DNA from: Steroidobacteraceae bacterium
GTDB taxonomy: Bacteria; Pseudomonadota; Gammaproteobacteria; Steroidobacterales; Steroidobacteraceae
Direction: 5' to 3'
DNA: 64,000 nt
NCBI GenBank assembly: GCA_036521395.1
Contig: DATDHV010000180.1
Span: forward strand, 1,881-65,880
Positions within the stretch are counted from its first letter, which is position 1. The number at the start of each line of letters is the position of its first letter. This document shows, in pieces, positions 1 through 64,000 of this stretch. The notes below the pieces were generated by a model. That model had not been told where the DNA came from. It searched no databases and saw only the letters and a program-made list of their open reading frames with translations. The translations under genes and the position numbers were made by a program.

Positions 1-1228
1 CGGAATCGTTGATGCGAGTGATGGCATCGTCGAGCTGGGAGTAGCGCAGGACGGGGAGCACCGGACCGAACTGCTCGTCTCGCACGAGCCTCGCATCATC
101 CGGGATGTCGCGCACGATGGTGGGCCGCATGAAATATCCCGGTCGATCGAGTCGCACGCCGCCGGCGATGATCCGGCCGCGCGCGCGCGCCTCATCCACG
201 AAGCCCTGAACCCGCCCCAGCTGCGCCTGGTTCTGCAGTGGCCCGAATTCGGTTCCGACTTCCAGGCCATCGCCCACCACGGCCGCGTCGGCCAATCGCA
301 CCAGTATCTCGCAGAGTGCTTCATAGAGCGAGTCGGGCGCGTAGACGCGCTTGATGGCCAGGCAAACTTGCCCGCTATTGGCCATGGCACCCGCGAAGAT
401 CTTCGGCGCCACGGTTGCGATGTTCGCATCATCCATCACCAGCGCCGCATCGTTGCCGCCCAGTTCGAGCGTCAGGCGCTTGACCGTCCCCGCTGCGCTC
501 GCCATGACTTTGCGACCTGTCACAGTCGAACCCGTGAAGGCAACTTTCGCAACGTCTGGGTGACTTGTAAGCGCATCACCCAAATCGTTCAGATCCGTGA
601 TGACATTTGCCACGCCGGCGGGAAGCACTTCGGCGCAGATCTCCCCGAAGCGCAGCGTCGTCAAGGGGGTTGTCGGCGCTGGCTTGAATACGATGGTGTT
701 GCCTGCCAAAAGCGCCGGGGCAAATTTGCTCATAAGCAGAATGATGGGCAGGTTCCAAGGGGTAATGGCCGCTACGACGCCCAGCGCCGCTCGCTGCCGC
801 ACGATACGAACGTCGGCAGTGTTCTTGAGCACCGTTTCCGGCAGATCCATGGCGGCAAATGCCCGAATCATGCCGCTCGAACGCTCGATCTCCCGTCGCG
901 CCTGCAGGAGGGGTTTGCCCTGCTCCTGGGTCAGCAGGCGTCCCAGCTCTTCACTACGTGAAGCCAACTTCTCGGCCACCTGCAATAGCAGCGCGCGTCG
1001 TTCAGCCAGCGCACGTCTTGACCAGCTTGGAAAGGCCGCCTTGGCCGCGGCGACCGCGCGATTGAGCTGCGCGAGATCGGCACGCGGGCAGCGCGCCAGC
1101 AGGCGCTCGTTGGCAGGATTGATGACATCGAAGGCGTCCGCCCCGGTCACGAGATGTCCGTCGATGAGCAGTCTGAACTCCGCGCCGGCATCAGTGGGCG
1201 AACCGGCAAGGGTGGTTGCGGTACTCAT
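1..1228 (-). CDS. NAD(P)+-dependent aldehyde dehydrogenase (N-terminal ~409 aa; C-terminus runs off the left window edge)
   Basis: Absent from the ORF track because it has no in-window stop. Manual minus-strand translation from ATG 1228-1226 gives MSTATTLAGSPTDAGAEFRLLIDGHLVTGADAFDVINPANE... ALDH hallmarks are present: FTGSTVTGRKV, ELGGNDAALV and NSGQVCLAIKRVY (catalytic Cys). No in-frame stop down to position 1. ATGA overlap with the stop of the upstream MFS gene. Confidence 0.85.
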   Translation of the reverse strand, partial: MSTATTLAGSPTDAGAEFRLLIDGHLVTGADAFDVINPANERLLARCPRADLAQLNRAVAAAKAAFPSWSRRALAERRALLLQVAEKLASRSEELGRLLTQEQGKPLLQARREIERSSGMIRAFAAMDLPETVLKNTADVRIVRQRAALGVVAAITPWNLPIILLMSKFAPALLAGNTIVFKPAPTTPLTTLRFGEICAEVLPAGVANVITDLNDLGDALTSHPDVAKVAFTGSTVTGRKVMASAAGTVKRLTLELGGNDAALVMDDANIATVAPKIFAGAMANSGQVCLAIKRVYAPDSLYEALCEILVRLADAAVVGDGLEVGTEFGPLQNQAQLGRVQGFVDEARARGRIIAGGVRLDRPGYFMRPTIVRDIPDDARLVRDEQFGPVLPVLRYSQLDDAITRINDS

Positions 1229-2493
1229 ACGGTCTGAGGTATCCCGGAGTTTGCGCTCGTCTGCGGCTTCGCTCCCAGTGAGGCGGTCAGCACGACGGAC
1301 ACCAGCGTGGCGATGGCCGATGCGGACAACAGCGCAACGTAGGACGAGAACAGATCGTAGCTGTGGCCGGCGAAGTAAGATCCCAGCGCACCGCCGGCAT
1401 TGAAGAGCACGAACAGCGTGCCGTAGATTCGGCCCAGCGAGACACGACCGAAATAGTGCACGCAGAAGAAACCGAGCGCATCGAATTCGAGCCCGAGTCC
1501 TATACCGAGTGCGATCAGCATAAAGGCCGCTGCCGAAGCACCCGGAATAAGGGCCAGCCCAGCGAGCCCGAGAACCGGGAACACCAGCAAGCCTGCAGCG
1601 ATGAACGGTGGGTGGAATCTATCCAGCATATAGCCGGCGCCCAGTCGGGCGATGATGAGTGAGAACCCAAGCAGTGCGGCGAGATTGCCGGCATCGGCGC
1701 GAGCGACCCCTCGATCCACGAGCAGCGGGATGATCTGCGAGACCATACCGTTCAGGGAAATTCCGAGCAGCAGCGTTGCCGCGGCCAGTTTCCAGAACGT
1801 CGTGGTGCGCAGGGCCTGCATGAATCCGAATCCGCCGTCCGAACCATCGCCGACCAGCGCGTCGCCACGCGGGGCGGCGTCTCCGTCCGGATTCAGGCCG
1901 CGCTCTGAGGGACGATTTCGCACCACCAGGTACAGCGCCGGTAAGACGATGAAAATATTGATGAGCCCGAGCGCCACGAAGGCATCCCGCCAGCCGCTCG
2001 CTTGAATGATCCGGCTCACGAGCGGCGGCAGGATCAGGGCGCCGGCACCGGCTCCCGATATGCCAAGCGCCAGCGCAAGCCCCTTGCGCCGATCGAACCA
2101 GGCGACAATGAGTCGGACATAGCTGATCGACTGGGTACCCGCGCCGAGCGCCGAAAGCAGGATCAGACCGAAATAATAATGACGGATGTTCCGGTCCACG
2201 AAATGAAAGAGGCACAGGATGACGCCGAAGCAGAGTGTCGACAACAACAACGGCCGTCTGACCCCGACCTTGTCGATAAGGATTCCGACCAGCGGCAGCG
2301 CAATGATCGTGGTCACGTAGACACAGGTCATTCCCAGGGCGATGGAGCCCCGCGTCCACCCGAACTCTTCCGACAATGGCAGCGTGAAGGCGCTGAAGGC
2401 GTAAATCTGTGTGCCCACGAAACCGAAGCAGATGCCGAGAGCCGATACGGCGACGATCAGCCACCCGTAGAAAGGTCTGTTGGCCGCCCTCAT
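1225..2493 (-). CDS. MFS transporter
   Basis: 422-aa ORF that is hydrophobic throughout, with ~12 predicted helices. MFS-like loop motif GILIDKVGVRRPLL. Its stop overlaps the ALDH start by 4 bp. Confidence 0.85.
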   Translation of the reverse strand: MRAANRPFYGWLIVAVSALGICFGFVGTQIYAFSAFTLPLSEEFGWTRGSIALGMTCVYVTTIIALPLVGILIDKVGVRRPLLLSTLCFGVILCLFHFVDRNIRHYYFGLILLSALGAGTQSISYVRLIVAWFDRRKGLALALGISGAGAGALILPPLVSRIIQASGWRDAFVALGLINIFIVLPALYLVVRNRPSERGLNPDGDAAPRGDALVGDGSDGGFGFMQALRTTTFWKLAAATLLLGISLNGMVSQIIPLLVDRGVARADAGNLAALLGFSLIIARLGAGYMLDRFHPPFIAAGLLVFPVLGLAGLALIPGASAAAFMLIALGIGLGLEFDALGFFCVHYFGRVSLGRIYGTLFVLFNAGGALGSYFAGHSYDLFSSYVALLSASAIATLVSVVLTASLGAKPQTSANSGIPQTV

Positions 2494-2553
2494 GAGGATC
2501 TGCCTCCGCGTTCGATTGGCAGCGCGCGCAGGACGCGTGCCCCGAATGGATAT

Positions 2554-2577
2554 TAATGAGTATGCTGAGTATCACAT
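2554..2577 (-). promoter_or_regulatory. Conserved island box, copy 1 (core AGTATGCTGAGTAT at 2559-2572), upstream of MFS-ALDH and in the MarR divergent intergenic region
   Basis: One of four near-identical boxes (see 10088, 16171, 17161). Lies 66 bp upstream of the MFS start codon. A TTGACA hexamer on the minus strand (2592-2597) sits just upstream. Confidence 0.6.
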
Positions 2578-2727
2578 CCGCTGTTCGGATGTGTCAACGG
2601 CCGCACCGGTCGCGGACGAGTTCCGCATGATTTGTGCGGTGTACTAAGGTACGCTAGGCAGTGAGCCACGAGTGCAAGCGCATCGTTTCGCACCGGAGAC
2701 TAAATAATCAATAACGAATCTACAACC

Positions 2728-3189
2728 ATGGACCGCTCGCGAGTTATATGGAAGAGACCCGGCTTCCTTGTGCGCCGACTGCAGCAAATCTGGGTCGCCG
2801 TATTCATCAATGAATGCTCGGAGTTTGAAGTGACGCCGGTACAGTGGGGCGTACTGTCGATGGTGTCCGAGAACCCCGGGGTGGGCCAGATCGAGATTTC
2901 CGAGGAATTGGGATTGGATCGGTCGAACGTCGCCAACGTCGTCCATCGCCTTGCGAGGCGCGGGCTGCTCCGACAGAAACTCAGCCCCACCGATCAGCGG
3001 AAGAAGGACATCACCATCACCAAGGCGGGGGAGAAGGTGATGTCGCGCATCGAGGAATGTGCGGGTCGGGCGCAGCGGAAGATCCTCGCGCCATTGGATG
3101 ATCGGGAGCGCGAGATCTTCATGGAACTGCTCTCGCGTCTGGTCCGGGAGAACAACCATTTGGGGCGTGCGATCCTCCGGCTCAACTAA
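2728..3189 (+). CDS. MarR-family transcriptional regulator
   Basis: 153 aa. Winged-HTH region VTPVQWGVLSMVSENPGVGQIEISEELGLDRSNVANVVHRLARRGLL..DQRKKDITITKAGE is typical of MarR. Divergent from MFS-ALDH. Confidence 0.9.
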   Translation: MDRSRVIWKRPGFLVRRLQQIWVAVFINECSEFEVTPVQWGVLSMVSENPGVGQIEISEELGLDRSNVANVVHRLARRGLLRQKLSPTDQRKKDITITKAGEKVMSRIEECAGRAQRKILAPLDDREREIFMELLSRLVRENNHLGRAILRLN

Positions 3190-3202
3190 GCTCGAAGAGC
3201 CC

Positions 3203-4342
3203 TCACTCCAGTACCGCGTTCAATTCGCGCGGCGTCGATAGCAGCGGCTCCGGCCCCTTCGGCGTAACAATGACGGTATCGCCGAGCACGAAGTAGCCGG
3301 CCAGCGGCGTGAAGGTGTTCGGATGAACCACGAGCACCGCGTTCTCTTCCAGCACCGTGTGCACTCCCTCGATAATGTGGACCTCATCGAGGTAGAGTCC
3401 CATGCAGTGCCCTCGCACACGCGTGTAGTCCGATGTGCAGTATTCACCGTAGCCGTGGCGCCTGAAGACATCGTTCTCGGCCTTGGCCACTTCGTGCGCG
3501 GTGACACCCGGTTTGATGGCCTCGAGTCCGGCGACGACGGCTTCCTCGAATAATGCAAACGACTCCCGATGCCTATCAGTCGAAGGGCCGACGACAGCGG
3601 TGCGGCAGATCTGCGTCCAATAGCCCTTGAATTGAGGTGTGAGCTCCGTTCGCACGAGATCCCCTCGCTCGAGCCGACGATCGGACGGCGGCGTCATTCC
3701 TCGCACCTCGTCGCCGCCGGAGGCGATCAACATGAAGTTGTCTTCCGCTCCCTCCGCTCGCAGGCGTGCTTCGACGTCGGCGACGATTTCGAATTCCCGC
3801 ACGCCTGGCCGGCAGGCCGCCTGAAAGGCCTTCCAGGACAAATCGCAGATCTCACCCGCACGGCGCAGCCGCGCGAGTTCGAATTCGCTCTTGACCAGTC
3901 GGATGCCGTCCATCAGATCGGTGGCAGTCGCGAATTCGATCTGAGGCAGGAGCGATTGCAGCTGCCGCCAGACAGTCACTGGCACGAACTCGGCGCCTGC
4001 AATACCGACTCGGCCGCGCGCGAAATCCTCGCGCACGCGATCCGCGAGTCCTGATACATCTGGAAACACCACTTCCTGAACATCATCGACAAACCCCGTC
4101 TGCCGCATCGCCTGCGCGTCGAGCGGCGAGCAGGCGAACGCGCTGACTGCCCCCGATAAGGGCACATAGGCTAGCGCTGCGCTCGAGTCGAGCGCCGCGT
4201 CGGTGACATAGCGGACGTTCTCACGTCGCCACGCCGGGGCGAAGGCGATCAGCGCATCAAAGCCTGCGGAACCGATGGCCTTGCGAATCCGGGCAGTGCG
4301 CCAGGCAGCTTCCGATTTTGGGCTCCGCGCCGCGGCCGTCAT
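3203..4342 (-). CDS. M24-family (creatinase/prolidase-like pita-bread fold) hydrolase, metal ligands apparently substituted
   Basis: ORF 3203..4363. Start moved to ATG 4342, which forms an ATGA overlap with the upstream stop, as at every other junction in this operon. Creatinase/prolidase N-domain plus a C-terminal pita-bread region (GDLVRTELTPQFKGYWTQICRT, GHCMGL, VLVVHPNTF, LGDTVIVT). Confidence 0.8.
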   Translation of the reverse strand: MTAAARSPKSEAAWRTARIRKAIGSAGFDALIAFAPAWRRENVRYVTDAALDSSAALAYVPLSGAVSAFACSPLDAQAMRQTGFVDDVQEVVFPDVSGLADRVREDFARGRVGIAGAEFVPVTVWRQLQSLLPQIEFATATDLMDGIRLVKSEFELARLRRAGEICDLSWKAFQAACRPGVREFEIVADVEARLRAEGAEDNFMLIASGGDEVRGMTPPSDRRLERGDLVRTELTPQFKGYWTQICRTAVVGPSTDRHRESFALFEEAVVAGLEAIKPGVTAHEVAKAENDVFRRHGYGEYCTSDYTRVRGHCMGLYLDEVHIIEGVHTVLEENAVLVVHPNTFTPLAGYFVLGDTVIVTPKGPEPLLSTPRELNAVLE

Positions 4343-5385
4343 GAGGCCAGCTCCTTCCGGCACAGCGGCACCGCGCCGGATGGGGAGATGCTCACGGTAT
4401 CTGTGGCAATGACGGGACCATCGTCACCACAGAGTGTCAACTGAATGCAGACCACCTCGTTAACCTGTAGGGGCCGATTTGAGTCGTCCGGGCTGCGATA
4501 GAGCCCGCGCGTTTCGAGATCCAGATATGGGTAGCACGCCAGCCGCGCGCGTCCCGATCCTCCAAATCGTCCGGTAGTGCGGCGCGCCAGACTCGTCTCG
4601 TTTACTCCTGGCCGCGCCGCCGCAAGTAAGTCCCGCAATGCCGTCTCCGCCAGAGTTGCCGACGGCCCGTTGCGCGACAGCGACCGCCGCACCCAGACAT
4701 CGCGGTACTGGCCGATTGCATCGATCCATTCGGTCGAATCCCCCAAGCCGCCGGCGGCCACGGTGGCGTCCTGGAAGCCATCGCGTCGCAATGCACGCAC
4801 GGCGATGGCGGCGCACTCCTCTGCACTGGTGCCGCCAGACCAGGCCAGCCTCAGCGCGTCAGCCAGCCGTCCGGCACCACTTTCAAGCAGGCGCCGCGTC
4901 TCGACCGAAGGCACGAGGCGGGCGGCGCGTACGGCAGGCCCCAGATCTTCGAGCAGCATGTCTGGCAAGGCCTCCCTGATTTGCTCGACGAGTTGGTGGG
5001 GCCACCATGGCAAGTCGATAAGCGCCAGCGATCCCCTGCATTGGCCCGGCTGATCCTGCAGATATTTGCTGACACTTTCGGCCAGCTGGGGACCGCTGCG
5101 GATGTCCTGGAGCGTCGAGGTCTGACGCATCCACGTCGTTACGCGCTTGGAGAGCTTGGTAATGAGCGCGGGAGGTCCGTCCCTAGGGACGGCCAGTACG
5201 GCCTCGCTCCAATAGAGGCAGAGATTGGTCAGATAGTTGATATCACCCGAGCGCGATACGTCGCCATACACCAGGGCGACGTGAGCGCTCGATCGCCGTA
5301 GCTGCGCTTGCAGCGCCTCTATACGGGCAGCGTAGACCTCGCGCGGTATCTCGCGTTGGTCGAGCGTGACCAATCCTCGCTTCAT
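4339..5385 (-). CDS. Divergent M24/creatinase-like protein (degenerate paralogue)
   Basis: 348-aa ORF. The N-terminal region resembles the creatinase/prolidase N-domain (ARIEALQAQLRRSSAHVALVYGD...NYLTN). The C-terminal half is only weakly pita-bread-like. 4-bp overlaps on both sides. Confidence 0.6.
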   Translation of the reverse strand: MKRGLVTLDQREIPREVYAARIEALQAQLRRSSAHVALVYGDVSRSGDINYLTNLCLYWSEAVLAVPRDGPPALITKLSKRVTTWMRQTSTLQDIRSGPQLAESVSKYLQDQPGQCRGSLALIDLPWWPHQLVEQIREALPDMLLEDLGPAVRAARLVPSVETRRLLESGAGRLADALRLAWSGGTSAEECAAIAVRALRRDGFQDATVAAGGLGDSTEWIDAIGQYRDVWVRRSLSRNGPSATLAETALRDLLAAARPGVNETSLARRTTGRFGGSGRARLACYPYLDLETRGLYRSPDDSNRPLQVNEVVCIQLTLCGDDGPVIATDTVSISPSGAVPLCRKELAS

Positions 5386-5885
5386 GATTGCTCCACCAGC
5401 CGCGAGCCGATCGCAATCACGCCACCGGCGCGCAGCATCTCGAGGAGGAAGGGATCGGCGGGGGGCCCTCGATGCGTGCGAGCCGTGCGTTCGACCTTCA
5501 CCTCGCCCGCGGGCACATCCACTTCGAGCACGTCACCTTCGATAACGTTCTGGCGGATGCCTGGAATTTCGGTGATCGGCAGTCCCACTTCGAAGGCGTT
5601 GCGATAGAATGTGCGGGCAAAGCTCTCCGCCACGATGCACGAAATGCCCGTTGCCTGCAGCGCCCGCACCGCAATAGCTCGACCGGAGGACTGTCCGAAA
5701 TGCTTTCCAGCCACGAGAACATCCCCACGCTGAACATTGCCCGCGAAACCGGGGTTGGCGTCTTCCAGTACGTGGCGCGCAATTTCGTCAATCGGCAGGA
5801 AGAATCGGTGCGACTTGATGATCTGGTCGGTGGGTACGTAGTCCCCGACGATCCAGCACGCTCCTTTGAACCTGAAATCCGTCAT
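5382..5885 (-). CDS. Aconitase-family small subunit (LeuD-like), degenerate motif
   Basis: 167 aa with the LeuD-like swivel domain. The canonical NFGCGSSREHA motif reads HFGQSSGRAIA. 4-bp overlaps with both neighbours. Confidence 0.75.
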   Translation of the reverse strand: MTDFRFKGACWIVGDYVPTDQIIKSHRFFLPIDEIARHVLEDANPGFAGNVQRGDVLVAGKHFGQSSGRAIAVRALQATGISCIVAESFARTFYRNAFEVGLPITEIPGIRQNVIEGDVLEVDVPAGEVKVERTARTHRGPPADPFLLEMLRAGGVIAIGSRLVEQS

Positions 5886-7144
5886 GACAGGTCCCGAGCG
5901 TCCGTGAGCGAGCCGCGCAATGCCGATGCCGCCACGGTCAGCGCGGAGGCCAGGAACATGCTGGCCAAGGCGCTACCGTTGCGACCCGGAAAGTTACGCG
6001 AGTGGGTCGAGATCATGCTCTCACCGGCGGCCATGGCGCCCATGTTGATGCTCTGATTGGAACCGGTGCTTGGCGGGAACCAGAGCGCCCCGGCCTCGTG
6101 CAGTTGCTGAACGAGACCCTCCTGAAGTGCCTGCGCGAAGACGGGCCTGCTTGACGGGACGATGTTGAAGCGGACATTCGGGTGTACACGCTGACCCGCG
6201 AGCACCCGCGCAGCCATGCGAATGTCCTCTATGCGGCCACCCCCGTGTCCGCCTATCTCCGCCCATTGAATCCTCGTTCCGGCTAACGCGCGCACGGGCT
6301 TGACGTTGCCCACGCTCGGCGGGCAGGCGACCTGCGGTTCGATTTCCGACACATCGAATCTCCAGGTGGCTTCGGGACGTCGCTGGGGTTGCGGCGTAAT
6401 CTCCAACCCCTCCCACGCCTGCATCGATTTTGCGGCGCGCGCGAACTCGAACAGCTTCTCATCCGGCTCGATGTACCCGCACTTCGCGCCCACATCCACG
6501 GTGATTAGCGGGAACAGCCAACGGTCGAAAAGGCTCAAGCCTTCGATGAAGGGCCCGCTGAACTCCAGCGCCTTGTAGACGGCTCCGTCCTCCCCGATCT
6601 GAGCCACAAGCCACAAGGCGATATCGCGCGCCGAAGTGCCGTCGCGCAATGCGCCAGACAGCTCGATACGAACCGTGGCCGGCACGCGGAACCAGGCTTT
6701 GCCGTGCGGAAACACCATGCCGGCGTGGCAATCGTTTCCAACTGCCACCGCAAACGCACCCAGCGTGCCGTGCACTGGCGTGTGGCTGTCGGATCCGACA
6801 ACTACCATCCCCGGGCCAATGAAGCCGCCTCGGGCGACGGCATTGTGGATATTGCCGCTACCGCAGTTGAGCAATGTGATGCCGTATTTCTCCGCCCAAT
6901 CGCGATCGGATTTGAGCACCTCGGCCTCGCGCTCTCGGGGCGGCGAGAAAATATGATCGAACACCATGATCACGCGATCGGGATGCTTGAGCGGCTTGTT
7001 GACCTTCTCTTCGTAGACACGCGAGGTCATGTACCCGCTCAGATCGTGCATGATCATTCGATCCACCTCGGCAATGACTATATCGCCGGGCGAGACGCTG
7101 CCGCGTCCGCTCGCGCGCGCGAGAATGCTCTCGATCAGGTTCAC
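5882..7144 (-). CDS. Aconitase-family large subunit (LeuC-like) lacking the three Fe-S cluster cysteines
   Basis: 420 aa. Retains VVGSDSHTP and STHSRNFPGRNGS. GSC(A/T)N is replaced by GGHGG, and PGCGAC by PSTGSN. Confidence 0.8.
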   Translation of the reverse strand: MNLIESILARASGRGSVSPGDIVIAEVDRMIMHDLSGYMTSRVYEEKVNKPLKHPDRVIMVFDHIFSPPREREAEVLKSDRDWAEKYGITLLNCGSGNIHNAVARGGFIGPGMVVVGSDSHTPVHGTLGAFAVAVGNDCHAGMVFPHGKAWFRVPATVRIELSGALRDGTSARDIALWLVAQIGEDGAVYKALEFSGPFIEGLSLFDRWLFPLITVDVGAKCGYIEPDEKLFEFARAAKSMQAWEGLEITPQPQRRPEATWRFDVSEIEPQVACPPSVGNVKPVRALAGTRIQWAEIGGHGGGRIEDIRMAARVLAGQRVHPNVRFNIVPSSRPVFAQALQEGLVQQLHEAGALWFPPSTGSNQSINMGAMAAGESMISTHSRNFPGRNGSALASMFLASALTVAASALRGSLTDARDLS

Positions 7145-8412
7145 GCCAGGACCTCGCGGGGGTCGGTGATCACGCCAGTAATGGCAGAGGCGGCCGCTGT
7201 CGCCGGACTGGCCAGGTAAATGGCAGATTCGTAGCTGCCCATGCGGCCGCGGAAGTTGCGATTGGCGGTCGAGAGCGTGACCTCACCCTGGTCCATCGCG
7301 CCGCCATCCCCGGCACAGGCGCCGCATCCGGGATTCGTGATAAGGGCGCCGGCTTCGATGAGCGTCGACAGTACACCGCTGTCCGCGGCCTTCTTCATGG
7401 TATCGCGTGAACCCGGCGTGACGAGCAATCGGACTCCTGCCGCCACCCTGCGCCCTTTCAGGATCTTCGCCACCTCCACCAGGTCGTCATACTTGGCGTT
7501 GGCGCAGGAGCCAACAAATACCTGGTCCAGCTTCACTCCGGCGACCTCGCCCACAGGGCGTACGTTGTCGACCGCGTGCGGGCATGCCACTTGTGGCGCA
7601 AGACTCGTTGCGTCGATTGAGAGTTCGCGTACATAAAGGGCGCCGTCATCCGGCAGCAACGCATGGCGCGCGGGATCGTCGACGCCAGCGGCTGCCAGAT
7701 AGTCGTAGGCGATCGCATCGGGACGCACGTAGGCGTTCTTGGCACCGAGCTCCATGGCCAGATTGCAAAGCGTCATGCGCTCGGAGATCGACATCGATGC
7801 CGTCAGCGCTCCGTCGAACTCCATCGACTGATACGTTGCGCCGTCGGCCGTCAGGTCCCCGATGAGCTTGAGCATGATATCCTTGGGAAACACGCCAGGC
7901 GAGAGTCGTCCCGCAAGCGTCACCCGCATGGACTCCGGCACCATCATCCACAGTACGCCCGTCACCCAGGTCGCTGTAATCTCGCTGAAGCCGACGCCCG
8001 TACCAAGCGCACCTAGCGCACCGTAGATTGTCGAATGCGAATCTGTGCCGATGATGATCTCGCCGGGCCTGATGAGACCGCGTTCCATCAATACGAGGTG
8101 GGCGATGCCCTCGTTAACATCGAAGAAATGCCCAACGCCGTAGTGCCGTGCAAACTCCCGGCACAGCCGATGGTGACCGGCTACCTGTGCGGTGGGTGCG
8201 GGTGCGATGTGATCCATCACCATGGCAATTCGCTCGGGATGGCGGATCGTTGCTCCCGGGAGCTTTTCGAAGGTCTTGATGCAACGCCAGCTCGCCGTGT
8301 GACTCATGTAGAGGTCGGGTGCCACCTCGACGATGGTGCCCGGAGCGAGACCGCTCGAGCCGGAAGCGCGCTCGATTGCCTTCTGTGCAAAGGTCTTCGC
8401 AGATTCCGTCAC
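7141..8412 (-). CDS. Aconitase-family hydro-lyase large subunit (LeuC/HacA-like), intact 4Fe-4S ligands
   Basis: 423 aa with motifs IIGTDSHST, VFVGSCANAKYDDL, NPGCGACAG and STANRNFRGRMGS. Confidence 0.9.
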   Translation of the reverse strand: MTESAKTFAQKAIERASGSSGLAPGTIVEVAPDLYMSHTASWRCIKTFEKLPGATIRHPERIAMVMDHIAPAPTAQVAGHHRLCREFARHYGVGHFFDVNEGIAHLVLMERGLIRPGEIIIGTDSHSTIYGALGALGTGVGFSEITATWVTGVLWMMVPESMRVTLAGRLSPGVFPKDIMLKLIGDLTADGATYQSMEFDGALTASMSISERMTLCNLAMELGAKNAYVRPDAIAYDYLAAAGVDDPARHALLPDDGALYVRELSIDATSLAPQVACPHAVDNVRPVGEVAGVKLDQVFVGSCANAKYDDLVEVAKILKGRRVAAGVRLLVTPGSRDTMKKAADSGVLSTLIEAGALITNPGCGACAGDGGAMDQGEVTLSTANRNFRGRMGSYESAIYLASPATAAASAITGVITDPREVLA

Positions 8413-8927
8413 CGCCGCGCCTCGGATGCGAGCTTGCGCGCGACGTAGGGAATCAATCCGCCTGCATTGAGGATGCGCGTCAGATTTTCGGGGTAGGGCG
8501 GAAATGAGAAACGTCCGCCCAGCGTCTCGATCATGCCCGCCGCCACATCGATAAATACCTCGTCACCGTCGGCGATATGAGCCTCGGCATCGGCCGACTG
8601 CAGGGCGGCGAGTCCAGTATTGATAGCGTTGCGGAAGAATACGCGAGCGAATGATTGTGCCACCACAGCCTGAATGCCCGCACCGACCAGGCAGCTGGCG
8701 GCCTGCTCGCGGGCGCTACCGCAACCGAAATTCCTGCCGGCCACTATCACTTTGGCCGCCCGAAAGCGGTCCTGAAACGCGCGCCCGAGCGGCTCAAAGG
8801 CGTGCCCGGCGAGTTCAACCGGATCGATGCTCGTCAGATATCGGCCCGGAATGATCACATCGCTGTTGACGTGATCGCCGAGCTTCACGCATCGACCGCC
8901 GATGACCCATGAGCTGCGTTCGCTCAT
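8409..8927 (-). CDS. Aconitase-family hydro-lyase small subunit (LeuD/HacB-like)
   Basis: 172 aa with motif VIVAGRNFGCGSAREQA and FARVFFRNAINTGL. Confidence 0.9.
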   Translation of the reverse strand: MSERSSWVIGGRCVKLGDHVNSDVIIPGRYLTSIDPVELAGHAFEPLGRAFQDRFRAAKVIVAGRNFGCGSAREQAASCLVGAGIQAVVAQSFARVFFRNAINTGLAALQSADAEAHIADGDEVFIDVAAGMIETLGGRFSFPPYPENLTRILNAGGLIPYVARKLASEARR

Positions 8928-10006
8928 GGTGTCGTCGCCTCCAGGAACCAGTCCGTGGGTACCTCGCGTCCAAGTCCCCGCTGCTTCGCCAACTCCAACA
9001 CGCGCGATCCCACGGCGGCAAACTGCAATCCCATGCCGGTATTGTTTGCGAACACGGTGATGTCTTTATCCGAACTGCGTCCCTTACCGCGTCCGCTCAG
9101 GAGGTCGCCGATCGACACGATGTCCTCCATGGTGATGCGGCCGCGGGTCACAGGGCCTAGGATGTCGAATTGATTGTCGTGCAGAATCTGCTCCTTGGCG
9201 GTGACGACGATGCGGTTGGCGCGATCGAAGGTCACATCGTCTAGTTCACGGCGCTTCGCGGTTCCGTCCGGCGAGGTGATGGCCGTGACGTGTGTACCTG
9301 CTTCGAGCCACTCGCCCTCAAAACACGGATCCATGGCGGCTGTCGCACAGGTAACGATCTCGCAACCCACCACGGCATCGCGCGGCTGATCGACTGCAAC
9401 GATGCGAACTTCCTGGAAGTGCGAACCTTCCGTCTGCGCAAATCGCTGGCGGTTTGCGGGGGTCGGGCTGTACACACGCACCTCCTTGATGGAGGGCCGC
9501 ACGCGCAACAGACAGTGAAGATGCGATTCCGCCTGCCACCCGGACCCGAAAAGACCCGCCACTCGCGGCGACTTCACTGCCAGCTCACGGATCCCCAGTG
9601 CCGAGGTGGCGCCGACGCGCCACTTCTGCACGATACTGTCGTGCATGACACAGAGCGGCTCCAGGGTGCTCATGCTGAACAGGAACACCAGACCGACGTA
9701 CTTGCCCCCTGGTGCCGCCGGCAGCAGGCGCCGGCGCTCCACTCCGTTGGCAAGGCGCTCGACACCGACCAGGTCCGAAGTAATGCGCAGAGCCCAGACG
9801 CCACTAGAAACGCTGCCGCCTTCCTGAGACTTGAAACGGAAATGAAATCCGGGATGCCTGGCGTCCTCGACGGGAAAGTAGGTATGGGTACGCTCGCGAT
9901 TTGCGGCGCGCGCATCGGCGTACTCCTTGTACGCAATCTCGAGCGAGGACATGCAGTCCTCCACCGTCAATAAGCTCCCGACATCCTCGTTCGACAACAC
10001 CAACAT
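8924..10006 (-). CDS. Ornithine cyclodeaminase / mu-crystallin family NAD(P)-dependent enzyme
   Basis: 360 aa. Rossmann motif GLFGSGWQA and family-typical C-terminus (ITVFANNTGMGLQFAAVG). First gene of the 7-gene overlapping operon. Confidence 0.9.
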   Translation of the reverse strand: MLVLSNEDVGSLLTVEDCMSSLEIAYKEYADARAANRERTHTYFPVEDARHPGFHFRFKSQEGGSVSSGVWALRITSDLVGVERLANGVERRRLLPAAPGGKYVGLVFLFSMSTLEPLCVMHDSIVQKWRVGATSALGIRELAVKSPRVAGLFGSGWQAESHLHCLLRVRPSIKEVRVYSPTPANRQRFAQTEGSHFQEVRIVAVDQPRDAVVGCEIVTCATAAMDPCFEGEWLEAGTHVTAITSPDGTAKRRELDDVTFDRANRIVVTAKEQILHDNQFDILGPVTRGRITMEDIVSIGDLLSGRGKGRSSDKDITVFANNTGMGLQFAAVGSRVLELAKQRGLGREVPTDWFLEATTP

Positions 10007-10087
10007 GCTTCAAGTGCTCCTTGACTCGAGTTGCCCCCCTCGATGAATGCAGTCCTGTCAAGTGGGGTGAATGTGGTTCAGTAAATT

Positions 10088-10109
10088 AAGAAGTGTACTG
10101 AGCATTACC
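10088..10109 (-). promoter_or_regulatory. Conserved island box, copy 2 (core AGTGTACTGAGCAT at 10092-10105), upstream of the OCD-like operon
   Basis: 86 bp upstream of the start at 10006. Shares AGT...CTGAG.A and the 3' flank TACC with the copy at 16171. Confidence 0.55.
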
Positions 10110-10230
10110 TCCGTTCGCAATTTGCACACCAACAGCGCCACCGTCGCCGAACACCTCGCCGTGATCGCGATACTTTCGGCGGCTTCCGTTGCTCTGGCAG
10201 CCGGTACGCATCATCTGGCGGGCCTCTCGG

Positions 10231-10929
10231 TCACTGCTGATCCGCGTGATACTGATTGAGCTCGATGACCTGGCCGTCCGGATCGACGACGTAGATCGAG
10301 TCCGGCTTGCCGTCATCAGCGCGTAGCGGCGTGTTTATGAATCGGATACCGGCCGCCTTCAGCTTTACCAACAGCCCGGCGAGATCCGTCACCCGATAGG
10401 CGTTGTAGCCCTTGCCCTCGAAATTGCCGGTGGGATTTTTGTAGATGCTCTTGTCGAGAGGAGTGCCCGTCAACTCCCAGACCTCGATCCAGGGTACGTG
10501 TGACCCGATCGTCGGTCCGCCCGGCATGTTTAGAAGGAGATGCTTGTAGTGCCCCGTCTTGAGGCCTAGCAGTTGGTCCATAGCTGGGTTCTCGGCTCGA
10601 TCGGTGATGTCGTGCGCTACTGTAAATCCCAGTAGATCCACGTAGAAGTGCCGGCACTTAACGATGTCCGCGGTGAAGATGTGCGTATGATCCAGGCCGA
10701 GCACGCCCGCCGGGCTCGGCGCGAGGGTCGCGGGATGATCGACCGTCGGCACGTTGAAGTGCGGCAGGTGGTACGAGCTCGCAGCCGGCGGCGCACCCGC
10801 CGTGCCGCCCGATTGTTCCTGACCGGCGCCTTGCACCACGGCGCCGGTCGAAAGCGCGGTCAGGAGAATCATCCCGTGCCAGGCCGCTCTGCGCGCTCGC
10901 GCCTTTCCTGGCAAGTCGTTGCTTCGCAT
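10231..10929 (-). CDS. Secreted VOC (glyoxalase/bleomycin-resistance/dioxygenase) family protein
   Basis: 232 aa. N-terminal signal-like segment (AWHGMILLTALSTGAVVQGAG), a low-complexity linker, then a VOC module (GLDHTHIFTADIVKCRHFYVDLLGF ... YVVDPDGQVIEL). Confidence 0.75.
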   Translation of the reverse strand: MRSNDLPGKARARRAAWHGMILLTALSTGAVVQGAGQEQSGGTAGAPPAASSYHLPHFNVPTVDHPATLAPSPAGVLGLDHTHIFTADIVKCRHFYVDLLGFTVAHDITDRAENPAMDQLLGLKTGHYKHLLLNMPGGPTIGSHVPWIEVWELTGTPLDKSIYKNPTGNFEGKGYNAYRVTDLAGLLVKLKAAGIRFINTPLRADDGKPDSIYVVDPDGQVIELNQYHADQQ

Positions 10930-10961
10930 GTCGATGTCCTCAGGTTTGTGACGATTGGTGG

Positions 10962-11639
10962 TTAATCGCTGTCCTTTCCCCAGTAGTTGTTCAGCTCGAT
11001 AACCTGCCCGTCCGGATCGATCATGTAGACCGCGCCGGGAAGATGATGGACGGGATTGATGTTTGGCTCGGCTACGAACTTGACCCCCTGAACCTTTAGA
11101 CGCGTGATGATCTCCGCCAGATTCTTCACCCGATAGGCGTTGTAGCCCTTGCCCTGAAAGTTGCCCGTGGGATTGTTATAGATACTCTTATCAAGCGGGA
11201 CTCCGGTAATCTCCCAAAGCTCGATCTGCGGAACGTGCGTACCATAGGAAGGTCCGCCTGGCATGTTCAGGAGCGCCGATTTGTAATGGGCGTTCTTAAG
11301 ACCCAGCAGATTGTCCATGCGCGGATTCACCGGTGTGTCCTCGACGGGCGTGGCTTGCGTAAAGCCGAGCAGGTCGACGTAGAAGTGAATGGATCGATTG
11401 ATGTCGGCCGTAAAGACGTGTGTGTGCTCGAGTCCGTAAAAACCCTTCGCATTCGCATGTACGGGAGCCGGATGATCGACGTGCGGCAGATTCTGTCCGG
11501 CATCCGAATAGGCGTCGGGGGGCGGTGCGGCGGTCTGGGCGGTAGCGCTGGCCGACATAGCGGTGGCGACTCCGCTGAGGGCCGCACCAATCAAAGCTCG
11601 AGCGAAGCGACTCTTCCCGGTCAGATGCATGGCGTTCAT
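10962..11639 (-). CDS. Secreted VOC family protein (tandem paralogue of 10231..10929)
   Basis: 225 aa. Signal-like N-terminus (ALIGAALSGVATAMSASATAQ). Collinear similarity to its neighbour (GLEHTHVFTADINRSIHFYVDLLGF, NPTGNFQGKGYNAYRV, YMIDPDGQVIEL). Confidence 0.75.
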   Translation of the reverse strand: MNAMHLTGKSRFARALIGAALSGVATAMSASATAQTAAPPPDAYSDAGQNLPHVDHPAPVHANAKGFYGLEHTHVFTADINRSIHFYVDLLGFTQATPVEDTPVNPRMDNLLGLKNAHYKSALLNMPGGPSYGTHVPQIELWEITGVPLDKSIYNNPTGNFQGKGYNAYRVKNLAEIITRLKVQGVKFVAEPNINPVHHLPGAVYMIDPDGQVIELNNYWGKDSD

Positions 11640-11677
11640 CTCTCACTCCTCGGTGGTGGTGGCGCGTGCGCGCCTGC

Positions 11678-13792
11678 TCAGTTCCAATGGATATTCGAGG
11701 GCTGGTTGTGGGCGCCGCGCGAGACGTACTCGTAAAGCGCCCCAACATCGTCCTTGCTGAGTTCGCCCGAGAAGCTCGGCATACCGAGCGCTTCGAGGGC
11801 GCCCCCCAGCACGATGGACCGGAAGCCGTCGGGTCCTATCTCATGCACACGCTCCAGGTTGGGCAGATTTGGAGCGGAACCGGATCTACCATGACAGGAG
11901 GCGCAGTGCCCGTACAACCGTGCGCCGCGTATCATCAGCTCCGGATCGGCCGGCGCGAACTTGCTCAAATCCACGACCGGCGGGCCCTTCGGCACAGGGC
12001 GCTTCGGGGGTGTCGGAACCTCGCCGCCATCGAGCTTGAACACCAGCATGCGGCCCTCGTTCTCGTAGATCCTCGCCGCGGAGTCATCCGCCATCCGCCA
12101 GCTGAGAGCACCGCCGTAGCCCGCGGCAACCGCGACATATTGTGTTCCGCCCACCGAGTACGTCATCGGCCCCGCAATGGCGGCGCTGCCCGTGAACAGC
12201 CGCTTGAGCTCCGCGCCCGTGCGCGCATCGTAGGCATTGAAATAGCCATCCTGTGTCGGTTGAAACACAAGGTCGCCGGCCGTGGCGAGAACGGATCCGT
12301 TCCAAGTGTCGCTGTGTTTTACCTGCCAACGAACTACGTGAGCAATTGGATCCCAGGCGCGCAGAAACCCTCCGATGTCGACCGTCGGCTGACCCTTGGT
12401 CATCTCGGCGAGCTGCTTGGGCGAAGCGATCAGATGCCAGATGTAGGAGTGCGCGGGATTCATCGAGAATGACGTCGGATTATCCTGTGCCGGGATATAG
12501 ACGAGCCCGGTCTTCGGGCTGTACGCCTGCGGAAACCAGTCGTGCGCACCGTTGCCATTCGGAAAGATCAATCGATCGTGTTTGCTGTAATCGGCATAAT
12601 CGGTTACTACCGGGCGCCCGGTCTTCATGTCGATACCGCTGGCCCAGTTCACCGCACCGTACTGTTGCGCCGAGAGTAATTCACCGGTCTTGCGATCCAG
12701 GACGTAGAAAAACCCGTCCTTCGGCGCCTGCATCGCCACCTGGCGCACACGACCATTGATCCGAACATCCGCCAGCGTGATGGGACTGTCCGCGTCGTAG
12801 TCCCAGCGGTCGCCTGGCACTTCCTGGTAGTGCCAGGCCACACGCCCCGTGTCCGCATGCAGCGCCATGATGGACGTGATGTATAGGTCGTCGGTCTTGT
12901 CCTCCGGTCGCTGCTGCTTCCACGGACCGGTGTTCCCAGTGCCGAAATAGAGCAGATTCAGCTTAGGATCGAAGGACATCATCCCCCAGACGCTGCCGCC
13001 GCCTTGATCAGTCCATACGTCATCGGCAGGCCAGGTTCTTGCCGCCGCGGCTTCATCGGCATTCTCGAACGGTCCGTTAGGCCCCTTGGGCACTACGAAG
13101 AATCGCCAGACTTGCGCGCCGCTTCGGGCATCGTAGGCAGTCACATAGGCGCGAACTCCTGAATCGCCGCCGCTGTTGCCGAGGATCACCTTGCCATTTG
13201 TCGCTAGTACGGGACCCGTCACACTGTATGGGCGATCGTGATCGATGATGGTGTCGACATTCCAGTCGACTTTGCCGGAGCCGGCATCAAGAGCCACCAG
13301 GTGCCCATCGAGCGTGGCGACATAGACGCGGCCCTTCCACACCGCAAGGCCCCGATTGACGATGTCGCAGCACACGTGCCTGACGACGCTGGATCGATTG
13401 ACTGGCTGGTAGGACCAAAGTGTGTGCCCGGTCACCGCATCGAATGCGAACACCTGGCCCCAGGTACTGCTAACATACATGACACCGCCGACGACGATCG
13501 GGGTAGCTTCCAGACCACGATCGGTATTCATGTCGGCCTGCCAAGCGAAGCCTAGTCGCCCCACCGTCTGCGTGTTGATCTGCGCCAACGGCGAGTAGCG
13601 GCGCTCCGAATAATCCCCACCACTCGATGGCCATTGCGATCCATCCTTTGCAAAAGCCGCCACCGTGGCCGCATCGACATTGGCGGCAATCGGGGGCGAC
13701 GCCTCGGCCGGCAGCGGCGACAGCAGAGCCATCGCCAGCCCAGCCAGCACGGGGCAGAGCATTCGTAGATTCACCGCCAACTCCGGGTACAC
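11678..13792 (-). CDS. PQQ-dependent quinohemoprotein dehydrogenase (alcohol dehydrogenase type II-like)
   Basis: 704 aa. Signal peptide, a beta-propeller with the vicinal Cys pair (VRHVCCDIVNRG), and a C-terminal cytochrome c domain with CASCH heme motif. Confidence 0.9.
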   Translation of the reverse strand: MYPELAVNLRMLCPVLAGLAMALLSPLPAEASPPIAANVDAATVAAFAKDGSQWPSSGGDYSERRYSPLAQINTQTVGRLGFAWQADMNTDRGLEATPIVVGGVMYVSSTWGQVFAFDAVTGHTLWSYQPVNRSSVVRHVCCDIVNRGLAVWKGRVYVATLDGHLVALDAGSGKVDWNVDTIIDHDRPYSVTGPVLATNGKVILGNSGGDSGVRAYVTAYDARSGAQVWRFFVVPKGPNGPFENADEAAAARTWPADDVWTDQGGGSVWGMMSFDPKLNLLYFGTGNTGPWKQQRPEDKTDDLYITSIMALHADTGRVAWHYQEVPGDRWDYDADSPITLADVRINGRVRQVAMQAPKDGFFYVLDRKTGELLSAQQYGAVNWASGIDMKTGRPVVTDYADYSKHDRLIFPNGNGAHDWFPQAYSPKTGLVYIPAQDNPTSFSMNPAHSYIWHLIASPKQLAEMTKGQPTVDIGGFLRAWDPIAHVVRWQVKHSDTWNGSVLATAGDLVFQPTQDGYFNAYDARTGAELKRLFTGSAAIAGPMTYSVGGTQYVAVAAGYGGALSWRMADDSAARIYENEGRMLVFKLDGGEVPTPPKRPVPKGPPVVDLSKFAPADPELMIRGARLYGHCASCHGRSGSAPNLPNLERVHEIGPDGFRSIVLGGALEALGMPSFSGELSKDDVGALYEYVSRGAHNQPSNIHWN

Positions 13793-13845
13793 GCCATCAC
13801 AGCTTGTTTAGGCGCGCTCGGACTCGTAACGACATTCGGGCACAA

Positions 13846-16098
13846 TCACTCGGTCGTATAGGCAACGGAGACGCCATAGGTGCGCGGATCGCCATGGAAT
13901 GAGACAGCCGCGCCCGCGGTCAGGAACTCATTGCCGACGGTATAGGTAATGTAGTGGCGGTCCCCAAGATTATGGCCCCAGAGCGAGAAGGTCCAGTGGC
14001 CGTCGCTGCTGCGCCAAGGAAGATTCCCATCGATCACGCCGTACCCGCCAGCGCCGTATCTGCTCGGGTTCAGGTCCTCATGCGGATCGAACCACACATG
14101 CGAGCGATACGTTATGCGGACCTGCGGTTCGAAAGTGCTGCCACCCGAAAGCAGGAATTTATACTGTGCGGACGAGTCAGTCGTGAACTTGGGCGCATTG
14201 GTGAACTCGTGCCCCGCAAAGCTCAGGAACGGCAGGAACTGGAACTGGTCGTAGCGCGTATTCAACAGTCCCGCTGACACCGAGAACGTCCACCCGGCAA
14301 TATCGCGCGCGTCGAGCTCGATTTCCGCTCCCTTCGATTTGCCACTCGCGGCATTCTTGGTGAGCGCCGTTGTGTCGCCCGGGACCAAGGGGTTTGGCAC
14401 CAGTACCAGGGTCTGGAGATCTGTGAGGTCGTTGTAAAAGACGGCCAGATTCGCAATCAAATGCTGATTGAAGGACGTAGTCTTCAGGCCCACTTCGTAG
14501 GTGTTGTCCCGCTCAGGATTATAGGGCTCCAGCGTCGAATCGGCGCTGAACCCACCGCTCTTGAATCCGCGGCTCGCACTGGCGTAGGCGAGCAGTCCCT
14601 TGATCGGACGCCATTCCCCTACGATGCGTCCTGTTGGCGCCGACCAGTTATCCGACTTGCTGAGATCGTATTGGGGCAGGAAAGCAGGACCGGCGTCGGG
14701 GAACTGGATCGAGCCAAATCCGTGCGCCTGCTTGACCTCATGCGTGTAACGCGCCCCAACCCCTAGAGTGAATGTGTCCGTTATGGCCCAGCGCACGTCT
14801 CCAAACACCGCGTAGTTATAGGATATCTGCGAGACACCATCGTTAGTATTGGACGCCAAGCCCTGTCCGGCAAAGATGGGGTCCGTGAACGCCGGGTTCT
14901 GCGCCTGATAGACATTGAGATCTTCGTGGTAGAAATAGAGGCCGGTAACCCAGTCGAACGGCCCGCTCTTCGATGCCAGCCGAAACTCCTGACTGTATTC
15001 GTTGACATTATTCGGCGACTGGTCGATGGCAATCATCTGTGGCGAGCCATCGAAATCGATATAGTCGCGGTAGTTCGCGTGATCAAACCCACTGATGGTG
15101 GTAAAGGTCATTCCCAGAACATTGATGTTTCCTGTCAGATATGCGCCCTTCGCATTGATGACTTCCTGCGGAGCGAACGACAGTGACACCTCATTCCAGG
15201 GCAGGCCCGCGCCCTTATATCCCGTGAAGGTATTGACATTCAGGTCTGAGTAGACGACCGGGGTGGTACTGTTGCTACCGTTGCCATGCAAATTGAGCGT
15301 CCAGCTCATGTCGGAGCTAGGCTTCCACACCGCCAGAGCGCGTGCACCCCAGTTGCTGACGTCATCGAGGTGGTGGGTTCCTGGCGCATCCTGGTTGATG
15401 TTGGTGACCCAGCCGTCGCGATTTCGCATCACGCCAGACACACGCACCGCCAGCGTGTCGGAAATAGGAACCGAAACGCCGCCATCGAAATCGCGCTCAT
15501 TGAAGCGTCCATAGGTGACCGAACCGTCGGCTTCAAACTGGTCTCCGGGCTTGCGCGAATACAAATCGATGGCGCCGGCGTTAGTGTTGCGCCCGAAGAG
15601 GGTGCCCTGCGGACCGCGCAGAACCTCGACGCGTTCCTGGTCGAACATCTGTCCGAGCTGAGCACTACGCGCGCCAACGTAGACGTCGTCGTAGTAGACG
15701 CCAACGGGTGAAACTGCGGTTGGTCCGAAAACCTGACCGATGCTGATGCCCCGGATCGAGATGTTCGGGTTACCCATCGCATAAGGCGTCACGAAGTTCA
15801 TATTCGGCGTGGAATCGGCGAGTTTGCCGATGTCTGTGACACCCCGGCTCTCGAGATCCTGCTGTGTGAGGACTTCCATGGACAGCGAGACATCCTGCAC
15901 CGATTGCTCACGCCGCTGAGCTGTGACTAGAACCTCCTGAAGCTCGGAGTCGCCTTCGCTTGCGGCCGCGAGCGTTGGCGCAATCGATTGATCGGCGGCG
16001 GATGCGCCGGTTGACCAGAGAATGATTGCAACAAGCGCCGAAACCGTCGAAGCGCGGCCTGTGATCTGACTTCGGCCAGGTAATTCAAACTCAAACAT
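13846..16098 (-). CDS. TonB-dependent outer-membrane receptor
   Basis: 750 aa. Signal peptide, plug region (EVLVTAQRREQSVQDVSLSMEVLT, RVEVLRGPQGTLFGRNT), and a long beta-barrel rich in alternating aromatic residues. Confidence 0.9.
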   Translation of the reverse strand: MFEFELPGRSQITGRASTVSALVAIILWSTGASAADQSIAPTLAAASEGDSELQEVLVTAQRREQSVQDVSLSMEVLTQQDLESRGVTDIGKLADSTPNMNFVTPYAMGNPNISIRGISIGQVFGPTAVSPVGVYYDDVYVGARSAQLGQMFDQERVEVLRGPQGTLFGRNTNAGAIDLYSRKPGDQFEADGSVTYGRFNERDFDGGVSVPISDTLAVRVSGVMRNRDGWVTNINQDAPGTHHLDDVSNWGARALAVWKPSSDMSWTLNLHGNGSNSTTPVVYSDLNVNTFTGYKGAGLPWNEVSLSFAPQEVINAKGAYLTGNINVLGMTFTTISGFDHANYRDYIDFDGSPQMIAIDQSPNNVNEYSQEFRLASKSGPFDWVTGLYFYHEDLNVYQAQNPAFTDPIFAGQGLASNTNDGVSQISYNYAVFGDVRWAITDTFTLGVGARYTHEVKQAHGFGSIQFPDAGPAFLPQYDLSKSDNWSAPTGRIVGEWRPIKGLLAYASASRGFKSGGFSADSTLEPYNPERDNTYEVGLKTTSFNQHLIANLAVFYNDLTDLQTLVLVPNPLVPGDTTALTKNAASGKSKGAEIELDARDIAGWTFSVSAGLLNTRYDQFQFLPFLSFAGHEFTNAPKFTTDSSAQYKFLLSGGSTFEPQVRITYRSHVWFDPHEDLNPSRYGAGGYGVIDGNLPWRSSDGHWTFSLWGHNLGDRHYITYTVGNEFLTAGAAVSFHGDPRTYGVSVAYTTE

Positions 16099-16170
16099 GT
16101 GACCCCCCTATTCACTTAGATCCTCGCCGGACTCAGTTTGAATCCGACGGCTGCAGGAATTCGACGACAT

Positions 16171-16192
16171 ATGCAGTATACTGAGTAATACC
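16171..16192 (-). promoter_or_regulatory. Conserved island box, copy 3 (core AGTATACTGAGTAA at 16175-16188), upstream of the TonB receptor operon
   Basis: 77 bp upstream of the start at 16098. On the minus strand, TTGACA (16214-16219), 18 nt, then TATGGT directly precede the box. Confidence 0.6.
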
Positions 16193-16303
16193 ATAGCAGC
16201 GCGCCTGACGCAGTGTCAAACTCATCGACGCACTATTTCCCCCGTATAAACGCAGCGCGCGCGGCGCGGTCAGGCGAAGAGGCTACGATACAAAATAAAT
16301 TCC

Positions 16304-17098
16304 TCATAGCGGCGCATCCGGATTGATGAGCGTGCGCCACATATGCGCCACCGGGCCGTTGTCGTTGCCGAGTCCCTCGGCCGGCTGTTTGAAATGACGA
16401 CCGACGATGTCGGTGAACGTTTCGAATGCCACGACCGCCTTGGGGTCGAAGGCATAGAGGTCACTGGCAGTCACCTCACGAGCATCACCGTACCAGCGAT
16501 GCTTGCGCACGAATTGATAGGTCTGTTCAAGACGCGGATCTGGGACATAGTCATCGCCGTAAATCCGTCGGTAGATATCCGGGTAGCTATATCCGACCTC
16601 GGCGTCTGCGAAGAAGCGCAAGGGCTGGTGATACTTGATCGCGAATGCCGTCCGTTCGGACACGTACGGCTCCATGAGCTGCGCGCCCCAATATCCATGG
16701 TCTGCGCACATGAACTCCTGCGCGATATCGTGCAGCAGGCAGGCAAGCACGATCTCCTCGTCTGCGCCTCTCTCGAGCGCTTTGTTGGCGCTCTGCAGGC
16801 AATGATTGCCGGTGTTCGCCAAGCGAAGCCGGAAGAAATCGGCCAGTTTCGGAGCCACAGGCATGGGCGGTAAGCGCGCTACGAGGCCGCCCTCGGCGCG
16901 GCTCCAGAACATGCGGCCAACCCCGCGCCTGTACGGACGGGTGGTGATCTGCGCATCGAGTTCGGCAACCGTTGGGTAACGCGCGGAAGGTGCGGTAAGC
17001 GCCGCCGAGCCAGCCGGCAGTGCAGCACTCACATTCGGCTCGGATGTGACCTTTTCAGTGTGCAACTGCCGATCCCCCAGCCCATGCTCCTCGTCCAT
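16304..17098 (-). CDS. HD-domain metalloprotein (phosphohydrolase or HD-type oxygenase; function unknown)
   Basis: ORF track gives 16304..17140 with a GTG start. ATG 17098 is preferred because it is preceded by GAGGAG with a 6-nt spacer. His/Asp pattern: NHCLQSA, LLHDIAQ, ADHGYWG, IKYHQ, plus later Asp residues. Confidence 0.75.
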   Translation of the reverse strand: MDEEHGLGDRQLHTEKVTSEPNVSAALPAGSAALTAPSARYPTVAELDAQITTRPYRRGVGRMFWSRAEGGLVARLPPMPVAPKLADFFRLRLANTGNHCLQSANKALERGADEEIVLACLLHDIAQEFMCADHGYWGAQLMEPYVSERTAFAIKYHQPLRFFADAEVGYSYPDIYRRIYGDDYVPDPRLEQTYQFVRKHRWYGDAREVTASDLYAFDPKAVVAFETFTDIVGRHFKQPAEGLGNDNGPVAHMWRTLINPDAPL

Positions 17099-17160
17099 CG
17101 TTATCTCCTCAACGTTCGCAGGCGGAACAGTATGAGGCACCCTTTAAGGTGCAGATATTA

Positions 17161-17183
17161 TAATCAGTACGCTGAGTATCAAG
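17161..17183 (-). promoter_or_regulatory. Conserved island box, copy 4 (core AGTACGCTGAGTAT at 17166-17179), upstream of the HD-domain gene
   Basis: 68 bp upstream of ATG 17098. Flanked on the minus strand by TTGACT (17182-17187) and TATAAT-like sequence. Nearly identical to copy 1 over ~20 nt (TGATACTCAGCrTACTsATTA on the minus strand). Confidence 0.6.
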
Positions 17184-17315
17184 TCAAGAGCAACAGATTG
17201 AGAGAGATCGGCGTCCAACCACATCACGCTATGAGACGGGTTTCTGCCAAAATTGACCTGAAATTCCCGGTTAACCGCCACGGCTGACAGTGGCATGCTA
17301 GGGGGAGCGCCCTGG

Positions 17316-18914
17316 TCACTCCCACTCGATTGTCGCCGGCGGTTTGCCCGAGATGTCGTAGACCACGCGCGAGATGCCGGGCACCTCGTTGACGATGCGC
17401 CGCGAGACCAGGTCGAGAAACTCGTACGGCAGGTGCGCCCACTGCGCGGTCATGAAATCGATGGTCTCGACCGCACGCAGCGCGATCACGAACTCATAGC
17501 GGCGTTGATCACCCATGACGCCCACCGAGCGCACCGGCAGAAACACCGCGAACGCCTGGCTGACGCGATCATAGAGGTCGTGGCGGCGCAGCTCCTCGAT
17601 GAAGATGTGATCGGCGCGCCGCAGAAGTTCGGTGAATTCGGCCCTGACGTCGCCGAGAATGCGCACGCCGAGCCCCGGGCCCGGAAAGGGATGGCGGCGC
17701 ACGAGCTGATGCGGCAGCCCAAGCTCCTCGCCCAGGCGCCGAACCTCATCCTTGAACAACTCACGCAGCGGTTCGACCAGCTCGAGCCTCATATCGGCGG
17801 GTAGGCCGCCGACGTTGTGGTGCGATTTGATCACGTGCGCCTTGCCGGTGCGCGCGCCGGCCGACTCAATCACGTCCGGGTAGATCGTGCCCTGTGCCAG
17901 AAAGCGCACGTCGGTCAGGCGGCGTGCCTGTTCCTCGAATACTTCGACGAACTTGCGGCCGATGATCTTGCGCTTCGCCTCCGGATCGGTCTGGCCGCGC
18001 AGCGCGGCGAAGAAGCGCGGCCCGGCATTGACGCGAATGACGCGCACATTCAGATGCCCGGCGAACAGCTCCATGACCTGATCGCCCTCGCTCTCGCGCA
18101 GCATGCCATGATCAACGAACACGCAGGTAAGCTGCTGACCGATCGCCCGGTGCAAGAGCGCCGCCACGACGGAGGAATCGACACCCCCGGAGAGACCCAA
18201 CAGCACGTGCCAGCTGCCAACCTGCGCGCGCACGCGCGCGATCTGGTCGTCGATGATATTGCCGGCGGTCCAGCGCGCCTCGCAGCCGCAGATCTCGCGC
18301 ACGAAGCGTTCCAGTATGGCCGCACCTTGGCGCGTATGTGTCACTTCCGGATGGAACTGCACGCCGTAGAAACGCCGGTGCTCGTCGGCCATGGCGGCAT
18401 AGGGCGCATCGTGAGTGCTGGCGACGATACTGAAGCCCGGCGGCAGCGACTCGACCCGATCGCCGTGACTCATCCAGACATCGAGCAGCGCGCGCCCGTC
18501 GCGGCGATGATCGGCGATGCCGTCGAGCAGGCGACAGGATCCGGACAGCGTCACTTCGGCGTAGCCGAACTCGCGCGCGTGACCGGGGGCGACGCGGCCG
18601 CCGAGCTGCTGCGCCATGGTCTGCATGCCGTAGCAGATGCCAAGCACCGGCACGGCGAGTGCGAACACCGACGCCGGCGCCCGCGGCGGCACCGCGTCGG
18701 TCACCGATTCCGGACCGCCCGAGAGAATGATGCCGCGCGCGCCGAACGCGCGCACCCGCGTATCGTCGATGTCCCAGGGATGGATCTCGCAGTAAACGCC
18801 CAGCTCGCGCACCCGTCGCGCGATCAACTGGGTGTATTGGGCGCCGAAGTCGAGGATCAGAATCCGATGCGCGTGGATGTCCGGGCTCGGCGCCGCCCCC
18901 TCGCCGGCTGCCAC
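17316..18914 (-). CDS. guaA: GMP synthase (glutamine-hydrolysing)
   Basis: 532 aa with [19 protein letters not shown], the GATase Cys in ICYGMQ, and the ATP-PPase loop SGGVDSSV. Downstream of guaB. Confidence 0.97.
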
Positions 18915-18924
18915 GATGAGCGGA

Positions 18925-21757
<2,833 letters not shown>

Positions 21758-21761
<4 letters not shown>

Positions 21762-22630
21762 GAGCCCGTGCAGGGCGAGGCCGCGCATTGCTACTGCTGC
21801 TCGCGACGGCGCTGCCCTGGGCGGCAGGCGCGGCCGCAGGCGTCCCGTTGCCCGAGTCGAGCCTCGTACCCGGCGGCGTCGCGGTGCTCCCCATCGCGGG
21901 CGCCGGCGATGGAGGTGTCGCCCCGGAGGTGAGCTTCGAGGGCAACCGCGTCATGGTGCTCGGAACGAGCGACCACTGGGTCGCCGTCGTCGGCATTCCG
22001 CTGAGCGAGTCCCCGGGCCCCGCTTCCATCTCCATTCGCGCCGGCGCGGGTGCGGCCCGCTCACTGCAGTTCCAGATCGCACCGAAGCAATACGAGGTCC
22101 AGCGGCTGACCGTCCCGGCTGCGCAGGTCGATCTGTCGGCCCACGACCTGCGGCGCTACACGCGCGAGGCCGCGCGGCTGCACGCGGCACTGGCCACCTT
22201 CGCCGTGAGTGTGCCCGCCACGCTGCGCCTGCTGCCGCCGGTGGACGGAGTGCGCACGAGTTCCTTCGGCCGGCGCCGCATTTTCAACAACGAGGCGCGC
22301 GCGCCGCACTCGGGCATGGACATCGCCGCGTCCCTGGGCACACCGATCCGCGCTGCAGCGGACGGCAAGGTCATCGATACCGGCAACTATTTCTTCAACG
22401 GCAACACCGTGCTGATCGATCACGGCGAGGGGCTCATCACGATGTACTGCCATCTCTCGAGCATCGGCGTGCACATCGGCGAGGCGGTGCGGCGCGGCGC
22501 GATCATCGGCAAGGTTGGCGCTACCGGGCGCGTCACCGGGCCACACCTTCATTTCGGCGTCGCGCTCAATCGCGATTTCGTCGACCCGGCATTGTTCTTG
22601 CCCGCCCCCGCACCACCTTCCCCGCCCTGA
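21758..22630 (+). CDS. M23-family (LytM-type) metallopeptidase, secreted
   Basis: 290 aa. Signal peptide and motifs [37 protein letters not shown] overlap with the xseA stop. Confidence 0.9.
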
Positions 22631-23945
22631 GGCGGCTGTAGGGATTGGCGTCGGTGCGAAACTCGATCGCCACGGGTGTGGCGAACAGCTCGAAGGCTTC
22701 GCGGTACACATTCGCCAGGTAGCGCCGATAGGCCTCGGGCACGGAGCTGGTCTGGTTGCCGTGGATCACGATGCGCGGTGGATTGCGACCGCCCTGGTGG
22801 GCGTAACGCAGCTTGATGCGCCGGCCCCGCACCAGGGGCGGCTGATGCGCCTCGAGCGCACGCTCGAGAGTCCGCGTGAGTGCCGGGGTCGGCATCTCGC
22901 GCATGGCCGCGTCGTAGCCCCGGATCAGATCGCGCGCGAGCTCGCCCACGCCGGTGCCGTGACGCGCGGAGATGAAGTGCAGCGGCACGAACGGCACGAA
23001 ATCGAGCTTGAGCTGCAGCTGGCGGCGGATCTCATCGCGCTGCTCGCTCGCGATGCCGTCCCATTTGTTCACTGCAATGAGCATCACGCGGCCGCGCTCG
23101 AGCGCCTGTCCCAGTACGCTCGCATCCTGCTCGCCCACCGTGTCATGTGCGTCGAGCACCATGACCACCACGTGAGCTTCGGCGATGGCCTGCAGCGTCT
23201 TGGCGACGCTGGCGCGCTCGACCGCATCCTCGACGCGCGCGCGCCGGCGCACGCCGGCTGTGTCGATGAGCAGGAACTCCCGGCCGTCGCGCTGGAACGG
23301 GACCAGGATACTGTCGCGCGTGGTGCCGGGCTGCTCGCTCGCGATCACGCGCTCCTCGCCGATCAGGCGATTGACCAGCGTGGATTTGCCCACGTTGGGC
23401 CGGCCTATCACGGCCACGCGGATCACCCCCGGCTCCTGCACCGGCCGGGGCTCGCCCTCGAGGCCGGCCAGCGCCGCATCGATGAGCTCGCGCACACCCT
23501 GGCCGTGAGCGGCGGCGATGGCCAGCGGCGCGCCTAGTCCCAGGGCGTGGAAATCCGCCGCCACCAGATCCGGCTCCAGCCCCTCGGCCTTGTTCAGCGC
23601 CAGCACCACGGGCTTGCCGGTGCGCTGCAGGACGCGCGCGATGAACTGATCCTGCGCGGTGAGACCCGCGCGCCCATCGGCCACGAGGATGACGCGGTCG
23701 GCCTCCGCCAGGGCCTTCTCGGTCTGGATGCGCATCTGTGCTTCCAGACCCTTGGGATGCTCGATGAGTCCGCCGGTGTCGATCAGCACGCACGGCACCG
23801 CGCCGATGCGCGCATAGCCGTATTGACGATCGCGGGTCACGCCGGGAACGTCGGCCACGATGGCAGCGCGCGTGCGCGTCAGGGCATTGAACAGCGTCGA
23901 CTTGCCGACGTTGGGCCGGCCGACGATGGCGACGATGGGCAGCAT
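22566..23945 (-). CDS. der: Ribosome-associated GTPase Der (EngA)
   Basis: 459 aa. Two GTPase domains, each with GRPNVGKST, plus a KH-like C-terminus. The Arg-rich tail overlaps the convergent M23 gene by 65 bp. Confidence 0.95.
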
Positions 23946-23962
23946 CGGCGAGTCGGGCGCGC

Positions 23963-25144
23963 TCAGCCGCCCGTATGTGTCTCGATCGCCGGCGCACGCA
24001 GTGCGCTGATATTGCCGCCATCGCCGAAGACCAGCAACAGATCACCCGCCACCACCGGGGCGCCGCTGATGTGCCGCTTGCCGACCCGCGTGCGGGCGAG
24101 CTCATCGCCCGTGGCGGGATCGAGCCAATGGACGATGCCCTCGAGGTCCGCCACCACGAGGCGGCCGCGATACAGCGTCGGCGCCGAGAGCTGGCGACGC
24201 TCGAAGGCCTTCTGACGCCACTGCTCGGTGCCCGTGCGCCGGTCCAGGCGCACCACATCGCCCTCGGCGGTGGCGACGTACACTGCATTCGCATCCAGCG
24301 TCAGGCCGCGATAACTCGACAGGTCGCGCGCCCAGATGATCTGCCCGGTCTCGCGCGACAGGTGCGCCACGCGCCCCTGGTAGGCCACGGCGAACAGATC
24401 ATCGCCGTCGGCCACCACCGTGGAGTCGACGTCGATGAGCCGCTGCAGCTCGGTACTGCCGTGCGGCTGCCCTACAGCCGTATCCCAGGCCGTAGTGCCA
24501 TTGGCCAAGGTGACGGCCGCCACGCGTCCATTGTCGAAGCCGCACACCACCACGTCGCCCGCGATCGTCGGCCGACTGGTGCCGCGCAGCGACAGGCGCG
24601 GCACCTGCTGATCCATCACCCAGCTCTCGCTGCCGTCCTTCTCCGACAGGCCGTGCAATTTGCCGTCCACGCCGCGCACGACGACCAGCCCGCCACCGAT
24701 GGCGGGAGCCGACAGGATCTCGGCATTGATGCGCACGCGCCAGCGCTGCGCCCCGTTCTGCTCGGACGAGGCGATCACATCGCCCTTGGAGCTGCCCACC
24801 ACCAGCAGCCCGTCCGCAGCCGCCGGCCCGCCCGATAGCGGCGCGCGCACGCGGCGCCGCCACAGCACCCTGCCGTTTGCGACCTCATAGGCGATCAGCT
24901 CGCCCTTGTAGCTGGCGGCGAACGCGCGCTCACCGTCGACGGCCACGCCCAGTCCCAGCCGCAGGATCGGCTTCTCGCCGCCCACCGTCGTGCTCCAGAC
25001 GGTCTTGACCTCAATGCGGTTGGTCAGCGGTACGAGCTGCACCGGCTTGTCGGCCTTGTTGCGGCTGCAGCCGCAGAGCAGCACGGCGGCGGACAGGCCC
25101 ACGGCGCACAGCCCCACGCCCAGCACCCGCTTGAAGGTGCTCAC
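23963..25144 (-). CDS. bamB: Outer-membrane protein assembly factor BamB
   Basis: 393 aa. Lipobox LLCGCS and PQQ-like beta-propeller repeats. Conserved position between yfgM and der. Confidence 0.9.
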   Translation of the reverse strand: MSTFKRVLGVGLCAVGLSAAVLLCGCSRNKADKPVQLVPLTNRIEVKTVWSTTVGGEKPILRLGLGVAVDGERAFAASYKGELIAYEVANGRVLWRRRVRAPLSGGPAAADGLLVVGSSKGDVIASSEQNGAQRWRVRINAEILSAPAIGGGLVVVRGVDGKLHGLSEKDGSESWVMDQQVPRLSLRGTSRPTIAGDVVVCGFDNGRVAAVTLANGTTAWDTAVGQPHGSTELQRLIDVDSTVVADGDDLFAVAYQGRVAHLSRETGQIIWARDLSSYRGLTLDANAVYVATAEGDVVRLDRRTGTEQWRQKAFERRQLSAPTLYRGRLVVADLEGIVHWLDPATGDELARTRVGKRHISGAPVVAGDLLLVFGDGGNISALRAPAIETHTGG

Positions 25145-25770
25145 GAGTGCGCCAGCTCGTTGATCTTCAGATCCAGAAGTCCGGGATCGACCGTATCCCC
25201 GCCGGTGGCGCGGGCGCTGCGATATTGCTTGAGCGCGCCGTCGCGATCGCCCTTCGCCAGCAGCGCGTCCCCGCGCAGCTCCGCGTAGCGCGCGGCGAAG
25301 GCGCCGGCGTCGACTGCATCGACGGTCTTGATGGCATCATCGGGCTTGCCCTGGGCGAGCTGCACGCGCGCCAGACGCAGCCGGGCGATCAACGCGAGGC
25401 CGGGATCGCGCGTGGTCGCGAGCACGTGCGCCAGGCGCGCGGCGGCGGGCGCGAGCTGGCCGTTCTCGGCCTGCACACGCGCGGCAGCGAGTTCCGCCTG
25501 GTCGCCGTAGGCCGAACCGCTGAAGTCCCTGACCAGCTCATCGGCAATTTTCATCCCACCGTTGAGATCGTTGTGACTGAAGGCGGCGAGCACCTGCTGG
25601 TAGCGCGCCGCGGCCGTCAGCGCCTGATGTTCGCTGCGCGCCTGCCAGTAGTGCCAGCCGCCGAATGCAGCCGCCACGATGGCGGCCGCCGCCAGCATCC
25701 AGGGACCCTGCTCGCGCAGGCCGGCCATGAGCCGCTCCCACTGCTCCTTCTCGTTCAGATACTCTTCCAC
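25141..25770 (-). CDS. yfgM: YfgM-family membrane-anchored TPR-like protein
   Basis: 209 aa. One N-terminal TM helix followed by a helical repeat domain. Synteny hisS-yfgM-bamB, with a 4-bp overlap with bamB. Confidence 0.8.
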   Translation of the reverse strand: MEEYLNEKEQWERLMAGLREQGPWMLAAAAIVAAAFGGWHYWQARSEHQALTAAARYQQVLAAFSHNDLNGGMKIADELVRDFSGSAYGDQAELAAARVQAENGQLAPAAARLAHVLATTRDPGLALIARLRLARVQLAQGKPDDAIKTVDAVDAGAFAARYAELRGDALLAKGDRDGALKQYRSARATGGDTVDPGLLDLKINELAHS

Positions 25771-25788
25771 CGAATCGGTCTCCCTGTG

Positions 25789-27057
<1,269 letters not shown>

Positions 27058-27064
27058 GAAGCTC

Positions 27065-27805
27065 TCAGTGCCGCTGGGAAGCGGCGCGCGATCGCGCGGG
27101 CGCCCCCTTGCCGGCGGGCGGGGCGGGCACGTTGAGCGCCGCGGGACCGCCCGTGACGCCGCTGTCGTGCAGCTCCGGCGGGTGCCCATCGAGCGCGGCG
27201 CTCAGCGGGGCAGTGAATGTGGTGCCCGCGGTGCTGGTGGCCGATTCGAGCGGCGTGGGCGCCGCAGTCGTCTGCTCCGCTGCCGCGCCGGCCCCGCTGG
27301 CCCCACGGGCCGCACGGTCCGCGCCCGATTCACCCGCGGAGCTGCCCTCGGTCGCGGCCGAGGGGTGGGCCGCCGCGGCGGGCGCCGCTCGCGGGGTGCG
27401 GGGAACACGCATGGCCCACCAGACCAGCGCGACCATGACCAGGACCACGGCACCGATGGCTGCCGTGCCGGGCCGCAGCGCCCCGATACGCGGCGCAGCG
27501 TGCTCGAGCGGCGTCGCCTTGCGCTTCAGATCGGGCGGTCGGGCAGACGGGCGGGCACGCAGATAGGCCGCCTCCACCTCCTCGGCCGGCAAGCCGAGCA
27601 GCTCCGCATAGCGGCGCAGGTGCCCACGCGCATACACCACGGCGCCCAGAGCCTCATAGTGCCCGGATTCGAGCGCCTTGACTGCCGCCACGTCCAGGTG
27701 CAGCCGGTCGGCCGCCTGCAGCACGCTCCAGCCGGCCTGCTCGCGTGCGCTCGTGAGTCGCGGGCCGGGCCCGGCGGTCGGACTCTCCGTGTCCTCTTCG
27801 CTCAT
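27065..27805 (-). CDS. rodZ: Cytoskeleton protein RodZ-like (HTH, membrane-anchored)
   Basis: 246 aa. N-terminal XRE-type HTH (LTSAREQAGWSVLQAADRLHL), one TM helix, and an Ala/Pro-rich C-terminus. Synteny pilW-rodZ-hisS. Confidence 0.8.
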   Translation of the reverse strand: MSEEDTESPTAGPGPRLTSAREQAGWSVLQAADRLHLDVAAVKALESGHYEALGAVVYARGHLRRYAELLGLPAEEVEAAYLRARPSARPPDLKRKATPLEHAAPRIGALRPGTAAIGAVVLVMVALVWWAMRVPRTPRAAPAAAAHPSAATEGSSAGESGADRAARGASGAGAAAEQTTAAPTPLESATSTAGTTFTAPLSAALDGHPPELHDSGVTGGPAALNVPAPPAGKGAPARSRAASQRH

Positions 27806-27807
27806 GC

Positions 27808-28599
27808 TCAGCCCGGGTTGGCCAGGCTCGCCGCGAGGGAGCGCGCCTGTTCGGAGGTGGGGAATTCCTTGGTCAGTCGCTGCGCGTAGCGGGCGGCGGC
27901 GGCCGCATCGTTCTGCGCGCGCGCGATGCGCCAGCCCGTGAGCAGCAGATCGGGCGTGGCCGCGTTGTTGGTCAGGAAAAAATCGATCCGCAGCCGCGCG
28001 GCGGCATATTTCTGCATCTGGAAATCCAGGTCCGAGGCCTGAAACACGGCCTCAGCGTAGGCTGGATTGGACTGCAGCGCGCGCACGAACAGCTGCGCCG
28101 CGTCGGCATCCCGCGTCGCCTGTCGCAGGCACACGCCGGCGTTGGTGTAGGCGGCCCAGGGCGAGCGGTACAGAGGGTTGGCCGCCGCGTCCTCGAAGTT
28201 GCGCACGCCCTCGGCCGTGCGACCGTGGCTGCACAGGTACACCGCGTAGCTGTTGAGCAGATCCGGATCCTGCGGCTTGAGCGATAGCGCCGTGCGGTAT
28301 TCCTTGTCCGCTTCCTTGGATTTGCCGAGCCGCTCATCGAGCAGGCCGAGCGTGGCGTGCACGTCAGGATTGTGCGGATCCTCGGTCTCCGCGCGCTCGA
28401 GCTTGGTCTTTGCAAGTGCGAGATTGCCCTGCTGCAGGTAGCCCACGCCGAGCTCGAGATTCACCGAAGCCGCCTTGTCGCGCTGGCTTTCGCTGTAGGC
28501 CGGCACGCCCCTGGTGCTCTGACAGGCGCTCAGGACCGCGAGTGCGAGCATGGTGCAGCACAATTGCGCGGTCCGGCGCACCGTCGCACGCGCGCTCAT
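27808..28599 (-). CDS. pilW: Type IV pilus biogenesis/stability TPR lipoprotein PilW (PilF)
   Basis: 263 aa with lipobox LSACQS and TPR repeats. Lies between rlmN and rodZ, as in Pseudomonas/Xanthomonas-type genomes. Confidence 0.75.
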   Translation of the reverse strand: MSARATVRRTAQLCCTMLALAVLSACQSTRGVPAYSESQRDKAASVNLELGVGYLQQGNLALAKTKLERAETEDPHNPDVHATLGLLDERLGKSKEADKEYRTALSLKPQDPDLLNSYAVYLCSHGRTAEGVRNFEDAAANPLYRSPWAAYTNAGVCLRQATRDADAAQLFVRALQSNPAYAEAVFQASDLDFQMQKYAAARLRIDFFLTNNAATPDLLLTGWRIARAQNDAAAAARYAQRLTKEFPTSEQARSLAASLANPG

Positions 28600-29720
28600 G
28601 CGTCGGCCCGCGCGCGGCTGCGCGATGCGGCAGCGGCGACGCGCTCACCCAGGCGCACCACAGTGCGATCGATCACGCGCCCGACGAGCTGCCCGCAGGC
28701 CGCGTCGATGTCCTCGCCGCGCGTGCGGCGCACGGTTGCGATCAGGCCGCCGTGCAGCAGCTCGTCGCGAAAGCGCGCCGCTACGGCCTCGCTGGAGCGG
28801 CGGTACGGCGTCCCGGGAAAGGGATTGAACGGAATCAGATTGACCTTGGCCGGGTGCCCGCGCAGCAGACGCGCCAGGGCCCGCGCCTGGGCCGGCGCAT
28901 CGTTCACGCCCGCGAGCAGCACGTATTCGAACGTCACGCTGCGCCCATTGCGCTCGTCGATGTAGTGCCAGCAGGCCTCGAGCAGCTCGGCGATCGGGTG
29001 CAGGCGATTGATCGGCACCAGCTCGCTGCGCAGCGCATCATCCGGAGCATGCAGCGACACCGCCAGCGCCACGTTAGAGTGCTGCGCGAGGCGGTAGATC
29101 TGCGGCACCAGTCCCGAGGTGGACAGCGTGACGCGGCGGCGCGAGAGATCGAACCCCAGATCGTCGAGGAATATGTCCAGCGCCGGCACCACGTTGCGGA
29201 AGTTCGCCAGCGGCTCGCCCATACCCATGAGAACGACATTGGTGACGATGCGCTCGCCGCCGGGCCTGAAGCCGAGTTCACGGTTGGCCAGCCACACCTG
29301 ACCCACGATCTCGGCGGTGCTGAGGTTGCGATTGAAGCCCTGCTGCGCGGTCGAGCAGAACGAGCAGTCCAGGGCGCAGCCGACCTGCGAGGAAATGCAC
29401 AGGGTGCCGCGGTCGGCCTCCGGAATGTAGACCATCTCGAACGCCTGGTCGGCATCGGCGCGCAGCAGCCATTTGCAGGTGCCGTCCCTCGCGCGCTGCA
29501 CGCTGAGGATCTGCGGCAGCCCGACGTAGGCGTGGGCCGTTAGCCCGGCGCGAAATTCCCGTGCCAGATCGGTCATCTCATCGAAGCGGTCGCAGCCGCG
29601 CTTGTATAGCCAGCTCATGAGCTGGCGCGCGCGAAAGGGCCTGGAGCCGAGGCCGGCGCACCATTGCTCGAGCTGCACACGCGGCAGACCGAGCAGGTTG
29701 ATGGCTTGGGCGTCGTTCAT
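28596..29720 (-). CDS. rlmN: 23S rRNA/tRNA (adenine2503-C2)-methyltransferase, radical SAM
   Basis: 374 aa with the radical-SAM motif GCALDCSFCST. Position is downstream of ndk. Confidence 0.95.
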   Translation of the reverse strand: MNDAQAINLLGLPRVQLEQWCAGLGSRPFRARQLMSWLYKRGCDRFDEMTDLAREFRAGLTAHAYVGLPQILSVQRARDGTCKWLLRADADQAFEMVYIPEADRGTLCISSQVGCALDCSFCSTAQQGFNRNLSTAEIVGQVWLANRELGFRPGGERIVTNVVLMGMGEPLANFRNVVPALDIFLDDLGFDLSRRRVTLSTSGLVPQIYRLAQHSNVALAVSLHAPDDALRSELVPINRLHPIAELLEACWHYIDERNGRSVTFEYVLLAGVNDAPAQARALARLLRGHPAKVNLIPFNPFPGTPYRRSSEAVAARFRDELLHGGLIATVRRTRGEDIDAACGQLVGRVIDRTVVRLGERVAAAASRSRARADA

Positions 29721-29738
29721 GCTTCCCGTGCAGCCCGC

Positions 29739-30167
29739 TCAGGTGCGCGGGCAGATCTCCGTGGTGCTGAAGAAAAATCCGATCTCCTGGACGGCGGTGT
29801 CGGCCGCATCCGAGCCGTGCACGACATTGGCCTGAAGGCTCTCGGCAAGGTCGGCGCGGATGGTACCCGCGGCGGCCTTCTTCGGGTCGGTCGCGCCCAT
29901 GATCTCGCGGTGCCGGGCCACGGCATCATCGCCCTCCAGAACCTGCGCAATCACCGGTCCGGAGGTCATGTAGCGCACCAGCTCACGATAGAACGGACGC
30001 TCCCGATGCACCGCGTAGAACAGCTCCGCCTGCTCCTGCGAGAGCTTGAGCATCCGGGCCGCGACGATGCGCAGTCCCTGGGATTCGAAACGGCGATAGA
30101 CCTCGCCGATCAGGTTGCGGGCCACGCCGTCGGGTTTGACGATGGACAGGGTGCGCTCGAGCGCCAT
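29739..30167 (-). CDS. ndk: Nucleoside-diphosphate kinase
   Basis: The ORF track extends to 30224. ATG 30167, preceded by GGAGG, gives [15 protein letters not shown]. Active site NVVHGSD. Confidence 0.95.
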
Positions 30168-30262
30168 GAGTACCTCCGCCGAAAAATGGCCGGCAGTATA
30201 GGCGCTGCGAGGATCGCCCGGCAATCAATTCGAACGCGGAAGTGCCCGTGTTTTAAGGCTTT

Positions 30263-30586
30263 TCAGACCGTGAAACTCTCGCCGCAGCCGCACTCGCCGC
30301 GCGCATTCGGATTCTCGAACCGGAAGCTCTCGTTCAGCCCCTGGCGCACGAAATCGATGTGCGTGCCATCGATGGCCGCGAGACTCGCGCCGTCCACGAA
30401 CAGCTTCACGCCAAGGGACTCGAACACGCGGTCATCCGCGCGGGGCTCATCGACGTAGTCGACGATGTAGCTGTACCCCGAGCAGCCGGTGGTCTTGATG
30501 GCCACGCGCAGCCCCAGCCCGCGGCCGCGGCTCACCAGCCGGCTGCGGACGCGCTCGGCAGCAGATGCGCTCAGTGAAATTGCCAT
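30263..30586 (-). CDS. iscA: Iron-sulfur cluster insertion protein (IscA/ErpA, HesB family)
   Basis: Start moved to ATG 30586 (MAISLSASAAERV, preceded by GGAGAG). C-terminal CGCGESF motif. Confidence 0.85.
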   Translation of the reverse strand: MAISLSASAAERVRSRLVSRGRGLGLRVAIKTTGCSGYSYIVDYVDEPRADDRVFESLGVKLFVDGASLAAIDGTHIDFVRQGLNESFRFENPNARGECGCGESFTV

Positions 30587-30625
30587 AATCGATCTCTCCA
30601 GGGGCTTCATTTTACTACGCTTTTG

Positions 30626-31036
30626 TCACGATTGCGTCAGCGCGGCCTGCAAGGCGTCCTCGACCACGAGCAGCCGCCCCAATTTCGCCGGCGGTATGCC
30701 CAGACGCGTAGCCCATTCGAGCGGATCGCCCAAGGCCAGCGCATCGACGCGGCGCCCCTCGATCCGGCGCGCCAGCCACTCGCAGGTCGCCAGCGTGTAG
30801 GGGCAGCCGTAGGCACGATAGCGCACCTCGAGCACCCGGTTATCCGCGATGCACAGCGTGAAGCGTACGCGCGTGCCCAGTGCCTCGCGGCCGGCCTCTC
30901 CGGCCACCACCGCGCTCGCGCCCCGGCCGGCATGGGCCGCGGCGGGCCCGGCGTCCCCGCTCGTAGCGCCGACCGCGTCCCCGGCGTGATCGAGCGCCGT
31001 GAACAGCTCGCGGATGTGGGACTCCAGCGCGCTCAT
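30626..31036 (-). CDS. Divergent IscU/NifU-N-like protein (only one of three scaffold cysteines conserved)
   Basis: 136 aa. YRAYGCPYTLATCEW aligns with IscU FKTFGCGSAIASS, and LGIPPAKLGRLLVVEDAL with LPPVKIHCSILAEDA. 4-bp overlap with iscS. Confidence 0.6.
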   Translation of the reverse strand: MSALESHIRELFTALDHAGDAVGATSGDAGPAAAHAGRGASAVVAGEAGREALGTRVRFTLCIADNRVLEVRYRAYGCPYTLATCEWLARRIEGRRVDALALGDPLEWATRLGIPPAKLGRLLVVEDALQAALTQS

Positions 31037-32217
31037 GGGGCCACCGCGCGCAGGCGGGTCACCTCGCGCCGCACCACCGCCAGCGCGAGGTCGATGTCTT
31101 CAGCTTCGGTGAAGCGCCCGAAGCTGAAGCGCAGCGAGCTCTGGGCCAATTCGGTGTCGCGTCCGAGCGCGCGCAGGACATAAGAGGGCTCGTCGCTGTC
31201 CGAGTTGCAGGCCGAACCGGTGGACAGGGCCAGTTCGGACAGGCCCAGCAGCAGACTCTCACCCTCCACGCCGCGGAACGAGACATTGAGGATGCCCGGC
31301 ACGCGACGCGTCGGGTGGCCGTTGAGCAGCGCGCCCTCGATGTCGCGCAGGCCCTCCCAGAGCCGCTCGCGCAGTCCCTCGAGGCGCCGCGCGTCCTCTT
31401 GGCGCTGGGCTGCGCACAGCTCGCAGGCGAGGCCGAACCCGACGATCTGATGCACCGGCAGCGTGCCGGAGCGCAGGCCGCGCTCATGGCCGCCGCCGAA
31501 GAGCAGCGGTTGCAGCCGGCCGCGCCGCTCCGCGCTGACGTACAGCGCGCCGATGCCCTTGGGCCCGTAGAGCTTGTGAGCCGTCAGGGACAGCAGATCC
31601 ACGGGGCAGCGTCCCAGATCGATCACGGCCTTGCCGGCGCTCTGGGCCGCGTCCACGTGCAGCGGCACATCACGCTCGCGGCAATGGCGAGCGATGGACT
31701 CGATGTCCTGCAGCACGCCGATCTCGTTGTTCGCGTGCATGACGGACACCAGCACGGTGTCGGCGGTGATGGCATCGCGCACCTGCAGCGGATCGATCAG
31801 GCCGTCGCCACCGGGAGTGAGATAGGTGACGCGGAAGCCGTCCTGCTCCAGGCGCCGGCACGGATCGAGTACCGACTTGTGCTCGGTGCGCGCCGTGACT
31901 ATGTGCCGTCCCGGTTTGGCGGCCGCGCGCGCGGTGCCGAGAATCGCCAGGTTGTTCGACTCGGTCGCGCCCGAAGTCCAGACGATCTGCCGCGCGGCCG
32001 CGCCGATCAGCGCGGCGACCTGGGCCCGCGCGAGCTCCACGCGCGCGCGCGCGAGACGCCCGTAATGATGCTGCGAGGCCGGATTGCCGAACGCGCCCGC
32101 GGCCGTGAGGCATTCGGCCATGACGGCGGCCACGCGCGGATCCACCGGTGTGGTGGCGGCGTAATCAAGATAGATCGGCTCGCGCGAAGGTGCGCTGCCG
32201 TGCATCGCGGGGCTCAT
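31033..32217 (-). CDS. iscS: Cysteine desulfurase (IscS/NifS class)
   Basis: 394 aa with IYLDYAATTPVDPRV, the PLP lysine in SLTAHKLYGPKG, and the catalytic Cys in STGSACNS. Confidence 0.92.
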   Translation of the reverse strand: MSPAMHGSAPSREPIYLDYAATTPVDPRVAAVMAECLTAAGAFGNPASQHHYGRLARARVELARAQVAALIGAAARQIVWTSGATESNNLAILGTARAAAKPGRHIVTARTEHKSVLDPCRRLEQDGFRVTYLTPGGDGLIDPLQVRDAITADTVLVSVMHANNEIGVLQDIESIARHCRERDVPLHVDAAQSAGKAVIDLGRCPVDLLSLTAHKLYGPKGIGALYVSAERRGRLQPLLFGGGHERGLRSGTLPVHQIVGFGLACELCAAQRQEDARRLEGLRERLWEGLRDIEGALLNGHPTRRVPGILNVSFRGVEGESLLLGLSELALSTGSACNSDSDEPSYVLRALGRDTELAQSSLRFSFGRFTEAEDIDLALAVVRREVTRLRAVAP

Positions 32218-32984
32218 GCGCGCTCCCCGGCGCGACGCCGCTGTTGCTGCACGGCCGTGAGAATGCCGCGCAGGATGTTGGCTTCGTTGGTATCGAGCTC
32301 GGCGCGCTGCAGGAACCGGCGGATGCGTTTCATGAGGTGCGTGCCGCGCTGGGTGCGATCACGGAAGTCGATCTGCTCGAGCACCGCTGCGAGGTGGACA
32401 TACAGGCGCTCCATCTCCTCCGGACACGCCAGGCGCGCGCCCCGCGCCGGCGACGCGCCCCGCGCCGGGCGTGCGGTCGCTGCCGTCGCAGGCGCCGCCG
32501 CCATGCGCGCGCGCAGGATCTCGTAACCCACGACCTGCACGGCCATGGCCAGATTCAGCGCCGCATAGCCCGGATTCGCCGGTATACGCAGCAGCGCATG
32601 GGCGCAATCGAGCTCGCGATTCGTCAGCCCGGTGCGCTCGGCGCCGAACACCACGGCCGATGGCTGCCCGGCCGGAGCCCCGATCAGACGCTGCGCGGCC
32701 GCGCGCACGTCCAGCACGCGAAAGTTCTGGTCACGCTCGCGCGCGGTGGTGGCGATCACGAGGCCGCAGCCGCGTACCGCCGATTCCAGATCGTCCACCA
32801 CGCGTGCGCGCGCGAGCACGTCGTCGGCGCCGGAGGCGCGCGCGGTAGCTTCGGGGTGCGGGAACTGTCGCGGCCGCACCAGCACCAACTCCTCGAGCGC
32901 CATGTTCTTGAGCGCGCGCGCCGCCGCCCCGATGTTGCCCGGGTGGGAGGTTTCGACCAATACGATGCGGATGGCGTTCGACAC
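32214..32984 (-). CDS. trmJ: tRNA (cytidine/uridine-2'-O)-methyltransferase TrmJ (SpoU family)
   Basis: 256 aa with IVLVETSHPGNIGAAARALKNM. Divergent from suhB and upstream of iscS, which is the E. coli-like arrangement without iscR. Confidence 0.85.
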   Translation of the reverse strand: MSNAIRIVLVETSHPGNIGAAARALKNMALEELVLVRPRQFPHPEATARASGADDVLARARVVDDLESAVRGCGLVIATTARERDQNFRVLDVRAAAQRLIGAPAGQPSAVVFGAERTGLTNRELDCAHALLRIPANPGYAALNLAMAVQVVGYEILRARMAAAPATAATARPARGASPARGARLACPEEMERLYVHLAAVLEQIDFRDRTQRGTHLMKRIRRFLQRAELDTNEANILRGILTAVQQQRRRAGERA

Positions 32985-33036
32985 GACCTGCTATCCTAAT
33001 GATATATCCCGCTGCCGGCGTTGAAGTCACGTTCTC

Positions 33037-33837
33037 ATGCATCCCCTGCTCAATATTGCGGTGCGCGCCGCGCGCCGCGCCGGCGAGATCATTGTCCGCA
33101 GCCTGGTACGGCTCGAGAGCCTCGAGGTCACCTCCAAGGGCCGCAACGACTACGTCAGCGAGATCGACCGCGCCGCCGAGCGCGAGATCATCGACATCAT
33201 CCGCAAGCACTATCCCGAGCATGCCATCCTCGCCGAGGAGAGCGGCCGCAGCGGCGAGCACGACACGGTCTGGATCATCGATCCGCTCGACGGCACCACC
33301 AACTTCCTGCACGGCTTTCCGGTGTTCGCCGTCTCGATCGCGGTCGAGCAGCGCGGCCGCCTCGAGGTGGCCGTAGTCTATGACCCCATGCGCCAGGAGG
33401 TATTCACGGCCGCCCGCGGCGCCGGCGCGCACCTGGAGAACCGCCGCATGCGCGTGAGCAAGCAGCGCACCCTCGAGGGCGCCCTGCTTGCCACCGGCTT
33501 TCCCTTTCGCCAGGACGAGCCGCATGCCGAGAACTATTACGCCATGCTGCGCACGCTCGCGTCGCTGACGGCCGGCGTCCGCCGTCCGGGCTCGGCGGCA
33601 TTGGATCTGGCCTACGTGGCCGCCGGCCGCGTCGACGGCTTCTGGGAGCTGGGGCTCAAGCCCTGGGACACGGCCGCCGGCACGCTGCTGATCCGCGAAG
33701 CGGGCGGACGCGTCGGCACGCTCGGCGGGGAGGAGTACCGCCTCGGCGCCAACATCGTCGCCGGCACGCCCAAGGTGTACGAGGCGATGATCGCGGCCAT
33801 GGCGCCGCACGTGCCCGAGGCGCTGCGCCAGCAGTAG
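33037..33837 (+). CDS. suhB: Inositol monophosphatase family protein SuhB
   Basis: 266 aa with motifs EESG, WIIDPLDGTTNF and WDTAAG. Confidence 0.92.
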   Translation: MHPLLNIAVRAARRAGEIIVRSLVRLESLEVTSKGRNDYVSEIDRAAEREIIDIIRKHYPEHAILAEESGRSGEHDTVWIIDPLDGTTNFLHGFPVFAVSIAVEQRGRLEVAVVYDPMRQEVFTAARGAGAHLENRRMRVSKQRTLEGALLATGFPFRQDEPHAENYYAMLRTLASLTAGVRRPGSAALDLAYVAAGRVDGFWELGLKPWDTAAGTLLIREAGGRVGTLGGEEYRLGANIVAGTPKVYEAMIAAMAPHVPEALRQQ

Positions 33838-33899
33838 AGGCGAATAAAGCGGATCGACGGTGTAGAGTGGCCAGGACCGGCCGCCCAGCAGGAACCCGC

Positions 33900-35375
33900 A
33901 TGACCAACAAGGGACTGTTCGCCACCAAGCCGATCCAGGACTACCAGCGCGAGGCATCGAGCAAGAAGCTGGTGCGCGCCCTGGGCGTTCCCGCGCTGAT
34001 CGCGTTCGGCATTGGCGGCATCATCGGTACCGGCATCTTCGTGCTCACCGGACTGGCGGCGGCGCAGCACGCCGGTCCGGCCATCGCCATCTCATTCGTC
34101 ATCGCCGGGCTCGGCTGCATGTTCGCCGGCCTGTGCTACTCCGAATTCGCCGCCATGGTGCCGGTCGCGGGCAGCGCCTATGCCTACAGCTACGCCACGC
34201 TCGGCGAGCTGATCGCCTGGTTCGTGGGCTGGAACCTGGTGCTCGAATACATGATGGCCTGCTCCACCGTCGCGGTCGGCTGGAGTCGTTACTTCGTCGG
34301 TCTGCTGGACTACTTTCACCTCGATTTCCTTCCTGCCACGCTCACCAGCGCGCCGCTGCGCGCGGTCAGCGGCAGCTATCAGATCGAGCACACCGGCGCG
34401 GTGCTGAACCTGCCGGCGGTGTTCATCGTCGTGCTCGCCACGGCGCTGTGCTACAAGGGCATCAAGGAATCCGCCACGGTGAACAACATCATCGTCGCCA
34501 TCAAGGTGAGCATCGTGGTGGCCGTGATCGTGTTCGGCGCGTTCTATGTCGATCCGAAGCACTGGGTGCCCTTCATTCCGCGCAATACCGGCACCTTCGG
34601 GCAGTTCGGCTGGTCGGGCATCATCCGCGCCGCTGGCGTTATCTTCTTCGCCTACATCGGCTTCGACGGAGTCTCCACCGTCGCGCAGGAAGCCAAGGAT
34701 CCAACGCGCGGCATGCCGATCGGCATGCTGGGCAGTCTCGGGATATGCACCGTGCTCTACATCCTGATGTCGAGCGTCATGACGGGCCTGGTGCCGTTTC
34801 AGAAACTCGACGATGCCGCACCGGTCGTGGTGGCGCTCAAGGCGCACCCGCAACTCGACTGGCTGCAGCTTTGGGTGCTGATCGGCGCACTTTGCGGTCT
34901 GACTTCGGTGATCATCACCATGATCATTCCACAGGCACGCATCTGGCTCACGATGTCGCATGACGGACTGCTGCCGAAGATCTTCGGCGCCGTGCATCCG
35001 AAATTTCACACGCCGCACGTCGCGACGTTGATCACCGGCGCGCTGGCCGCTACCTTCGGCGGCCTGCTGCCGATCGACATTCTCGGGGAGCTGGTATCGA
35101 TCGGCACGCTGATCGCCTTCGCCGTCGTGTGCATCGGGGTACTGGTGCTGCGCTACACGCGCCCGGAACTGCCGCGTCCGTTCCGGATCAAGGGCGTCTG
35201 GGCCGTGTCGATGCTCGGGGTGTTCTTTTGCACCGGCATGGCCGTATTCCTGCCCGGCGGGACCTGGGTGCGGCTGGTGCTCTGGAGCCTGCTGGGCTTT
35301 GCGCTCTACTTCTTCTACGGCTACCGGCACAGCCGCCTGCGCTGCGAGCCGGCCGACGGCGCTGCGCCGGGTTAG
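33900..35375 (+). CDS. APC-superfamily amino acid permease
   Basis: ORF from 33867; ATG 33900 (MTNKGLFATKP) is preferred because of an AGGAA RBS. 12+ TM helices, with GIGGIIGTGIFVLTG typical of the amino-acid/polyamine permease family. Confidence 0.9.
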   Translation: MTNKGLFATKPIQDYQREASSKKLVRALGVPALIAFGIGGIIGTGIFVLTGLAAAQHAGPAIAISFVIAGLGCMFAGLCYSEFAAMVPVAGSAYAYSYATLGELIAWFVGWNLVLEYMMACSTVAVGWSRYFVGLLDYFHLDFLPATLTSAPLRAVSGSYQIEHTGAVLNLPAVFIVVLATALCYKGIKESATVNNIIVAIKVSIVVAVIVFGAFYVDPKHWVPFIPRNTGTFGQFGWSGIIRAAGVIFFAYIGFDGVSTVAQEAKDPTRGMPIGMLGSLGICTVLYILMSSVMTGLVPFQKLDDAAPVVVALKAHPQLDWLQLWVLIGALCGLTSVIITMIIPQARIWLTMSHDGLLPKIFGAVHPKFHTPHVATLITGALAATFGGLLPIDILGELVSIGTLIAFAVVCIGVLVLRYTRPELPRPFRIKGVWAVSMLGVFFCTGMAVFLPGGTWVRLVLWSLLGFALYFFYGYRHSRLRCEPADGAAPG

Positions 35376-36106
35376 TCGCGCGGTCGGGACGGCCCGGGCG
35401 GGCGGCGCACGCGGATGTTGATCAGCTCCACGGCCACGGCGAAGGCCATCGCAAAATACAGGTAGCCCTTGGGCACCTCGAACCCCAGTGCCTGGCCGAT
35501 CAGCGCCGAGCCGATCAGCACCAGGAATGCTAGCGCCAGCACCTTGACGGTGGGGTAGCGCTCGATCAGCGCGGTTACCGGCCCCGACAGCCACATCATG
35601 ACGGCGACCGAGATCACGATGGCGGCAGCCATGACCAGCACCTGGTCTGCGCGCGCCAGCCCGACGGCCGTGAACACCGAATCGAGCGAGAACACGACAT
35701 CGATCAGCGCGATCTGGAACACCACCACGGCCAGGCCCCGCGCCGGCCGCGGCCGCGTCGGAGCGGCCGCGCGTTCCAGGGTGGCGTGGATCTCGGTCAC
35801 GCTCTTGGCCAGCAGGATCAGCCCCCCGGCAGCGAGGATCAGAGCGCCGAGGGAGAAGCCGTGGCCGAGGATTTCGAACAGCGGCCGGCGCAATCCCGTG
35901 AGCCAGACGATCGAGAACAGCAGCGCCAGGCGAGTGAGCATCGCCAGTCCCAGGCCCAGCAGCCTGGCCGCGCGCCGGCGCGGCGGCGGCGCCTGGCCGA
36001 TGAGTATCGACAGCATCACCAGGTTGTCGATGCCGAGCACGATCTCCAGCAGCGTGAGCATGCCTAAGGCCACGGCGCTGTCGGGCTGAAGAAGGGTCGA
36101 GAGCAC
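35372..36106 (-). CDS. TerC-family integral membrane protein
   Basis: 244 aa with LLEIVLGIDNLVMLSI and LIDVVFSLDSV, the TerC signatures. Confidence 0.85.
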   Translation of the reverse strand: MLSTLLQPDSAVALGMLTLLEIVLGIDNLVMLSILIGQAPPPRRRAARLLGLGLAMLTRLALLFSIVWLTGLRRPLFEILGHGFSLGALILAAGGLILLAKSVTEIHATLERAAAPTRPRPARGLAVVVFQIALIDVVFSLDSVFTAVGLARADQVLVMAAAIVISVAVMMWLSGPVTALIERYPTVKVLALAFLVLIGSALIGQALGFEVPKGYLYFAMAFAVAVELINIRVRRPPGPSRPRD

Positions 36107-36128
36107 GGGCAGCTCGCGCCGCGGCGCC

Positions 36129-37061
36129 TCAGGGCATGCTGTCGACGGGCCGTTTCACTGACGAGGGCAGCAGGTGCTCAGACTTGAGACCGCAGTCGAG
36201 CGCGACCGCGCTGGAGATGTAGATCGATGAATAGGTGCCCGCCAGGATGCCGATGATGAGCGCCTCGGAGAAGCCGCGCAGCACCGGGCCGCCGAGCGCG
36301 TACAGCGCCACCACGACGATCAGCGTCACGACCTTGGTCATGATGGTGCGCGACAGGGTCTGATTGATCGACTGATCGAGCACCAGCACCGGCTGCAGTC
36401 GCCTGCTGGCGTGAAAGCGCTCCCGGATGCGGTCGAATACCACCACGGTATCGTTGAGTGAATAGCCGATCACGGCCAGCATGGCCGCGACCACCGTCAG
36501 ATCGAAACTCGTGCGCGTCAGCGAGAAGGTGCCGAGCACCAGGATCGGATCGTGCAGCACGGCCAGGATGGCCCCGAACGACAGGCGCCAAGTGTGAAAG
36601 CGCACGGCAATGTAGCCGAAGATCAGCAGCAGCGTCGCCAGCAGCGCCTGCACGGCGCTGCGCTGCAGCTCACCACCGACCTGCGGGCCTATGACCTCGA
36701 CCTGCCGAATCTCGGCGCCGGCGTCCACGCCATGCAGGATCTGCTCGACGCGCGTGCGCACGGCCTCGGTGGTCTCCTTGGTCGGCGGCAGGCGGATCGC
36801 GATGTCGCGCGAGGTGCCGAATATCGTGACCTGGAAATCGCGGTAGCCGGCGCGTGTGAGCGCGGTGCTGACCGCATCGCGATTGACCGTCGTGGGAAAG
36901 CTCGCCTGCACGGTCACGCCGCCGGTGAAATCGACGCCGAGATTGAGCCCGCGCGTGAACAGCGAAACCAGCGATATCACGATCAGGATCGAGGACAGCC
37001 CATACCACACCTTGCGTGTGGACATGAAGGGAAAGTTGGTCGCGCGATGAAAGAATTCCAT
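36129..37061 (-). CDS. secF: Protein translocase subunit SecF
   Basis: 310 aa (MEFFHRATNFPFMSTRKVWYGLS...). Immediately downstream of secD. Confidence 0.93.
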   Translation of the reverse strand: MEFFHRATNFPFMSTRKVWYGLSSILIVISLVSLFTRGLNLGVDFTGGVTVQASFPTTVNRDAVSTALTRAGYRDFQVTIFGTSRDIAIRLPPTKETTEAVRTRVEQILHGVDAGAEIRQVEVIGPQVGGELQRSAVQALLATLLLIFGYIAVRFHTWRLSFGAILAVLHDPILVLGTFSLTRTSFDLTVVAAMLAVIGYSLNDTVVVFDRIRERFHASRRLQPVLVLDQSINQTLSRTIMTKVVTLIVVVALYALGGPVLRGFSEALIIGILAGTYSSIYISSAVALDCGLKSEHLLPSSVKRPVDSMP

Positions 37062-37082
37062 GGACTCATCCTTGCCGGCTGT

Positions 37083-38957
37083 TCACCCGATGGCCAGCCG
37101 CGCGACTTTGCGCCGGCCGCCGTACATGAGCGAGATCAGGGCGCGGCTGCCGAGCAGCGAAGTGAACATCGAGGTGGCGATGCCGAGCGTCAGCACGATG
37201 GCGAAACCGCGGATCGCGCCGGTGCCGATCACCCACAGCGCCAGACCCGCGATCAGGGCGGTGACATTGGAGTCGGCGATGGCCGAGAAAGCCTTGTCGA
37301 AACCGGCGCGGATGGCCGCCTGCGGCGAGACGCCATTGCGCAGCTCCTCGCGGATGCGCTCGTAGATCAGCACGTTGGCGTCCACGGCGATGCCGACCGT
37401 CAGGATGATGCCGGCGATGCCCGGCAACGACAGCGACGCGCGCAGCATCGACAGCAGCGCGGTCAGCAGAATCACGTTGGCGAGCAGTACCGCATCGGCC
37501 ACCAGGCCGAAGGCGTGGTAGTACAGCGCCATGAAGACGAACACCGCCAGCATGCCGATCACCAGCGCGCGTACGCCCTTGTCGATGTTCTCCTGTCCGA
37601 GGCTCGGGCCGATGGCCCGCTCCTCGACCACATCGACCGGCGCGGCCAGCGATCCGGAGCGCAACAGCAACGACAGATCGCGCGCCTCGGCGATGGAGAG
37701 CCCGGTGACCTCGAACTGCGGTCCGAACACACCGCGGATCGTGGCGACGTTGATCACGGTCTCGGTGGTGGTCTCGCGCTCGACTTTCTTGCCGTCGAGC
37801 TCGACCTGGTGGCGGCTCTTTTCGATGTACACCACCGCCAGCGGCTTGCCGACGTTCAGGCGCGTGGTGCGCTGCATCGATTCGGCGCCGCGCGCGTCTA
37901 GTTTGATCGAGACCGCGGGCCCTTCCTGGCTCGTAGTCGAGGTGGCCTGCGTGAGCTCATCGCCCGTGACCACCACCTCGCGCTTGAGCAGTATGGGTGA
38001 GCCGTCCTTGCGCTTGTAGAGCTTGCTGCCGAGCGGCACGTGGCCGCCCTGCTCGGCTTGCACCGGGTTGTTCTGCGTGTCCACCAGGCGAAATTCGAGC
38101 GTTGCGACCTTGCCGAGCAGATCCTTGACCTCGGCCGAGTTCTGCACCCCCGGGAGCTGCACGTTGATGCGGTCGAGGCCCTGGCGCTGGACGATGGGCT
38201 CGGACACGCCCAGTTCATTGACCCGGTTCATGAGCGTGGTGCGATTCTGCTCGAGCGCATAGTCCTCGCGCGCCTTGATCTGCGCCGGGGTAAGCACCAT
38301 GTCCACCGCCGGCGCGCCGCCGACGCCGGTCACGTGGAAGTTGAGCGTGCCGTCGACCTTCTTGAGCGCGCTGATCACCGCCCCGGTGTCGCTGCCGGCC
38401 GGCAGTGTCACCCGCAGGCCGTCGTTCAGGCCGCCGGCGCCGGAATTGAGCGTCGTGACGTCGGTGAACGGCACCTTGGCCTCGCTCAGGGCGCGCCGGA
38501 AACTCTGCTCGTAGCTCTCCAGCAGCTGCGTCACGGCGCCGTTGACGTCGACCTGGTAGAGCAGGTAGAGGCCGCCGCGCAGATCCAGGCCCAGGGGCAT
38601 GGCCTTGAGGCCGAGCTTGCGCATCCAGGCAGGCGCGCGCGTGGCGTTGGAGAGCGCGGAGCGGTAGACGTCCGCCAGCGTCGCATCGACCGTATCGCGC
38701 GCCTTGAGCTGCGAGGCGACGTCGTTGAACGCCAGCACCAGGCGGCCGCTCTCGATGTAGTCGCGTTTGATAGGGACCTGTTGCTTGCGCAGCAGGTCCC
38801 CTACGGTCTGGCGCGCGAAATCATCCATCGGCGCATGGTCCTTGCGCTCGACCTGCAACGCGGGATCCTCGCCGAACACGTTCGGCACGGCGAACAGCGC
38901 CGCGACGAGCATCACGAGCGCCACGAGCACGTACTTCCAGCGCGGAAAATCCAGCAT
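37083..38957 (-). CDS. secD: Protein translocase subunit SecD
   Basis: The ORF track extends to 39128, in a frame overlapping yajC. The internal ATG giving MLDFPRWKYVLVALVML is the conserved SecD N-terminus. Confidence 0.93.
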   Translation of the reverse strand: MLDFPRWKYVLVALVMLVAALFAVPNVFGEDPALQVERKDHAPMDDFARQTVGDLLRKQQVPIKRDYIESGRLVLAFNDVASQLKARDTVDATLADVYRSALSNATRAPAWMRKLGLKAMPLGLDLRGGLYLLYQVDVNGAVTQLLESYEQSFRRALSEAKVPFTDVTTLNSGAGGLNDGLRVTLPAGSDTGAVISALKKVDGTLNFHVTGVGGAPAVDMVLTPAQIKAREDYALEQNRTTLMNRVNELGVSEPIVQRQGLDRINVQLPGVQNSAEVKDLLGKVATLEFRLVDTQNNPVQAEQGGHVPLGSKLYKRKDGSPILLKREVVVTGDELTQATSTTSQEGPAVSIKLDARGAESMQRTTRLNVGKPLAVVYIEKSRHQVELDGKKVERETTTETVINVATIRGVFGPQFEVTGLSIAEARDLSLLLRSGSLAAPVDVVEERAIGPSLGQENIDKGVRALVIGMLAVFVFMALYYHAFGLVADAVLLANVILLTALLSMLRASLSLPGIAGIILTVGIAVDANVLIYERIREELRNGVSPQAAIRAGFDKAFSAIADSNVTALIAGLALWVIGTGAIRGFAIVLTLGIATSMFTSLLGSRALISLMYGGRRKVARLAIG

Positions 38958-38976
38958 TCGATCGACTCTGGCGCCC

Positions 38977-39309
38977 TCAGGCGCTCTTGAGCGTGCCCTT
39001 GGGCATGAGCTGGGTGATCTGTGCCTTCTGCACCTTGATGCGCACGCCGTCGGCGATCTCGAGCGTGACGAACGTGTCGTTGACCTCGATGATGCGGCCG
39101 AGGATGCCGCCGGTGGTGACCACCTCATCGCCCGTCTGCAGTCGCGAGAGCATGGCCTGCTGATCCTTCATCCGCTTCTGCTGCGGACGGATGAGCAGGA
39201 AATAGAACACCGCGACGAAGACCACCAGAATGATGATCTGGCCTACCCCGCCGCCACTCAAGGGACTGCCGGACGCCTGCGCGTATGCATCGCTGACCAG
39301 TAGACTCAT
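38977..39309 (-). CDS. yajC: Preprotein translocase subunit YajC
   Basis: Start moved to MSLLVSDAYAQ... (110 aa). Conserved FYFLLIRPQQKRMK motif. Confidence 0.9.
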   Translation of the reverse strand: MSLLVSDAYAQASGSPLSGGGVGQIIILVVFVAVFYFLLIRPQQKRMKDQQAMLSRLQTGDEVVTTGGILGRIIEVNDTFVTLEIADGVRIKVQKAQITQLMPKGTLKSA

Positions 39310-39390
39310 GCTTGCCTCATGCCTGCCAGACCTGTTGGTATGCCCGCCCGGCCCAGCCCGCTGCCGGCGGGCGGCCACAAAGGGGCGGCA

Positions 39391-41576
<2,186 letters not shown>

Positions 41577-41581
41577 TCGGG

Positions 41582-41666
41582 TGGTGGCCTCGCTCGGAGT
41601 CGAACCGAGATGGGCATGCCCGGTCGATTTTGAGTCGACTGCGTCTACCAGTTCCGCCACGAGGCC
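41582..41666 (-). tRNA. tRNA-Leu (anticodon CAA), CCA encoded
   Basis: Minus strand reads GGCCTCGTGGCGGAACTGGTAGACGCAGTCGACTCAAAATCGACCGGGCATGCCCATCTCGGTTCGACTCCGAGCGAGGCCACCA. It has a 7-bp acceptor stem (GGCCTCG/CGAGGCC), anticodon loop CTCAAAA, a long variable arm and a GGTTCGACTCC T-arm. Confidence 0.95.
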
Positions 41667-41743
41667 TCGAGCCAACCGAAGCACGATGCGCCGATTTCCG
41701 CTGCAGAGCTTCCCTCGGTGCGGGTACGATACCTCAATCGCCT

Positions 41744-42286
41744 ATGAAATTCTGTCCCGACTGCGGTCACCCGGTGGAGCGGCGCATACCACCGGGCGAC
41801 AACCTGCCGCGCGCCGTGTGCACTGCCTGCGGCAGCATCCACTACGAGAATCCGCGCATCGTCGTCGGCTGCGTGCCGGAATGGCAGGGCCGGATCCTGC
41901 TGTGCCGGCGCGCCATCATGCCCCGGCGCGGCTACTGGACCACGCCGGCCGGGTTTCTCGAGAACGGTGAATCGCTGCAGGCGGCAGCCGCACGCGAATC
42001 GCTGGAGGAGGCGGAGGCTCGGGTGGAGATCGGCTCGCCCCTGGCCATCAGCAACGTGCTGCACGCGGCCCAGGTTCACGTCTCATTCCGCGGCCGCCTG
42101 ATCGACGGCCGCTACGGCGTGGGCGCCGAGAGCCTCGAAACCGGTTTGTACGAGGAAGGCGGCATCCCGTGGGACGAGATTGCCTTTCCGAGCATAACCT
42201 TTGCACTGCGATGTTATTTCGAGGATCGGCACGCCGCGCTCGAAACGCTACATTGCAACGATATCGAGCGGCCGCTGCAGCGCTGA
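41744..42286 (+). CDS. NUDIX hydrolase with N-terminal zinc ribbon
   Basis: Start moved to ATG 41744 (MKFCPDCGHPV...CTACGSIHY). NUDIX box GFLENGESLQAAAARESLEEAEA. Confidence 0.85.
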   Translation: MKFCPDCGHPVERRIPPGDNLPRAVCTACGSIHYENPRIVVGCVPEWQGRILLCRRAIMPRRGYWTTPAGFLENGESLQAAAARESLEEAEARVEIGSPLAISNVLHAAQVHVSFRGRLIDGRYGVGAESLETGLYEEGGIPWDEIAFPSITFALRCYFEDRHAALETLHCNDIERPLQR

Positions 42287-42361
42287 GCTGGAGCTTTAAG
42301 CGCCCGAGCAGCTTTGGCACAATAGACGACCCCCCAAGGGCAGCATCGGCCCGGAGCACCA

Positions 42362-42685
42362 ATGACCTTCGTCGTGACGGAAAACTGTATCAAGTGCAAG
42401 TACATGGACTGCGTGGAGGTCTGCCCGGTCGATTGTTTTCGGGAAGGGCCGAATTTCCTGGTCATCGATCCGGATGAGTGCATCGATTGCACGCTGTGCG
42501 AGCCGGAGTGCCCGGTAGAGGCGATTTTCTCGGAGGAGGAGCTGCCGGCGGGGCAGGAGTCGTTCAAGCCGCTCAACGCCGAGCTCGCCAAGCAATGGCC
42601 CGCGATCACGGAGAAAGGGCCTGCGCCGCCGGATGCCAAGGAGTGGGAAGGCAAGGCGGGCAAGCTCAAATTGCTCGAGCGCTGA
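42362..42685 (+). CDS. fdxA: 7Fe ferredoxin (FdxA type)
   Basis: 107 aa with [18 protein letters not shown] and [12 protein letters not shown]. Confidence 0.93.
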
Positions 42686-42696
42686 AGTCCCGTCGT

Positions 42697-42719
42697 TGGA
42701 GCGTCGCCTCGCGACGCCA
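42697..42719. terminator. Possible hairpin between convergent fdxA and dsbC
   Basis: TGGAGCGTCGC-CTC-GCGACGCCA: a 7-bp perfect GC stem extendable with one bulge, followed by CATTTG on the plus strand. The T-tract is weak. Confidence 0.3.
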
Positions 42720-42730
42720 TTTGCCGTGCC

Positions 42731-43552
42731 CTACTGCGGCGAGCTCTGTGGCGCGCTCTTCGATGCGCTCTTCGGCGCGTTCTGCTGGGCGAGCTCCTCG
42801 ACCAGATCCTGCGGCGAGAGGTAACCGCCTACCATCGCCCCGTTTGAAGCCACGATTCCGGGCGTGCCCTCGAGTCCGATGGCCTTGCCGAGTGCGTACT
42901 CCCTGGCGACCGGCGTGACGCCACAGGGCTTGGCGTCGAGTGGCTCTCCGAGCTTGGCGCGGGTCAGAGCGGCCTTGCGATCGGAGGAGCACCAGATCTG
43001 CTCGGCCTTGTGCCACGAGGGAGTGTTCGGGCCGGTGCGCGGGTAGAACACGTAGCGCACGCGCACGCCGAGCCGGTTGTAATCGGCGATCTGGCGATGC
43101 AGCTCACGGCAATAGGGGCAGTCGACGTCGGTGAACACGGTGACCGTGTACTTCGGCTGCGGCGGGGAAAAGATCACCATCTGCGACTCGGGAATGGAGT
43201 CGATGAGTTTCTGGCGCAGCACGCGCCGGTGCGCCTCGGTCAGGTTGTCGTGGCTCGCGACACTGTAAAGATCGCCCGTGAAGACATACTTGCCGTCGCC
43301 GGACATGTAGACGATGTCGGCGCCGCGGCGCACTTCGAATACGCCGGCCACCGGTGTGGGTTGAATGTCCTCTTTCTTGACCCCGGGAATGCTGGCCGCA
43401 GCCTCGTCGGCATTCGCGACCAGCGAGGGATCGGCGGCCAGGGCGCGCGAAACGTTCTGCGCGTCGTCCGACCAGGCGAGTGGCGCCGTCACGCCGACGA
43501 TCGCCATCGCGGCGAGCAGCGCCCCCACGCTCGAATGACCACACCGCATCAT
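42731..43552 (-). CDS. dsbC: Thiol:disulfide interchange protein DsbC-like
   Basis: ORF to 43603 with a GTG start. ATG 43552/43549 gives a plausible signal peptide (MMRCGHSSVGALLAAMAIVGVTAPLAWS). Thioredoxin motif DCPYC. Synteny xerD-dsbC. Confidence 0.85.
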   Translation of the reverse strand: MMRCGHSSVGALLAAMAIVGVTAPLAWSDDAQNVSRALAADPSLVANADEAAASIPGVKKEDIQPTPVAGVFEVRRGADIVYMSGDGKYVFTGDLYSVASHDNLTEAHRRVLRQKLIDSIPESQMVIFSPPQPKYTVTVFTDVDCPYCRELHRQIADYNRLGVRVRYVFYPRTGPNTPSWHKAEQIWCSSDRKAALTRAKLGEPLDAKPCGVTPVAREYALGKAIGLEGTPGIVASNGAMVGGYLSPQDLVEELAQQNAPKSASKSAPQSSPQ

Positions 43553-43603
43553 GTATGAATCATACCACACCGGCTGCCCGGCCCGCACGGGGGCATCGGG
43601 CAC

Positions 43604-44536
43604 TCAGCCGCGCGGATGATGGCTGGAATGCAGCTCTTTCATGCGCTCGCGCGCCACGTGCGTGTAGATCTGCGTGGTGGACAGGTCGCTGTGTCCGAGC
43701 AGCATCTGCACCACGCGCAGATCGGCGCCGTGATTGAGCAGGTGAGTGGCGAACGCATGCCGCAGGGTATGCGGCGAGAGATCACGGTCGACGCTGGCCT
43801 TGCGCGCGTAGCGCTTGATGATGTGCCAGAAGGCCTGGCGAGTCATGCGGTCGCCGCGGCGCGTCGGGAACAGGAAATCGGTACTGCGATCGAGCAGGAT
43901 GTCGGCCCGCGCGCCGTCGATGAAAGCCTTGAGCCAGCGTACGGCTTCCTCGCCCAGCGGGATCAGCCGTTCGCGATTGCCCTTGCCGAGTACGCGTATG
44001 ACTCCCTGATTCATGTTGACCTGACCGAGCTTGAGGTGCACGAGTTCCGACACACGCAGGCCGGTCGCATACAGCACCTCGAGCATGGTGCGATCGCGGT
44101 GGCCGAGCGGATCCGCCACGGCCGGGGCGCCCAGCAGCGCCTCGACCTCCGCCTCGCTCAGCGAACGGGGCAGCGAGCGGCCGATCTTGGGCATCGCGAT
44201 CTGCGCGGTTGGATCCTCGGCTATCAGAGCCTCGCGGATCAGATAGCGAAAGAAGCGGCGAAACGAGGACAGCTGGCGCGCGGTGGAACGGGGCCTGGCG
44301 CCGCCGTGCACGCGTGCGGCGATGAAGTCCATGAGGTCAGCGCGCCCGGTCTTGGGCAGCGTGACGTCGCGGCCGGCGAGCCAGCGCGACAGCGCGACGA
44401 GGTCGGCTCGATATGCCGCCAGCGTATTGGAGGACAGGCCGCGCTCCATCCATACCGCGTCGAGAAAGCGCGTGATGAATGGATCGACCGGATCCTTGAT
44501 GGCGCTCGCGACTGTCACTGTGGCCTGGCTGGTCAA
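43604..44536 (-). CDS. xerD: Tyrosine recombinase XerD
   Basis: ORF to 44617 (GTG). TTG 44536, preceded by AGGA, gives a ~310-aa protein. FLDAVWMERGLSSNTLAAYRADL, and the catalytic region RHAFATHLL...LLGHSDLSTTQIYTHV. Exact start is uncertain. Confidence 0.92.
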   Translation of the reverse strand: MTSQATVTVASAIKDPVDPFITRFLDAVWMERGLSSNTLAAYRADLVALSRWLAGRDVTLPKTGRADLMDFIAARVHGGARPRSTARQLSSFRRFFRYLIREALIAEDPTAQIAMPKIGRSLPRSLSEAEVEALLGAPAVADPLGHRDRTMLEVLYATGLRVSELVHLKLGQVNMNQGVIRVLGKGNRERLIPLGEEAVRWLKAFIDGARADILLDRSTDFLFPTRRGDRMTRQAFWHIIKRYARKASVDRDLSPHTLRHAFATHLLNHGADLRVVQMLLGHSDLSTTQIYTHVARERMKELHSSHHPRG

Positions 44537-44675
44537 TGCGATATCCTGCGATTCGGGGCATGTCTGGCCGCGGCAGTATGCTGAGCTTGGCGAGCGCTTC
44601 GATGTGATGATCCTCACAGGCGCGCCGGACCGTTAACATAAAGAGAACTGCATCACATCCAAAGAGCCCCAGCCA

Positions 44676-45461
44676 GTGGCAGACACCGGGCAAAGCGCCG
44701 CCAGTGCGCGGCCGTCACTGTTCGAGGGCGCACTGCGCCTGGCGTATGGAATCTACGCCTGGTCGCTCCTGGCGCTGTTCGCTCTCGTCGCACTGCCGGT
44801 GCTGCTGCTCACGCCCTCACTCGCGCGGCGCCGCGCCCTGGTGCACACACTGGCCGGCGGCGTGCTTCGGCTCGCCGGCATGCGCATGCAGGTGCGTGGC
44901 CTGCAGCGGCTCGAGGCGCCGTGCGTGGCGGTGGCCAATCATGCCAGCTACCTCGACGGCGTCGTTCTTGCCGCCGCACTGCCGCCTCACTTCAGTTTTG
45001 TGATCAAGCGCGAGATGGCCTCGGTGCCGCTGGCCGGCACGCTCCTGCGGCGCATCGGCGCCGAGTTCGTCGAGCGCCGCGATCGGCACGGCGGCGCCCG
45101 CGACGCGCGCCGGCTGCTGCGCACTGCTGCCGGCGGCCAGGCGCTGGCGTTCTTTCCCGAGGGCACCTTCAGCGCCGAGGTCGGCCTGCTGCAATTCCAC
45201 ATCGGCGCATTTGCGGCCGCCGCGCGCGCCGGACTGGCCGTCGTTCCGGTGGTGATTCGCGGCACGCGCGCGTGCCTGCCGCCCGACCACCTGCTGCCGC
45301 ACCCCGGCCCCATCGGGGTCGAGGTGCTGGCGCCGCTGCCGGCGGGCGATCCGGCGGCACTGCGCGATGGCGCGCGCGCCGCGCTGCTCGCAGCGCTCGG
45401 TGAGCCCGATCTCGCAGCCCGCGCGAGCGCCGCCGATCACGCACCGAAGCCCGCCACGTGA
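44676..45461 (+). CDS. 1-acyl-sn-glycerol-3-phosphate acyltransferase family protein
   Basis: 261 aa with acyltransferase motifs NHASYLDG and FFPEGTF. Confidence 0.85.
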   Translation: MADTGQSAASARPSLFEGALRLAYGIYAWSLLALFALVALPVLLLTPSLARRRALVHTLAGGVLRLAGMRMQVRGLQRLEAPCVAVANHASYLDGVVLAAALPPHFSFVIKREMASVPLAGTLLRRIGAEFVERRDRHGGARDARRLLRTAAGGQALAFFPEGTFSAEVGLLQFHIGAFAAAARAGLAVVPVVIRGTRACLPPDHLLPHPGPIGVEVLAPLPAGDPAALRDGARAALLAALGEPDLAARASAADHAPKPAT

Positions 45462-46648
45462 GCGGTGGCGTGCTGCACGAGCGCTACGCGCAAGCGCTGG
45501 GCGCGCGCGGTTATCAGGCCGATGCGGCCCAGCTCGCCGCGCTCGGGCAGCTCGAGGCGCTGCGTGCGCACCTGCTCGAGCCCCGCGCCGGCGCCTGGCG
45601 GCGGCTCGGGGGCGCGTGGCGGCGCCTGACCGGCCGCACCCGGCCGCGCGGGCTCGCGGCGCAGCGGCTGCTCGCGGCATCCGCGGCGTCCGCGGCGTCC
45701 GCAATGCCAGCAGCGCCAGCAGCGTTGGCCGCCGGCGGAGTGTATCTGTACGGCGCCGTGGGTCGAGGCAAGACCATGCTGCTGGATCTGTTCCACGAGG
45801 CCCTGCCGCCGGGGCTCGGCCAGCGCACTCATTTCCATCATTTCATGCGCGATGTACACGCGCGGCTCACGCACCTGCGAGCGCGGCGCGCGCCGCTCGA
45901 AGCGCTGGCGCGCGCACTCGCGAGGCACACGCGCGTGCTGTGCCTGGACGAGCTGTTCGTGAGCGACATCGCGGATGCCATGATCCTCGGCGCCTTGTTC
46001 GAGGCGCTGCTGCGCGCAGACGTAGCGCTCGTGATCACCTCCAATCTTGCGCCAAGTGAGCTCTATGGCGGGGGCCTGCAGCGCAGCCGCTTCCTGCCTA
46101 CGATCGAGTTGCTCGTGAGCCGCCTCGCGCAGTGCAGGCTCGACGGTGCGGTGGATTACCGGTTGCGCCAGCTCCAGCGGCTGCCCATCTATCTCGACAG
46201 CCGCGAGGCCGGCAGCAGCGCGCAGCTCGAGCGCCTGTTCGGCGAGCTCGCCGGCGGCAGCGGCGAGCGCAATCCGGCGCTGCGGCTTCTCGGCCGGACG
46301 GTGCGCGCCCTGCGCTGCCGGGCGGACGTGGTGTGGTTCGATTTCGCCACGCTGTGCGATGGCGCGCGCAGCCAGAACGACTACGCCGATCTGGCTCAGG
46401 AATTTCGTACGGTAATGCTCAGCGGCGTGCCGCTGTTCGGCGCACCGGAGCAGGATGACGCCGCCCGCCGTTTCATCGCGCTGGTGGATGAGTTCTACGA
46501 CCAGGGCACCAAGCTCGTGCTGTCAGCCGCCGCCGCGCCCCCCGGGCTCTACCCCTGCGGTCGCCTGCACGCCGAGTTTGCGCGCACCGCGAGCCGGCTG
46601 GTCGAAATGCAGGCGCCCGCCTACCTGGCCCGGTCGCGCCGCTCCTGA
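45458..46648 (+). CDS. zapE: Cell division protein ZapE (AFG1-like ATPase)
   Basis: 396 aa with Walker A GAVGRGKT and Walker B LCLDELFV. 4-bp overlap with the preceding gene. Confidence 0.88.
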   Translation: MSGGVLHERYAQALGARGYQADAAQLAALGQLEALRAHLLEPRAGAWRRLGGAWRRLTGRTRPRGLAAQRLLAASAASAASAMPAAPAALAAGGVYLYGAVGRGKTMLLDLFHEALPPGLGQRTHFHHFMRDVHARLTHLRARRAPLEALARALARHTRVLCLDELFVSDIADAMILGALFEALLRADVALVITSNLAPSELYGGGLQRSRFLPTIELLVSRLAQCRLDGAVDYRLRQLQRLPIYLDSREAGSSAQLERLFGELAGGSGERNPALRLLGRTVRALRCRADVVWFDFATLCDGARSQNDYADLAQEFRTVMLSGVPLFGAPEQDDAARRFIALVDEFYDQGTKLVLSAAAAPPGLYPCGRLHAEFARTASRLVEMQAPAYLARSRRS

Positions 46649-46751
46649 GCCGCGCGGTCACCAGGGCCACGATGACCACCATGGGCGCCGCGGCAGCTAC
46701 GCCGGAGCAGTTAATGTTACGAAGCCAACCGTTCGACGATAAAATAATGCC

Positions 46752-47312
46752 GTGAATGCCAATTCGTCATCTGCTCGAGCGCGCCTGCGGCAGCGGGCCG
46801 CCGATATCGATGCGACAGTGCGGCGCATCGCGGCGCGGCTCGGCGAGGTCCCGGTCACGGAAACCGTGGTGCTGCGCCTGATGGTGCTGCTCGGCGGGGA
46901 GATCTCCGCCCTGCTCGAGCAGGCCCTGCAACCACACGATCTGAACGAGACCGACTTTCGTACGCTGATGGTGCTGTTCTCGCAACCGGACGGGGTCGCG
47001 CATCCGAGCCAGCTCTGCGCATCGGTCGCGCAGAGTCCGGCCAACATGACGCGCGTGGCCGACAGCCTCAGCGAGCGCGGGCTGATCACGCGCGTGGCCA
47101 GCGAGCAGGACCGGCGCCGCACCATCCTGCGCATCACCCCTGCCGGCGAGGCGCTGGTCCGCGCATTGCTGCCGAAGACCGCCGCGCGCACGCGGGCGAT
47201 GTTCGAGCCGCTGCCGGCGGCCGCGCGCGCGCAGCTGCTCGAGCAGTTGCGCGCCCTGATCTCGCAGTTGGACGATGCCGCCGACCTCAACCTGGCGGGA
47301 AGTCGCGTGTGA
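46752..47312 (+). CDS. MarR-family transcriptional regulator
   Basis: 186 aa with LNETDFRTLMVLFSQPDGVAHPSQLCASVAQSPANMTRVADSLSERGLI..DRRRTILRITPAGE. Confidence 0.88.
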   Translation: MNANSSSARARLRQRAADIDATVRRIAARLGEVPVTETVVLRLMVLLGGEISALLEQALQPHDLNETDFRTLMVLFSQPDGVAHPSQLCASVAQSPANMTRVADSLSERGLITRVASEQDRRRTILRITPAGEALVRALLPKTAARTRAMFEPLPAAARAQLLEQLRALISQLDDAADLNLAGSRV

Positions 47313-47376
47313 GCCGGCCCGGCAGCGCGCTCGGGGTGTGCCATTGCGCCACGCGTTCAATGCTACGATTCCAACC

Positions 47377-48465
47377 ATGAGCGGAGATGCAGTAGTCGCG
47401 CGCTTCGAGATCCCCTATCGCGGCTGCCTGGCGCGCGACGGCGCGCTCTGCGGACCGTTGCCGGCCTTCGCCGCGGACGTCGAGCTGCTGCAGCGGCTCT
47501 ACCGCGTGATGGTGCGGGCGCGCGTGTTCGATGCCAAGGCCGTCAATCTGCAGCGCACCGGCAAGCTCGGCACGTATCCATCCTGCCTCGGCCACGAGGC
47601 CACGCACGTCGGAGCCGGCTCGGCGATGCGCCCGGAGGACGTGCTGTTCACGGTCTACCGTGAGGTGGGGAGCAAGTTCTGGCGCGGCGTGGACATGTAC
47701 GACATCCTGCTCTACTGGGGTGGCGACGAGCGGGGCACGCTGTACGTGCGGGCGCCACAGGATTTTCCGTTCTGCGTTCCCATCGGCTCGCAGATGCCGC
47801 AAGCGGCCGGGGCCGCGCTCGCGTTTCAGATCCGCGGCGAAGCGCGCTGTGCACTGGTGTTCGTCGGCGACGGCGGGACCTCGCAGGGAGCGTTCTACGA
47901 GGCGCTGAATCTCGCCGGCGCCAAGAAGCTGCCGCTGGTATGCGTGATCGTCAACAACCGCTGGGCGATCTCGGTGCCGGTGAGTGCGCAGACCGCGGCG
48001 CAGACGCTGGCGCAGAAGGCCATCGCGGCCGGCATCCCGGGACTGCAGGTCGACGGCAACGACGTACTGATCGTGCGCGAGACCGTGGCCGAAGCGCTCG
48101 AGCGGGCGCGCAGCGGCGGCGGTCCGACCGTGATCGAGGCGCTGACCTACCGCCTCAGCGACCACACCACCTCCGATGATGCCACGCGTTATCGCAGTGC
48201 CGAGGAAGTGGAGGCGGCGCGGCGCCTCGAGCCGCTCGCCCGCATGCGAACGTTCCTCGAGGCACGCGGCCTGTGGAATGAGGCGGCCGAGCAGGATCTG
48301 CGCCGCGAGTGCAGCGAAGCAGTGGACGCCGCCGTCAAGCAGTACCTGGCGACACCCAAGCAATCGAGCGATGCCATGTTCGACTATCTCTACGCGAGGC
48401 TCCCGCCGGCGCTGCGTGCGCAGCGCGAGGACGCGCGCCGCTTTACGGCGCCCCGGTCCCAGTAA
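47377..48465 (+). CDS. 2-oxoacid (branched-chain/pyruvate-type) dehydrogenase E1 alpha subunit, TPP-dependent
   Basis: Start moved to ATG 47377 (MSGDAVVARFEIPY). TPP motif VFVGDGGTSQGAFYEALNLA...NNRWAIS. Confidence 0.88.
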   Translation: MSGDAVVARFEIPYRGCLARDGALCGPLPAFAADVELLQRLYRVMVRARVFDAKAVNLQRTGKLGTYPSCLGHEATHVGAGSAMRPEDVLFTVYREVGSKFWRGVDMYDILLYWGGDERGTLYVRAPQDFPFCVPIGSQMPQAAGAALAFQIRGEARCALVFVGDGGTSQGAFYEALNLAGAKKLPLVCVIVNNRWAISVPVSAQTAAQTLAQKAIAAGIPGLQVDGNDVLIVRETVAEALERARSGGGPTVIEALTYRLSDHTTSDDATRYRSAEEVEAARRLEPLARMRTFLEARGLWNEAAEQDLRRECSEAVDAAVKQYLATPKQSSDAMFDYLYARLPPALRAQREDARRFTAPRSQ

Positions 48466-48484
48466 AGCAACAAGGACAGGCCCG

Positions 48485-49462
48485 ATGGCGAAGATGACGA
48501 TGGTCGAGGCCATCAACATGGCGCACGCCTGGGAGATGGCACAGGATCCGTCGGTGGTGGTGCTGGGGGAGGATGTGGGCACCAACGGCGGGGTGTTTCG
48601 CGCCACCGCCGGACTGCAGCAGCGTTTCGGCAAGATGCGGGTGCAGGACACGCCGCTCGCCGAGGGACTCATTGCCGGCGCCGCGATCGGTATGGCCGCG
48701 CAAGGCCTCAGGCCCGTGGCGGAAATACAGTTCATGGGATTCATCTACCCGGCGCTGGATCAGATCGCGAGCCATATGGCGCGGCTGCGCAATCGCACGC
48801 GCGGTCGCCTGAGCTGCCCGCTGGTCGTGCGCATGCCGCACGGCGGCGGCATTCACGCGCCCGAGCACCACTCCGAGAGTCTGGAGGCGGTGCTGTGCCA
48901 CCACGCCGGGCTCAGGGTGGTGTGCCCCTCCTCGCCCGCGCGCGCCTATGGGCTGCTGCTCGCGGCGATCCGCGATCCCGATCCGGTCATCTTCCTCGAG
49001 CCGGTTCGCCTGTACCGCTTTGCCAGGCAGGACGTGGCCGACGACGGGCAGGCGCTGCCCATCGGCAATTGCTTCGTGCTGCGCGAGGGCAGCGACCTGA
49101 CGGTGGTCACCTGGGGCGCGATGACGGTGGACAGCCTCAAGGCTGCGGGACAGATGGCCGCCGAAGGGGTGAGCTGCGAGGTCATCGATGTCGGCACCCT
49201 GTCCCCGATCGACTTCGAGACCATACTCGATTCGGTGGTCAAGACCGGACGGCTGCTGATCGTGCACGAGGCGCCGCGGAACGTGGGCCTCGGCGCCGAG
49301 ATCGCCGCCACGGTGGCCGAACAGGCGCTGTACGATCTGCAGGCGCCCATCAGGCGCGTGACCGGTTACGACACCATCATGCCGCTCTACCGACTCGAGT
49401 ACGACTATATCCCCGGTGTTGCTCGCATCATGGACGGCATCCGGGCCACGGTGGCGGATTGA
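48485..49462 (+). CDS. 2-oxoacid dehydrogenase E1 beta subunit
   Basis: Start at ATG 48485 (MAKMTMVEAINMAHAWEMAQDPSVVVLGEDVG). Transketolase-like pyrimidine-binding and C-terminal domains. Confidence 0.9.
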   Translation: MAKMTMVEAINMAHAWEMAQDPSVVVLGEDVGTNGGVFRATAGLQQRFGKMRVQDTPLAEGLIAGAAIGMAAQGLRPVAEIQFMGFIYPALDQIASHMARLRNRTRGRLSCPLVVRMPHGGGIHAPEHHSESLEAVLCHHAGLRVVCPSSPARAYGLLLAAIRDPDPVIFLEPVRLYRFARQDVADDGQALPIGNCFVLREGSDLTVVTWGAMTVDSLKAAGQMAAEGVSCEVIDVGTLSPIDFETILDSVVKTGRLLIVHEAPRNVGLGAEIAATVAEQALYDLQAPIRRVTGYDTIMPLYRLEYDYIPGVARIMDGIRATVAD

Positions 49463-49496
49463 TCGGGCGGCGGGCTCGCGCACGAGGCAGGCAGTC

Positions 49497-50666
49497 ATGA
49501 CGGTTTTCAAATTGCCCGATCTCGGTGAGGGCTTGTCGGAAGCCGAAGTACTGCAATGGCACGTCCGGGTCGGCGACCGCATTGAGGTCGATGCGCCCAT
49601 GCTGTCGGTGGAGACGGCCAAGGCCGTGGTCGAGGTGCCCTCGCCTGTCAGCGGCACCATCACGGCACTGCATGCCAAACCCGGCGACCGCATCGAGATC
49701 GGAGCGCCGCTGATCGAGTTCGCGCTCGATGGGCCACCGGCGGATCCGGCACCGGATTCGGGCACGGTCGTCGGTCACATGCCGGCGTTCTCCGAGGATC
49801 AGGCCGGCAGTACGACGCTCGAGGCGGCCGCGGCCGTCACCGCGCCCCGGGCGCGGGCCGTGCCCGCGGCGCGCGCGCTCGCGCGCGCACTCGGCATTGA
49901 CCTCGGCGCGCTGGTGGGCTCCGGCCGCGGCGGCCTCATCACCGTCGAGGACCTCATGGCGGTCGCCGTGCCCGGGCAGCGGCGCGCCGAAGCATCGCCG
50001 GCGGCCGCCCTGAGCCCGCCGGACGGCTCGGGCGCCGAGATCCAGCCGCTGCGCAGCCTGCGCCGGACCATGGCTCAGAGCATGAGCGCCTCGCGCGCCG
50101 GCGTTGCCGCCTGCACGGTGTTCGACGACGCCGATCTCCATCGCTGGAGCGGCGGGGACTATAGCGTGCGAGTGCTGCGGGCGATCGCCGTGGCGGCGCG
50201 CGTCGAGCCGGGACTCAATGCCTGGTACGACGCGGTGTCGCAAAACCGTCTGTTGTTCCCGCACGTTGACGTCGGTCTGGCAGTAGATACCCCGGACGGG
50301 CTGCTGGTGCCGGTACTGCGCCACATCGAGCAGCTCGCGCCCGCGCAGCTGCGCGCCGAGCTCGATCGGCTCAAGCGCGCCGCGCGCGAGCGCACCGTCA
50401 AGGCCGAGGAGCTGCGCCATTTCACCTTCATGCTGTCCAACTTCGGCACCCTGGCCGGCCGCTACGCGACGCCGGTGGTAGTGCTGCCAGCGGTCGCAAT
50501 CCTCGGTACCGGGCGCGTGCGCCAGGACGTGCTCGCGATCGAGGGCCGGGTCGAGATCCACGCGCGCATGCCCCTGTCGCTGACCTTCGACCACCGCGTC
50601 GTCACCGGCGGCGAGGCGGTGCGCTTCCTCGGTGCCGTGATCGCCGATCTCGAGCGGCACGAATGA
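49497..50666 (+). CDS. Dihydrolipoamide acyltransferase (E2) component
   Basis: Start at ATG 49497 (MTVFKLPDLGEGLSEAEV). Lipoyl-Lys context VETAKAV, a subunit-binding domain, and a catalytic domain with FDHRVVTGG. Confidence 0.88.
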   Translation: MTVFKLPDLGEGLSEAEVLQWHVRVGDRIEVDAPMLSVETAKAVVEVPSPVSGTITALHAKPGDRIEIGAPLIEFALDGPPADPAPDSGTVVGHMPAFSEDQAGSTTLEAAAAVTAPRARAVPAARALARALGIDLGALVGSGRGGLITVEDLMAVAVPGQRRAEASPAAALSPPDGSGAEIQPLRSLRRTMAQSMSASRAGVAACTVFDDADLHRWSGGDYSVRVLRAIAVAARVEPGLNAWYDAVSQNRLLFPHVDVGLAVDTPDGLLVPVLRHIEQLAPAQLRAELDRLKRAARERTVKAEELRHFTFMLSNFGTLAGRYATPVVVLPAVAILGTGRVRQDVLAIEGRVEIHARMPLSLTFDHRVVTGGEAVRFLGAVIADLERHE

Positions 50667-53600
50667 GCGCGGGCCGCTCGCTGGCGGCCGCGCTGCTGCG
50701 CGCCTGGCAGGGATCGGTCCCCAAGGAAGAATGGCGCCTCCTCGATCGTGCCGCGCTGCGCGCAGCGTGCGCCTCGCAGTTTGAATTCGGACGCCGCCGG
50801 CGCCGCAATCAGACGCTGCTGCGCGTGCTGTGCGCGCCACCGGCCGGCAGGCCACGCGCGCGGCCCGGCGCCGGGGTTACACCCGCACCTGCTTACTCGG
50901 TGGTCCAGCTGATCACCGATGACATGCCATTCCTGGTCGACACGCTGAGCATGACGCTGGCGCAGGCGGGCATCGGCGCACACACCATCATTCACCCCAT
51001 CCTGCGCGTGCAGCGCGATGCCGCCGGCCGTATCCGCGCGCTCGATCAGGATTTGCAGGCCGAGGGTGGACGGCACGAGTCGTGGCAGTTCCTGCACATC
51101 GACCGGCTGGGGGATGAGGCCGAATGCGCCCAGCTCGAGCACCGGCTGAGCGCCGCGCTGGCCGACGTCCGGCGTGCCTGCCGCGATTGGATGCGCATGC
51201 GTAATGAAGTGCTGCGGTTGTGCGCGGACATCAGCCGCCATCCGCCGCCGGTGCCGGCGGATGTGATCGCCGAGAGCCGCGCCCTGCTGCAGTACATGGA
51301 GAGCCATCACTTCACGTTCCTGGGGTATCGCGAGAATGCGCTGTACCGGCGCGGGGGGCGGCTGGAGCTGCGGCCCGTGCCGGGCACGGGCCTCGGGTTG
51401 CTGCGGCGCCGCCGCCGCCATGCCCGCGACAGCGCTGTGGCCGCGGCCAACATCCAACGCGCACTGCGCTCCCGGGATCTGCTGGTCATCACCAAGGCCA
51501 ACCTGCGTTCGACCGTGCATCGCAGCGCCTACCTCGACTATGTCGGGGTCAAACGCTTCGATGCACGCGGCCGTCCCATCGGCGAAGCGCGCATCCTCGG
51601 CTTGTGGAATTCGAGCGCCTATCGCGCCGATCCACGCCAGGTGCCCTGGCTGCGCCACAAGCTCAAGCGTGTCATAGAGCATTTCCCGTTCGCACCCGCC
51701 AGTCACGACGGCAAGCGTCTGCTGCAGATCCTGCAGCGACTGCCGCGCGATGAGCTGTTCCAGGCGAGCGTGCCGGACCTGATCCGCTGTGCGCGCGATG
51801 TGCTGGTGCTGCAGGAGCGCGCGCGCGTGCGCCTGATCCTGCGGCGCGATGAGTTCCGGCGCTTCTGGTCGTGCCTGGTGTATCTGCCGCGTGAGCGCTG
51901 CGACGCCGCTGCGCAGGCGCGCATCGAGAGTCTGCTGTGCAGCGCCCTCCACGGTACGGGGCTCGATGCCAGCCTCGCGATCGGCGATGAGCCGCTGGCA
52001 CAGCTTCACGTCCTGGTGCGGGTCGATCCGGAGCGTCACCCGCGCCTGCACATCGAGCGCCTGGAGCGCGACATCGCCGCGGCCGTGGTGTCCTGGCGCG
52101 ATCGCCTGCGCTCGGCGCTGCAGCACCGATTCGACGATGCGCGCGCGCGCGCGCTCGAGCGGCGCTACCAGCCGGCCTTTCCCGCCTCCTACCGGCAGGA
52201 CGTCGATGCCGAACAGGCGGTCGATGACATCCTCGATATCGAGGGCATCGAGGGCGCGCCGGAACTGATGCAATTGCGGCTCTATCGCCCGCCGCAACAG
52301 GCCGCCCATCGCGTACACCTGGCCATCATCCGCCGCGGCGATGCGCTACCGGTTTCCGATGTGCTGCCGACCTTCGAGCACTTCGGCCTGAAGGTGATCG
52401 AAGAGCGCCCGTACCGGCTGGACTTCGCCGACCGCGGCGTCGTCTGGATCCAGGACTTCGAGCTCGAGCACCATGCCATGCAGCGCTTCGTGCTCGCGCG
52501 CGTGGCCGGCGCGGTGACGGCCGCATTCCGCGCCGTGCGCGCCGGCGAGCTCGACGACGACGGATTCAACCGCCTGCTCATCGCCGCCGAGCTCGACCTG
52601 CGCCAAGTCACGGTGCTGCGTGCCTGCTGTCGCTATCTGCTGCAGACGGGTATCCCCTTCAGCCAGAGTTACATGGAGCGGGTGCTCGCCGCGCACGCGC
52701 GCACGGCACGCACCCTGTGCCTGCTGTTCGAGCAGCGTCTGGCCCCCGCCGCGTCTCGCTCGGCGCCGCAGCGCGCTGCGCTGCTCGAGCAGCGCATTCG
52801 CCGCGCCATCGAGGCGGTAGCAAGCCCGGACGAGGACCGGATTCTGCGCGCCTTTCTGGCCGTGATCCGCGCCACGCTGCGCACCAATTATTTCCGGCGC
52901 GACGCTGCCGGGGCGCCGCGCCCGTGGTTGTCGCTCAAGCTCGACCCCGGCCAGATACCGGGTCTGCCGCAGCCACGGCCGGCCTATGAGATCTTCGTGC
53001 ACAGTCCGCGGGTCGAAGGCCTGCACCTGCGCAAAGGCGCCATCGCCCGCGGCGGCATCCGCTGGTCCGAGCGGCCGGAGGACTTCCGCACCGAGATACT
53101 CGGTCTCATGAAGGCCCAGCACGTTAAGAACACCGTCATTGTGCCAGTCGGAGCCAAAGGTGGCTTCGTGGCGCGCCGCCTGGCGTCGCGCACGCCGCGC
53201 GAGCGAGCACAGCGCGAGATCATCGAATGCTACGGCGGCTTCATCCGCGGCCTGCTCGATCTCACCGACAACATCGTCGAGGGCCGCATCGTGCCGCCCA
53301 GCCAGGTACGCCGGCTCGACGGCGACGACCCGTATCTGGTGGTGGCGGCGGACAAGGGCACCGCCTCCTTCTCCGACATCGCCAATGCGATCGCGGGCGA
53401 ATACGGCTTATGGCTCGGCGACGCCTTCGCCTCGGGCGGGTCGGCCGGCTACGACCACAAACGCATGGGCATCACGGCGCGCGGCGCCTGGGAGTGCGTC
53501 AAGCGGCACTTCCGCGAGCTCGGACGCGACATCCAGCACGCACCGTTCACGGTTGCGGGCATCGGCGACATGTCCGGCGACGTGTTCGGCAACGCCATGC

Positions 53601-55465
53601 TGCTGTCGCCGCAGATCCGGTTGCTGGCCGCATTCAATCATCAGCACATTTTCCTCGATCCGGATCCGGACGCCGTGCGCAGCCTGCGCGAACGCCTGCG
53701 CCTGTTCAGGCTGCCGCGCTCGGGGTGGAACGATTACGACCGGCGCCTGATCTCGAACGGGGGCGGGGTGTTCGAGCGCGGCGCCAAGAGCATCCCGCTG
53801 TCGCGCGAAGCGCGGCTGATGCTCGACCTGCCGCAAGCGCGCGCCGGCGCCGGCGAGATCATCCGCGCCATTCTCTGCATGCGCGTCGACCTGCTGTGGA
53901 ACGGCGGCATCGGCACGTACGTCAAGGCCGCCGGCGAGCGGCACGGCGAAGTAGGCGATCGCGGCAACGACGCACTGCGCGTGGATGGCGCGCAGGTGCG
54001 CGCGCACGTGGTGGGCGAGGGCGGCAATCTCGGCTTCTCACAACGCGGACGCATCGAGTATGCCGCCCGCGGCGGACGCATCAATGCCGATTTCATCGAC
54101 AATTCGGCCGGCGTCAACACCTCCGACGTCGAGGTCAATCTCAAGATCCTGCTCGATGCTCCGGACACCGGCAGGCCGATCGCGCGCAGCCGCCGCAACC
54201 GCCTGCTGGCCGGCGCCACCGCCGAGGTGGCGGAGCTGGTGCTGCGTAACAATTACCTGCAGGGCCAGGCGATCAGTCTGATGGAACGGCGCGCGGTTGA
54301 GGACCTCGGCGAGCATCAGCAGCTCCTGCGCTGGCTCGAGCGCCACGGCGAGCTCGACCGCGCGGTGGAGTTTCTGCCCGACGAGGAGGAGATAGAGCAG
54401 CGCCGCCGCGAAGGCCGGGGCCTGACGCGCCCCGAACTGGCACTGCTGCTCAGCTATGGCAAGATCGCACTCAATCATGCGCTCTCGGACGGCGACAGCG
54501 CGGACGATCCCTACCTGGCGCGCGAGCTCGAGCGCTACTTTCCGCGGGCCTTTCGCCGGCGGTTCGCCGATCGCATCGAGCGACATCGCTTGCGCCGGCA
54601 GATCATCATCACCGCCACCACCAACAGCATCGTCAACCGCATCGGTCCGTCGCTGCTGATGCAATGCGCGCAGAACGGCGATGTCGACGCCGCGGCCGTC
54701 GCGCGCGCCTATACCATCGCGCGCGACGGCGGCGATCTGCGTCACCTGTGGAGCGAGATCGAGGCGCTCGACGGCCGCATCAGGGCGTCTGATCAGTACC
54801 AGGCGCTGCTCGCGACCAGCGCTTATCTGCGCCACTTGACCGTGTGGCTGCTGCGTCATCGGCGCGAGCATGCCGAGGTGGGGGCGGCGGTGACGCGACT
54901 GCAGCCGCTGCTGCGCCAAGTGGCCCAGGTGACTCCGTCGTCGCTCGATGGTCTGGATCGATCGCGCTATCTCGAGCGCTGCGCCGGTTACGCCACCGTG
55001 GGCATGCCGACGCGCCTTGCCGAGGCCCTGGCCACGCTCGAGCCGCTGCGCGTGGCTCCGGACCTTGTGCAGCTCATGCGCGACTCGGGCGCGAGCGCCC
55101 GGGCCGTCACGCATACGCACTTCGGCCTCGGCGCCCGGCTGGGCCTGGACTGGCTGCACGCGGCCGTCGATGCGCTGCCGGCAAGCGGCAACTGGGCCGG
55201 CGCGGCACGCGAGCGCCTTCAGGACCTCGCCCGGAGCGCGCATCTGCGCCTCACCGCCGCCGCACTGCGCACGCTCCCGAGCCAGAACCGTCCTCGCGGC
55301 GGCCGCAGCGGAGCGGCGCGCGCGGCGCTCGAGCGCTGGGAGCAGTTGCTGCGCGATCTCAGAGCCCTGCCCGCGCCGGATCTGGCCGCCCTGACGGTAG
55401 CGGTCGAGGCACTCGGATCGCTGGCCGCTGCCGGCGGCGCATCCGCTGCGCCGGCTCTGCTATAA
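50663..55465 (+). CDS. gdhB: Large NAD-specific glutamate dehydrogenase (GdhB / 180-kDa class)
   Basis: A 1600-aa single ORF. The central catalytic region ([39 protein letters not shown]; [10 protein letters not shown]) is typical of the large NAD-GDH family. ATGA overlap with the E2 stop. Confidence 0.9.
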
Positions 55466-55497
55466 ATCGCCTGCAACTGACCAACCTGGAGCGAGCC

Positions 55498-56250
55498 GTG
55501 GCGGGAAAACTGGTGATGGTGCGGCATGGACAGAGTCTCTGGAATCTCGAGAACCTGTTCACCGGCTGGACCGACGTGGATCTCACGCCGCAAGGCTGCG
55601 AGGAGGCGCGCCAGGCCGGCCGCGAGCTCAAGCGCGAGGCACTGGTGCCGGATGTGGTCTTCACCTCCGTGCTCAAGCGCGCGATCCGGACCATGTGGCT
55701 CATGCTCGATGAGCTCGACCTGATGTGGCTGCCGGTGGAGCGGCACTGGCGCCTCAACGAGCGCCACTACGGTGCGTTGCAGGGACTGAACAAGGCGCAG
55801 ACAGTGGAGCGACACGGTGAGGCGCAGGTGCAGATCTGGCGGCGCAGCTACGACATACCGCCGCCGCCGCTGGAGGCGGGCGATGCGCGCCATCCGCGCT
55901 TCGATCCGCGTTACCGCGACGTCGCGGCGGCCGACCTGCCCGCCACCGAATCACTCAAGGACACGCTCGCGCGCGTGCTTCCCTGCTGGGAACAACGCGT
56001 GGCGCCGGAGCTGCGGCGCAGTCGCACGGTGTTGCTGGTGGCGCACGGCAACAGCTTGCGGGCGCTGGTGAAGATGCTCGACGGCCTGTCCGAGCAGGCC
56101 ATCGTCGAGCTGAACATTCCCACGGGTGTGCCGCTGCTGTACGAACTCGACGACGCCCTGAAGCCGCGCGCCAGCCGTTACCTCGGCAATCCCGAGGCGA
56201 TCCGCGCCGCGGCGGAAGCCGTCAAACACCAGGCACGGAAGGTGCGCTGA
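55498..56250 (+). CDS. gpmA: 2,3-bisphosphoglycerate-dependent phosphoglycerate mutase
   Basis: GTG 55498, preceded by GGAG, gives (M)[26 protein letters not shown] and ERHYG motifs present. The longer track ORF (54844) is an out-of-frame read-through of the gdh 3' end. Confidence 0.93.
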
Positions 56251-56276
56251 TCGGGAGCCGGCGGGGCTGCGGCCAG

Positions 56277-56312
56277 CCGCGAGCCGGGCCGCGAGCCGGG
56301 CCGCGAGCCGGC
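56277..56312. repeat. 12-bp tandem repeat (CCGCGAGCCGGG x3) between convergent gpmA and the RraB-like gene
   Basis: Direct reading: ccgcgagccggg ccgcgagccggg ccgcgagccgg. Confidence 0.85.
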
Positions 56313-56315
56313 CGT

Positions 56316-56729
56316 TCACTGGCGCGACGGATCGGTCATCCAGCCGTCGTAGTGTCCGCCGAGCTGCTCGGCGAGCACGCCGAAACGCTTCGAATACTCC
56401 TGCATCTCGGATACCGACACGCGTATGGGCTTGCGCGCGTGGAGTGAAAAGCCGCTTGCCCCCTCCCCACCCATCAGGCGCATGTCGATGCTGAAGCCCT
56501 CGGCCTCGAGCTGCCCGCGCAGCGTCGCGCCTGCGGCCTCGTCGGGCAGATTGAAGAAGAAATCGACCTCGTAGGGCGTGAACGAGTTGCCACCGGCAGC
56601 GCGCAGGTTCTGCACCAGTCGCGCATCCCAGTCCTGCTGCACCTGCCCGCGGTTGCGCCGCACGGTCATGATGACGCGCACCACCGCCAGCACGGCGGCG
56701 GCAATCAGTAGCAGGTAGGTCCAGTGCAT
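56316..56729 (-). CDS. Membrane-anchored RraB-like (regulator of ribonuclease activity B domain) protein
   Basis: 137 aa. N-terminal TM helix (WTYLLLIAAAVLAVVRVIM), then a domain resembling RraB (YEVDFFFNLPDEAAGATLRGQLEAEGF). Assignment by eye only. Confidence 0.6.
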   Translation of the reverse strand: MHWTYLLLIAAAVLAVVRVIMTVRRNRGQVQQDWDARLVQNLRAAGGNSFTPYEVDFFFNLPDEAAGATLRGQLEAEGFSIDMRLMGGEGASGFSLHARKPIRVSVSEMQEYSKRFGVLAEQLGGHYDGWMTDPSRQ

Positions 56730-56753
56730 GGCAGCGCTCGCGCCGGCCGGGCG

Positions 56754-57068
56754 CTACTCTTCCGGCGCGATAGCAACCTTGAGGCCCGATAGCGCATCGT
56801 TGAGCACGATCTGGCAGGACAGGCGCGAATTCTCCTGCCGGCTGATCAGATCGCCGAGCATGTCGCCCTCGTCGGACATGGGCGCCGGCAGCTTCGGCAA
56901 CCACTCCGGATCGACGTAGACGTGGCAGGTCGCGCACGAGCACATGCCACCGCAGATCGCGGCAACACCCTCGTCCATGTCGCGCAGCGGCTCCATCAGC
57001 GTCGCACCGCTGGGCGCCTCGAGGACTCGTTCCACCTTGTCGCGATCGACCACTCGCACCGTCGGCAT
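56754..57068 (-). CDS. 2Fe-2S ferredoxin (adrenodoxin/putidaredoxin type)
   Basis: Start moved to ATG 57068 (MPTVRVVDRDKVERVLEAPSG). Cluster motif CGGMCSCATCHV ... LSCQI. Confidence 0.85.
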   Translation of the reverse strand: MPTVRVVDRDKVERVLEAPSGATLMEPLRDMDEGVAAICGGMCSCATCHVYVDPEWLPKLPAPMSDEGDMLGDLISRQENSRLSCQIVLNDALSGLKVAIAPEE

Positions 57069-57093
57069 GACCACTCCTGGCATTCTGGGCGCG

Positions 57094-57993
57094 CTAGTTT
57101 GCCGGCCCCACCGGCGGGATGCCAGCCCCCGCTGCGTGTGGCAGTCCCGGCGGCGCGGCCGCAGCTTCGCCCCGTGCCAGATGCCACAGCCAGGCCAGCG
57201 CCTCATGGATATACACCCGCGCTGCCAGCTCGCCGCGCGCGGCCGCGCCCACGCCGGCGGCCCCGGCCAGCTCGGCGCCGTACCGCCGTGCCGCCGGGTA
57301 ATAGGCCAGCACACAGGCCACGTCCATGAGTGGATCACTGCGCTGCGCATATTCCCAATCGAGCAGCCAGAGTTGCCGGCCCTCGAGCAGGTTATTGTGG
57401 GCCAGATCCCCGTGCACGATACACGCCGCGGACGCGCTCTCGCGCAGCGCCTCGCAACAGCGCTGCAGGTACTCGAGTGGCGCGAGCAGCTGCTGCGGGC
57501 TCAAGCCCGCCGGCATCGCCTGGTGGATCCGCTCGACGTAGTGCTGCGCCACCGACCAGGGGTCGAACGGCGTCACCGCCGGCGGCGCCAGTCCGTGCAG
57601 CGCGTATAGCCGCTCGCCCAGGCGCTGCAGAGCCGCCACATCCTCGTACTCCTGCTCGCGCCACAGCAGGCCGTCCTGGAACTCGGTGATCAGCAGCCCG
57701 TGCGAAGACGGATCGGCAACTACGATCGCCGGGGCGATGCCGGCCGCCGCCGCGGCGCGATGCAGCTCGAGCTCGCGCGCACGGTCCACGCCCGGCCGCC
57801 GCCAGGCGGCGCCGTCGATGCGCACGACGAAGCGGCCGCAACGGCTATCCACACGAAACACCTCGTTGACGCTGCCGCCGGGAAGGCGTGCGAGCGCGAT
57901 CGCCGGCGCGCCGCGCTCCAGTCCCGGTACGCGCGCCAGCGCCCAGTCCGGCGGCGCGCTCAGACGGCCTGCAGGCGATATTTTTGCAGCCAT
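57094..57993 (-). CDS. Aminoglycoside-phosphotransferase-fold kinase (choline/thiamine kinase-like)
   Basis: Start moved to ATG 57993 (MAAKISPAG...). LPGGSVNEVFRV nucleotide loop, and catalytic region IVHGDLAHNNLL and LLDWEYAQRSDPLMD. Overlaps the pnuC-like 3' end by 34 bp. Confidence 0.7.
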   Translation of the reverse strand: MAAKISPAGRLSAPPDWALARVPGLERGAPAIALARLPGGSVNEVFRVDSRCGRFVVRIDGAAWRRPGVDRARELELHRAAAAAGIAPAIVVADPSSHGLLITEFQDGLLWREQEYEDVAALQRLGERLYALHGLAPPAVTPFDPWSVAQHYVERIHQAMPAGLSPQQLLAPLEYLQRCCEALRESASAACIVHGDLAHNNLLEGRQLWLLDWEYAQRSDPLMDVACVLAYYPAARRYGAELAGAAGVGAAARGELAARVYIHEALAWLWHLARGEAAAAPPGLPHAAGAGIPPVGPAN

Positions 57994-58556
57994 TCGCGAA
58001 ACCCGAATACCGCGATCAGCATGTAGGTCAGGAACAGCAGCGTGGTGAAGGGATAGCCCTGCGCCGCGAACAGGTACGCCATGACGCAATCGGCGCCGAT
58101 CCAGTACAGCCAGTTCTCCAGCTTCAGGCGCGCCACCAGCCAGGTGGCGAACAGGCTGGTCCAGGTCGTCATGGAATCCAGATACGGCCACGCCGCATGC
58201 GTCTCGCGATGCAGCCACTGCGCCGTGAGCACGCTCAGCAGTACGATGGCCAGCAGCGCCAGCGCGTGATTGCGCGCCGGCCAGCGGCCGATACCTCCGG
58301 CCTGCTGCTGCTCGGCGCGAGTCCAGTTGCGCCAGCCATAGACGCTCATGAGGACGTAGTAGCCCTGCAGCAGCGACTGCATGGGCAGGTGCGCGCGTGC
58401 GGCCAGGTACACATAGATAATGGAGCTGCCCGCTCCCGCCACCCAGCCGAGGCGGTTGCGCTTGAGGATCAGCAGCACGTAGATCACGCCGAGCACGACC
58501 GCCAGGCCCTCGAGCGCGCTGGTGGCACGCAGCTCGCGCAGCAGCGCGTCGATCAC
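57960..58556 (-). CDS. PnuC-family transporter (nicotinamide riboside or thiamine, PnuT-like)
   Basis: 198 aa, 7-TM-like, with GWVAGAGSSIIYVYL..YGWRNW and WLYWIGADCVMAYLF, typical of the PnuC family. Confidence 0.85.
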   Translation of the reverse strand: MIDALLRELRATSALEGLAVVLGVIYVLLILKRNRLGWVAGAGSSIIYVYLAARAHLPMQSLLQGYYVLMSVYGWRNWTRAEQQQAGGIGRWPARNHALALLAIVLLSVLTAQWLHRETHAAWPYLDSMTTWTSLFATWLVARLKLENWLYWIGADCVMAYLFAAQGYPFTTLLFLTYMLIAVFGFREWLQKYRLQAV

Positions 58557-58798
58557 GGGGCCAATGGGCCGAGGATCTTCAATACGAATACCGCCTTGTC
58601 GTTGGTCTCGAAGCTCGCGCGCAGTTCGCGTGCGAGCCGCTGCATTACCGCATCGTAGTCACCGAAGATCTGCGTGCTCATGCTGTTGGTCACCACGCGC
58701 AGGCGGCCGTCGGTATTGAGGCGGTCGATGAAGTCCTGGATGGGTGCCAGGTACTGCTGATGCAGCGGATAGAGGCTGATCTCGACACCGATGTCCAT
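58553..58798 (-). CDS. YkoF/MTH1187-like small thiamine/HMP-binding-fold protein
   Basis: Start moved to ATG 58798 (MDIGVEISLYPLHQQYLAPIQDFIDRL), 81 aa. ATGA overlap with the pnuC-like start. Family assigned by eye and by the thiamine context. Confidence 0.65.
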   Translation of the reverse strand: MDIGVEISLYPLHQQYLAPIQDFIDRLNTDGRLRVVTNSMSTQIFGDYDAVMQRLARELRASFETNDKAVFVLKILGPLAP

Positions 58799-58935
58799 CG
58801 TCTGCTCCCACCAGGCTGAGGCCGGTGAGCATTCTAGACGAGGCCGCGGGGCTTCGCGCGCAGCCTTGCGCGACCTTCGCCCACCGGTCGCGCGCGGCGC
58901 TTGCAAAGCGTGCGCGCTTGCTCGATAGTTCGTCG

Positions 58936-59033
58936 CGCAAACCTTGGGGTGGTCCGCGAATTCTGGACCTGAGATGCCGGCGAGCCGGCGAACCCGTTGA
59001 ACCTGATCCGGTTAGTACCGGCGTAGGGAGCAG
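58936..59033 (+). promoter_or_regulatory. TPP (THI-box) riboswitch
   Basis: cttGGGGTGgtccgcgaattctggaCCTGAGAtgccggcgagccggcgaACCCgtTGAACCTGATCCGGtTAgTACCGGCGTAGGGAgcagg matches the THI-element consensus (GGGGUG, CUGAGA, ACCC..UGAACCUGAUC.GG.UA.UACC.GCGUAGGGA). Its 3' GGGAG doubles as the SD for the GTG at 59036. Confidence 0.9.
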
Positions 59034-59035
59034 GT

Positions 59036-61153
59036 GTGACAACTCGATACCGATTGCTCGGAGCCCTGACCCTCTGGAGTGTGCTGGCGGCACCCGGTTT
59101 CGCCGACGACGACGCGCTGGACGAAGTCGTGGTCACGGCGAGCCTGCGTCCCACCAGCGCAGCCAATACCGCGCAGAGCGTGACCGTGCTGGATGAGGAC
59201 ACGCTGCGCAGCGCGGGAATTCAGCATTTCGAGGATGTGCTCGGCCTGGTGCCGGACCTGAACTGGGCTGCCGGCACGTCCCGGCCGCGCTTCTTCCAGT
59301 TGCGTGGCATCGGCGAGGTCGAGCAGTACCAGGGCGCGCCGAACCCGTCGGTGGGTTTCCTGATCGACGACATCGATTTCTCGGGCGTCGGCATGCCGGC
59401 GACGCTGTTCGACACCAAGCAGATCGAGATACTTCGCGGTCCTCAGGGCACGACCTACGGCGCCAATGCGCTGGCCGGTCTGATCAGCGTACGCACCGCC
59501 GATCCGGGCACGGAGTTCGAGCTGCACAGTGAGGTCACCGGTGCGGACTACGACACGCGCGCTGCCGGCCTGGTGATCGGCGACGGCCTGTCCTCGGGCC
59601 GTGCCGGTTGGCGCCTGGTGGCGCAGCAGTACCTGAGCGACGGTTTTCGCCATGACGCCTTCTACGACATGAATACCACCAACGGCTACGACGAGGGCAC
59701 GTTGCGCGGCAAGCTGCACTGGCAACCCACCGACGCGCTGCAGGCGGATCTGACCCTCATGCACGTGAACATCAACAATGGCTACGATGCCTGGTCGATC
59801 GCCAATACCTACACCACCTACTCCAACCAGCCGGGGCGGGACGAGCAGCGCTCCAACGGCCTCGCGCTGCGCCTGGTTGACACCATCGAGGGCGTCGGCG
59901 AACTGCGCAGCGTCAGCAGCGCCGCGAGCTCCGGCATCCTCTACTCCTTCGACGGCGACTGGGGCAATGACGAACTGTGGGGGCCGTACGCGCCGTACGA
60001 CTACTTCCAGCGCGATGACCGCGACCGGCGCACTTTCGCCGAGGATCTGCGGCTCACCGGCGACGCCTCGCGGGCGCTGTTCGGCGCCGTGCGCTGGCTC
60101 GCGGGCGTCTATGCCCTGCGGCTCACCGAGTCGGACCACCTGACCTATCAATACGACAACACCTACAATGGCCAGGGCAGCAGCCAGCTCGACAGCCGGT
60201 ATGGGGCCACCAACCTTGCGCTCTACAGCTCGCTCGACGCCGATACCGGTCCGCGCTCGAGCATCTCGGCGGGTCTGCGTCTGGAGCGACGCATCGCCGA
60301 CTACGCCGACAATGCCGATGCCGCGACACCGTTTCCGCGGCAGACCAACGACATGCTCGGCGGCAATCTGTCGTGGACGCGCAAGGTCGGGGATGGCATG
60401 CACCTGTATGCGACACTATCGCGCGGCTACAAGGGCGGCGGCTTCAACATCGGCTCACAGATACTCTCCGAGCAACGCAGCTTCGGGCCCGAATCGCTCT
60501 GGAACCTCGAGACCGGCCTGAAGTTCGCGCGCCCAGCAAGCCCGCTGCAGTTGCAGGTCGACCTGTTCTACATGCGCCGCCAGAACATGCAGGTATATCT
60601 GTCCGAGCAACTCCAGCCGAACAACCCGCTCGCGTACGTGTTCTTCACGCAGAATGCAGCCGACGGCGAGAATTTCGGCCTCGAGTCTCAGGGCAGCTAC
60701 CGGTTGTCGGATCGCTGGCAGATCTCGGGCAGCGCGGCGCTGCTGCATACGCGCTATCTGGGCGTGGGCGGAGAGTTTGAAAGCCTCGACATCGACGGAC
60801 GGGCGCAGCCCTTCGCCCCCGGCTACGAGGTCTCGGCGGCGGTCGAATACCGGCAACCCGGCGGCTGGTTCGCGCGCCTGGACTCGCACGCACTCGACAG
60901 CTTCTACTACTACACGAGCGATGCGCAGACCTCGCACTCCTATCACCTGGAGAATCTGCGCGTCGGCTACCGCCGCGGCGCGTGGACAGCGAGCGCCTGG
61001 GTACGCAATCTGTTCGGGATCCACTACGCCCAGCAGGGCTTCTACTTCGGGCTCATACCGCCGAATTTTCCCACGCAGTCGTTCCTGCAGCAGGGCGATC
61101 CGCGCCAGGTCGGCCTCACCATCGATTACGATCTGCCCCACCAGCAGCCATAG
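59036..61153 (+). CDS. TonB-dependent outer-membrane receptor (TPP-riboswitch controlled; presumed thiamine/precursor uptake)
   Basis: 705 aa. Signal peptide, TonB box/plug (DEVVVTASLRP, IEILRGPQGTTYGANA) and a beta-barrel. Confidence 0.9.
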   Translation: MTTRYRLLGALTLWSVLAAPGFADDDALDEVVVTASLRPTSAANTAQSVTVLDEDTLRSAGIQHFEDVLGLVPDLNWAAGTSRPRFFQLRGIGEVEQYQGAPNPSVGFLIDDIDFSGVGMPATLFDTKQIEILRGPQGTTYGANALAGLISVRTADPGTEFELHSEVTGADYDTRAAGLVIGDGLSSGRAGWRLVAQQYLSDGFRHDAFYDMNTTNGYDEGTLRGKLHWQPTDALQADLTLMHVNINNGYDAWSIANTYTTYSNQPGRDEQRSNGLALRLVDTIEGVGELRSVSSAASSGILYSFDGDWGNDELWGPYAPYDYFQRDDRDRRTFAEDLRLTGDASRALFGAVRWLAGVYALRLTESDHLTYQYDNTYNGQGSSQLDSRYGATNLALYSSLDADTGPRSSISAGLRLERRIADYADNADAATPFPRQTNDMLGGNLSWTRKVGDGMHLYATLSRGYKGGGFNIGSQILSEQRSFGPESLWNLETGLKFARPASPLQLQVDLFYMRRQNMQVYLSEQLQPNNPLAYVFFTQNAADGENFGLESQGSYRLSDRWQISGSAALLHTRYLGVGGEFESLDIDGRAQPFAPGYEVSAAVEYRQPGGWFARLDSHALDSFYYYTSDAQTSHSYHLENLRVGYRRGAWTASAWVRNLFGIHYAQQGFYFGLIPPNFPTQSFLQQGDPRQVGLTIDYDLPHQQP

Positions 61154-61163
61154 CGGAGCGGTC

Positions 61164-62072
61164 GTGAGTGCCAGGGTGCGCGCATTCCAGGTCGATGCTT
61201 TCACCTCGCAGCGCTTCTGCGGCAATCCCGCCGGCGTCGTGCTCGATGCTGACATCCTGTCCGAGCCTGACATGCGCGCTCTCGCCCGCGAGCTCGGCGG
61301 CGATACGGCGTTTCTGCTGCGCCCGGATGCGCCCGACCACGACCTGCGGGTGCGATTCTTCACCCCGCGCGGCGAGGCGCCGTTCATCGGCCACGCAACG
61401 CTGGCCGCACACGCCGTGCTGGCCTCGCTGCAGCTCGAACCGCGTCCGCGGCAGCGGCAGCAGTCCGGCCTGGTCGAGGTGGAGGTTCGTGCCGGCACGC
61501 CGGCGCGCATTGCCATCCGGCAACCGCCGCCGCAGCTTGCGAGGCCGCTCGAGCCCCGCGAACTCGCGGACGTGCTCGATGCCCTGGGGCTCGCCCGCAC
61601 CGACCTCGACGCGCGCTGTCCGCCCATGATCGCCGGACGCACCGGCACGCGGCTGCTGCTCGGCGTGACCGGCGCGGTGCTGGCACGGGTTCAGGCCGAC
61701 CTGGCGCGCCTGCGGACGCTGTCGGCGCAGATCGGCGCGCCCGGGTATTTTCTCTTCACGTTGCAGCCCGCGGTCTCCGGCGTGTACAGCGAGGCGCGCA
61801 TGTTCTGCCCGGCGCTGGGCATTGATGAGGATCCGGTCAGCGGCAACGCACACGCGCTGCTCGGAACGTATCTGCTGCACCATGGACTGATTGCCTGTCC
61901 CGCCGCCGGCAACGCGCGCCCCGAGCGGATCGAGTTTACCGGTGGCCAGGGCCAGTACCTTGGCCGGCCCGGCCGTGTGACCGTGGTCCTGGAGCTGGAG
62001 CAGCGCGTGCTGCGCGCCGTGAGCATCATCGGCGAGGCCGTCGTGGTGTTCGCGACCACGCTCGATTTCTAG
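61164..62072 (+). CDS. PhzF-family isomerase-like protein
   Basis: GTG 61164, preceded by GGAG, gives (M)SARVRAFQVDAFTSQRFCGNPAGVV; later EDPVSGNAH. The longer track ORF is an alternative-frame fusion. Confidence 0.85.
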   Translation: MSARVRAFQVDAFTSQRFCGNPAGVVLDADILSEPDMRALARELGGDTAFLLRPDAPDHDLRVRFFTPRGEAPFIGHATLAAHAVLASLQLEPRPRQRQQSGLVEVEVRAGTPARIAIRQPPPQLARPLEPRELADVLDALGLARTDLDARCPPMIAGRTGTRLLLGVTGAVLARVQADLARLRTLSAQIGAPGYFLFTLQPAVSGVYSEARMFCPALGIDEDPVSGNAHALLGTYLLHHGLIACPAAGNARPERIEFTGGQGQYLGRPGRVTVVLELEQRVLRAVSIIGEAVVVFATTLDF

Positions 62073-62156
62073 CCCGACGGCTGGGTCGATCGGCGGCTCG
62101 CGACTGGAAGATTTACAGGCTGGATCCCGCGTGGCCGTCTCCCTTAGCATGGGCTC

Positions 62157-63137
62157 ATGGCCATGCTCGAGGATTGGGAGTTGCCTGAAGCCGTGCAGCC
62201 GCGGCAGGGGGATCTGCGGTTCGATCTGCAGGTCGTCTATCGCTCGGTCGTGCTGCTGCATACCGAGACCAGCGAGGATGCCTACACGGCATCGATCTTG
62301 GGCACCGATCGCCTGGGCCATGGTGTGGTGATTCGCGGCGGCGGTCGCAATCTAGTGCTCACGATCGGCTATCTGATCACCGAGGCCGAATCGATCTGGC
62401 TCACCGACCACGACGGCCGCGTGGTCGAGGCCTGTCCGCTGGCTTTCGATTCGGTCAGCGGCTTCGGGCTGGTGCAACCTCTGGGGACGCTCGACACGCC
62501 GGCGCTCGAGCGCGGCTCATCGAGCACGCTGGCGGTGGGAGATCGCGTCATCATCGTTGGGCACGGTGGGGCGCGCCATTCGCTCGAGGCGCGTCTGATC
62601 GCGCGCCGCGAATTCGCCGGCTACTGGGAGTATCTGCTCGAGGAGGCGCTGTTCACGGCCCCACCGCACCCGCAGTGGGGCGGCACCGCGCTGGTGGACG
62701 AGAACGGCTTGCTGCTGGGCATCGGCTCGCTGTTCGTGGAGGAATCCATGGCCCAGGAGCGCTTCGACGCCAACATGTTCGTGCCGGTGGAATTGCTCGC
62801 GCCGGTATTGGAGGAGATGATCGAGCTCGGCCATCCGCGCCGGCCGCCGCGGCCGTGGCTCGGGATCTACACCGCCGAGCAGTCCGACCACGTGATAGTC
62901 GCCGGGCTCACCCGCGACGGGCCGGCGCACCGCGCCGGATTGCGCCCGGGGGATCTGATCATGGAGGTTGCCGGCCAGCGCGTATTCTCGCTGCCGCAGT
63001 TCCTGCGCGGCGTATGGAGCAGCGGCGCCGCGGGCGCACAGGTGTCGCTGACGCTCGCTCGCGGCCGCGAATCGCTGCACGTCAACGTGCACTCGGCCAG
63101 CCGCGAGGATTTCCTCAAGCAGCCCCTCAAGCACTAG
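62157..63137 (+). CDS. Trypsin-fold (S1C/HtrA-like) + PDZ domain protein, apparently lacking the catalytic triad and a signal peptide
   Basis: 326 aa. The protease-fold region has GYLITEA (His position), SGFGLVQ (Asp position) and PQWGGTALVDENGLLLGIGS (Ser position). PDZ-like C-terminus (GLRPGDLIMEVAGQRV). Confidence 0.7.
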   Translation: MAMLEDWELPEAVQPRQGDLRFDLQVVYRSVVLLHTETSEDAYTASILGTDRLGHGVVIRGGGRNLVLTIGYLITEAESIWLTDHDGRVVEACPLAFDSVSGFGLVQPLGTLDTPALERGSSSTLAVGDRVIIVGHGGARHSLEARLIARREFAGYWEYLLEEALFTAPPHPQWGGTALVDENGLLLGIGSLFVEESMAQERFDANMFVPVELLAPVLEEMIELGHPRRPPRPWLGIYTAEQSDHVIVAGLTRDGPAHRAGLRPGDLIMEVAGQRVFSLPQFLRGVWSSGAAGAQVSLTLARGRESLHVNVHSASREDFLKQPLKH

Positions 63138-63142
63138 TCCGC

Positions 63143-63703
63143 TCAGGGGCCAGGTACGGCGGACTCCGGGCCGGCGAGCTCGCGCAGCTCGCGACGGTAG
63201 GTGCACATGCGGGCGCGGTAGTGGGCCGCACCGTGGCGGATCATCGCCAGATCCGCATCAGTCACCTCGCGCACGAGTTTTGCCGGCGCGCCCATCACCA
63301 CGGAACCGTCGGGGATTTCCCGGTCCGGGGGCACCAACGAGCCGGCGGCAATGATGCAGTGCCGCCCGATGCAGGCTCGATCCAGCACGATCGCGCCGTT
63401 GCCGATCAGCGTTTCATCGCCGATGCGGCAGCTGTGCAGCAGCACCCTGTGCCCGATCGTCACCTCGCGCCCGATGAGGGCGGGCGCGCCGGCATCACAG
63501 TGAACGACGGTCGCGTCCTGGACGTTGCTGCCGGCCCCAATCTCGATGATCTCGTCGTCGGCCCGCAGCACGCAGTTGAACCAGACGCTGGCGCCGGCGC
63601 GCAATATCACCGAGCCGATCAGGCGGGCGCCCGGCGCCACGTAGAAATCATCGCCAGCGGTCTGCGGCCGCCGCTCACCCAGCGCATAGAGTCCGGCATG
63701 CAT
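63143..63703 (-). CDS. Gamma-carbonic-anhydrase-like / hexapeptide-repeat (LbH) protein
   Basis: Start moved to ATG 63703 (MHAGLYALGERRPQTAGDDFYVAPGARLIGSV). Left-handed beta-helix repeats and the His residues typical of the YrdA/PaaY-like family. Confidence 0.85.
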   Translation of the reverse strand: MHAGLYALGERRPQTAGDDFYVAPGARLIGSVILRAGASVWFNCVLRADDEIIEIGAGSNVQDATVVHCDAGAPALIGREVTIGHRVLLHSCRIGDETLIGNGAIVLDRACIGRHCIIAAGSLVPPDREIPDGSVVMGAPAKLVREVTDADLAMIRHGAAHYRARMCTYRRELRELAGPESAVPGP

Positions 63704-63726
63704 GACTTGACCAACCTCAGGAAAAC

Positions 63727-64000
63727 CTATGCCCCGCCGACTGCGTCCGCGCGGTGCCGGCGCTGCGCCGCCAGCATGCACCACGCGGCCTGCAGCGTCA
63801 CCAGCCCGCCCACCAGGAAGGGTGCGCCGGGGCCGAAGCACTGGAACACCGGTCCCGACACGAACGGCGCGATGACGCGCGCCAGCGAGCTGCCGAGCTG
63901 ATAGGTGCCGAGCACAGCGCCGCGGTTGTGCGGCTGCGCCTCGTGCGAGGCCAGCGCGGAGCCGCTCGGGGTGTACGCGCCGGCTCCGAGGCCACACAAC
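63727..64000 (-). CDS. Probable MFS transporter, C-terminal fragment (N-terminus beyond the right window edge)
   Basis: Hydrophobic C-terminal segment AVLGTYQLGSSLARVIAPFVSGPVF..GAPFLVGGLVTLQAAW. The reading frame is open to the window edge. Confidence 0.5.
   Translation of the reverse strand, partial: LCGLGAGAYTPSGSALASHEAQPHNRGAVLGTYQLGSSLARVIAPFVSGPVFQCFGPGAPFLVGGLVTLQAAWCMLAAQRRHRADAVGGA

Follow-up and report, generated by a model that had tools for sequence, protein, structure and literature searches.

Positions 1-17187 of the window, the 64,000-nt stretch of Steroidobacteraceae DNA analysed here, are best explained as a composite catabolic island, acquired horizontally, whose two modules are each conserved separately and one of which (module B) would be a widespread, uncharacterised cytoplasmic breakdown pathway; we put the probability of this explanation as a whole at about 0.5. 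Module B comprises OCD-LeuD-LeuC-LeuC′-LeuD′-M24′-M24 together with MarR and a carboxylate transporter (3203-10006 plus marR, MFS and ALDH), and module A the HD-like protein, TBDR, PQQ quinohemoprotein and two secreted VOC proteins (10231-17140). The features, with families called using Pfam and NCBIfam profiles, are as follows (window coordinates):

1..1228, −: aldehyde dehydrogenase (ALDH; PF00171, E = 2e-120), truncated at its 3′ end by the window boundary, ATG at 1228
1225..2493, −: MFS transporter, monocarboxylate / oxalate-formate type (PF07690, E = 7e-38)
2559..2574, −: putative operator O1, TGATACTCAGCATACT (read along MFS transcription), between the divergent MFS and marR genes
2728..3189, +: MarR-family repressor, PcaV-like (PF12802/PF01047), the only + strand gene of the island
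3203..4363, −: M24 catalytic-type subunit (Creatinase_N + M24 fold) with a non-canonical site (PF00557, 5.5e-33; PF01321)
4339..5385, −: M24′, diverged full-length M24 paralog (PF01321 only)
5382..5885, −: LeuD′, small-subunit partner of LeuC′ (PF00694, TIGR02087)
5882..7144, −: LeuC′, aconitase-family large subunit without Fe-S Cys ligands (PF00330, 4e-65)
7141..8412, −: LeuC, canonical [4Fe-4S]-type large subunit (PF00330, 3.5e-92)
8409..8927, −: LeuD, small subunit of LeuC (TIGR02087, 2.6e-47)
8924..10006, −: OCD/mu-crystallin NAD(P) imine/amine oxidoreductase or cyclodeaminase (PF02423, 1.7e-39)
10092..10107, −: putative operator O2, TAATGCTCAGTACACT, about 85 bp ahead of the OCD start
10231..10929, −: VOC1, secreted VOC/glyoxalase-fold protein (PF00903), signal-peptide-like N-terminus
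10962..11639, −: VOC2, secreted VOC1 paralog (PF00903), signal-peptide-like N-terminus
11678..13792, −: type II quinohemoprotein PQQ dehydrogenase (TIGR03075, 560 > 480)
13846..16098, −: TonB-dependent receptor (TBDR), plug and barrel domains
16175..16190, −: putative operator O3, TATTACTCAGTATACT, upstream of TBDR
16304..17140, −: HD-like protein (weak PF01966 match)
17166..17181, −: putative operator O4, TGATACTCAGCGTACT, upstream of HD; right edge of the island at about 17187

The profiles agree with the preliminary description on every family that it named and on MarR as the sole + strand gene. The minus strand carries almost every gene as far as about 33 kb of the window, so this orientation is not specific to the island. 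Downstream of the HD gene come guaA and then guaB.

The island differs in composition from its surroundings, with a GC content of 0.58-0.64 in the first 17 kb versus 0.65-0.72 in the rest of the window. GC3 per gene is 0.735 ± 0.026 for the 15 island genes, every one of which falls within 0.70-0.78, and 0.853 ± 0.033 for the 33 others, with a mean of 0.85 (Mann-Whitney p = 1e-7). Moreover, window positions 6229-17187 have a counterpart with 96% DNA identity in a metagenome contig (L080), which diverges beyond; the genomic surroundings of that copy are different, a Tn3 fragment and a PIN/MazE pair lying upstream of it. Lower GC and horizontal acquisition, both proposed earlier, are thus borne out. 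The island does end next to guaA: homology with L080 stops at 17187 and guaA has its stop codon at 17316, which puts the right edge 129 bp away. The left edge falls outside the window; the module of the relative L006 terminates directly past ALDH. No tRNA or mobility gene was found at the island edge within the window.

Module B is present in most of 73 species-level genomes from four phyla (Gamma- and Alphaproteobacteria, Actinomycetota, Bacillota and Dormiibacterota), the majority of them Gram-positive soil actinomycetes, which have no outer membrane. The neighbours among its seven core genes all overlap or abut, and across the 73 genome loci M24 and M24′ were each found in 71, OCD in 67, LeuC′ in 65, LeuD′ and LeuC in 63 each and LeuD in 62, OCD and LeuC being 64-88% identical. 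The complete core also occurs in about 11 long metagenome contigs. None of the core enzymes reached an NCBIfam equivalog cut-off and full-text literature searching found no pathway assignment for the gene set, in keeping with the earlier remark that it matches no recognised pathway. The suggestion that the whole set forms one conserved neighbourhood did not hold: none of the 73 genome loci has a homolog of PQQ dehydrogenase, VOC, HD or guaA within ±10 kb of the core, and the TBDR query gave a single match there, at 25% identity.

Conversely, module A stands alone in Sphingobium-type contigs, showing that it does not need module B. These stand-alone loci have their own SBF transporter and LysR regulator, exactly the two genes missing from the island copy. 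VOC1 is from a rare family, 40 database proteins matching it at E ≤ 1e-10, and has orthologs in L006, directly upstream of OCD (90% identity), and in L080 (95%); VOCs come in pairs at every module A locus. The TBDR is 96% identical to that of L080 and only about 26% to the TBDRs of L028 and L081. The PQQ dehydrogenase, closest in the PDB to ADH IIB (1kv9, 2e-173), has a C-terminal CxxCH haem domain (motif CASCH) and a vicinal CC. In the HD-like protein H113, H137-D138, H148, H171, D227 and D232 are invariant among four orthologs, and its family profile reached only TmpB (3.8e-4) and PhnZ (8e-4) in the PDB; it is possibly an HD-domain diiron oxygenase.

What joins the two modules is a common DNA motif, TRATACTCAGYRTACT, on four transcription units, before HD, TBDR, OCD and MFS. 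Searching with up to 3 mismatches gave 3 matches, all preceding first genes, versus 0.11 expected, a result equalled by 0/100 shuffles; a fourth site precedes OCD. Outside the window the motif occurs upstream of both OCD and MFS in L001, L002, L006, L008 and L028, sites equivalent to O2 lie before OCD in L001, L002, L006, L028 and L080, and in L028 it also precedes a non-orthologous TBDR. Neither the stand-alone module A loci nor 1.24 Mb of actinomycete loci contain it. Across loci its presence tracks that of MarR, both being missing from L012 and L014. O1 overlaps a −10-like hexamer downstream of TTGACA, O3 lies directly 3′ of a promoter-like site (TTGACA-18-TATGGT) and O4 between −35- and −10-like hexamers. 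The best PDB match of MarR is PcaV (4fht, E = 8.7e-20; runner-up 9e-14). These observations suggest that MarR binds the motif as a repressor-type operator, even though the motif is a direct repeat and not the palindrome usual for MarR proteins. With one operator before each of HD, TBDR, OCD and MFS, the periplasmic/outer-membrane and cytoplasmic genes appear to be co-regulated in this lineage. The earlier idea of one outside-to-inside system survives to that extent, but the island is made of two modules, each of them independent elsewhere. Since A and B are fused only in Steroidobacteraceae (three closely related sequences), it is the common motif that argues for coupling them.

Two core subunits have altered active sites. 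Both aconitase-family heterodimers of the preliminary description were recovered; it had overlooked that one LeuC lacks all three Fe-S Cys. In this LeuC′ they are replaced by H/T/N in 64/65 genomic orthologs and 119/120 database clusters, and the DH, DSH and RN..R residues are kept, which argues that the acid-base and carboxylate-binding site has been under selection rather than decaying. LeuC′ falls below its NCBIfam subfamily cut-off (366 vs 385) and LeuC passes NF001614 (496 > 385), has the three Cys conserved in 64-65/65 sequences and best matches isopropylmalate/citramalate isomerase (4kp1/4nqy, about 3e-104). Both paralogs retain the residues that bind a malate-type dicarboxylate. Among orthologs, GCGSAREQA is invariant in LeuD, whose specificity loop GRYL[V/T]SI has no Arg of the kind present in homoaconitase, and FGQSSGRAIA is invariant in LeuD′, whose loop is variable. 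The M24 proteins are metal-ligand-degenerate, as had been noticed: at the positions of P. furiosus prolidase D209/D220/H284/E313/E327, M24 has E/Q/H/H/G in 72/72 orthologs and also in pair-only loci, a constancy that again points to selection, and M24′ has D/-/E/Q/T. By sequence the closest structural relatives of M24 are Xaa-Pro dipeptidases (E = 4e-32); its start may alternatively be the ATG at 4342. M24′, 23% identical to M24 over 376 aa, retains Creatinase_N as its sole recognisable domain, with most invariant residues in the N-terminal domain. Elsewhere the pair is accompanied by a GFO oxidoreductase, PrpD, Amidohydro_2 and hydantoinase A/B, partners that support a tricarboxylate / C-N theme.

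OCD stayed below the cut-off of every NCBIfam equivalog, including the SbnB, BhcD and Pyr2C reductase models; in the PDB it comes closest to archaeal AlaDH (1omo) and, in a full-length alignment, to delta1-pyrroline-2-carboxylate reductase (6t3e). The ALDH ATG overlaps the MFS stop by 4 bp, its best NCBIfam match is aminobutyraldehyde dehydrogenase (below cut-off), and its L006 ortholog (77% identity) is the final gene of the module there. The MFS protein best matches the L-lactate MFS transporter SfMCT (6e-41, below cut-off), and orthologs follow the core in L001, L002, L006, L008, L012 and L028. Importers found in the operons include aromatic-acid/H+ symporters in 40 loci (TIGR00895, 2e-74) and SBP-dependent ABC systems in about 25; four proteobacterial lineages have TBDRs beside the core, in one case following a FecR-type anti-sigma factor. 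These importers favour catabolic uptake. A PcaR-like IclR, a Rieske oxygenase and a reductase adjoin the module in 19-20 loci from 4-5 genera. In Emcibacter it lies between ligK-ligU-PDC hydrolase-ligAB and folD-purU-GCV_T, and in Hyphococcus it is followed by a GFO/IDH/MocA oxidoreductase with a PF19858 OxRdtase_C domain, that of the LigC-type oxidoreductase family. Given the symporters, PcaV/PcaR-like regulators, Rieske oxygenases and lig genes, the substrate is probably an N-containing aromatic-type carboxylate. The adjoining aromatic-pathway genes have regulators of their own, and simple clustering of catabolic genes may also account for their proximity.

In the proposed mechanism, with both modules placed under one repressor, module A would act upstream of B: TBDR would take up a precursor, the periplasmic quinohemoprotein dehydrogenase and the secreted VOC pair would modify it, and the HD-type protein, probably an oxygenase, would work in the cytoplasm. 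The imported anion would most likely be an N-containing aromatic or pseudo-aromatic (poly)carboxylate or a ring-opened product. A creatinase-like M24/M24′ heterodimer without a dinuclear metal site would cleave a C-N bond (amide, amidine or lactam), its active site built from the catalytic domain of M24 together with the conserved M24′ N-domain, and the OCD-family NAD(P) enzyme would oxidise or reduce an alpha-imino/amino acid function. Canonical Fe-S LeuCD would hydrate or dehydrate a substituted malate/maleate unit, and cluster-less LeuC′D′ may carry out a cofactor-independent half-reaction (isomerisation, epimerisation or elimination) on the same type of unit, although it may have no catalytic role and serve just as a partner. 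ALDH would oxidise an aldehyde product.

The opine, aminopolycarboxylate metallophore or alkaloid-derived acid suggested earlier as substrate gained no specific support, with transporters, regulators and neighbours pointing to aromatic-acid-type chemistry. We consider it unlikely that the whole island degrades an aliphatic secondary-amine/imino polycarboxylate by TBDR uptake, SbnB-like oxidative splitting by OCD and action of LeuCD on the hydroxy-acid arms: 40 loci have the aromatic-acid symporter, the regulators resemble PcaV and PcaR, no opine oxidase, octopine-dehydrogenase-type or C-N lyase gene was seen in any locus, and most carriers lack an outer membrane. The action of OCD-family enzymes on secondary amines and imines (the SbnB, BhcD and Pyr2C reductase matches being sub-threshold), the dicarboxylate-binding residues of both LeuC paralogs, the TBDRs beside the core and the presence of neighbours from MmgE/PrpD, the family of iminodisuccinate epimerase, would nevertheless fit it. 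Module B could also be imagined to resemble cis-3-hydroxy-L-proline catabolism, with M24 freeing a hydroxylated cyclic imino acid, an aconitase-family dehydratase yielding a cyclic imine, OCD reducing it and LeuC′D′ as epimerase. The dipeptidase relatives of M24 and the 6t3e alignment agree with this, and the combination of AcnX with an OCD-type reductase is reportedly a published precedent for such a pathway. It is doubtful all the same, because the aconitase-family proteins of the module are of LeuCD type, keep their dicarboxylate-binding residues intact and are not AcnX (just a weak PF04412 match, 0.0019), peptide hydrolysis needs the dinuclear metal centre that M24 does not have, and the inspected neighbourhoods contain no proline racemase/epimerase or hydroxyproline genes.

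The modules might instead be unrelated passengers on one mobile island, with the motif a lineage-specific promoter element or a remnant of promoter duplication. Each is complete and independent elsewhere, their adjacency is limited to close relatives, and the motif, a direct repeat, overlaps promoter hexamers; however, it tracks MarR in distant Proteobacteria (L001, L002, L008, L028), in Emcibacter it also stands before an unrelated TBDR, and the island copy of A lacks precisely the LysR and SBF genes found where motif and MarR are lacking, so that we judge this improbable. It is very improbable that module B makes and exports a small acid, as a cluster for biosynthesis or self-resistance would: MarR + MFS pairs often occur in export and resistance and many carriers are antibiotic-producing actinomycetes, but the ABC systems and, in Proteobacteria, TonB receptors are import devices, and the conserved core has no committed synthase, ligase or tailoring enzyme.

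One point against the composite-island explanation is that the transporter of the window, of the monocarboxylate/oxalate-formate type, is unlike the aromatic-acid type of other loci. Under that explanation, the proposed pairing of LeuCD with LeuC′D′ would be analogous to that of PrpD with aconitase in the methylcitrate cycle.

What is new in the island is a conserved core encoding OCD, LeuD, LeuC, LeuC', LeuD', M24' and M24 (primes mark paralogs within the island), together with its two non-canonical enzymes, whereas the kind of system, a catabolic gene cluster, is known. With marR and a carboxylate transporter this core makes up module B; the HD-like protein, the TonB-dependent receptor (TBDR), the PQQ dehydrogenase and two VOC proteins make up module A. 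Genes were called by ORF listing and translation followed by Pfam and NCBIfam scans, which bore out the gene list and strands of the preliminary description.

Genes of the island
1-1228, minus: ALDH, truncated at the window edge
1225-2493, minus: MFS transporter
2728-3189, plus (the sole plus-strand island gene): marR
3203-4363, minus: M24
4339-5385, minus: M24'
5382-5885, minus: LeuD'
5882-7144, minus: LeuC'
7141-8412, minus: LeuC
8409-8927, minus: LeuD
8924-10006, minus: OCD
10231-10929, minus: VOC protein, signal-peptide-like N-terminus
10962-11639, minus: VOC protein, signal-peptide-like N-terminus
11678-13792, minus: PQQ quinohemoprotein dehydrogenase
13846-16098, minus: TonB-dependent receptor
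16304-17140, minus: HD-domain protein (weak match)

The HD-like gene is followed by guaA and then guaB. The drop in GC content claimed for this region was confirmed (0.58-0.64 in the island versus 0.65-0.72 elsewhere), and per-gene GC3 was 0.735 ± 0.026 for the 15 island genes and 0.853 ± 0.033 for 33 others (p = 1e-7). Outside the island only two ORFs have island-like GC3, both 0.75, namely, ORF 41630-42286, which overlaps the sole tRNA gene of the window (tRNA-Leu CAA, 41582-41666), and the last ORF (63143-64000). Single-strand orientation, in contrast, is not an island property, since the minus strand runs on to ~33 kb. A metagenome contig carrying a near-identical copy of the island (L080; L-numbers denote comparison loci, either genome loci or metagenome contigs) matches window positions 6229-17187 with 96% DNA identity and diverges past that point, which places the right edge at ~17187. 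The island thus adjoins guaA as described, but does not end exactly at it, its edge lying 129 bp from the guaA stop. In L080 the place of guaA is taken (positions 1-3740) by a sugar-transporter-type MFS, a PIN/MazE toxin-antitoxin pair, a PepSY_TM protein and a Tn3-family transposase fragment, and these neighbours hint at a transfer vehicle. The left edge lies outside the window; in L006, a second Steroidobacteraceae MAG, the module stops directly after ALDH. Horizontal acquisition, as proposed earlier, is backed by the atypical composition and the different context in L080, but no tRNA, integrase or transposase was found at the island border visible in the window.

Homologs of M24', the most distinctive protein, were collected, yielding 73 species-level genome loci, and the window proteins were sought within ±10 kb of M24'. 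M24 was present in 71 of the 73 loci, OCD in 67, LeuC' in 65, LeuD' and LeuC in 63 each and LeuD in 62, M24' itself being counted in 71. Homologs of the PQQ dehydrogenase, VOC and HD-like proteins and of GuaA were found in 0/73 loci within the same distance, and TBDR in one (25% identity). Neither ALDH (4/73 loci) nor a ThDP enzyme (2-3 loci, non-orthologous, 23-39% identity) is a fixed member. The seven-gene core occurs in four phyla, with 53-88% identity for the six best-conserved proteins and 33-59% for the diverged M24'; among phyla, OCD and LeuC are 64-88% identical. Its proteobacterial carriers are Steroidobacteraceae, Nevskiaceae, Hyphococcus, Emcibacter and Hyphomicrobiales, and it is found in many Actinomycetota (Amycolatopsis, Pseudonocardia, Streptomyces, Actinomadura, Saccharopolyspora, Geodermatophilus, Actinoplanes, Parafrigoribacterium, Solirubrobacterales, Acidimicrobiales) as well as in Alicyclobacillus and Dormiibacterota. 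Another 61 loci, from a metagenome scan, fit this pattern. Culturable carriers include Hyphococcus aureus KCTC 62394, Streptomyces sp. 150FB, Amycolatopsis rhabdoformis, Saccharopolyspora soli, Parafrigoribacterium mesophilum and Alicyclobacillus suci. Parafrigoribacterium L005 has a third LeuC/LeuD pair (2918-5296), which is accompanied by a MarR of its own, immediately precedes the ABC transporter of the module and shows 37-38% identity to window LeuC and LeuD'.

Module A has a distribution of its own, which emerged from the neighbourhoods of its secreted VOC, a member of a rare family. Three independent contigs (L081-L083) carry it without the core as a fixed set of two VOC proteins, PQQ-cytochrome c dehydrogenase, TBDR and HD-like protein (52% identical), joined by an SBF-family transporter and a LysR regulator. 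Two of these contigs also encode a DUF8021 protein (L081, 8944-9852; L082, 1-599) that the window island lacks. Modules A and B lie side by side only in Steroidobacteraceae, namely, in the window, in L080 and in L006, where, at the contig end, VOC1 (90% identical) is the immediate upstream neighbour of OCD. Two independent modules have thus been fused in this region, whose complete gene set is not conserved as one system. The preliminary interpretation finds partial support, in that the island itself and an outside-to-inside layout, apparently co-regulated, are real in this lineage.

This co-regulation is suggested by a 16-mer that was first noticed by eye in intergenic regions and evaluated statistically afterwards. 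Allowing up to three mismatches, AGTATGCTGAGTATCA has 3 matches in the 64 kb, versus 0.11 expected, and 0/100 shuffles contained as many; a further site has four mismatches.

Occurrences of the 16-mer
2559: MFS/marR intergenic region, ≤3 mismatches
10092: upstream of OCD, 4 mismatches
16175: upstream of TBDR, ≤3 mismatches
17166: upstream of the HD-like gene, ≤3 mismatches

The element overlaps promoter-like hexamers and is direct-repeat-like rather than palindromic; no inverted repeat was found in the intergenic regions. It also precedes OCD and MFS in L001, L002, L006, L008 and L028 (an Emcibacter MAG), and in Emcibacter a non-orthologous TBDR as well. Core loci that have no MarR (L012, L014) do not contain it, nor do the stand-alone module A loci or 1.24 Mb of actinomycete loci. 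Across loci, 16-mer and MarR co-occur. Island MarR has a wHTH domain and is closest to PcaV (E = 8.7e-20; next best, 9e-14), a protocatechuate-responsive repressor. Based on this pattern, we infer that MarR binds the 16-mer and that in the island module A would have exchanged its LysR/SBF pair for the MarR/MFS control of module B. The island would then illustrate how a periplasmic uptake and oxidation module can join an established regulon simply by gaining its putative operator.

Within the core, LeuC has the three [4Fe-4S] ligands (C303, C363 and C366), which are conserved in 64-65 of 65 orthologs. LeuC' aligns with it over the full length and retains the aconitase fold (PF00330, 4e-65), but has H300, T360 and N363 at the three cluster-ligand positions, and this H/T/N set is kept in 64/65 orthologs from genomes and in 119/120 database clusters. 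In this family a malate-type substrate is bound and activated by Asp-His, Asp-Ser-His and Arg-Asn...Arg residues, and the corresponding positions of LeuC' (D63-H64, D119-S120-H121, R383-N384 and R388) are invariant. Both proteins score below equivalog cut-offs (LeuC, 379, and LeuC', 284, versus 610.65 for TIGR02083; 394.7 and 299.9, respectively, versus 550 for HacA). With its cluster ligands replaced but its substrate-binding and acid-base residues kept, LeuC' tests whether an aconitase fold can catalyse without an Fe-S cluster.

A parallel question for the pita-bread fold is posed by M24. When mapped onto P. furiosus prolidase, residues D209/D220/H284/E313/E327 correspond to E/Q/H/H/G in M24, which accordingly lacks the M24 metallopeptidase ligand set (D, D, H, E, E) and scores far below the PepQ equivalog (110.7 versus 630) and ectoine hydrolase DoeA/EutD (TIGR02993; 61.6 bits versus a 613-bit cut-off). 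The E/Q/H/H/G site is invariant in 72/72 orthologs and is the same in loci devoid of OCD and LeuCD. The altered sites of M24 and LeuC' are selected alternatives, not decay. M24' is 23% identical to M24 and, with D/-/E/Q/T at the five dinuclear-metal ligand positions, has no site of this kind; its invariant residues fall mostly in the Creatinase_N domain, where Arg, Lys, Tyr and Trp residues are conserved, which suggests a creatinase-like active site completed across a putative heterodimer interface. The pair has a second fixed context without OCD or LeuCD, comprising hydantoinase A/B, a NitT/TauT-type ABC importer, Amidohydro_2, LysR, a GFO/IDH/MocA oxidoreductase and MmgE/PrpD (L027, L049, L097, L103-L105, L109, L115, L117, L120 and L141, all with the E/Q/H/H/G site), and L130 holds both gene sets together. 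Both contexts combine the C-N hydrolase-like pair with an NAD(P) oxidoreductase and a tricarboxylate (de)hydratase-family enzyme.

OCD passed PF02423 (136 > 24), but every equivalog (OCD, EutC, BhcD, Pyr2C reductase, AlaDH) remained under its cut-off, the best being AlaDH (144 versus 409), with EutC at 83.9 versus 471.65. In module A, the PQQ dehydrogenase passed TIGR03075 (560.5 > 480) and has a CASCH haem motif at 630 and a vicinal CC at 141. Like type II quinohemoprotein ADHs (ADH IIB/IIG, qhEDH), it combines a PQQ propeller with a C-terminal haem c domain (E = 2e-173 to 1kv9); unlike them, it belongs to a fixed module whose other members are a TBDR, the HD-like protein and the secreted VOC pair. 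At residues 331-333 the window and L080 enzymes have an Asp two residues past the catalytic Asp (W-D-Y-D), whereas three Ca-type quinohemoprotein structures and the stand-alone orthologs (L081-L083) have Thr (W-D-Y/F-T). Since XoxF/ExaF/PedH-type enzymes bind lanthanides through a D-x-D signature, the window enzyme may be a lanthanide-dependent type II quinohemoprotein. The HD-like protein has invariant candidate PhnZ/TmpB/MIOX-type ligands (H113, H137-D138, H148, H171, D227/D232), with weak TmpB/PhnZ profile matches, an NCBIfam score of 23 versus 214.6 and a single-sequence structure model of pLDDT 40.

The nature of the substrate can be approached from locus context. The importers encoded with the core speak for uptake and catabolism. 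In actinomycetes, marR and an MFS from the aromatic-acid/H+ symporter family open the operon (40 loci; TIGR00895, 2e-74; PcaK, 1e-42), and ~25 loci have an SsuA/TauA-type ABC importer instead; Proteobacteria add TBDRs, that of Hyphococcus lying behind a FecR anti-sigma factor. A VanA-like Rieske oxygenase with its reductase and a PcaR-like IclR regulator occur in 19-20 loci from 4-5 genera, and MmgE/PrpD and hydantoinase A/B genes are also found nearby. In Hyphococcus the module is followed by a GFO/IDH/MocA oxidoreductase with the OxRdtase_C domain of the LigC-type oxidoreductase family. In Emcibacter (L028, 1-20752) module B lies in the middle of a lignin-aromatic island, flanked on one side by ligK, ligU, a PDC-hydrolase-like gene, ligA/ligB and, by eye, a possible GalB-type hydratase, and on the other by a GntR regulator, folD, purU and a GCV_T-type (LigM/DesA-like) demethylase. 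OCD-family enzymes carry out redox chemistry on alpha-imino/amino acids, LeuCD enzymes act on substituted malates and maleates, and lig-pathway intermediates resemble oxo-homocitrate and homoaconitate. Context and family chemistry together imply that the substrate is probably an N-containing (poly)carboxylate of aromatic or pseudo-aromatic type, or the product of its ring opening. The opine or metallophore substrate suggested in the preliminary description is not the one favoured by this context of aromatic-acid symporters, PcaV/PcaR-like regulators, Rieske oxygenase and lig genes.

PcaV-regulated protocatechuate catabolism and the protocatechuate 4,5-cleavage (lig) pathway are among the closest known systems. 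Island MarR resembles PcaV of regulated protocatechuate catabolism, the module lies within or beside lig genes in two Alphaproteobacteria, and the lig intermediates (PDC, oxalomesaconate, CHA) are homoaconitate/homocitrate-like tricarboxylates. However, there are no ring-cleavage genes in the window, the lig set of Emcibacter appears complete without module B, and the lig pathway has no use for the nitrogen-handling enzymes of the module. A reading of module B as a substitute for the lower lig pathway (OCD for LigC, M24 for LigI, LeuC'D' for LigU, LeuCD for LigJ) is considered unlikely: Emcibacter has ligK, ligU, a PDC-hydrolase-like gene and, by eye, a GalB-type hydratase beside the module, and OCD enzymes are not known to perform other than C-N chemistry.

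We give a probability of about one in four to a bolder reading. In it, LeuC'D' would be a catalytically active aconitase-family branch that works independently of Fe-S, and M24/M24' would be a pita-bread hydrolase of a new kind, heterodimeric and free of dinuclear metal. With OCD they would make up a hitherto unrecognised route that needs no oxygenase and is widespread among soil Actinomycetota and in some Proteobacteria; its substrate would be an abundant orphan N-containing aromatic or pseudo-aromatic polycarboxylate. Among the candidates are di- and tricarboxylates of pyridine or pyrrole, whose source would be spores, melanin, or lignin ring-fission products plus ammonia. Public databases name the core proteins only "isopropylmalate dehydratase", "aminopeptidase P" and "ornithine cyclodeaminase", so that automated reconstructions misplace the core in leucine biosynthesis and peptide turnover. 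A full-text literature search returned no description of this gene combination or of Cys-less LeuC, an absence that is no proof. Identification of the substrate would close a gap in carbon and nitrogen turnover in soil and provide new enzymes.

The closest precedents are cis-3-hydroxy-L-proline catabolism, ectoine/hydroxyectoine catabolism and the PrpD/aconitase division of labour. For each specific family, either scores or defining residues fall short. In the first of these precedents, dehydration yields an imine, which is then reduced by an OCD enzyme. The pathway pairs an AcnX dehydratase with an OCD-family delta1-pyrroline-2-carboxylate reductase (PMC5144071). Module B likewise encodes an aconitase-superfamily dehydratase together with a putative OCD/mu-crystallin reductase, but its aconitase members are heterodimeric, LeuCD-type with dicarboxylate-binding residues, and duplicated, one copy being devoid of Fe-S ligands; moreover, the M24/M24' pair is obligatory and hydroxyproline genes are absent. 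Ectoine/hydroxyectoine catabolism (DoeA/EutD, EutC, EutB) combines a C-N-opening non-peptidase M24 hydrolase with an OCD-family enzyme and a dehydratase, as module B would, whereas module B lacks the DoeB/EutE deacetylase, aminotransferase and PLP dehydratase and has transporters of other types. Creatinase, a metal-free M24 amidinohydrolase, shares the M24 fold with Creatinase_N and the lack of a dinuclear metal site, and its active site is completed by the partner subunit's N-domain; unlike the putative M24/M24' heterodimer, creatinase forms a homodimer, it has other residues at the former metal positions, and M24 is closer to prolidases (E = 4e-32) than to creatinase (E = 6e-17). Like isopropylmalate/citramalate isomerase and homoaconitase (LeuCD/HacAB), LeuC/LeuD retain the catalytic residues along with the three Cys and reach the subfamily score, with MJ0499 as the best PDB match of LeuC (~3e-104), but they miss the LeuC and HacA equivalog cut-offs, belong to a regulated uptake operon that offers neither a synthase nor a dehydrogenase as partner and are paired with a Cys-less paralog. 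A conceptual precedent for such pairing is the methylcitrate cycle, in which cofactor-free PrpD and Fe-S aconitase split a hydroxyl shift on a tricarboxylate, and PrpD-family genes replace or join LeuCD pairs in variant loci; here, however, the presumed cofactor-free partner, LeuC'D', is itself an aconitase-family protein.

Follow-up and report, generated by a model that had tools for sequence, protein, structure and literature searches.

The box and the units that it precedes

The 64-kb stretch of DNA analysed here (the window) carries a lower-GC island in which each minus-strand transcription unit is preceded by a short conserved box, and the question raised by this locus is whether these boxes are the operators of a common regulon and which protein would bind them. 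The four units and the candidate regulator gene are the following:

1..2493, minus strand: unit 1, an MFS transporter (1225-2493) and an aldehyde dehydrogenase running off the window start (from Pfam and synteny with the relative L161)
3203..10006, minus strand: unit 2, OCD, LeuD-like, LeuC-like, LeuC-like, LeuD-like and two creatinase-like M24 genes
10231..16098, minus strand: unit 3, a TonB-dependent receptor, a PQQ/cytochrome c dehydrogenase and two glyoxalase/dioxygenase-fold (VOC-fold) genes
16304..17098, minus strand: unit 4, a 264-aa protein with a sub-threshold HD-domain match (E 0.0038)
2728..3189, plus strand: marR, a PcaV-like MarR-family winged-helix regulator of 153 aa, the proposed box-binding protein

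Pfam searches confirmed the MFS, ALDH and MarR genes and the OCD and TonB-receptor operons, with weak support for the HD-like gene, and showed no regulator among the island genes other than MarR, as the original prediction had stated. OCD, an ornithine cyclodeaminase-family protein, heads a unit whose genes all overlap or abut and are syntenic in relatives, and the gene order of unit 3 is identical in L161. A literature search for an OCD/creatinase/isopropylmalate/MmgE cluster found nothing.

The pattern AGTRYRCTGAGYAW has exactly four matches in the window, starting at 2559, 10092, 16175 and 17166, all on the plus strand, and none in 100 dinucleotide-preserving shuffles. The count and the shuffle control agree with the original prediction of four real boxes, one 5' of each minus-strand unit and all in the same orientation, and re-measurement gave the same 9 invariant positions of 14 and the same distances to the start codons (66, 86, 77 and 68 bp). 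Its remark that the box was not noticed elsewhere in the window also held, as a low-threshold PWM scan of the whole window returned the four sites, one chance-level match within a GTPase (EngA/Der-type) ORF and no further credible copy. A near-match at 44575, inside an integrase ORF, was rejected as a fifth site, being below the PWM threshold. Furthermore, when the four upstream regions were compared de novo for common 8-mers, 14 emerged, of which 12 belonged to the box, and no second common motif was found; the random-region control for this comparison is uninformative because GC-rich coding DNA has many GC-rich 8-mers in common. A literature search with the exact box strings returned unrelated eukaryotic primers only. 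To our knowledge, the sequences of the Fur, Zur and LexA boxes and of sigma-54 and ECF promoters do not fit the box.

Geometry of the putative operators and predicted promoters

The complete element is longer than the 14-mer, which corresponds to the strong arm and the centre of a 20-bp imperfect inverted repeat. The four putative operators are:

2553..2572, minus strand: operator 1, ATACTCAGCATACTCATTAA, 5' of the MFS-ALDH unit, its left arm containing the predicted -10 GATACT
10086..10105, minus strand: operator 2, ATGCTCAGTACACTTCTTAA, 5' of the OCD operon
16169..16188, minus strand: operator 3, TTACTCAGTATACTGCATAT, 5' of the TonB-receptor operon, directly downstream of the predicted -10
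17160..17179, minus strand: operator 4, ATACTCAGCGTACTGATTAT, 5' of the HD-like gene, filling the spacer between TTGACT and the -10

In the direction of the genes the box reads ATACTCAG-N4-CTGAnTAT (consensus wTrCTCAG-yryA-CTnnnTAw, idealised form ATACTCAG-N4-CTGAGTAT), that is, an inverted repeat TCAG-N4-CTGA with TA-rich outer arms. Overlapping reverse-strand pattern matches and PWM hits on both strands point to this dyad symmetry, rather than to the direct repeat AGTA-N5-AGTA proposed originally, which is present in three of the four copies only and is incidental. Similarly, the AT-rich stretch formerly described as a 5' flank does exist, but it represents the second and weaker arm of the palindrome and not mere flank. 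Without exception, the four window sites and those of relatives have TCAG as the left arm. The right arm reads CTGA in site 4, CTGC in site 3, CTCA in site 1 and CTTC in site 2, and this degeneracy, with self-complementarity at 4-7 of 10 positions, implies that affinity may differ widely from site to site; the PWM was seeded with the asymmetric pattern of the original prediction, which possibly exaggerated the asymmetry of the arms.

We then considered the sites with respect to promoters predicted by a sigma70-type scan, whose hexamers are consensus matches only. At site 1 a predicted TTGACA-18-GATACT, both hexamers of which are kept in relatives according to the scan and the alignments, overlaps the left arm; at site 3 a predicted TTGACA-18-TATGGT ends at 16190, 2 bp before the site; and site 4 occupies the spacer of a predicted TTGACT...TATAAT promoter. 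Sites 1, 3 and 4 would accordingly lie at the -10, in the +1 region and in the spacer, respectively, of promoters with conserved hexamers. No promoter passed the scan upstream of the OCD operon, where our own reading is TTGCGA-17-TACACT, with the box centre 17 bp past TTGCGA; it is kept in the relative L001 and not clearly in L161. The TTGACA-like hexamer that had been noted beside each box fits a sigma70-type setting, but its relation to the box differs among the four promoters. Transcription would be expected to start near the boxes.

Phylogenetic footprinting, which had been proposed along with the original prediction, identified the box as the chief invariant block upstream of orthologous genes. 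Upstream of OCD, TCAGT..AC was the sole invariant block among ten relatives including an alphaproteobacterium (alignment A2), and upstream of the MFS gene operator 1 was the invariant block in six to seven relatives (alignments A3/A4). L161, whose island is fully syntenic, has one site at each of the four orthologous positions, including that upstream of its unit 4 orthologue; against this relative site 3 is a conserved block and site 4 lies within the conserved block TTGACTT..TACTCAG..TACTGATTATAAT.

The island MarR protein and its association with the box

The product of marR has a MarR domain (winged helix-turn-helix, ~150 aa) detected over cut-off by both PF12802 (51 bits) and PF01047 (46.6 bits), and it matched 59 solved MarR-family structures, the best being that of PcaV (E 8.7e-20, 38.5% identity over 130 aa). 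GLDRS, which opens the recognition helix, is conserved. In addition, R16 in helix alpha1, the counterpart of the PcaV gatekeeper Arg15, shows no variation among 32 homologues. In place of His9 and His21, which bind the protocatechuate hydroxyls in PcaV, the island protein has R10 and W22, which suggests a different effector.

PcaV is known to bind 20-bp sites containing TCAGxxxxCTGA with nM Kd and to be released by protocatechuate (PMC3616709). When its operator OI, validated by EMSA and SPR (ATACTCAGTGCCCTGACTAT, the probe sequence from PMC6882365), was compared with the four window sites, 13-16 of 20 positions were identical, or 11-15 of 16 once the central 4 bp were set aside, with site 4 giving the 16/20 match.

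The presence of the box also varied together with that of the regulator. Among 80 loci with the OCD operon from different species, all three with the island-type MarR had a strong site, two had a site with no MarR in view on contigs of only 5-6 kb, and 75 had neither (Fisher p = 1.2e-4); a longer contig from the lineage of those two (L164) has the MarR gene 7 kb away. A second sample consisted of 80 metagenomic loci found via MarR homologues, in which TCAG-YRYR-CTGA was counted with at most one mismatch. The YRYR centre was required to remove the noise of the free-centre pattern TCAG-N4-CTGA (at most one mismatch), perfect copies of which are common among homologous loci. The density of sites was 1.29/kb up to 300 bp from the MarR gene, compared with 0.14/kb elsewhere and 0.02/kb in shuffles, a 9-fold enrichment (Poisson p ~3e-35), and at least one site was present in 41 of the 80 loci. 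The palindrome adjoined even homologues of only 42-49% identity in unrelated contexts (Mo-hydroxylases, Rieske oxygenases, amidases). Nevertheless, the link between box and MarR is not universal, since three of four metagenomic homologues at 54-58% identity had no recognisable adjacent site; the fourth, L089, had a degenerate one.

Autoregulation of marR was considered separately. The gene and site 1 share one intergenic region, in which the following feature was placed:

2632..2660, plus strand: predicted marR promoter, putative hexamers TTGTGC-17-TAGGCA, without overlap with operator 1

This promoter comprises GCAAATC and CTAGGGCAC, two blocks conserved in alignment A4, and lies ~60 bp from box 1, so that the shared region does not imply autoregulation. 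The alignment of relatives shows no conserved box within the promoter blocks (2632-2660), and a weak GGTGTACTAAGG at ~2639-2650 was discarded as it is not kept in L161 or L001. Autoregulation is thus not supported by the sequences compared.

Evaluation of alternative explanations

Footprinting, the presence-absence co-variation of box and MarR and the near-identity to the PcaV operator all uphold the idea of a shared operator with the island MarR as its regulator. The boxes are very probably 20-bp operators of this PcaV-like MarR, which would repress the four units and be released by a ligand. The same protein could bind the box as an activator or anti-repressor, given that some MarR-family proteins activate transcription (PMC4737184) and that the OCD promoter is not confidently placed, so that site 2 could sit upstream of the true promoter. 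We regard this as unlikely, because three of the four units have the site over the predicted -10, spacer or +1, as expected for a repressor, and because PcaV, the closest characterised homologue, acts as a repressor and has its OI site 10 bp downstream of the transcription start (PMC3616709). It seems even less likely that the box serves as operator for a transcription factor whose gene lies outside the island, so that box and MarR would be associated only indirectly, by travelling in the same mobile block. The two short contigs with a box and no visible MarR would fit such a factor, but their length and the longer contig of the same lineage weaken the argument, and neither the palindrome beside divergent MarR homologues in unrelated gene contexts nor the fit to the validated operator of a homologue would be expected.

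Two further readings do without a repressor site. The centres TATACT, TACACT and CATACT look -10-like, and the OCD centre lies 17 bp after TTGCGA, so the box could be a core promoter element, TAyACT with an extended region, read by an alternative sigma factor. This is very improbable, as its offset from the conserved -35-like hexamers differs by over 20 bp among the four units, it is dyad-symmetric and scores on both strands, and orthologous operons that lack the MarR gene also lack the box. Least credible of all is a function in RNA, in the form of a conserved hairpin or leader within the 5'-UTR: the sites are 66-86 nt 5' of the start codons, and the predicted promoters, if correct, may place some of them in the transcript, but a search of positions 1-20000 found no known Rfam family at E up to 1, site 4 would be untranscribed under its predicted promoter, the arms are too degenerate for a stable hairpin and the sites of relatives occur in either orientation to neighbouring genes.

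Proposed mechanism and significance

According to the repressor model, a homodimer of the island MarR would bind each 20-bp imperfect palindrome specifically. The operators would overlap the -10, spacer or +1 of the putative sigma70-type promoters of four units (MFS-ALDH, OCD, TonB-receptor and HD-like), so the bound dimer would block RNA polymerase and silence the entire uptake-and-catabolism island. A substrate or intermediate of the pathway, bound at the dimer interface, would rotate the winged helices and release the DNA, and all four units would be induced together. The ligand is probably an organic acid, carboxylate-bearing and held by the conserved R16 of helix alpha1, but not protocatechuate.

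A more speculative proposal, which we consider possible though on balance doubtful, is that the four operators delimit the complete regulon of an uncharacterised catabolic route, with MarR as the sensor for a new ligand. This route would combine TonB-dependent uptake, a PQQ dehydrogenase, two VOC-fold enzymes, an OCD-family enzyme, two LeuCD-like dehydratases, two creatinase-like M24 proteins, MFS/ALDH and the HD-like protein. Its core operon is kept in at least five phyla, and its substrate would be no known PcaV, NicR or CouR effector and could be, for example, an amino-polycarboxylate or an N-heterocyclic acid. If this were the case, the box would be a ready-made reporter for finding the new ligand.

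With these data, a formerly anonymous MarR gene of an uncultured Steroidobacteraceae-like genome gains a defined, predicted operator and a regulon of four promoters. In addition, the PcaV operator half-site ATACTCAG is common to homologues from Actinomycetota to Alpha- and Gammaproteobacteria, so that regulons of this MarR clade should be predictable by a simple scan. The regulon also ties a widespread, unstudied OCD/LeuCD-like/creatinase-like operon to outer-membrane uptake and periplasmic oxidation, which narrows the search for the substrate of the operon, and the repressor-operator pair could serve as a biosensor once its effector is known. The switch itself appears to be of an ordinary, well-understood bacterial type fronting an uncharacterised pathway, and reveals no new regulatory principle.

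Comparison with known MarR-family systems

The best NCBIfam model for the island MarR is the Saro_0803 family (NF053777), but its 76.5 bits are far under the cut-off of 200 and do not make it a member. The resveratrol-responsive Saro_0803 of Novosphingobium aromaticivorans offers a parallel in its 22-bp A/T-rich site near the -10, with an operator (GCAATA-N6-TATTGC) unrelated to the island box (PMC10046596). The nicotinate-pathway repressors NicR (Pseudomonas putida) and BpsR (Bordetella) resemble the island MarR in protein labels and gene context: some of its close homologues are annotated in KEGG style as 'lower aerobic nicotinate degradation pathway regulator', and more distant ones with the same palindrome neighbour genes for Mo-hydroxylases, XdhC and amidases, as is typical of N-heterocycle catabolism. 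The BpsR-like structures 6pcp/6pco are weaker matches than PcaV (E ~1e-9).

The arrangement of the island has a parallel in Rhodococcus jostii RHA1, where four promoters in a cluster of catabolic and transport genes each carry one conserved inverted-repeat box for the MarR-family repressor CouR, overlapping core promoter elements (PMC4737184). The CouR structure 6c28 was matched as well (E 2e-11), more distantly than PcaV. Its box (cATTGA-N5-TCAATg, overlapping the -35) is unlike the island box, so that the CouR operator, like that of Saro_0803, was rejected as the identity of the latter, and CouR responds to a CoA thioester, which works through steric and charge-based occlusion (PMC4737184).

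The nearest counterpart is PcaV itself, from the protocatechuate regulon of Streptomyces coelicolor (PDB 4fht/4g9y), which has the same 20-bp TCAG-N4-CTGA operator and, as predicted for the island, sites at or just past the promoter of the catabolic genes that it represses. The hosts belong to Actinomycetota and Gammaproteobacteria, respectively, and the central 4 bp are TGCC in PcaV and the A/T-rich YRYR (TATA, CATA, TACA, CGTA) in the island. PcaV controls beta-ketoadipate pathway genes, one operon and itself, from a single intergenic region, with an autoregulatory site OV in its own promoter, whereas the island boxes lie at four distinct promoters of unrelated genes, and a conserved counterpart of OV appears to be missing from the marR promoter.

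Results

Occurrence and form of the box

The degenerate 14-mer AGTRYRCTGAGYAW has four matches in the 64-kb window, at 2559, 10092, 16175 and 17166, all on the plus strand, and none in 100 dinucleotide-preserving shuffles, confirming the four copies described in the original prediction; its counts of nine invariant positions and of 66, 86, 77 and 68 bp from box to start codon were also correct. Relaxed searches gave overlapping opposite-strand matches at two of the four sites, and a position weight matrix (PWM), built from the window sites and their orthologues and seeded from the initial asymmetric pattern, scored on both strands at every site. The element is therefore an imperfect inverted repeat of about 20 bp, the 14-mer being its well-conserved arm plus the centre. 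The AT-rich 5' flank noted beside the 14-mer is the degenerate second arm of the repeat. The palindrome also gives rise to the AGTA-N5-AGTA direct repeat, present in three of the four copies. Degeneracy of the right arms leaves 4-7 of 10 positions self-complementary. The sites, in gene direction with plus-strand coordinates, are:

2572-2553, site 1, before MFS-ALDH: ATACTCAGCATACTCATTAA
10105-10086, site 2, before the ornithine cyclodeaminase-family (OCD) operon: ATGCTCAGTACACTTCTTAA
16188-16169, site 3, before the TonB-receptor operon: TTACTCAGTATACTGCATAT
17179-17160, site 4, before the HD-like gene: ATACTCAGCGTACTGATTAT

The four upstream regions have no second motif in common (12 of their 14 shared 8-mers are the box), and there was no Rfam match in the island. 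A further candidate, AGTATGCTGAGCTT at 44575-44588, has two mismatches, lacks the second arm, lies within the N-terminal part of a XerD-like integrase coding sequence and was judged a chance match.

Genes and composition of the island

Pfam scans of the island gave the following gene content:

Minus strand: MFS transporter and aldehyde dehydrogenase unit
2728-3189, plus strand: marR, divergent from MFS
3203-10006, minus strand: seven-gene operon of OCD, LeuD-like, LeuC-like, LeuC-like, LeuD-like and two creatinase-like M24 genes
Minus strand: four-gene operon of a TonB-dependent receptor, a PQQ/cytochrome c dehydrogenase and two glyoxalase-fold proteins
Minus strand: 264-aa protein with a sub-threshold HD match only

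Since the genes of each unit overlap or lie 32-53 bp apart, there are four minus-strand transcription units with one box each, so that every such unit has a box, as had been proposed. MarR likewise stands as the sole regulator in the island, no other being found by the Pfam scans. GC content is 58-64% in this block (1-17200) and 68-71% in the adjoining guaA/guaB/xseA region (17300-26000), which makes the term 'island' reasonable. The syntenic island of L161, a metagenome contig of 51 kb that keeps the full gene order, has other neighbours (a LysR regulator and GCV_T); together with the lower GC, this suggests that the block is horizontally mobile. The second creatinase-like gene (M24b, 4339-5385) carries a Creatinase_N domain only; it has neither a significant match to Peptidase_M24, the catalytic domain, nor any NCBIfam match. 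Its product may have degenerated into a non-catalytic partner of neighbouring M24a.

Conservation of the box and its association with MarR

A scan with the OCD protein, one genome per species, gave 80 loci, the closest in Steroidobacteraceae/Nevskiaceae-type metagenome-assembled genomes. Loci from Actinomycetota, Binatia, Alicyclobacillus and 'Deltaproteobacteria' (L007-L069; OCD identity 65-71%) keep the OCD operon but lack both the box and this MarR. In relatives L001 and L002 the box precedes both OCD and MFS, in L003 and L004 it precedes OCD, and in the alphaproteobacterium Emcibacter (L006) it lies between marR and OCD, with another before a TonB receptor; in L161 the four sites occupy exactly the orthologous positions. 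In the alignment of ten OCD upstream sequences the only invariant columns were TCAGT..AC..A, and in the MFS upstream regions ATACTCAGC.TACT is invariant, as is a TTGACA located 18 bp upstream of it. Comparison of the TonB-receptor and HD-like upstream regions with L161 gave the same picture, and phylogenetic footprinting, one of the checks originally proposed, returned the box as the dominant invariant block. Relatives also have additional sites before MmgE/PrpD-like genes. Where the window TonB-receptor unit has a single operator, L002 (3376-3418) and L168 (2515-2559) have a tandem pair, 20-22 bp centre to centre, which may mean that uptake is repressed cooperatively or more tightly in those two relatives.

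The box goes with the MarR gene and not with the operon. All three of the 80 OCD loci with a homologue of the island MarR have strong sites, and 75, among them a Nevskiaceae locus that has MFS and the whole operon, have neither MarR nor box (Fisher p = 1.2e-4). Two contigs of 5-6 kb have a site with no MarR within them; in L164, a longer contig of the same lineage, MarR lies 7 kb away. Furthermore, marR varies in position: in the window it is divergent from MFS, in L002 it precedes OCD, and in L006 it and OCD diverge. It adjoins a box in all three arrangements. In one lineage (L166, 9149-9979; L167) the box-bearing OCD operon adjoins a divergent OmpR-type response regulator and two histidine kinases, a possible second control layer; there the contig ends before any MarR.

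A metagenome scan using an alignment of MarR homologues gave 80 loci (41-74% identity). With no more than one mismatch allowed, the density of the palindrome TCAG-YRYR-CTGA is 1.29 per kb up to 300 bp from the MarR gene, against 0.14 per kb in the remainder of these loci and 0.02 per kb in shuffled sequence (enrichment beside MarR genes, Poisson p ~3e-35); one or more copies flank the gene in 41 of the 80. At 54-58% identity, three of four homologues have no recognisable adjacent site and the fourth (L089) a degenerate one. Many of the homologues adjoin molybdenum hydroxylases, XdhC, Rieske oxygenases, amidases or PydA-like genes; because these gene contexts are quite different, the palindrome is associated with the regulator clade and not with one particular pathway. 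Homologues of 42-49% identity (L087-L160) retain a TCAGTATACTGA-type palindrome (e.g. L098 7807, 10323; L104 9523, 10442; L126 4036), and next to them, besides molybdenum hydroxylase, XdhC, Rieske oxygenase and amidase genes, are amidohydrolase_2 and dihydropyrimidine-dehydrogenase-like ones. As a clade, these proteins appear to regulate N-heterocycle and aromatic-acid catabolism generally and to share a conserved operator.

Predicted promoters

An operator in or just after a sigma70-type promoter had been proposed for all four units, and consensus scans agree at three. At site 1 the predicted -10 of TTGACA-18-GATACT falls inside the left arm, at site 3 TTGACA-18-TATGGT ends 2 bp before the site, and site 4 fills the spacer and -10 region of a predicted promoter starting TTGACT (scanned as TTGACT-16-GATTAT, alternatively read as TTGACT-19-TATAAT). 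No promoter passes the scan at site 2, where our own reading is a putative TTGCGA-17-TACACT, conserved in L001 and not convincingly in L161. Conserved blocks in the marR-MFS intergenic region place a predicted marR promoter, TTGTGC-17-TAGGCA, at 2632-2660 (plus strand), separate from operator 1. Autoregulation of marR is not supported, as some 60 bp separate this predicted promoter from site 1 and it contains no conserved box; marR looks constitutively expressed.

Discussion

The best solved homologue of the island MarR is PcaV (E 8.7e-20, 38.5% identity over 130 residues), a protocatechuate-responsive MarR repressor of Streptomyces coelicolor, which binds with a Kd of 4.6 nM and is released by protocatechuate (PMC3616709). 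This behaviour and the site placements point to repression by occlusion with ligand induction: bound MarR would exclude RNA polymerase from the four promoters, and a small ligand would induce the four units together. Ligand-pocket residues were mapped through the alignment of the two proteins. The 'gatekeeper' Arg15 of PcaV, which binds the ligand carboxylate and is required for DNA binding, corresponds to R16, invariant in 32 homologues, whereas R10 and W22 stand in place of His9 and His21, through which PcaV recognises the hydroxyls of protocatechuate. We infer from these residues an anionic effector, probably carboxylate-bearing, other than protocatechuate.

The OCD-operon pathway seems uncharacterised, though conserved in many phyla, since our literature search found no paper on the combination of OCD, LeuC-LeuD-like pairs and creatinase-like M24. 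In Emcibacter L006 (5722-8947) the MarR/OCD cluster adjoins genes for a LigB-type ring-cleavage dioxygenase, Amidohydro_2 (LigJ-like) and PrpF (LigU-like), neighbours that hint at a connection with tricarboxylate intermediates of the gallate or protocatechuate 4,5-cleavage type. The regulatory system belongs to a well-known kind; the more interesting question is what this widely conserved regulated pathway degrades.

Co-occurrence, conservation and likeness to the PcaV operator support, with the corrections made here, the original reading of the boxes as a shared regulon operator under MarR, and argue for PcaV-type MarR operators that define a four-promoter regulon. PcaV has two 20-bp operators, the stronger of which, OI, contains a perfect inverted repeat (TCAGxxxxCTGA) and is located 10 bp downstream of the start site (PMC3616709). 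The OI 20-mer, taken from the EMSA/SPR probe of a later biosensor study, ATACTCAGTGCCCTGACTAT (PMC6882365), shares 13-16 of its 20 positions with the window sites, or 11-15 of 16 when the central 4 bp are set aside. Its left arm, ATACTCAG, is that of sites 1 and 4, and the recognition helix starts with GLDRS... in both proteins. In contrast, the boxes of CouR (ATTGA-N5-TCAAT) and Saro_0803 (GCAATA-N6-TATTGC) are unlike the window box, and the island MarR scores far below the Saro_0803 family cut-off.

Follow-up and report, generated by a model that had tools for sequence, protein, structure and literature searches.

The second of two adjacent aconitase-family heterodimers encoded in the 64-kb window (the whole stretch of DNA analysed here) may be a functional enzyme of the LeuCD/HacAB branch that works without a [4Fe-4S] cluster and performs one step of a conserved catabolic operon. 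Judged from the sequence, we would put the probability of this reading at about one half. The pair consists of a large subunit, L2, and a small subunit, S2, and lies beside a pair with intact cluster ligands, L1 and S1. The arrangement, which strong selection has conserved in many bacterial phyla, probably marks unstudied enzyme chemistry and an unstudied catabolic pathway.

Organization of the gene cluster

Seven genes are joined by 4-nt start/stop overlaps (coordinates are positions in the window, and all genes given here lie on the minus strand). The first encodes a 360-aa OCD/mu-crystallin-family protein (8924..10006) and is followed by the LeuD-type S1 (8409..8927, 172 aa) and the LeuC-type L1 (7141..8412, 423 aa), the Cys-less LeuC-type L2 (5882..7144, 420 aa) and its LeuD-type partner S2 (5382..5885, 167 aa), and by two M24/creatinase-like genes, a degenerate paralogue (4339..5385, 348 aa) and a Creatinase_N plus M24 'pita-bread' protein (3203..4363), whose likely true start, ATG at 4342, overlaps the stop codon of the upstream gene. 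The Pfam Aconitase domain (PF00330) was detected in L1 (E 3.5e-92) and L2 (E 4.1e-65), and Aconitase_C (PF00694) in S1 and S2 (S2 E 9.7e-10). The initial annotation had placed four aconitase-family ORFs at these positions, and both the coordinates and every motif quoted in it were recovered. The small-large-large-small order that it described is found here and in most relatives, but is not universal, as a delta-proteobacterial-type arrangement reads L2-S2-OCD-S1-L1.

The OCD protein (PF02423, E 1.7e-39) scores below all NCBIfam equivalog cut-offs. Its closest solved structures are the archaeal AlaDH 1OMO, the Pyr2C reductase 6T3E (a full-length match) and the iminosuccinate reductase 6RQA, and its orthologues, with 55-97% identity, adjoin L2 in 46 related loci. 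It is probably an imine (ketimine) reductase that uses NAD(P)H. The M24 protein belongs to its fold family (PF00557, E 5.5e-33), however, it lacks four of the five canonical ligands of the dinuclear metal centre: compared with the P. furiosus prolidase 1PV9, D209 is replaced by E240, D220 by Q251, E313 by H347 and E327 by G361, while H284 is kept. The degenerate paralogue contains only Creatinase_N according to Pfam (PF01321, E 5.9e-07), shares 23% identity with the adjacent M24 protein across 294 residues and gave no sequence match in the PDB; with a dN/dS of 0.19-0.29 it is still under purifying selection.

Downstream of the seven genes lie a small protein of 171 aa (2644..3159) and an MFS transporter of the oxalate/formate-lactate type (1225..2493). 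The small protein has no Pfam match of its own, but is 31-47% identical to position-equivalent genes in relatives, of which the Emcibacter equivalent is called MarR/MarR_2, and it is probably a MarR-like regulator of the cluster. The transporter (PF07690, E 7.4e-38) shows weak similarity to an L-lactate MFS transporter, its gene position is conserved in gamma- and alpha-proteobacterial relatives, and it is likely to import the pathway substrate in this lineage. Elsewhere its place is taken by NMT1-type ABC, Peripla_BP_6 ABC, TctC or TRAP systems, and the occurrence of five importer families across the loci points to a catabolic role. An operator-like 21-mer pattern, ATRCTCAGNANACTNNTTAAT, has two matches in the 64 kb, with none expected in shuffles, one within the 224 bp that precede the OCD operon (10085..10105) and one upstream of the MFS gene (2552..2572), both on the minus strand.

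Ligand columns and active-site residues of L2 and S2

According to reviews, the three cluster cysteines are conserved in the superfamily outside AcnX (PMC5144071, PMC8184944). We aligned L2 by HMMER with M. jannaschii IPM isomerase (4KP1/4NQY), homoaconitase (4KP2) and pig aconitase. The columns of aconitase Cys358, Cys421 and Cys424 are occupied by His300 in the motif GGHGGGR (6233..6253) and by Thr360 and Asn363 in the motif PSTGSNQ (6053..6073), so that the absence of the Fe-S ligands from the second large subunit, proposed in the initial annotation, is borne out by profile alignment. Aconitase Asn258 and Asn446, which contact the cluster, are likewise substituted. In L1, the same three columns are filled by Cys303, Cys363 and Cys366 (GSCANAK at 7492-7512, PGCGACAG at 7309-7332), which confirms that the neighbouring pair is intact. 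The absence of cysteine extends to 120/120 database homologues of L2 and to all 93 L2-clade genes in 95 related loci, whereas 51/52 L1-clade genes carry Cys at all three positions. L1 exceeds all three NCBIfam large-subunit cut-offs (NF001614, 496.5 bits vs 385), while L2 falls below each of them (NF001614, 366.1 vs 385; TIGR02086, 352.1 vs 410.15; TIGR01343, 348.1 vs 385.7).

The substrate-side and catalytic motifs are kept, as had also been noted. L2 D63-H64, H100, D119-S120-H121, R383 and R388 match aconitase Asp100-His101, His147, Asp165-Ser166-His167, Arg447 and Arg452, and these residues, together with H33, D217, N363 and Q364, are invariant in 168 unique clade sequences. The AlphaFold2 model of L2 (pLDDT 89) has a LeuC fold (TM 0.91 to MjLeuC 4KP1, Foldseek) and is least confident at residues 360-370 and 380-390, the loops of the putative rebuilt pocket.

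Both small subunits lie above the TIGR02087 cut-off of 108.95 (S1 160.5 bits, S2 130.7 bits). S1 contains NFGCGSAREQA (8700-8732), which is kept in 43/47 orthologues. The S2 motif HFGQSSGRAIA (5670-5702) aligns with NFGCGSSREHA of MjLeuD (3VBA) and occurs as HFGQSSGRA[IV]A in 75/80 orthologues; Ser67 and Arg69, the equivalents of Ser642 and Arg644, are kept and the equivalent of Ser643 is replaced by Gly. In 69/72 loci the gene right after L2 is S2, and S1 immediately precedes L1 at all loci, even where OCD parts the pairs, and this gene order argues for two cognate heterodimers, L1/S1 and L2/S2. In some lineages two S2 paralogues follow one L2. A report on plant IPMI describes small-subunit multiplicity as tuning substrate specificity (PMC7308503).

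Conservation of the module and alternative readings

L1 and L2 are only 32% identical and belong to separate clades; the two pairs did not arise by recent duplication. In the tree, the L2 sequences form a monophyletic group on a long stem that arises from within Cys-bearing relatives, and the subtree of this group mirrors that of L1. The dN/dS of L2 is 0.07-0.13, and L2 and S2 have values about the same as those of L1, S1 and OCD. Since the replacement motifs are conserved throughout a clade that crosses phyla and dN/dS is low, L2 and S2 are not decaying duplicates, an outcome that the initial annotation had named as one that would refute it. The conserved unit is larger than the four genes first considered: it comprises L2-S2 and an intact L-S pair, to which an imine reductase of the OCD family and an M24 pair lacking 4/5 metal ligands are usually added. 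Examples of this module occur in Actinobacteria as well as in Alpha-, Gamma- and Delta-proteobacteria, with gene orders and importers that vary by lineage. The Cys-less clade is usually, but not always, accompanied by an intact copy: L1/S1 orthologues were present in 15 of the 18 well-flanked L2 loci.

This near-obligate co-occurrence bears on the foremost alternative, namely that L2/S2 has no catalytic activity and serves as a scaffold or regulator, forming a hetero-tetramer with L1/S1 for stability, channelling or specificity. The congruent L1 and L2 subtrees are compatible with such a role, and co-occurrence and translational coupling through the 4-nt overlaps would fit a non-catalytic partner equally well; moreover, the M24 protein and the Creatinase_N-only protein make up another 'intact plus degenerate' pair in the operon, in which the latter may partner the former in a similar way, so that pseudoenzyme partners may be a theme. 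Nevertheless, we consider it unlikely. The acid/base and carboxylate-binding residues are all invariant in the 168 sequences, and the changes are confined to cluster-contacting positions and lead toward a new invariant motif. Furthermore, OCD parts L2-S2 from S1-L1 in the delta-type arrangement, some loci (L044 and L095) carry L2-S2 alongside OCD or Amidohydro_2 on contigs that lack L1/S1, and two S2 paralogues would have no obvious reason in a scaffold. Of the three alternatives named in the initial annotation, the sequence data favour an active L2/S2 enzyme over a scaffold pseudoenzyme or a hetero-tetramer.

Next, L2/S2 might be a hydro-lyase in which mononuclear Fe2+, Mn2+, Mg2+ or Zn2+, bound in the old cluster pocket by His300, Asp217, Asn363 and Gln364, would replace the labile cluster iron (Fe-alpha) as the Lewis acid for the hydroxyl, so that the chemistry would remain aconitase-like. 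The candidate residues lie at or beside the ligand columns in the alignment, three of them (Asp217, Asn363 and Gln364) being invariant, and AcnX offers a precedent for a remodelled cofactor site (PMC5144071, PMC8184944). We regard this reading as improbable. Column 3 of the L2 clade is always Asn and column 2 is T, A, S or G (T, A or G in the 168 unique sequences, Ser in one locus ORF), however, column 1 is His in 166/168 sequences and otherwise Ser, and in the sister subclade where Ser replaces His300 (GGSTGGR) the gene context is unchanged; besides, transition metals are poorly ligated by Asn and Gln.

It appears highly improbable that L2/S2 binds an Fe-S cluster through relocated ligands, as AcnX does, with C94, C222 and C274 as candidates. 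These cysteines are conserved in 96%, 88% and 81% of the clade, respectively, and C94 and C222 are clade-specific, but none is invariant: each is replaced in 4-19% of sequences, mostly by Ser or Ala (in a few cases by Thr, Gly or Arg), compared with 100% conservation of the catalytic residues. C274 is found in canonical relatives too, and the cysteines align at aconitase Pro141 and Thr267, which would not correspond to any known cluster-site position. Least probable of all is an oxidant- or iron-limitation-proof isozyme catalysing the same reaction as L1/S1, in the way that class II fumarase relates to class I, for although both pairs have the fold, the substrate-binding arginines and the operon in common, they share a transcript and are coupled in translation instead of being regulated as alternatives, are only 32-36% identical with different specificity loops, and are retained together across phyla.

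Known systems and predicted chemistry

A literature search revealed no description of an Fe-S-free LeuCD-type enzyme, in agreement with the initial annotation, which knew of no characterised example. The archaeal LeuCD/HacAB enzymes (M. jannaschii MJ0499/MJ1277 and MJ1003; 4KP1, 4NQY, 4KP2, 3VBA) resemble the Cys-less pair in their two subunits, in their fold (TM 0.91-0.92, 31-35% identity, Foldseek), in the acid/base and carboxylate-binding residues and in the serine base on the small subunit. In contrast to these enzymes, L2 has other residues in place of the three cluster cysteines and of both Asn that contact the cluster, lies below the subfamily cut-offs and is encoded in a catabolic operon without LeuA/LeuB-type partners. 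AcnX, a hydro-lyase, likewise belongs to the aconitase superfamily and has a non-canonical cofactor site. Its gene is accompanied by that of an imine reductase which completes the reaction, and the OCD protein described here gave a full-length match to the Pyr2C reductase structure. However, AcnX is a distant subfamily that still binds an Fe-S cluster, whereas L2 is LeuC-type with no Cys at the ligand columns; membership of L2 in AcnX was rejected, as TM was 0.56 with 12-13% identity to 7CNP/7CNQ (Foldseek) and there was no sequence-level match. IRP2 and apo-IRP1 are also aconitase-superfamily proteins that function without a cluster, but they are single-chain RNA binders of the AcnA/IRP type and not enzymes, while L2 retains the catalytic residues. 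An IRP-type assignment was rejected as well: L2 is of the LeuC type, has 420 aa and is paired with a small subunit encoded by its own gene, and IRP1/IRP2 match only residues ~106-232 (E 1.6e-5 to 2.4e-4).

In hydroxyectoine/ectoine catabolism, a PLP-dependent dehydratase (EutB), an OCD-like reductase (EutC) and an M24 hydrolase (EutD/DoeA) act together. The present cluster similarly combines a predicted dehydratase/lyase with a reductase of the OCD family and a 'pita-bread' protein of the M24 type, and the M24 protein matches ectoine hydrolase models weakly (E 7e-17). The two systems differ in that an aconitase-like protein takes the place of the PLP dehydratase and all scores are far under the equivalog cut-offs; no DoeB/EutE deacetylase was found in the gene cluster. 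Two LeuC-type and two LeuD-type genes are also adjacent on plasmid pSM-2 of Skermanella mucosa (L-L-S-S), but in this tandem of canonical pairs neither large subunit has lost any of the three cysteines and GSSRE is present in both small subunits.

L2/S2 retains the general acid/base residues, the small-subunit serine base and the arginines for binding a substituted-succinate skeleton. If it is an active enzyme, its old cluster pocket would have been rebuilt from Gly-rich loops that present the invariant Asp, Asn and Gln and the nearly invariant His. Such a site might support a beta-elimination, an addition or a proton shift that is independent of a Lewis acid. The leaving group of the substrate would then not be a hydroxyl and most plausibly an amine, which would imply an N-substituted or cyclic aspartate-type skeleton. 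L2/S2 and the Fe-S pair would act in sequence: L2/S2 would produce or use up a cis-alkene dicarboxylate and L1/S1 would then hydrate the alkene, so that the aconitase-type half-reactions would be split between two enzymes and iron-sulfur would be needed for the water step only. Together with the OCD-family imine reductase and the non-metallo M24/creatinase-like heteromer, both pairs may constitute a conserved, horizontally mobile catabolic unit for an imported small carboxylate.

Variant loci bear on this prediction. In some, a UbiD-like decarboxylase adjoins L2; in others, an Amidohydro_2 hydratase/decarboxylase-family protein stands in place of L1/S1; and where the order is L2-S2-S2', OCD gives way to a DHOD-like flavoprotein that carries a 4Fe-4S dicluster domain. 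Characterised UbiD-like and Amidohydro_2 members act on unsaturated or aromatic carboxylates. These neighbours and the importers are suggestive and fit the idea of an alkene-forming lyase. On the other hand, it counts against the proposed order of steps that it does not account uniquely for the role of OCD.

We therefore put forward only tentatively the specific proposal that L2/S2 is a cofactor-free lyase for beta-elimination of C-N (or another non-hydroxyl bond), the first such catalyst in the aconitase superfamily, from which the sister enzyme with Fe-S would receive a cis-alkene dicarboxylate and which would serve, along with the OCD imine reductase and the metal-free M24 heteromer, in a new catabolism of N-containing dicarboxylates. 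If this is true, the module would represent a widespread, previously unknown catabolic pathway and L2/S2 would be the first member of the aconitase superfamily to catalyse a reaction without a cofactor.

The operon and its setting

All four aconitase-family reading frames described in the initial annotation were present on the minus strand, and Pfam and NCBIfam confirmed two LeuC-type and two LeuD-type proteins: S1 (LeuD-like, 8409-8927) and L1 (LeuC-like, 7141-8412), the pair with intact [4Fe-4S] ligands, followed by the Cys-less pair L2 (LeuC-like, 5882-7144) and S2 (LeuD-like, 5382-5885). On the same strand they are preceded by OCD, a probable reductase of the OCD/mu-crystallin family (8924-10006), and followed by CreN, a Creatinase_N-only protein (4339-5385), and M24, a Creatinase_N plus M24 protein (3203-4363). 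Every junction from OCD through M24 is a 4-nt overlap (ATGA or GTGA), the one at M24 being valid only with an internal ATG at 4342 taken as start; because of these overlaps we regard the genes as co-transcribed and probably translationally coupled.

Farther along the minus strand lie genes for a small, probably MarR-like protein (2644-3159) and an MFS transporter (1225-2493). The 64 kb hold exactly two copies of the 21-nt motif ATRCTCAGNANACTNNTTAAT, both on the minus strand and with none expected by chance, one upstream of the OCD operon (10085-10105) and one upstream of the MFS gene (2552-2572); the motif is a putative operator, probably of the MarR-like protein. Two tandem VOC/glyoxalase-family genes (10231-10929 and 10962-11639) lie directly upstream of the operon; since they are kept only in the closest relative (locus L019), they probably do not belong to the core pathway.

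The G+C content is 58-64% in positions 1-18900, whereas it is 65-72% in 18900-64000. The low-G+C segment of about 18 kb holds the cluster, the VOC/glyoxalase genes, a PQQ-dehydrogenase with a cytochrome c domain and a TonB-dependent receptor. Its boundary adjoins guaB (18925-20391) and xseA (20466-21761), and no tRNA or integrase was seen at this border (~18900). This compositional shift and the uneven distribution of the cluster among lineages suggest horizontal acquisition.

Loss of the cluster ligands and retention of the catalytic residues

The classic example of a non-redox Fe-S enzyme is the aconitase superfamily, and the only cluster-free relatives known to us, IRP2 and apo-IRP1, bind RNA and are not enzymes. 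Published work on the superfamily describes the three cysteines, as well as the cluster and substrate sites, as conserved in every member except AcnX, the distant aconitase X subfamily (PMC5144071, PMC8184944). When L2 was aligned with HMMER to the M. jannaschii IPM isomerase (4KP1/4NQY), homoaconitase (4KP2) and pig mitochondrial aconitase, no cysteine fell at any of the three ligand columns: Cys358, Cys421 and Cys424 of aconitase correspond to His300, Thr360 and Asn363 in L2, as the initial annotation had claimed from motifs, and to Cys303, Cys363 and Cys366 in L1. The cluster-contacting asparagines are also replaced in L2 (Asn258 by Leu213, Asn446 by Ser382), the latter column being Ala in most relatives.

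The residues of the chemistry are kept. Asp100-His101, His147 and Asp165-Ser166-His167 of aconitase are found in L2 as D63-H64, H100 and D119-S120-H121, Arg447 and Arg452 as R383 and R388, and the Glu262 column holds D217. The further claim of the initial annotation, that L2 retains its substrate-side motifs, was thereby borne out. In S2 the HFGQSSGRAIA motif retains Ser67 and Arg69 (equivalent to Ser642 and Arg644), whereas the Ser643 equivalent is lost. The catalytic and binding residues of L2, along with Asn363 and Gln364, are 100% conserved across 168 unique L2-clade sequences. L2 was modelled confidently with AlphaFold2 (pLDDT 89, pTM 0.90); the model superposes on MjLeuC, the M. jannaschii large subunit, with a TM score of 0.91 and is least certain in the two loops where the cluster would have been bound. 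The sequences show L2/S2 to be an intact LeuCD-type pair under selection that has no cluster ligands and retains the full acid/base and carboxylate-binding set. Fold and residues place it inside the LeuCD/HacAB branch, but L2 is without the defining cofactor feature of that branch and scores below the curated subfamily cut-offs.

The S1 protein carries GSAREQA (8700-8732) instead of the usual GSSREHA, with Ala at the Ser643 equivalent. This motif is kept in 43 of 47 S1 orthologues, which argues that L1/S1 is itself a distinct, uncharacterised LeuCD subfamily.

Conservation, phylogeny and gene neighbourhood

The L2 protein is identical to one on record from a Steroidobacteraceae MAG, and all 120 database homologues listed (61-100% identity to L2) have H, T (A in one) and N at the ligand columns. 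Their sources include Steroidobacteraceae, Nevskiaceae, Emcibacter and Deltaproteobacteria as well as Streptomyces, Actinomadura, Pseudonocardia and Geodermatophilus. In a search of 1.8 billion representatives at 50% identity the clade was discrete, scores dropping from 463 to 290 bits at its edge, past which Cys stood at all three columns in 139 of 152 aligned sequences (150 hits plus L1 and L2). A sister subclade has Ser, Ala and Asn at the columns (GGSTGGR, PSAGSNQ). In 95 related loci, their breadth owed to an alignment-based metagenome scan as a genome scan with L2 alone reached just close relatives, every L2-clade gene was without Cys at all three columns (93/93), and 51 of 52 L1-clade genes had all three. 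No L2 orthologue was found in a plasmid search, the best match having 38% identity.

Among close relatives, pairwise dN/dS was 0.07-0.13 for L2, 0.06-0.13 for S2 and 0.05-0.09 for L1, with comparable values for S1 and OCD; dS approaches saturation in most pairs, and the two comparisons at the greatest divergence carry more noise. These values, the conservation and the intact reading frames in all relatives rule out a decaying duplicate, the reading under which relaxed selection or frameshifts had been expected. In a rough NJ tree the L2 clade is monophyletic, on a long stem among Cys-bearing relatives, and is not sister to L1, while its internal branching mirrors that of L1. A recent tandem duplication of L1/S1 is excluded by these separate clades and by the low identities (L1 to L2 32%, S1 to S2 36%). 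Apparent L1-L2 fusion ORFs of 488-931 aa in some loci proved to be an artefact of high-GC DNA, in which alternative frames stay open over long stretches.

Doubling of LeuCD pairs is not tied to cluster loss, since the tandem large-large-small-small genes that the plasmid search brought up in Skermanella mucosa plasmid pSM-2 (L015, NZ_CP086108.1 237579-241229) keep all Cys in both pairs. They adjoin a fatty-acid/polyketide-like gene set.

When all ORFs in the related loci were clustered without bias, just four neighbour families proved to be widely shared, namely LeuC and LeuD (each twice), OCD (46 loci) and M24/Creatinase_N (42 loci); beyond these core genes no enzyme was broadly conserved, and the context gave no substrate. 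In the 18 loci with at least 6 kb on either side of L2, S2 was present in 17, M24 in 16, L1+S1 in 15 and OCD in 14. The Cys-less clade is conserved, then, and as a rule, though not without exception, it is paired with an intact copy.

S2 directly follows L2 in 69 of 72 loci. The small-large-large-small order first described is shared by this window and most relatives without being universal. Here, as in gamma- and alpha-proteobacteria, the genes run OCD-S1-L1-L2-S2-CreN-M24. Actinobacteria have M24-CreN-OCD-S1-L1-L2-S2; S1-L1-L2-S2-M24-CreN-OCD also occurs, and metagenome loci L031, L035, L037, L038 and L040 have L2-S2-OCD-S1-L1 and then a UbiD-like decarboxylase. Another variant combines a TRAP transporter, a DHOD-like flavoprotein for OCD, a more distant canonical L/S pair, M24 and L2-S2-S2'. 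Since S1 comes before L1 and L2 before S2 in every order, the arrangement favours two cognate heterodimers.

The decarboxylase is followed by a MetE-like (Meth_synt_2) protein in L031 and L038, and in L031, the sole locus of this group with a Pfam scan, this leads on to an NMT1-type binding protein and a class II aldolase. A single L2 followed by two S2 paralogues, both with HFGQSSGRAVA, is found in L069, L070, L081 and L089. In the first three, which are long loci, a DHOD-like flavoprotein with a 4Fe-4S dicluster domain takes the place of OCD, and L069 also has a TRAP transporter.

Two kinds of locus carry L2-S2 on a contig without L1/S1. L003/L044 have two OCD paralogues, TctC, an ABC system and a TRAP system. 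L095, of the Ser/Ala/Asn subclade, reads MFS-S2-OCD-M24-(242 aa)-L2-Amidohydro_2-NMT1 on an 8-kb contig, the Amidohydro_2 (LigJ/decarboxylase family) gene lying at the usual site of the Fe-S pair. Importers differ from lineage to lineage (MFS, NMT1-type ABC, Peripla_BP_6 ABC, TctC, TRAP), a pattern that marks a catabolic module acting on a small carboxylate taken up from outside.

Proposed function and its meaning

In aconitases the sole role of the cluster is to bind and activate a hydroxyl or water. L2/S2 would work without it, keeping the arginines, the serine base and the His/Asp acid and dropping the Lewis acid, which would fit it best for a step in which no hydroxyl needs activation. Such a step might be an amine elimination or addition on a substituted-succinate (aspartate-like) skeleton, or a proton shift on the same skeleton, such as an enamine-imine tautomerisation. 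Its product or substrate would be a cis-alkene dicarboxylate, exactly what a cluster-bearing pair like L1/S1 hydrates. This scheme would explain why both pairs travel together, why L1/S1 can be swapped for another hydratase/decarboxylase family, why decarboxylases of unsaturated acids lie downstream and why the module includes a C=N or C=C reductase (OCD or DHOD-like). We put the probability that L2/S2 is an active cluster-free enzyme acting in sequence with L1/S1 at about one half; the specific version as a C-N lyase is clearly less likely than that.

The co-occurrence of both pairs would also be accounted for if L2/S2 were a non-catalytic scaffold within an L1S1-L2S2 complex, but this is at odds with the invariant catalytic residues of L2 and is unlikely. 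It is quite unlikely that L2/S2 holds a mononuclear metal through His300, Asp217, Asn363 and Gln364, as Ser at position 300 in the sister subclade weakens His300 as an essential ligand. A relocated Fe-S site using C94, C222 and C274 is very improbable, none of these cysteines being invariant, and an oxidant-proof isozyme of L1/S1, which misfits the co-translation of the two pairs, is about as improbable.

The partner proteins were compared with known families. OCD is nearest to archaeal alanine dehydrogenase, Delta1-pyrroline-2-carboxylate reductase (a full-length match) and iminosuccinate reductase, scores under all NCBIfam equivalog cut-offs and is most simply predicted to be an imine reductase. 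M24 is nearest to prolidases, but four of its five canonical metal ligands are changed (D to E, D to Q, E to H, E to G), which rules out an ordinary prolidase. Creatinase, an M24 relative, is not a metalloenzyme, and by analogy M24 is probably not one either. CreN is a degenerate M24 paralogue (23% identity, Creatinase_N alone detected); the two make a second 'intact plus degenerate' pair in the operon, kept in 42 related loci.

Full-text literature searches returned no description of a Cys-less LeuCD-type enzyme, in agreement with the initial annotation, nor of this clade or this gene cluster, and there is a fair chance that the clade brings new chemistry. The current label '3-isopropylmalate dehydratase large subunit' is very likely wrong for its genes. 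A whole uncharacterised pathway is indicated, with four enzyme types and varied importers. Soil and sediment metagenomes commonly carry it, and as it also occurs in cultured Streptomyces, Actinomadura, Pseudonocardia and Geodermatophilus, the question is directly testable in the laboratory. Purifying selection has acted on the L2 clade from before it spread to at least four bacterial classes; if the proposal is true, a large clade that shed the cluster yet kept every catalytic residue would reveal how this fold can work chemically without iron-sulfur.
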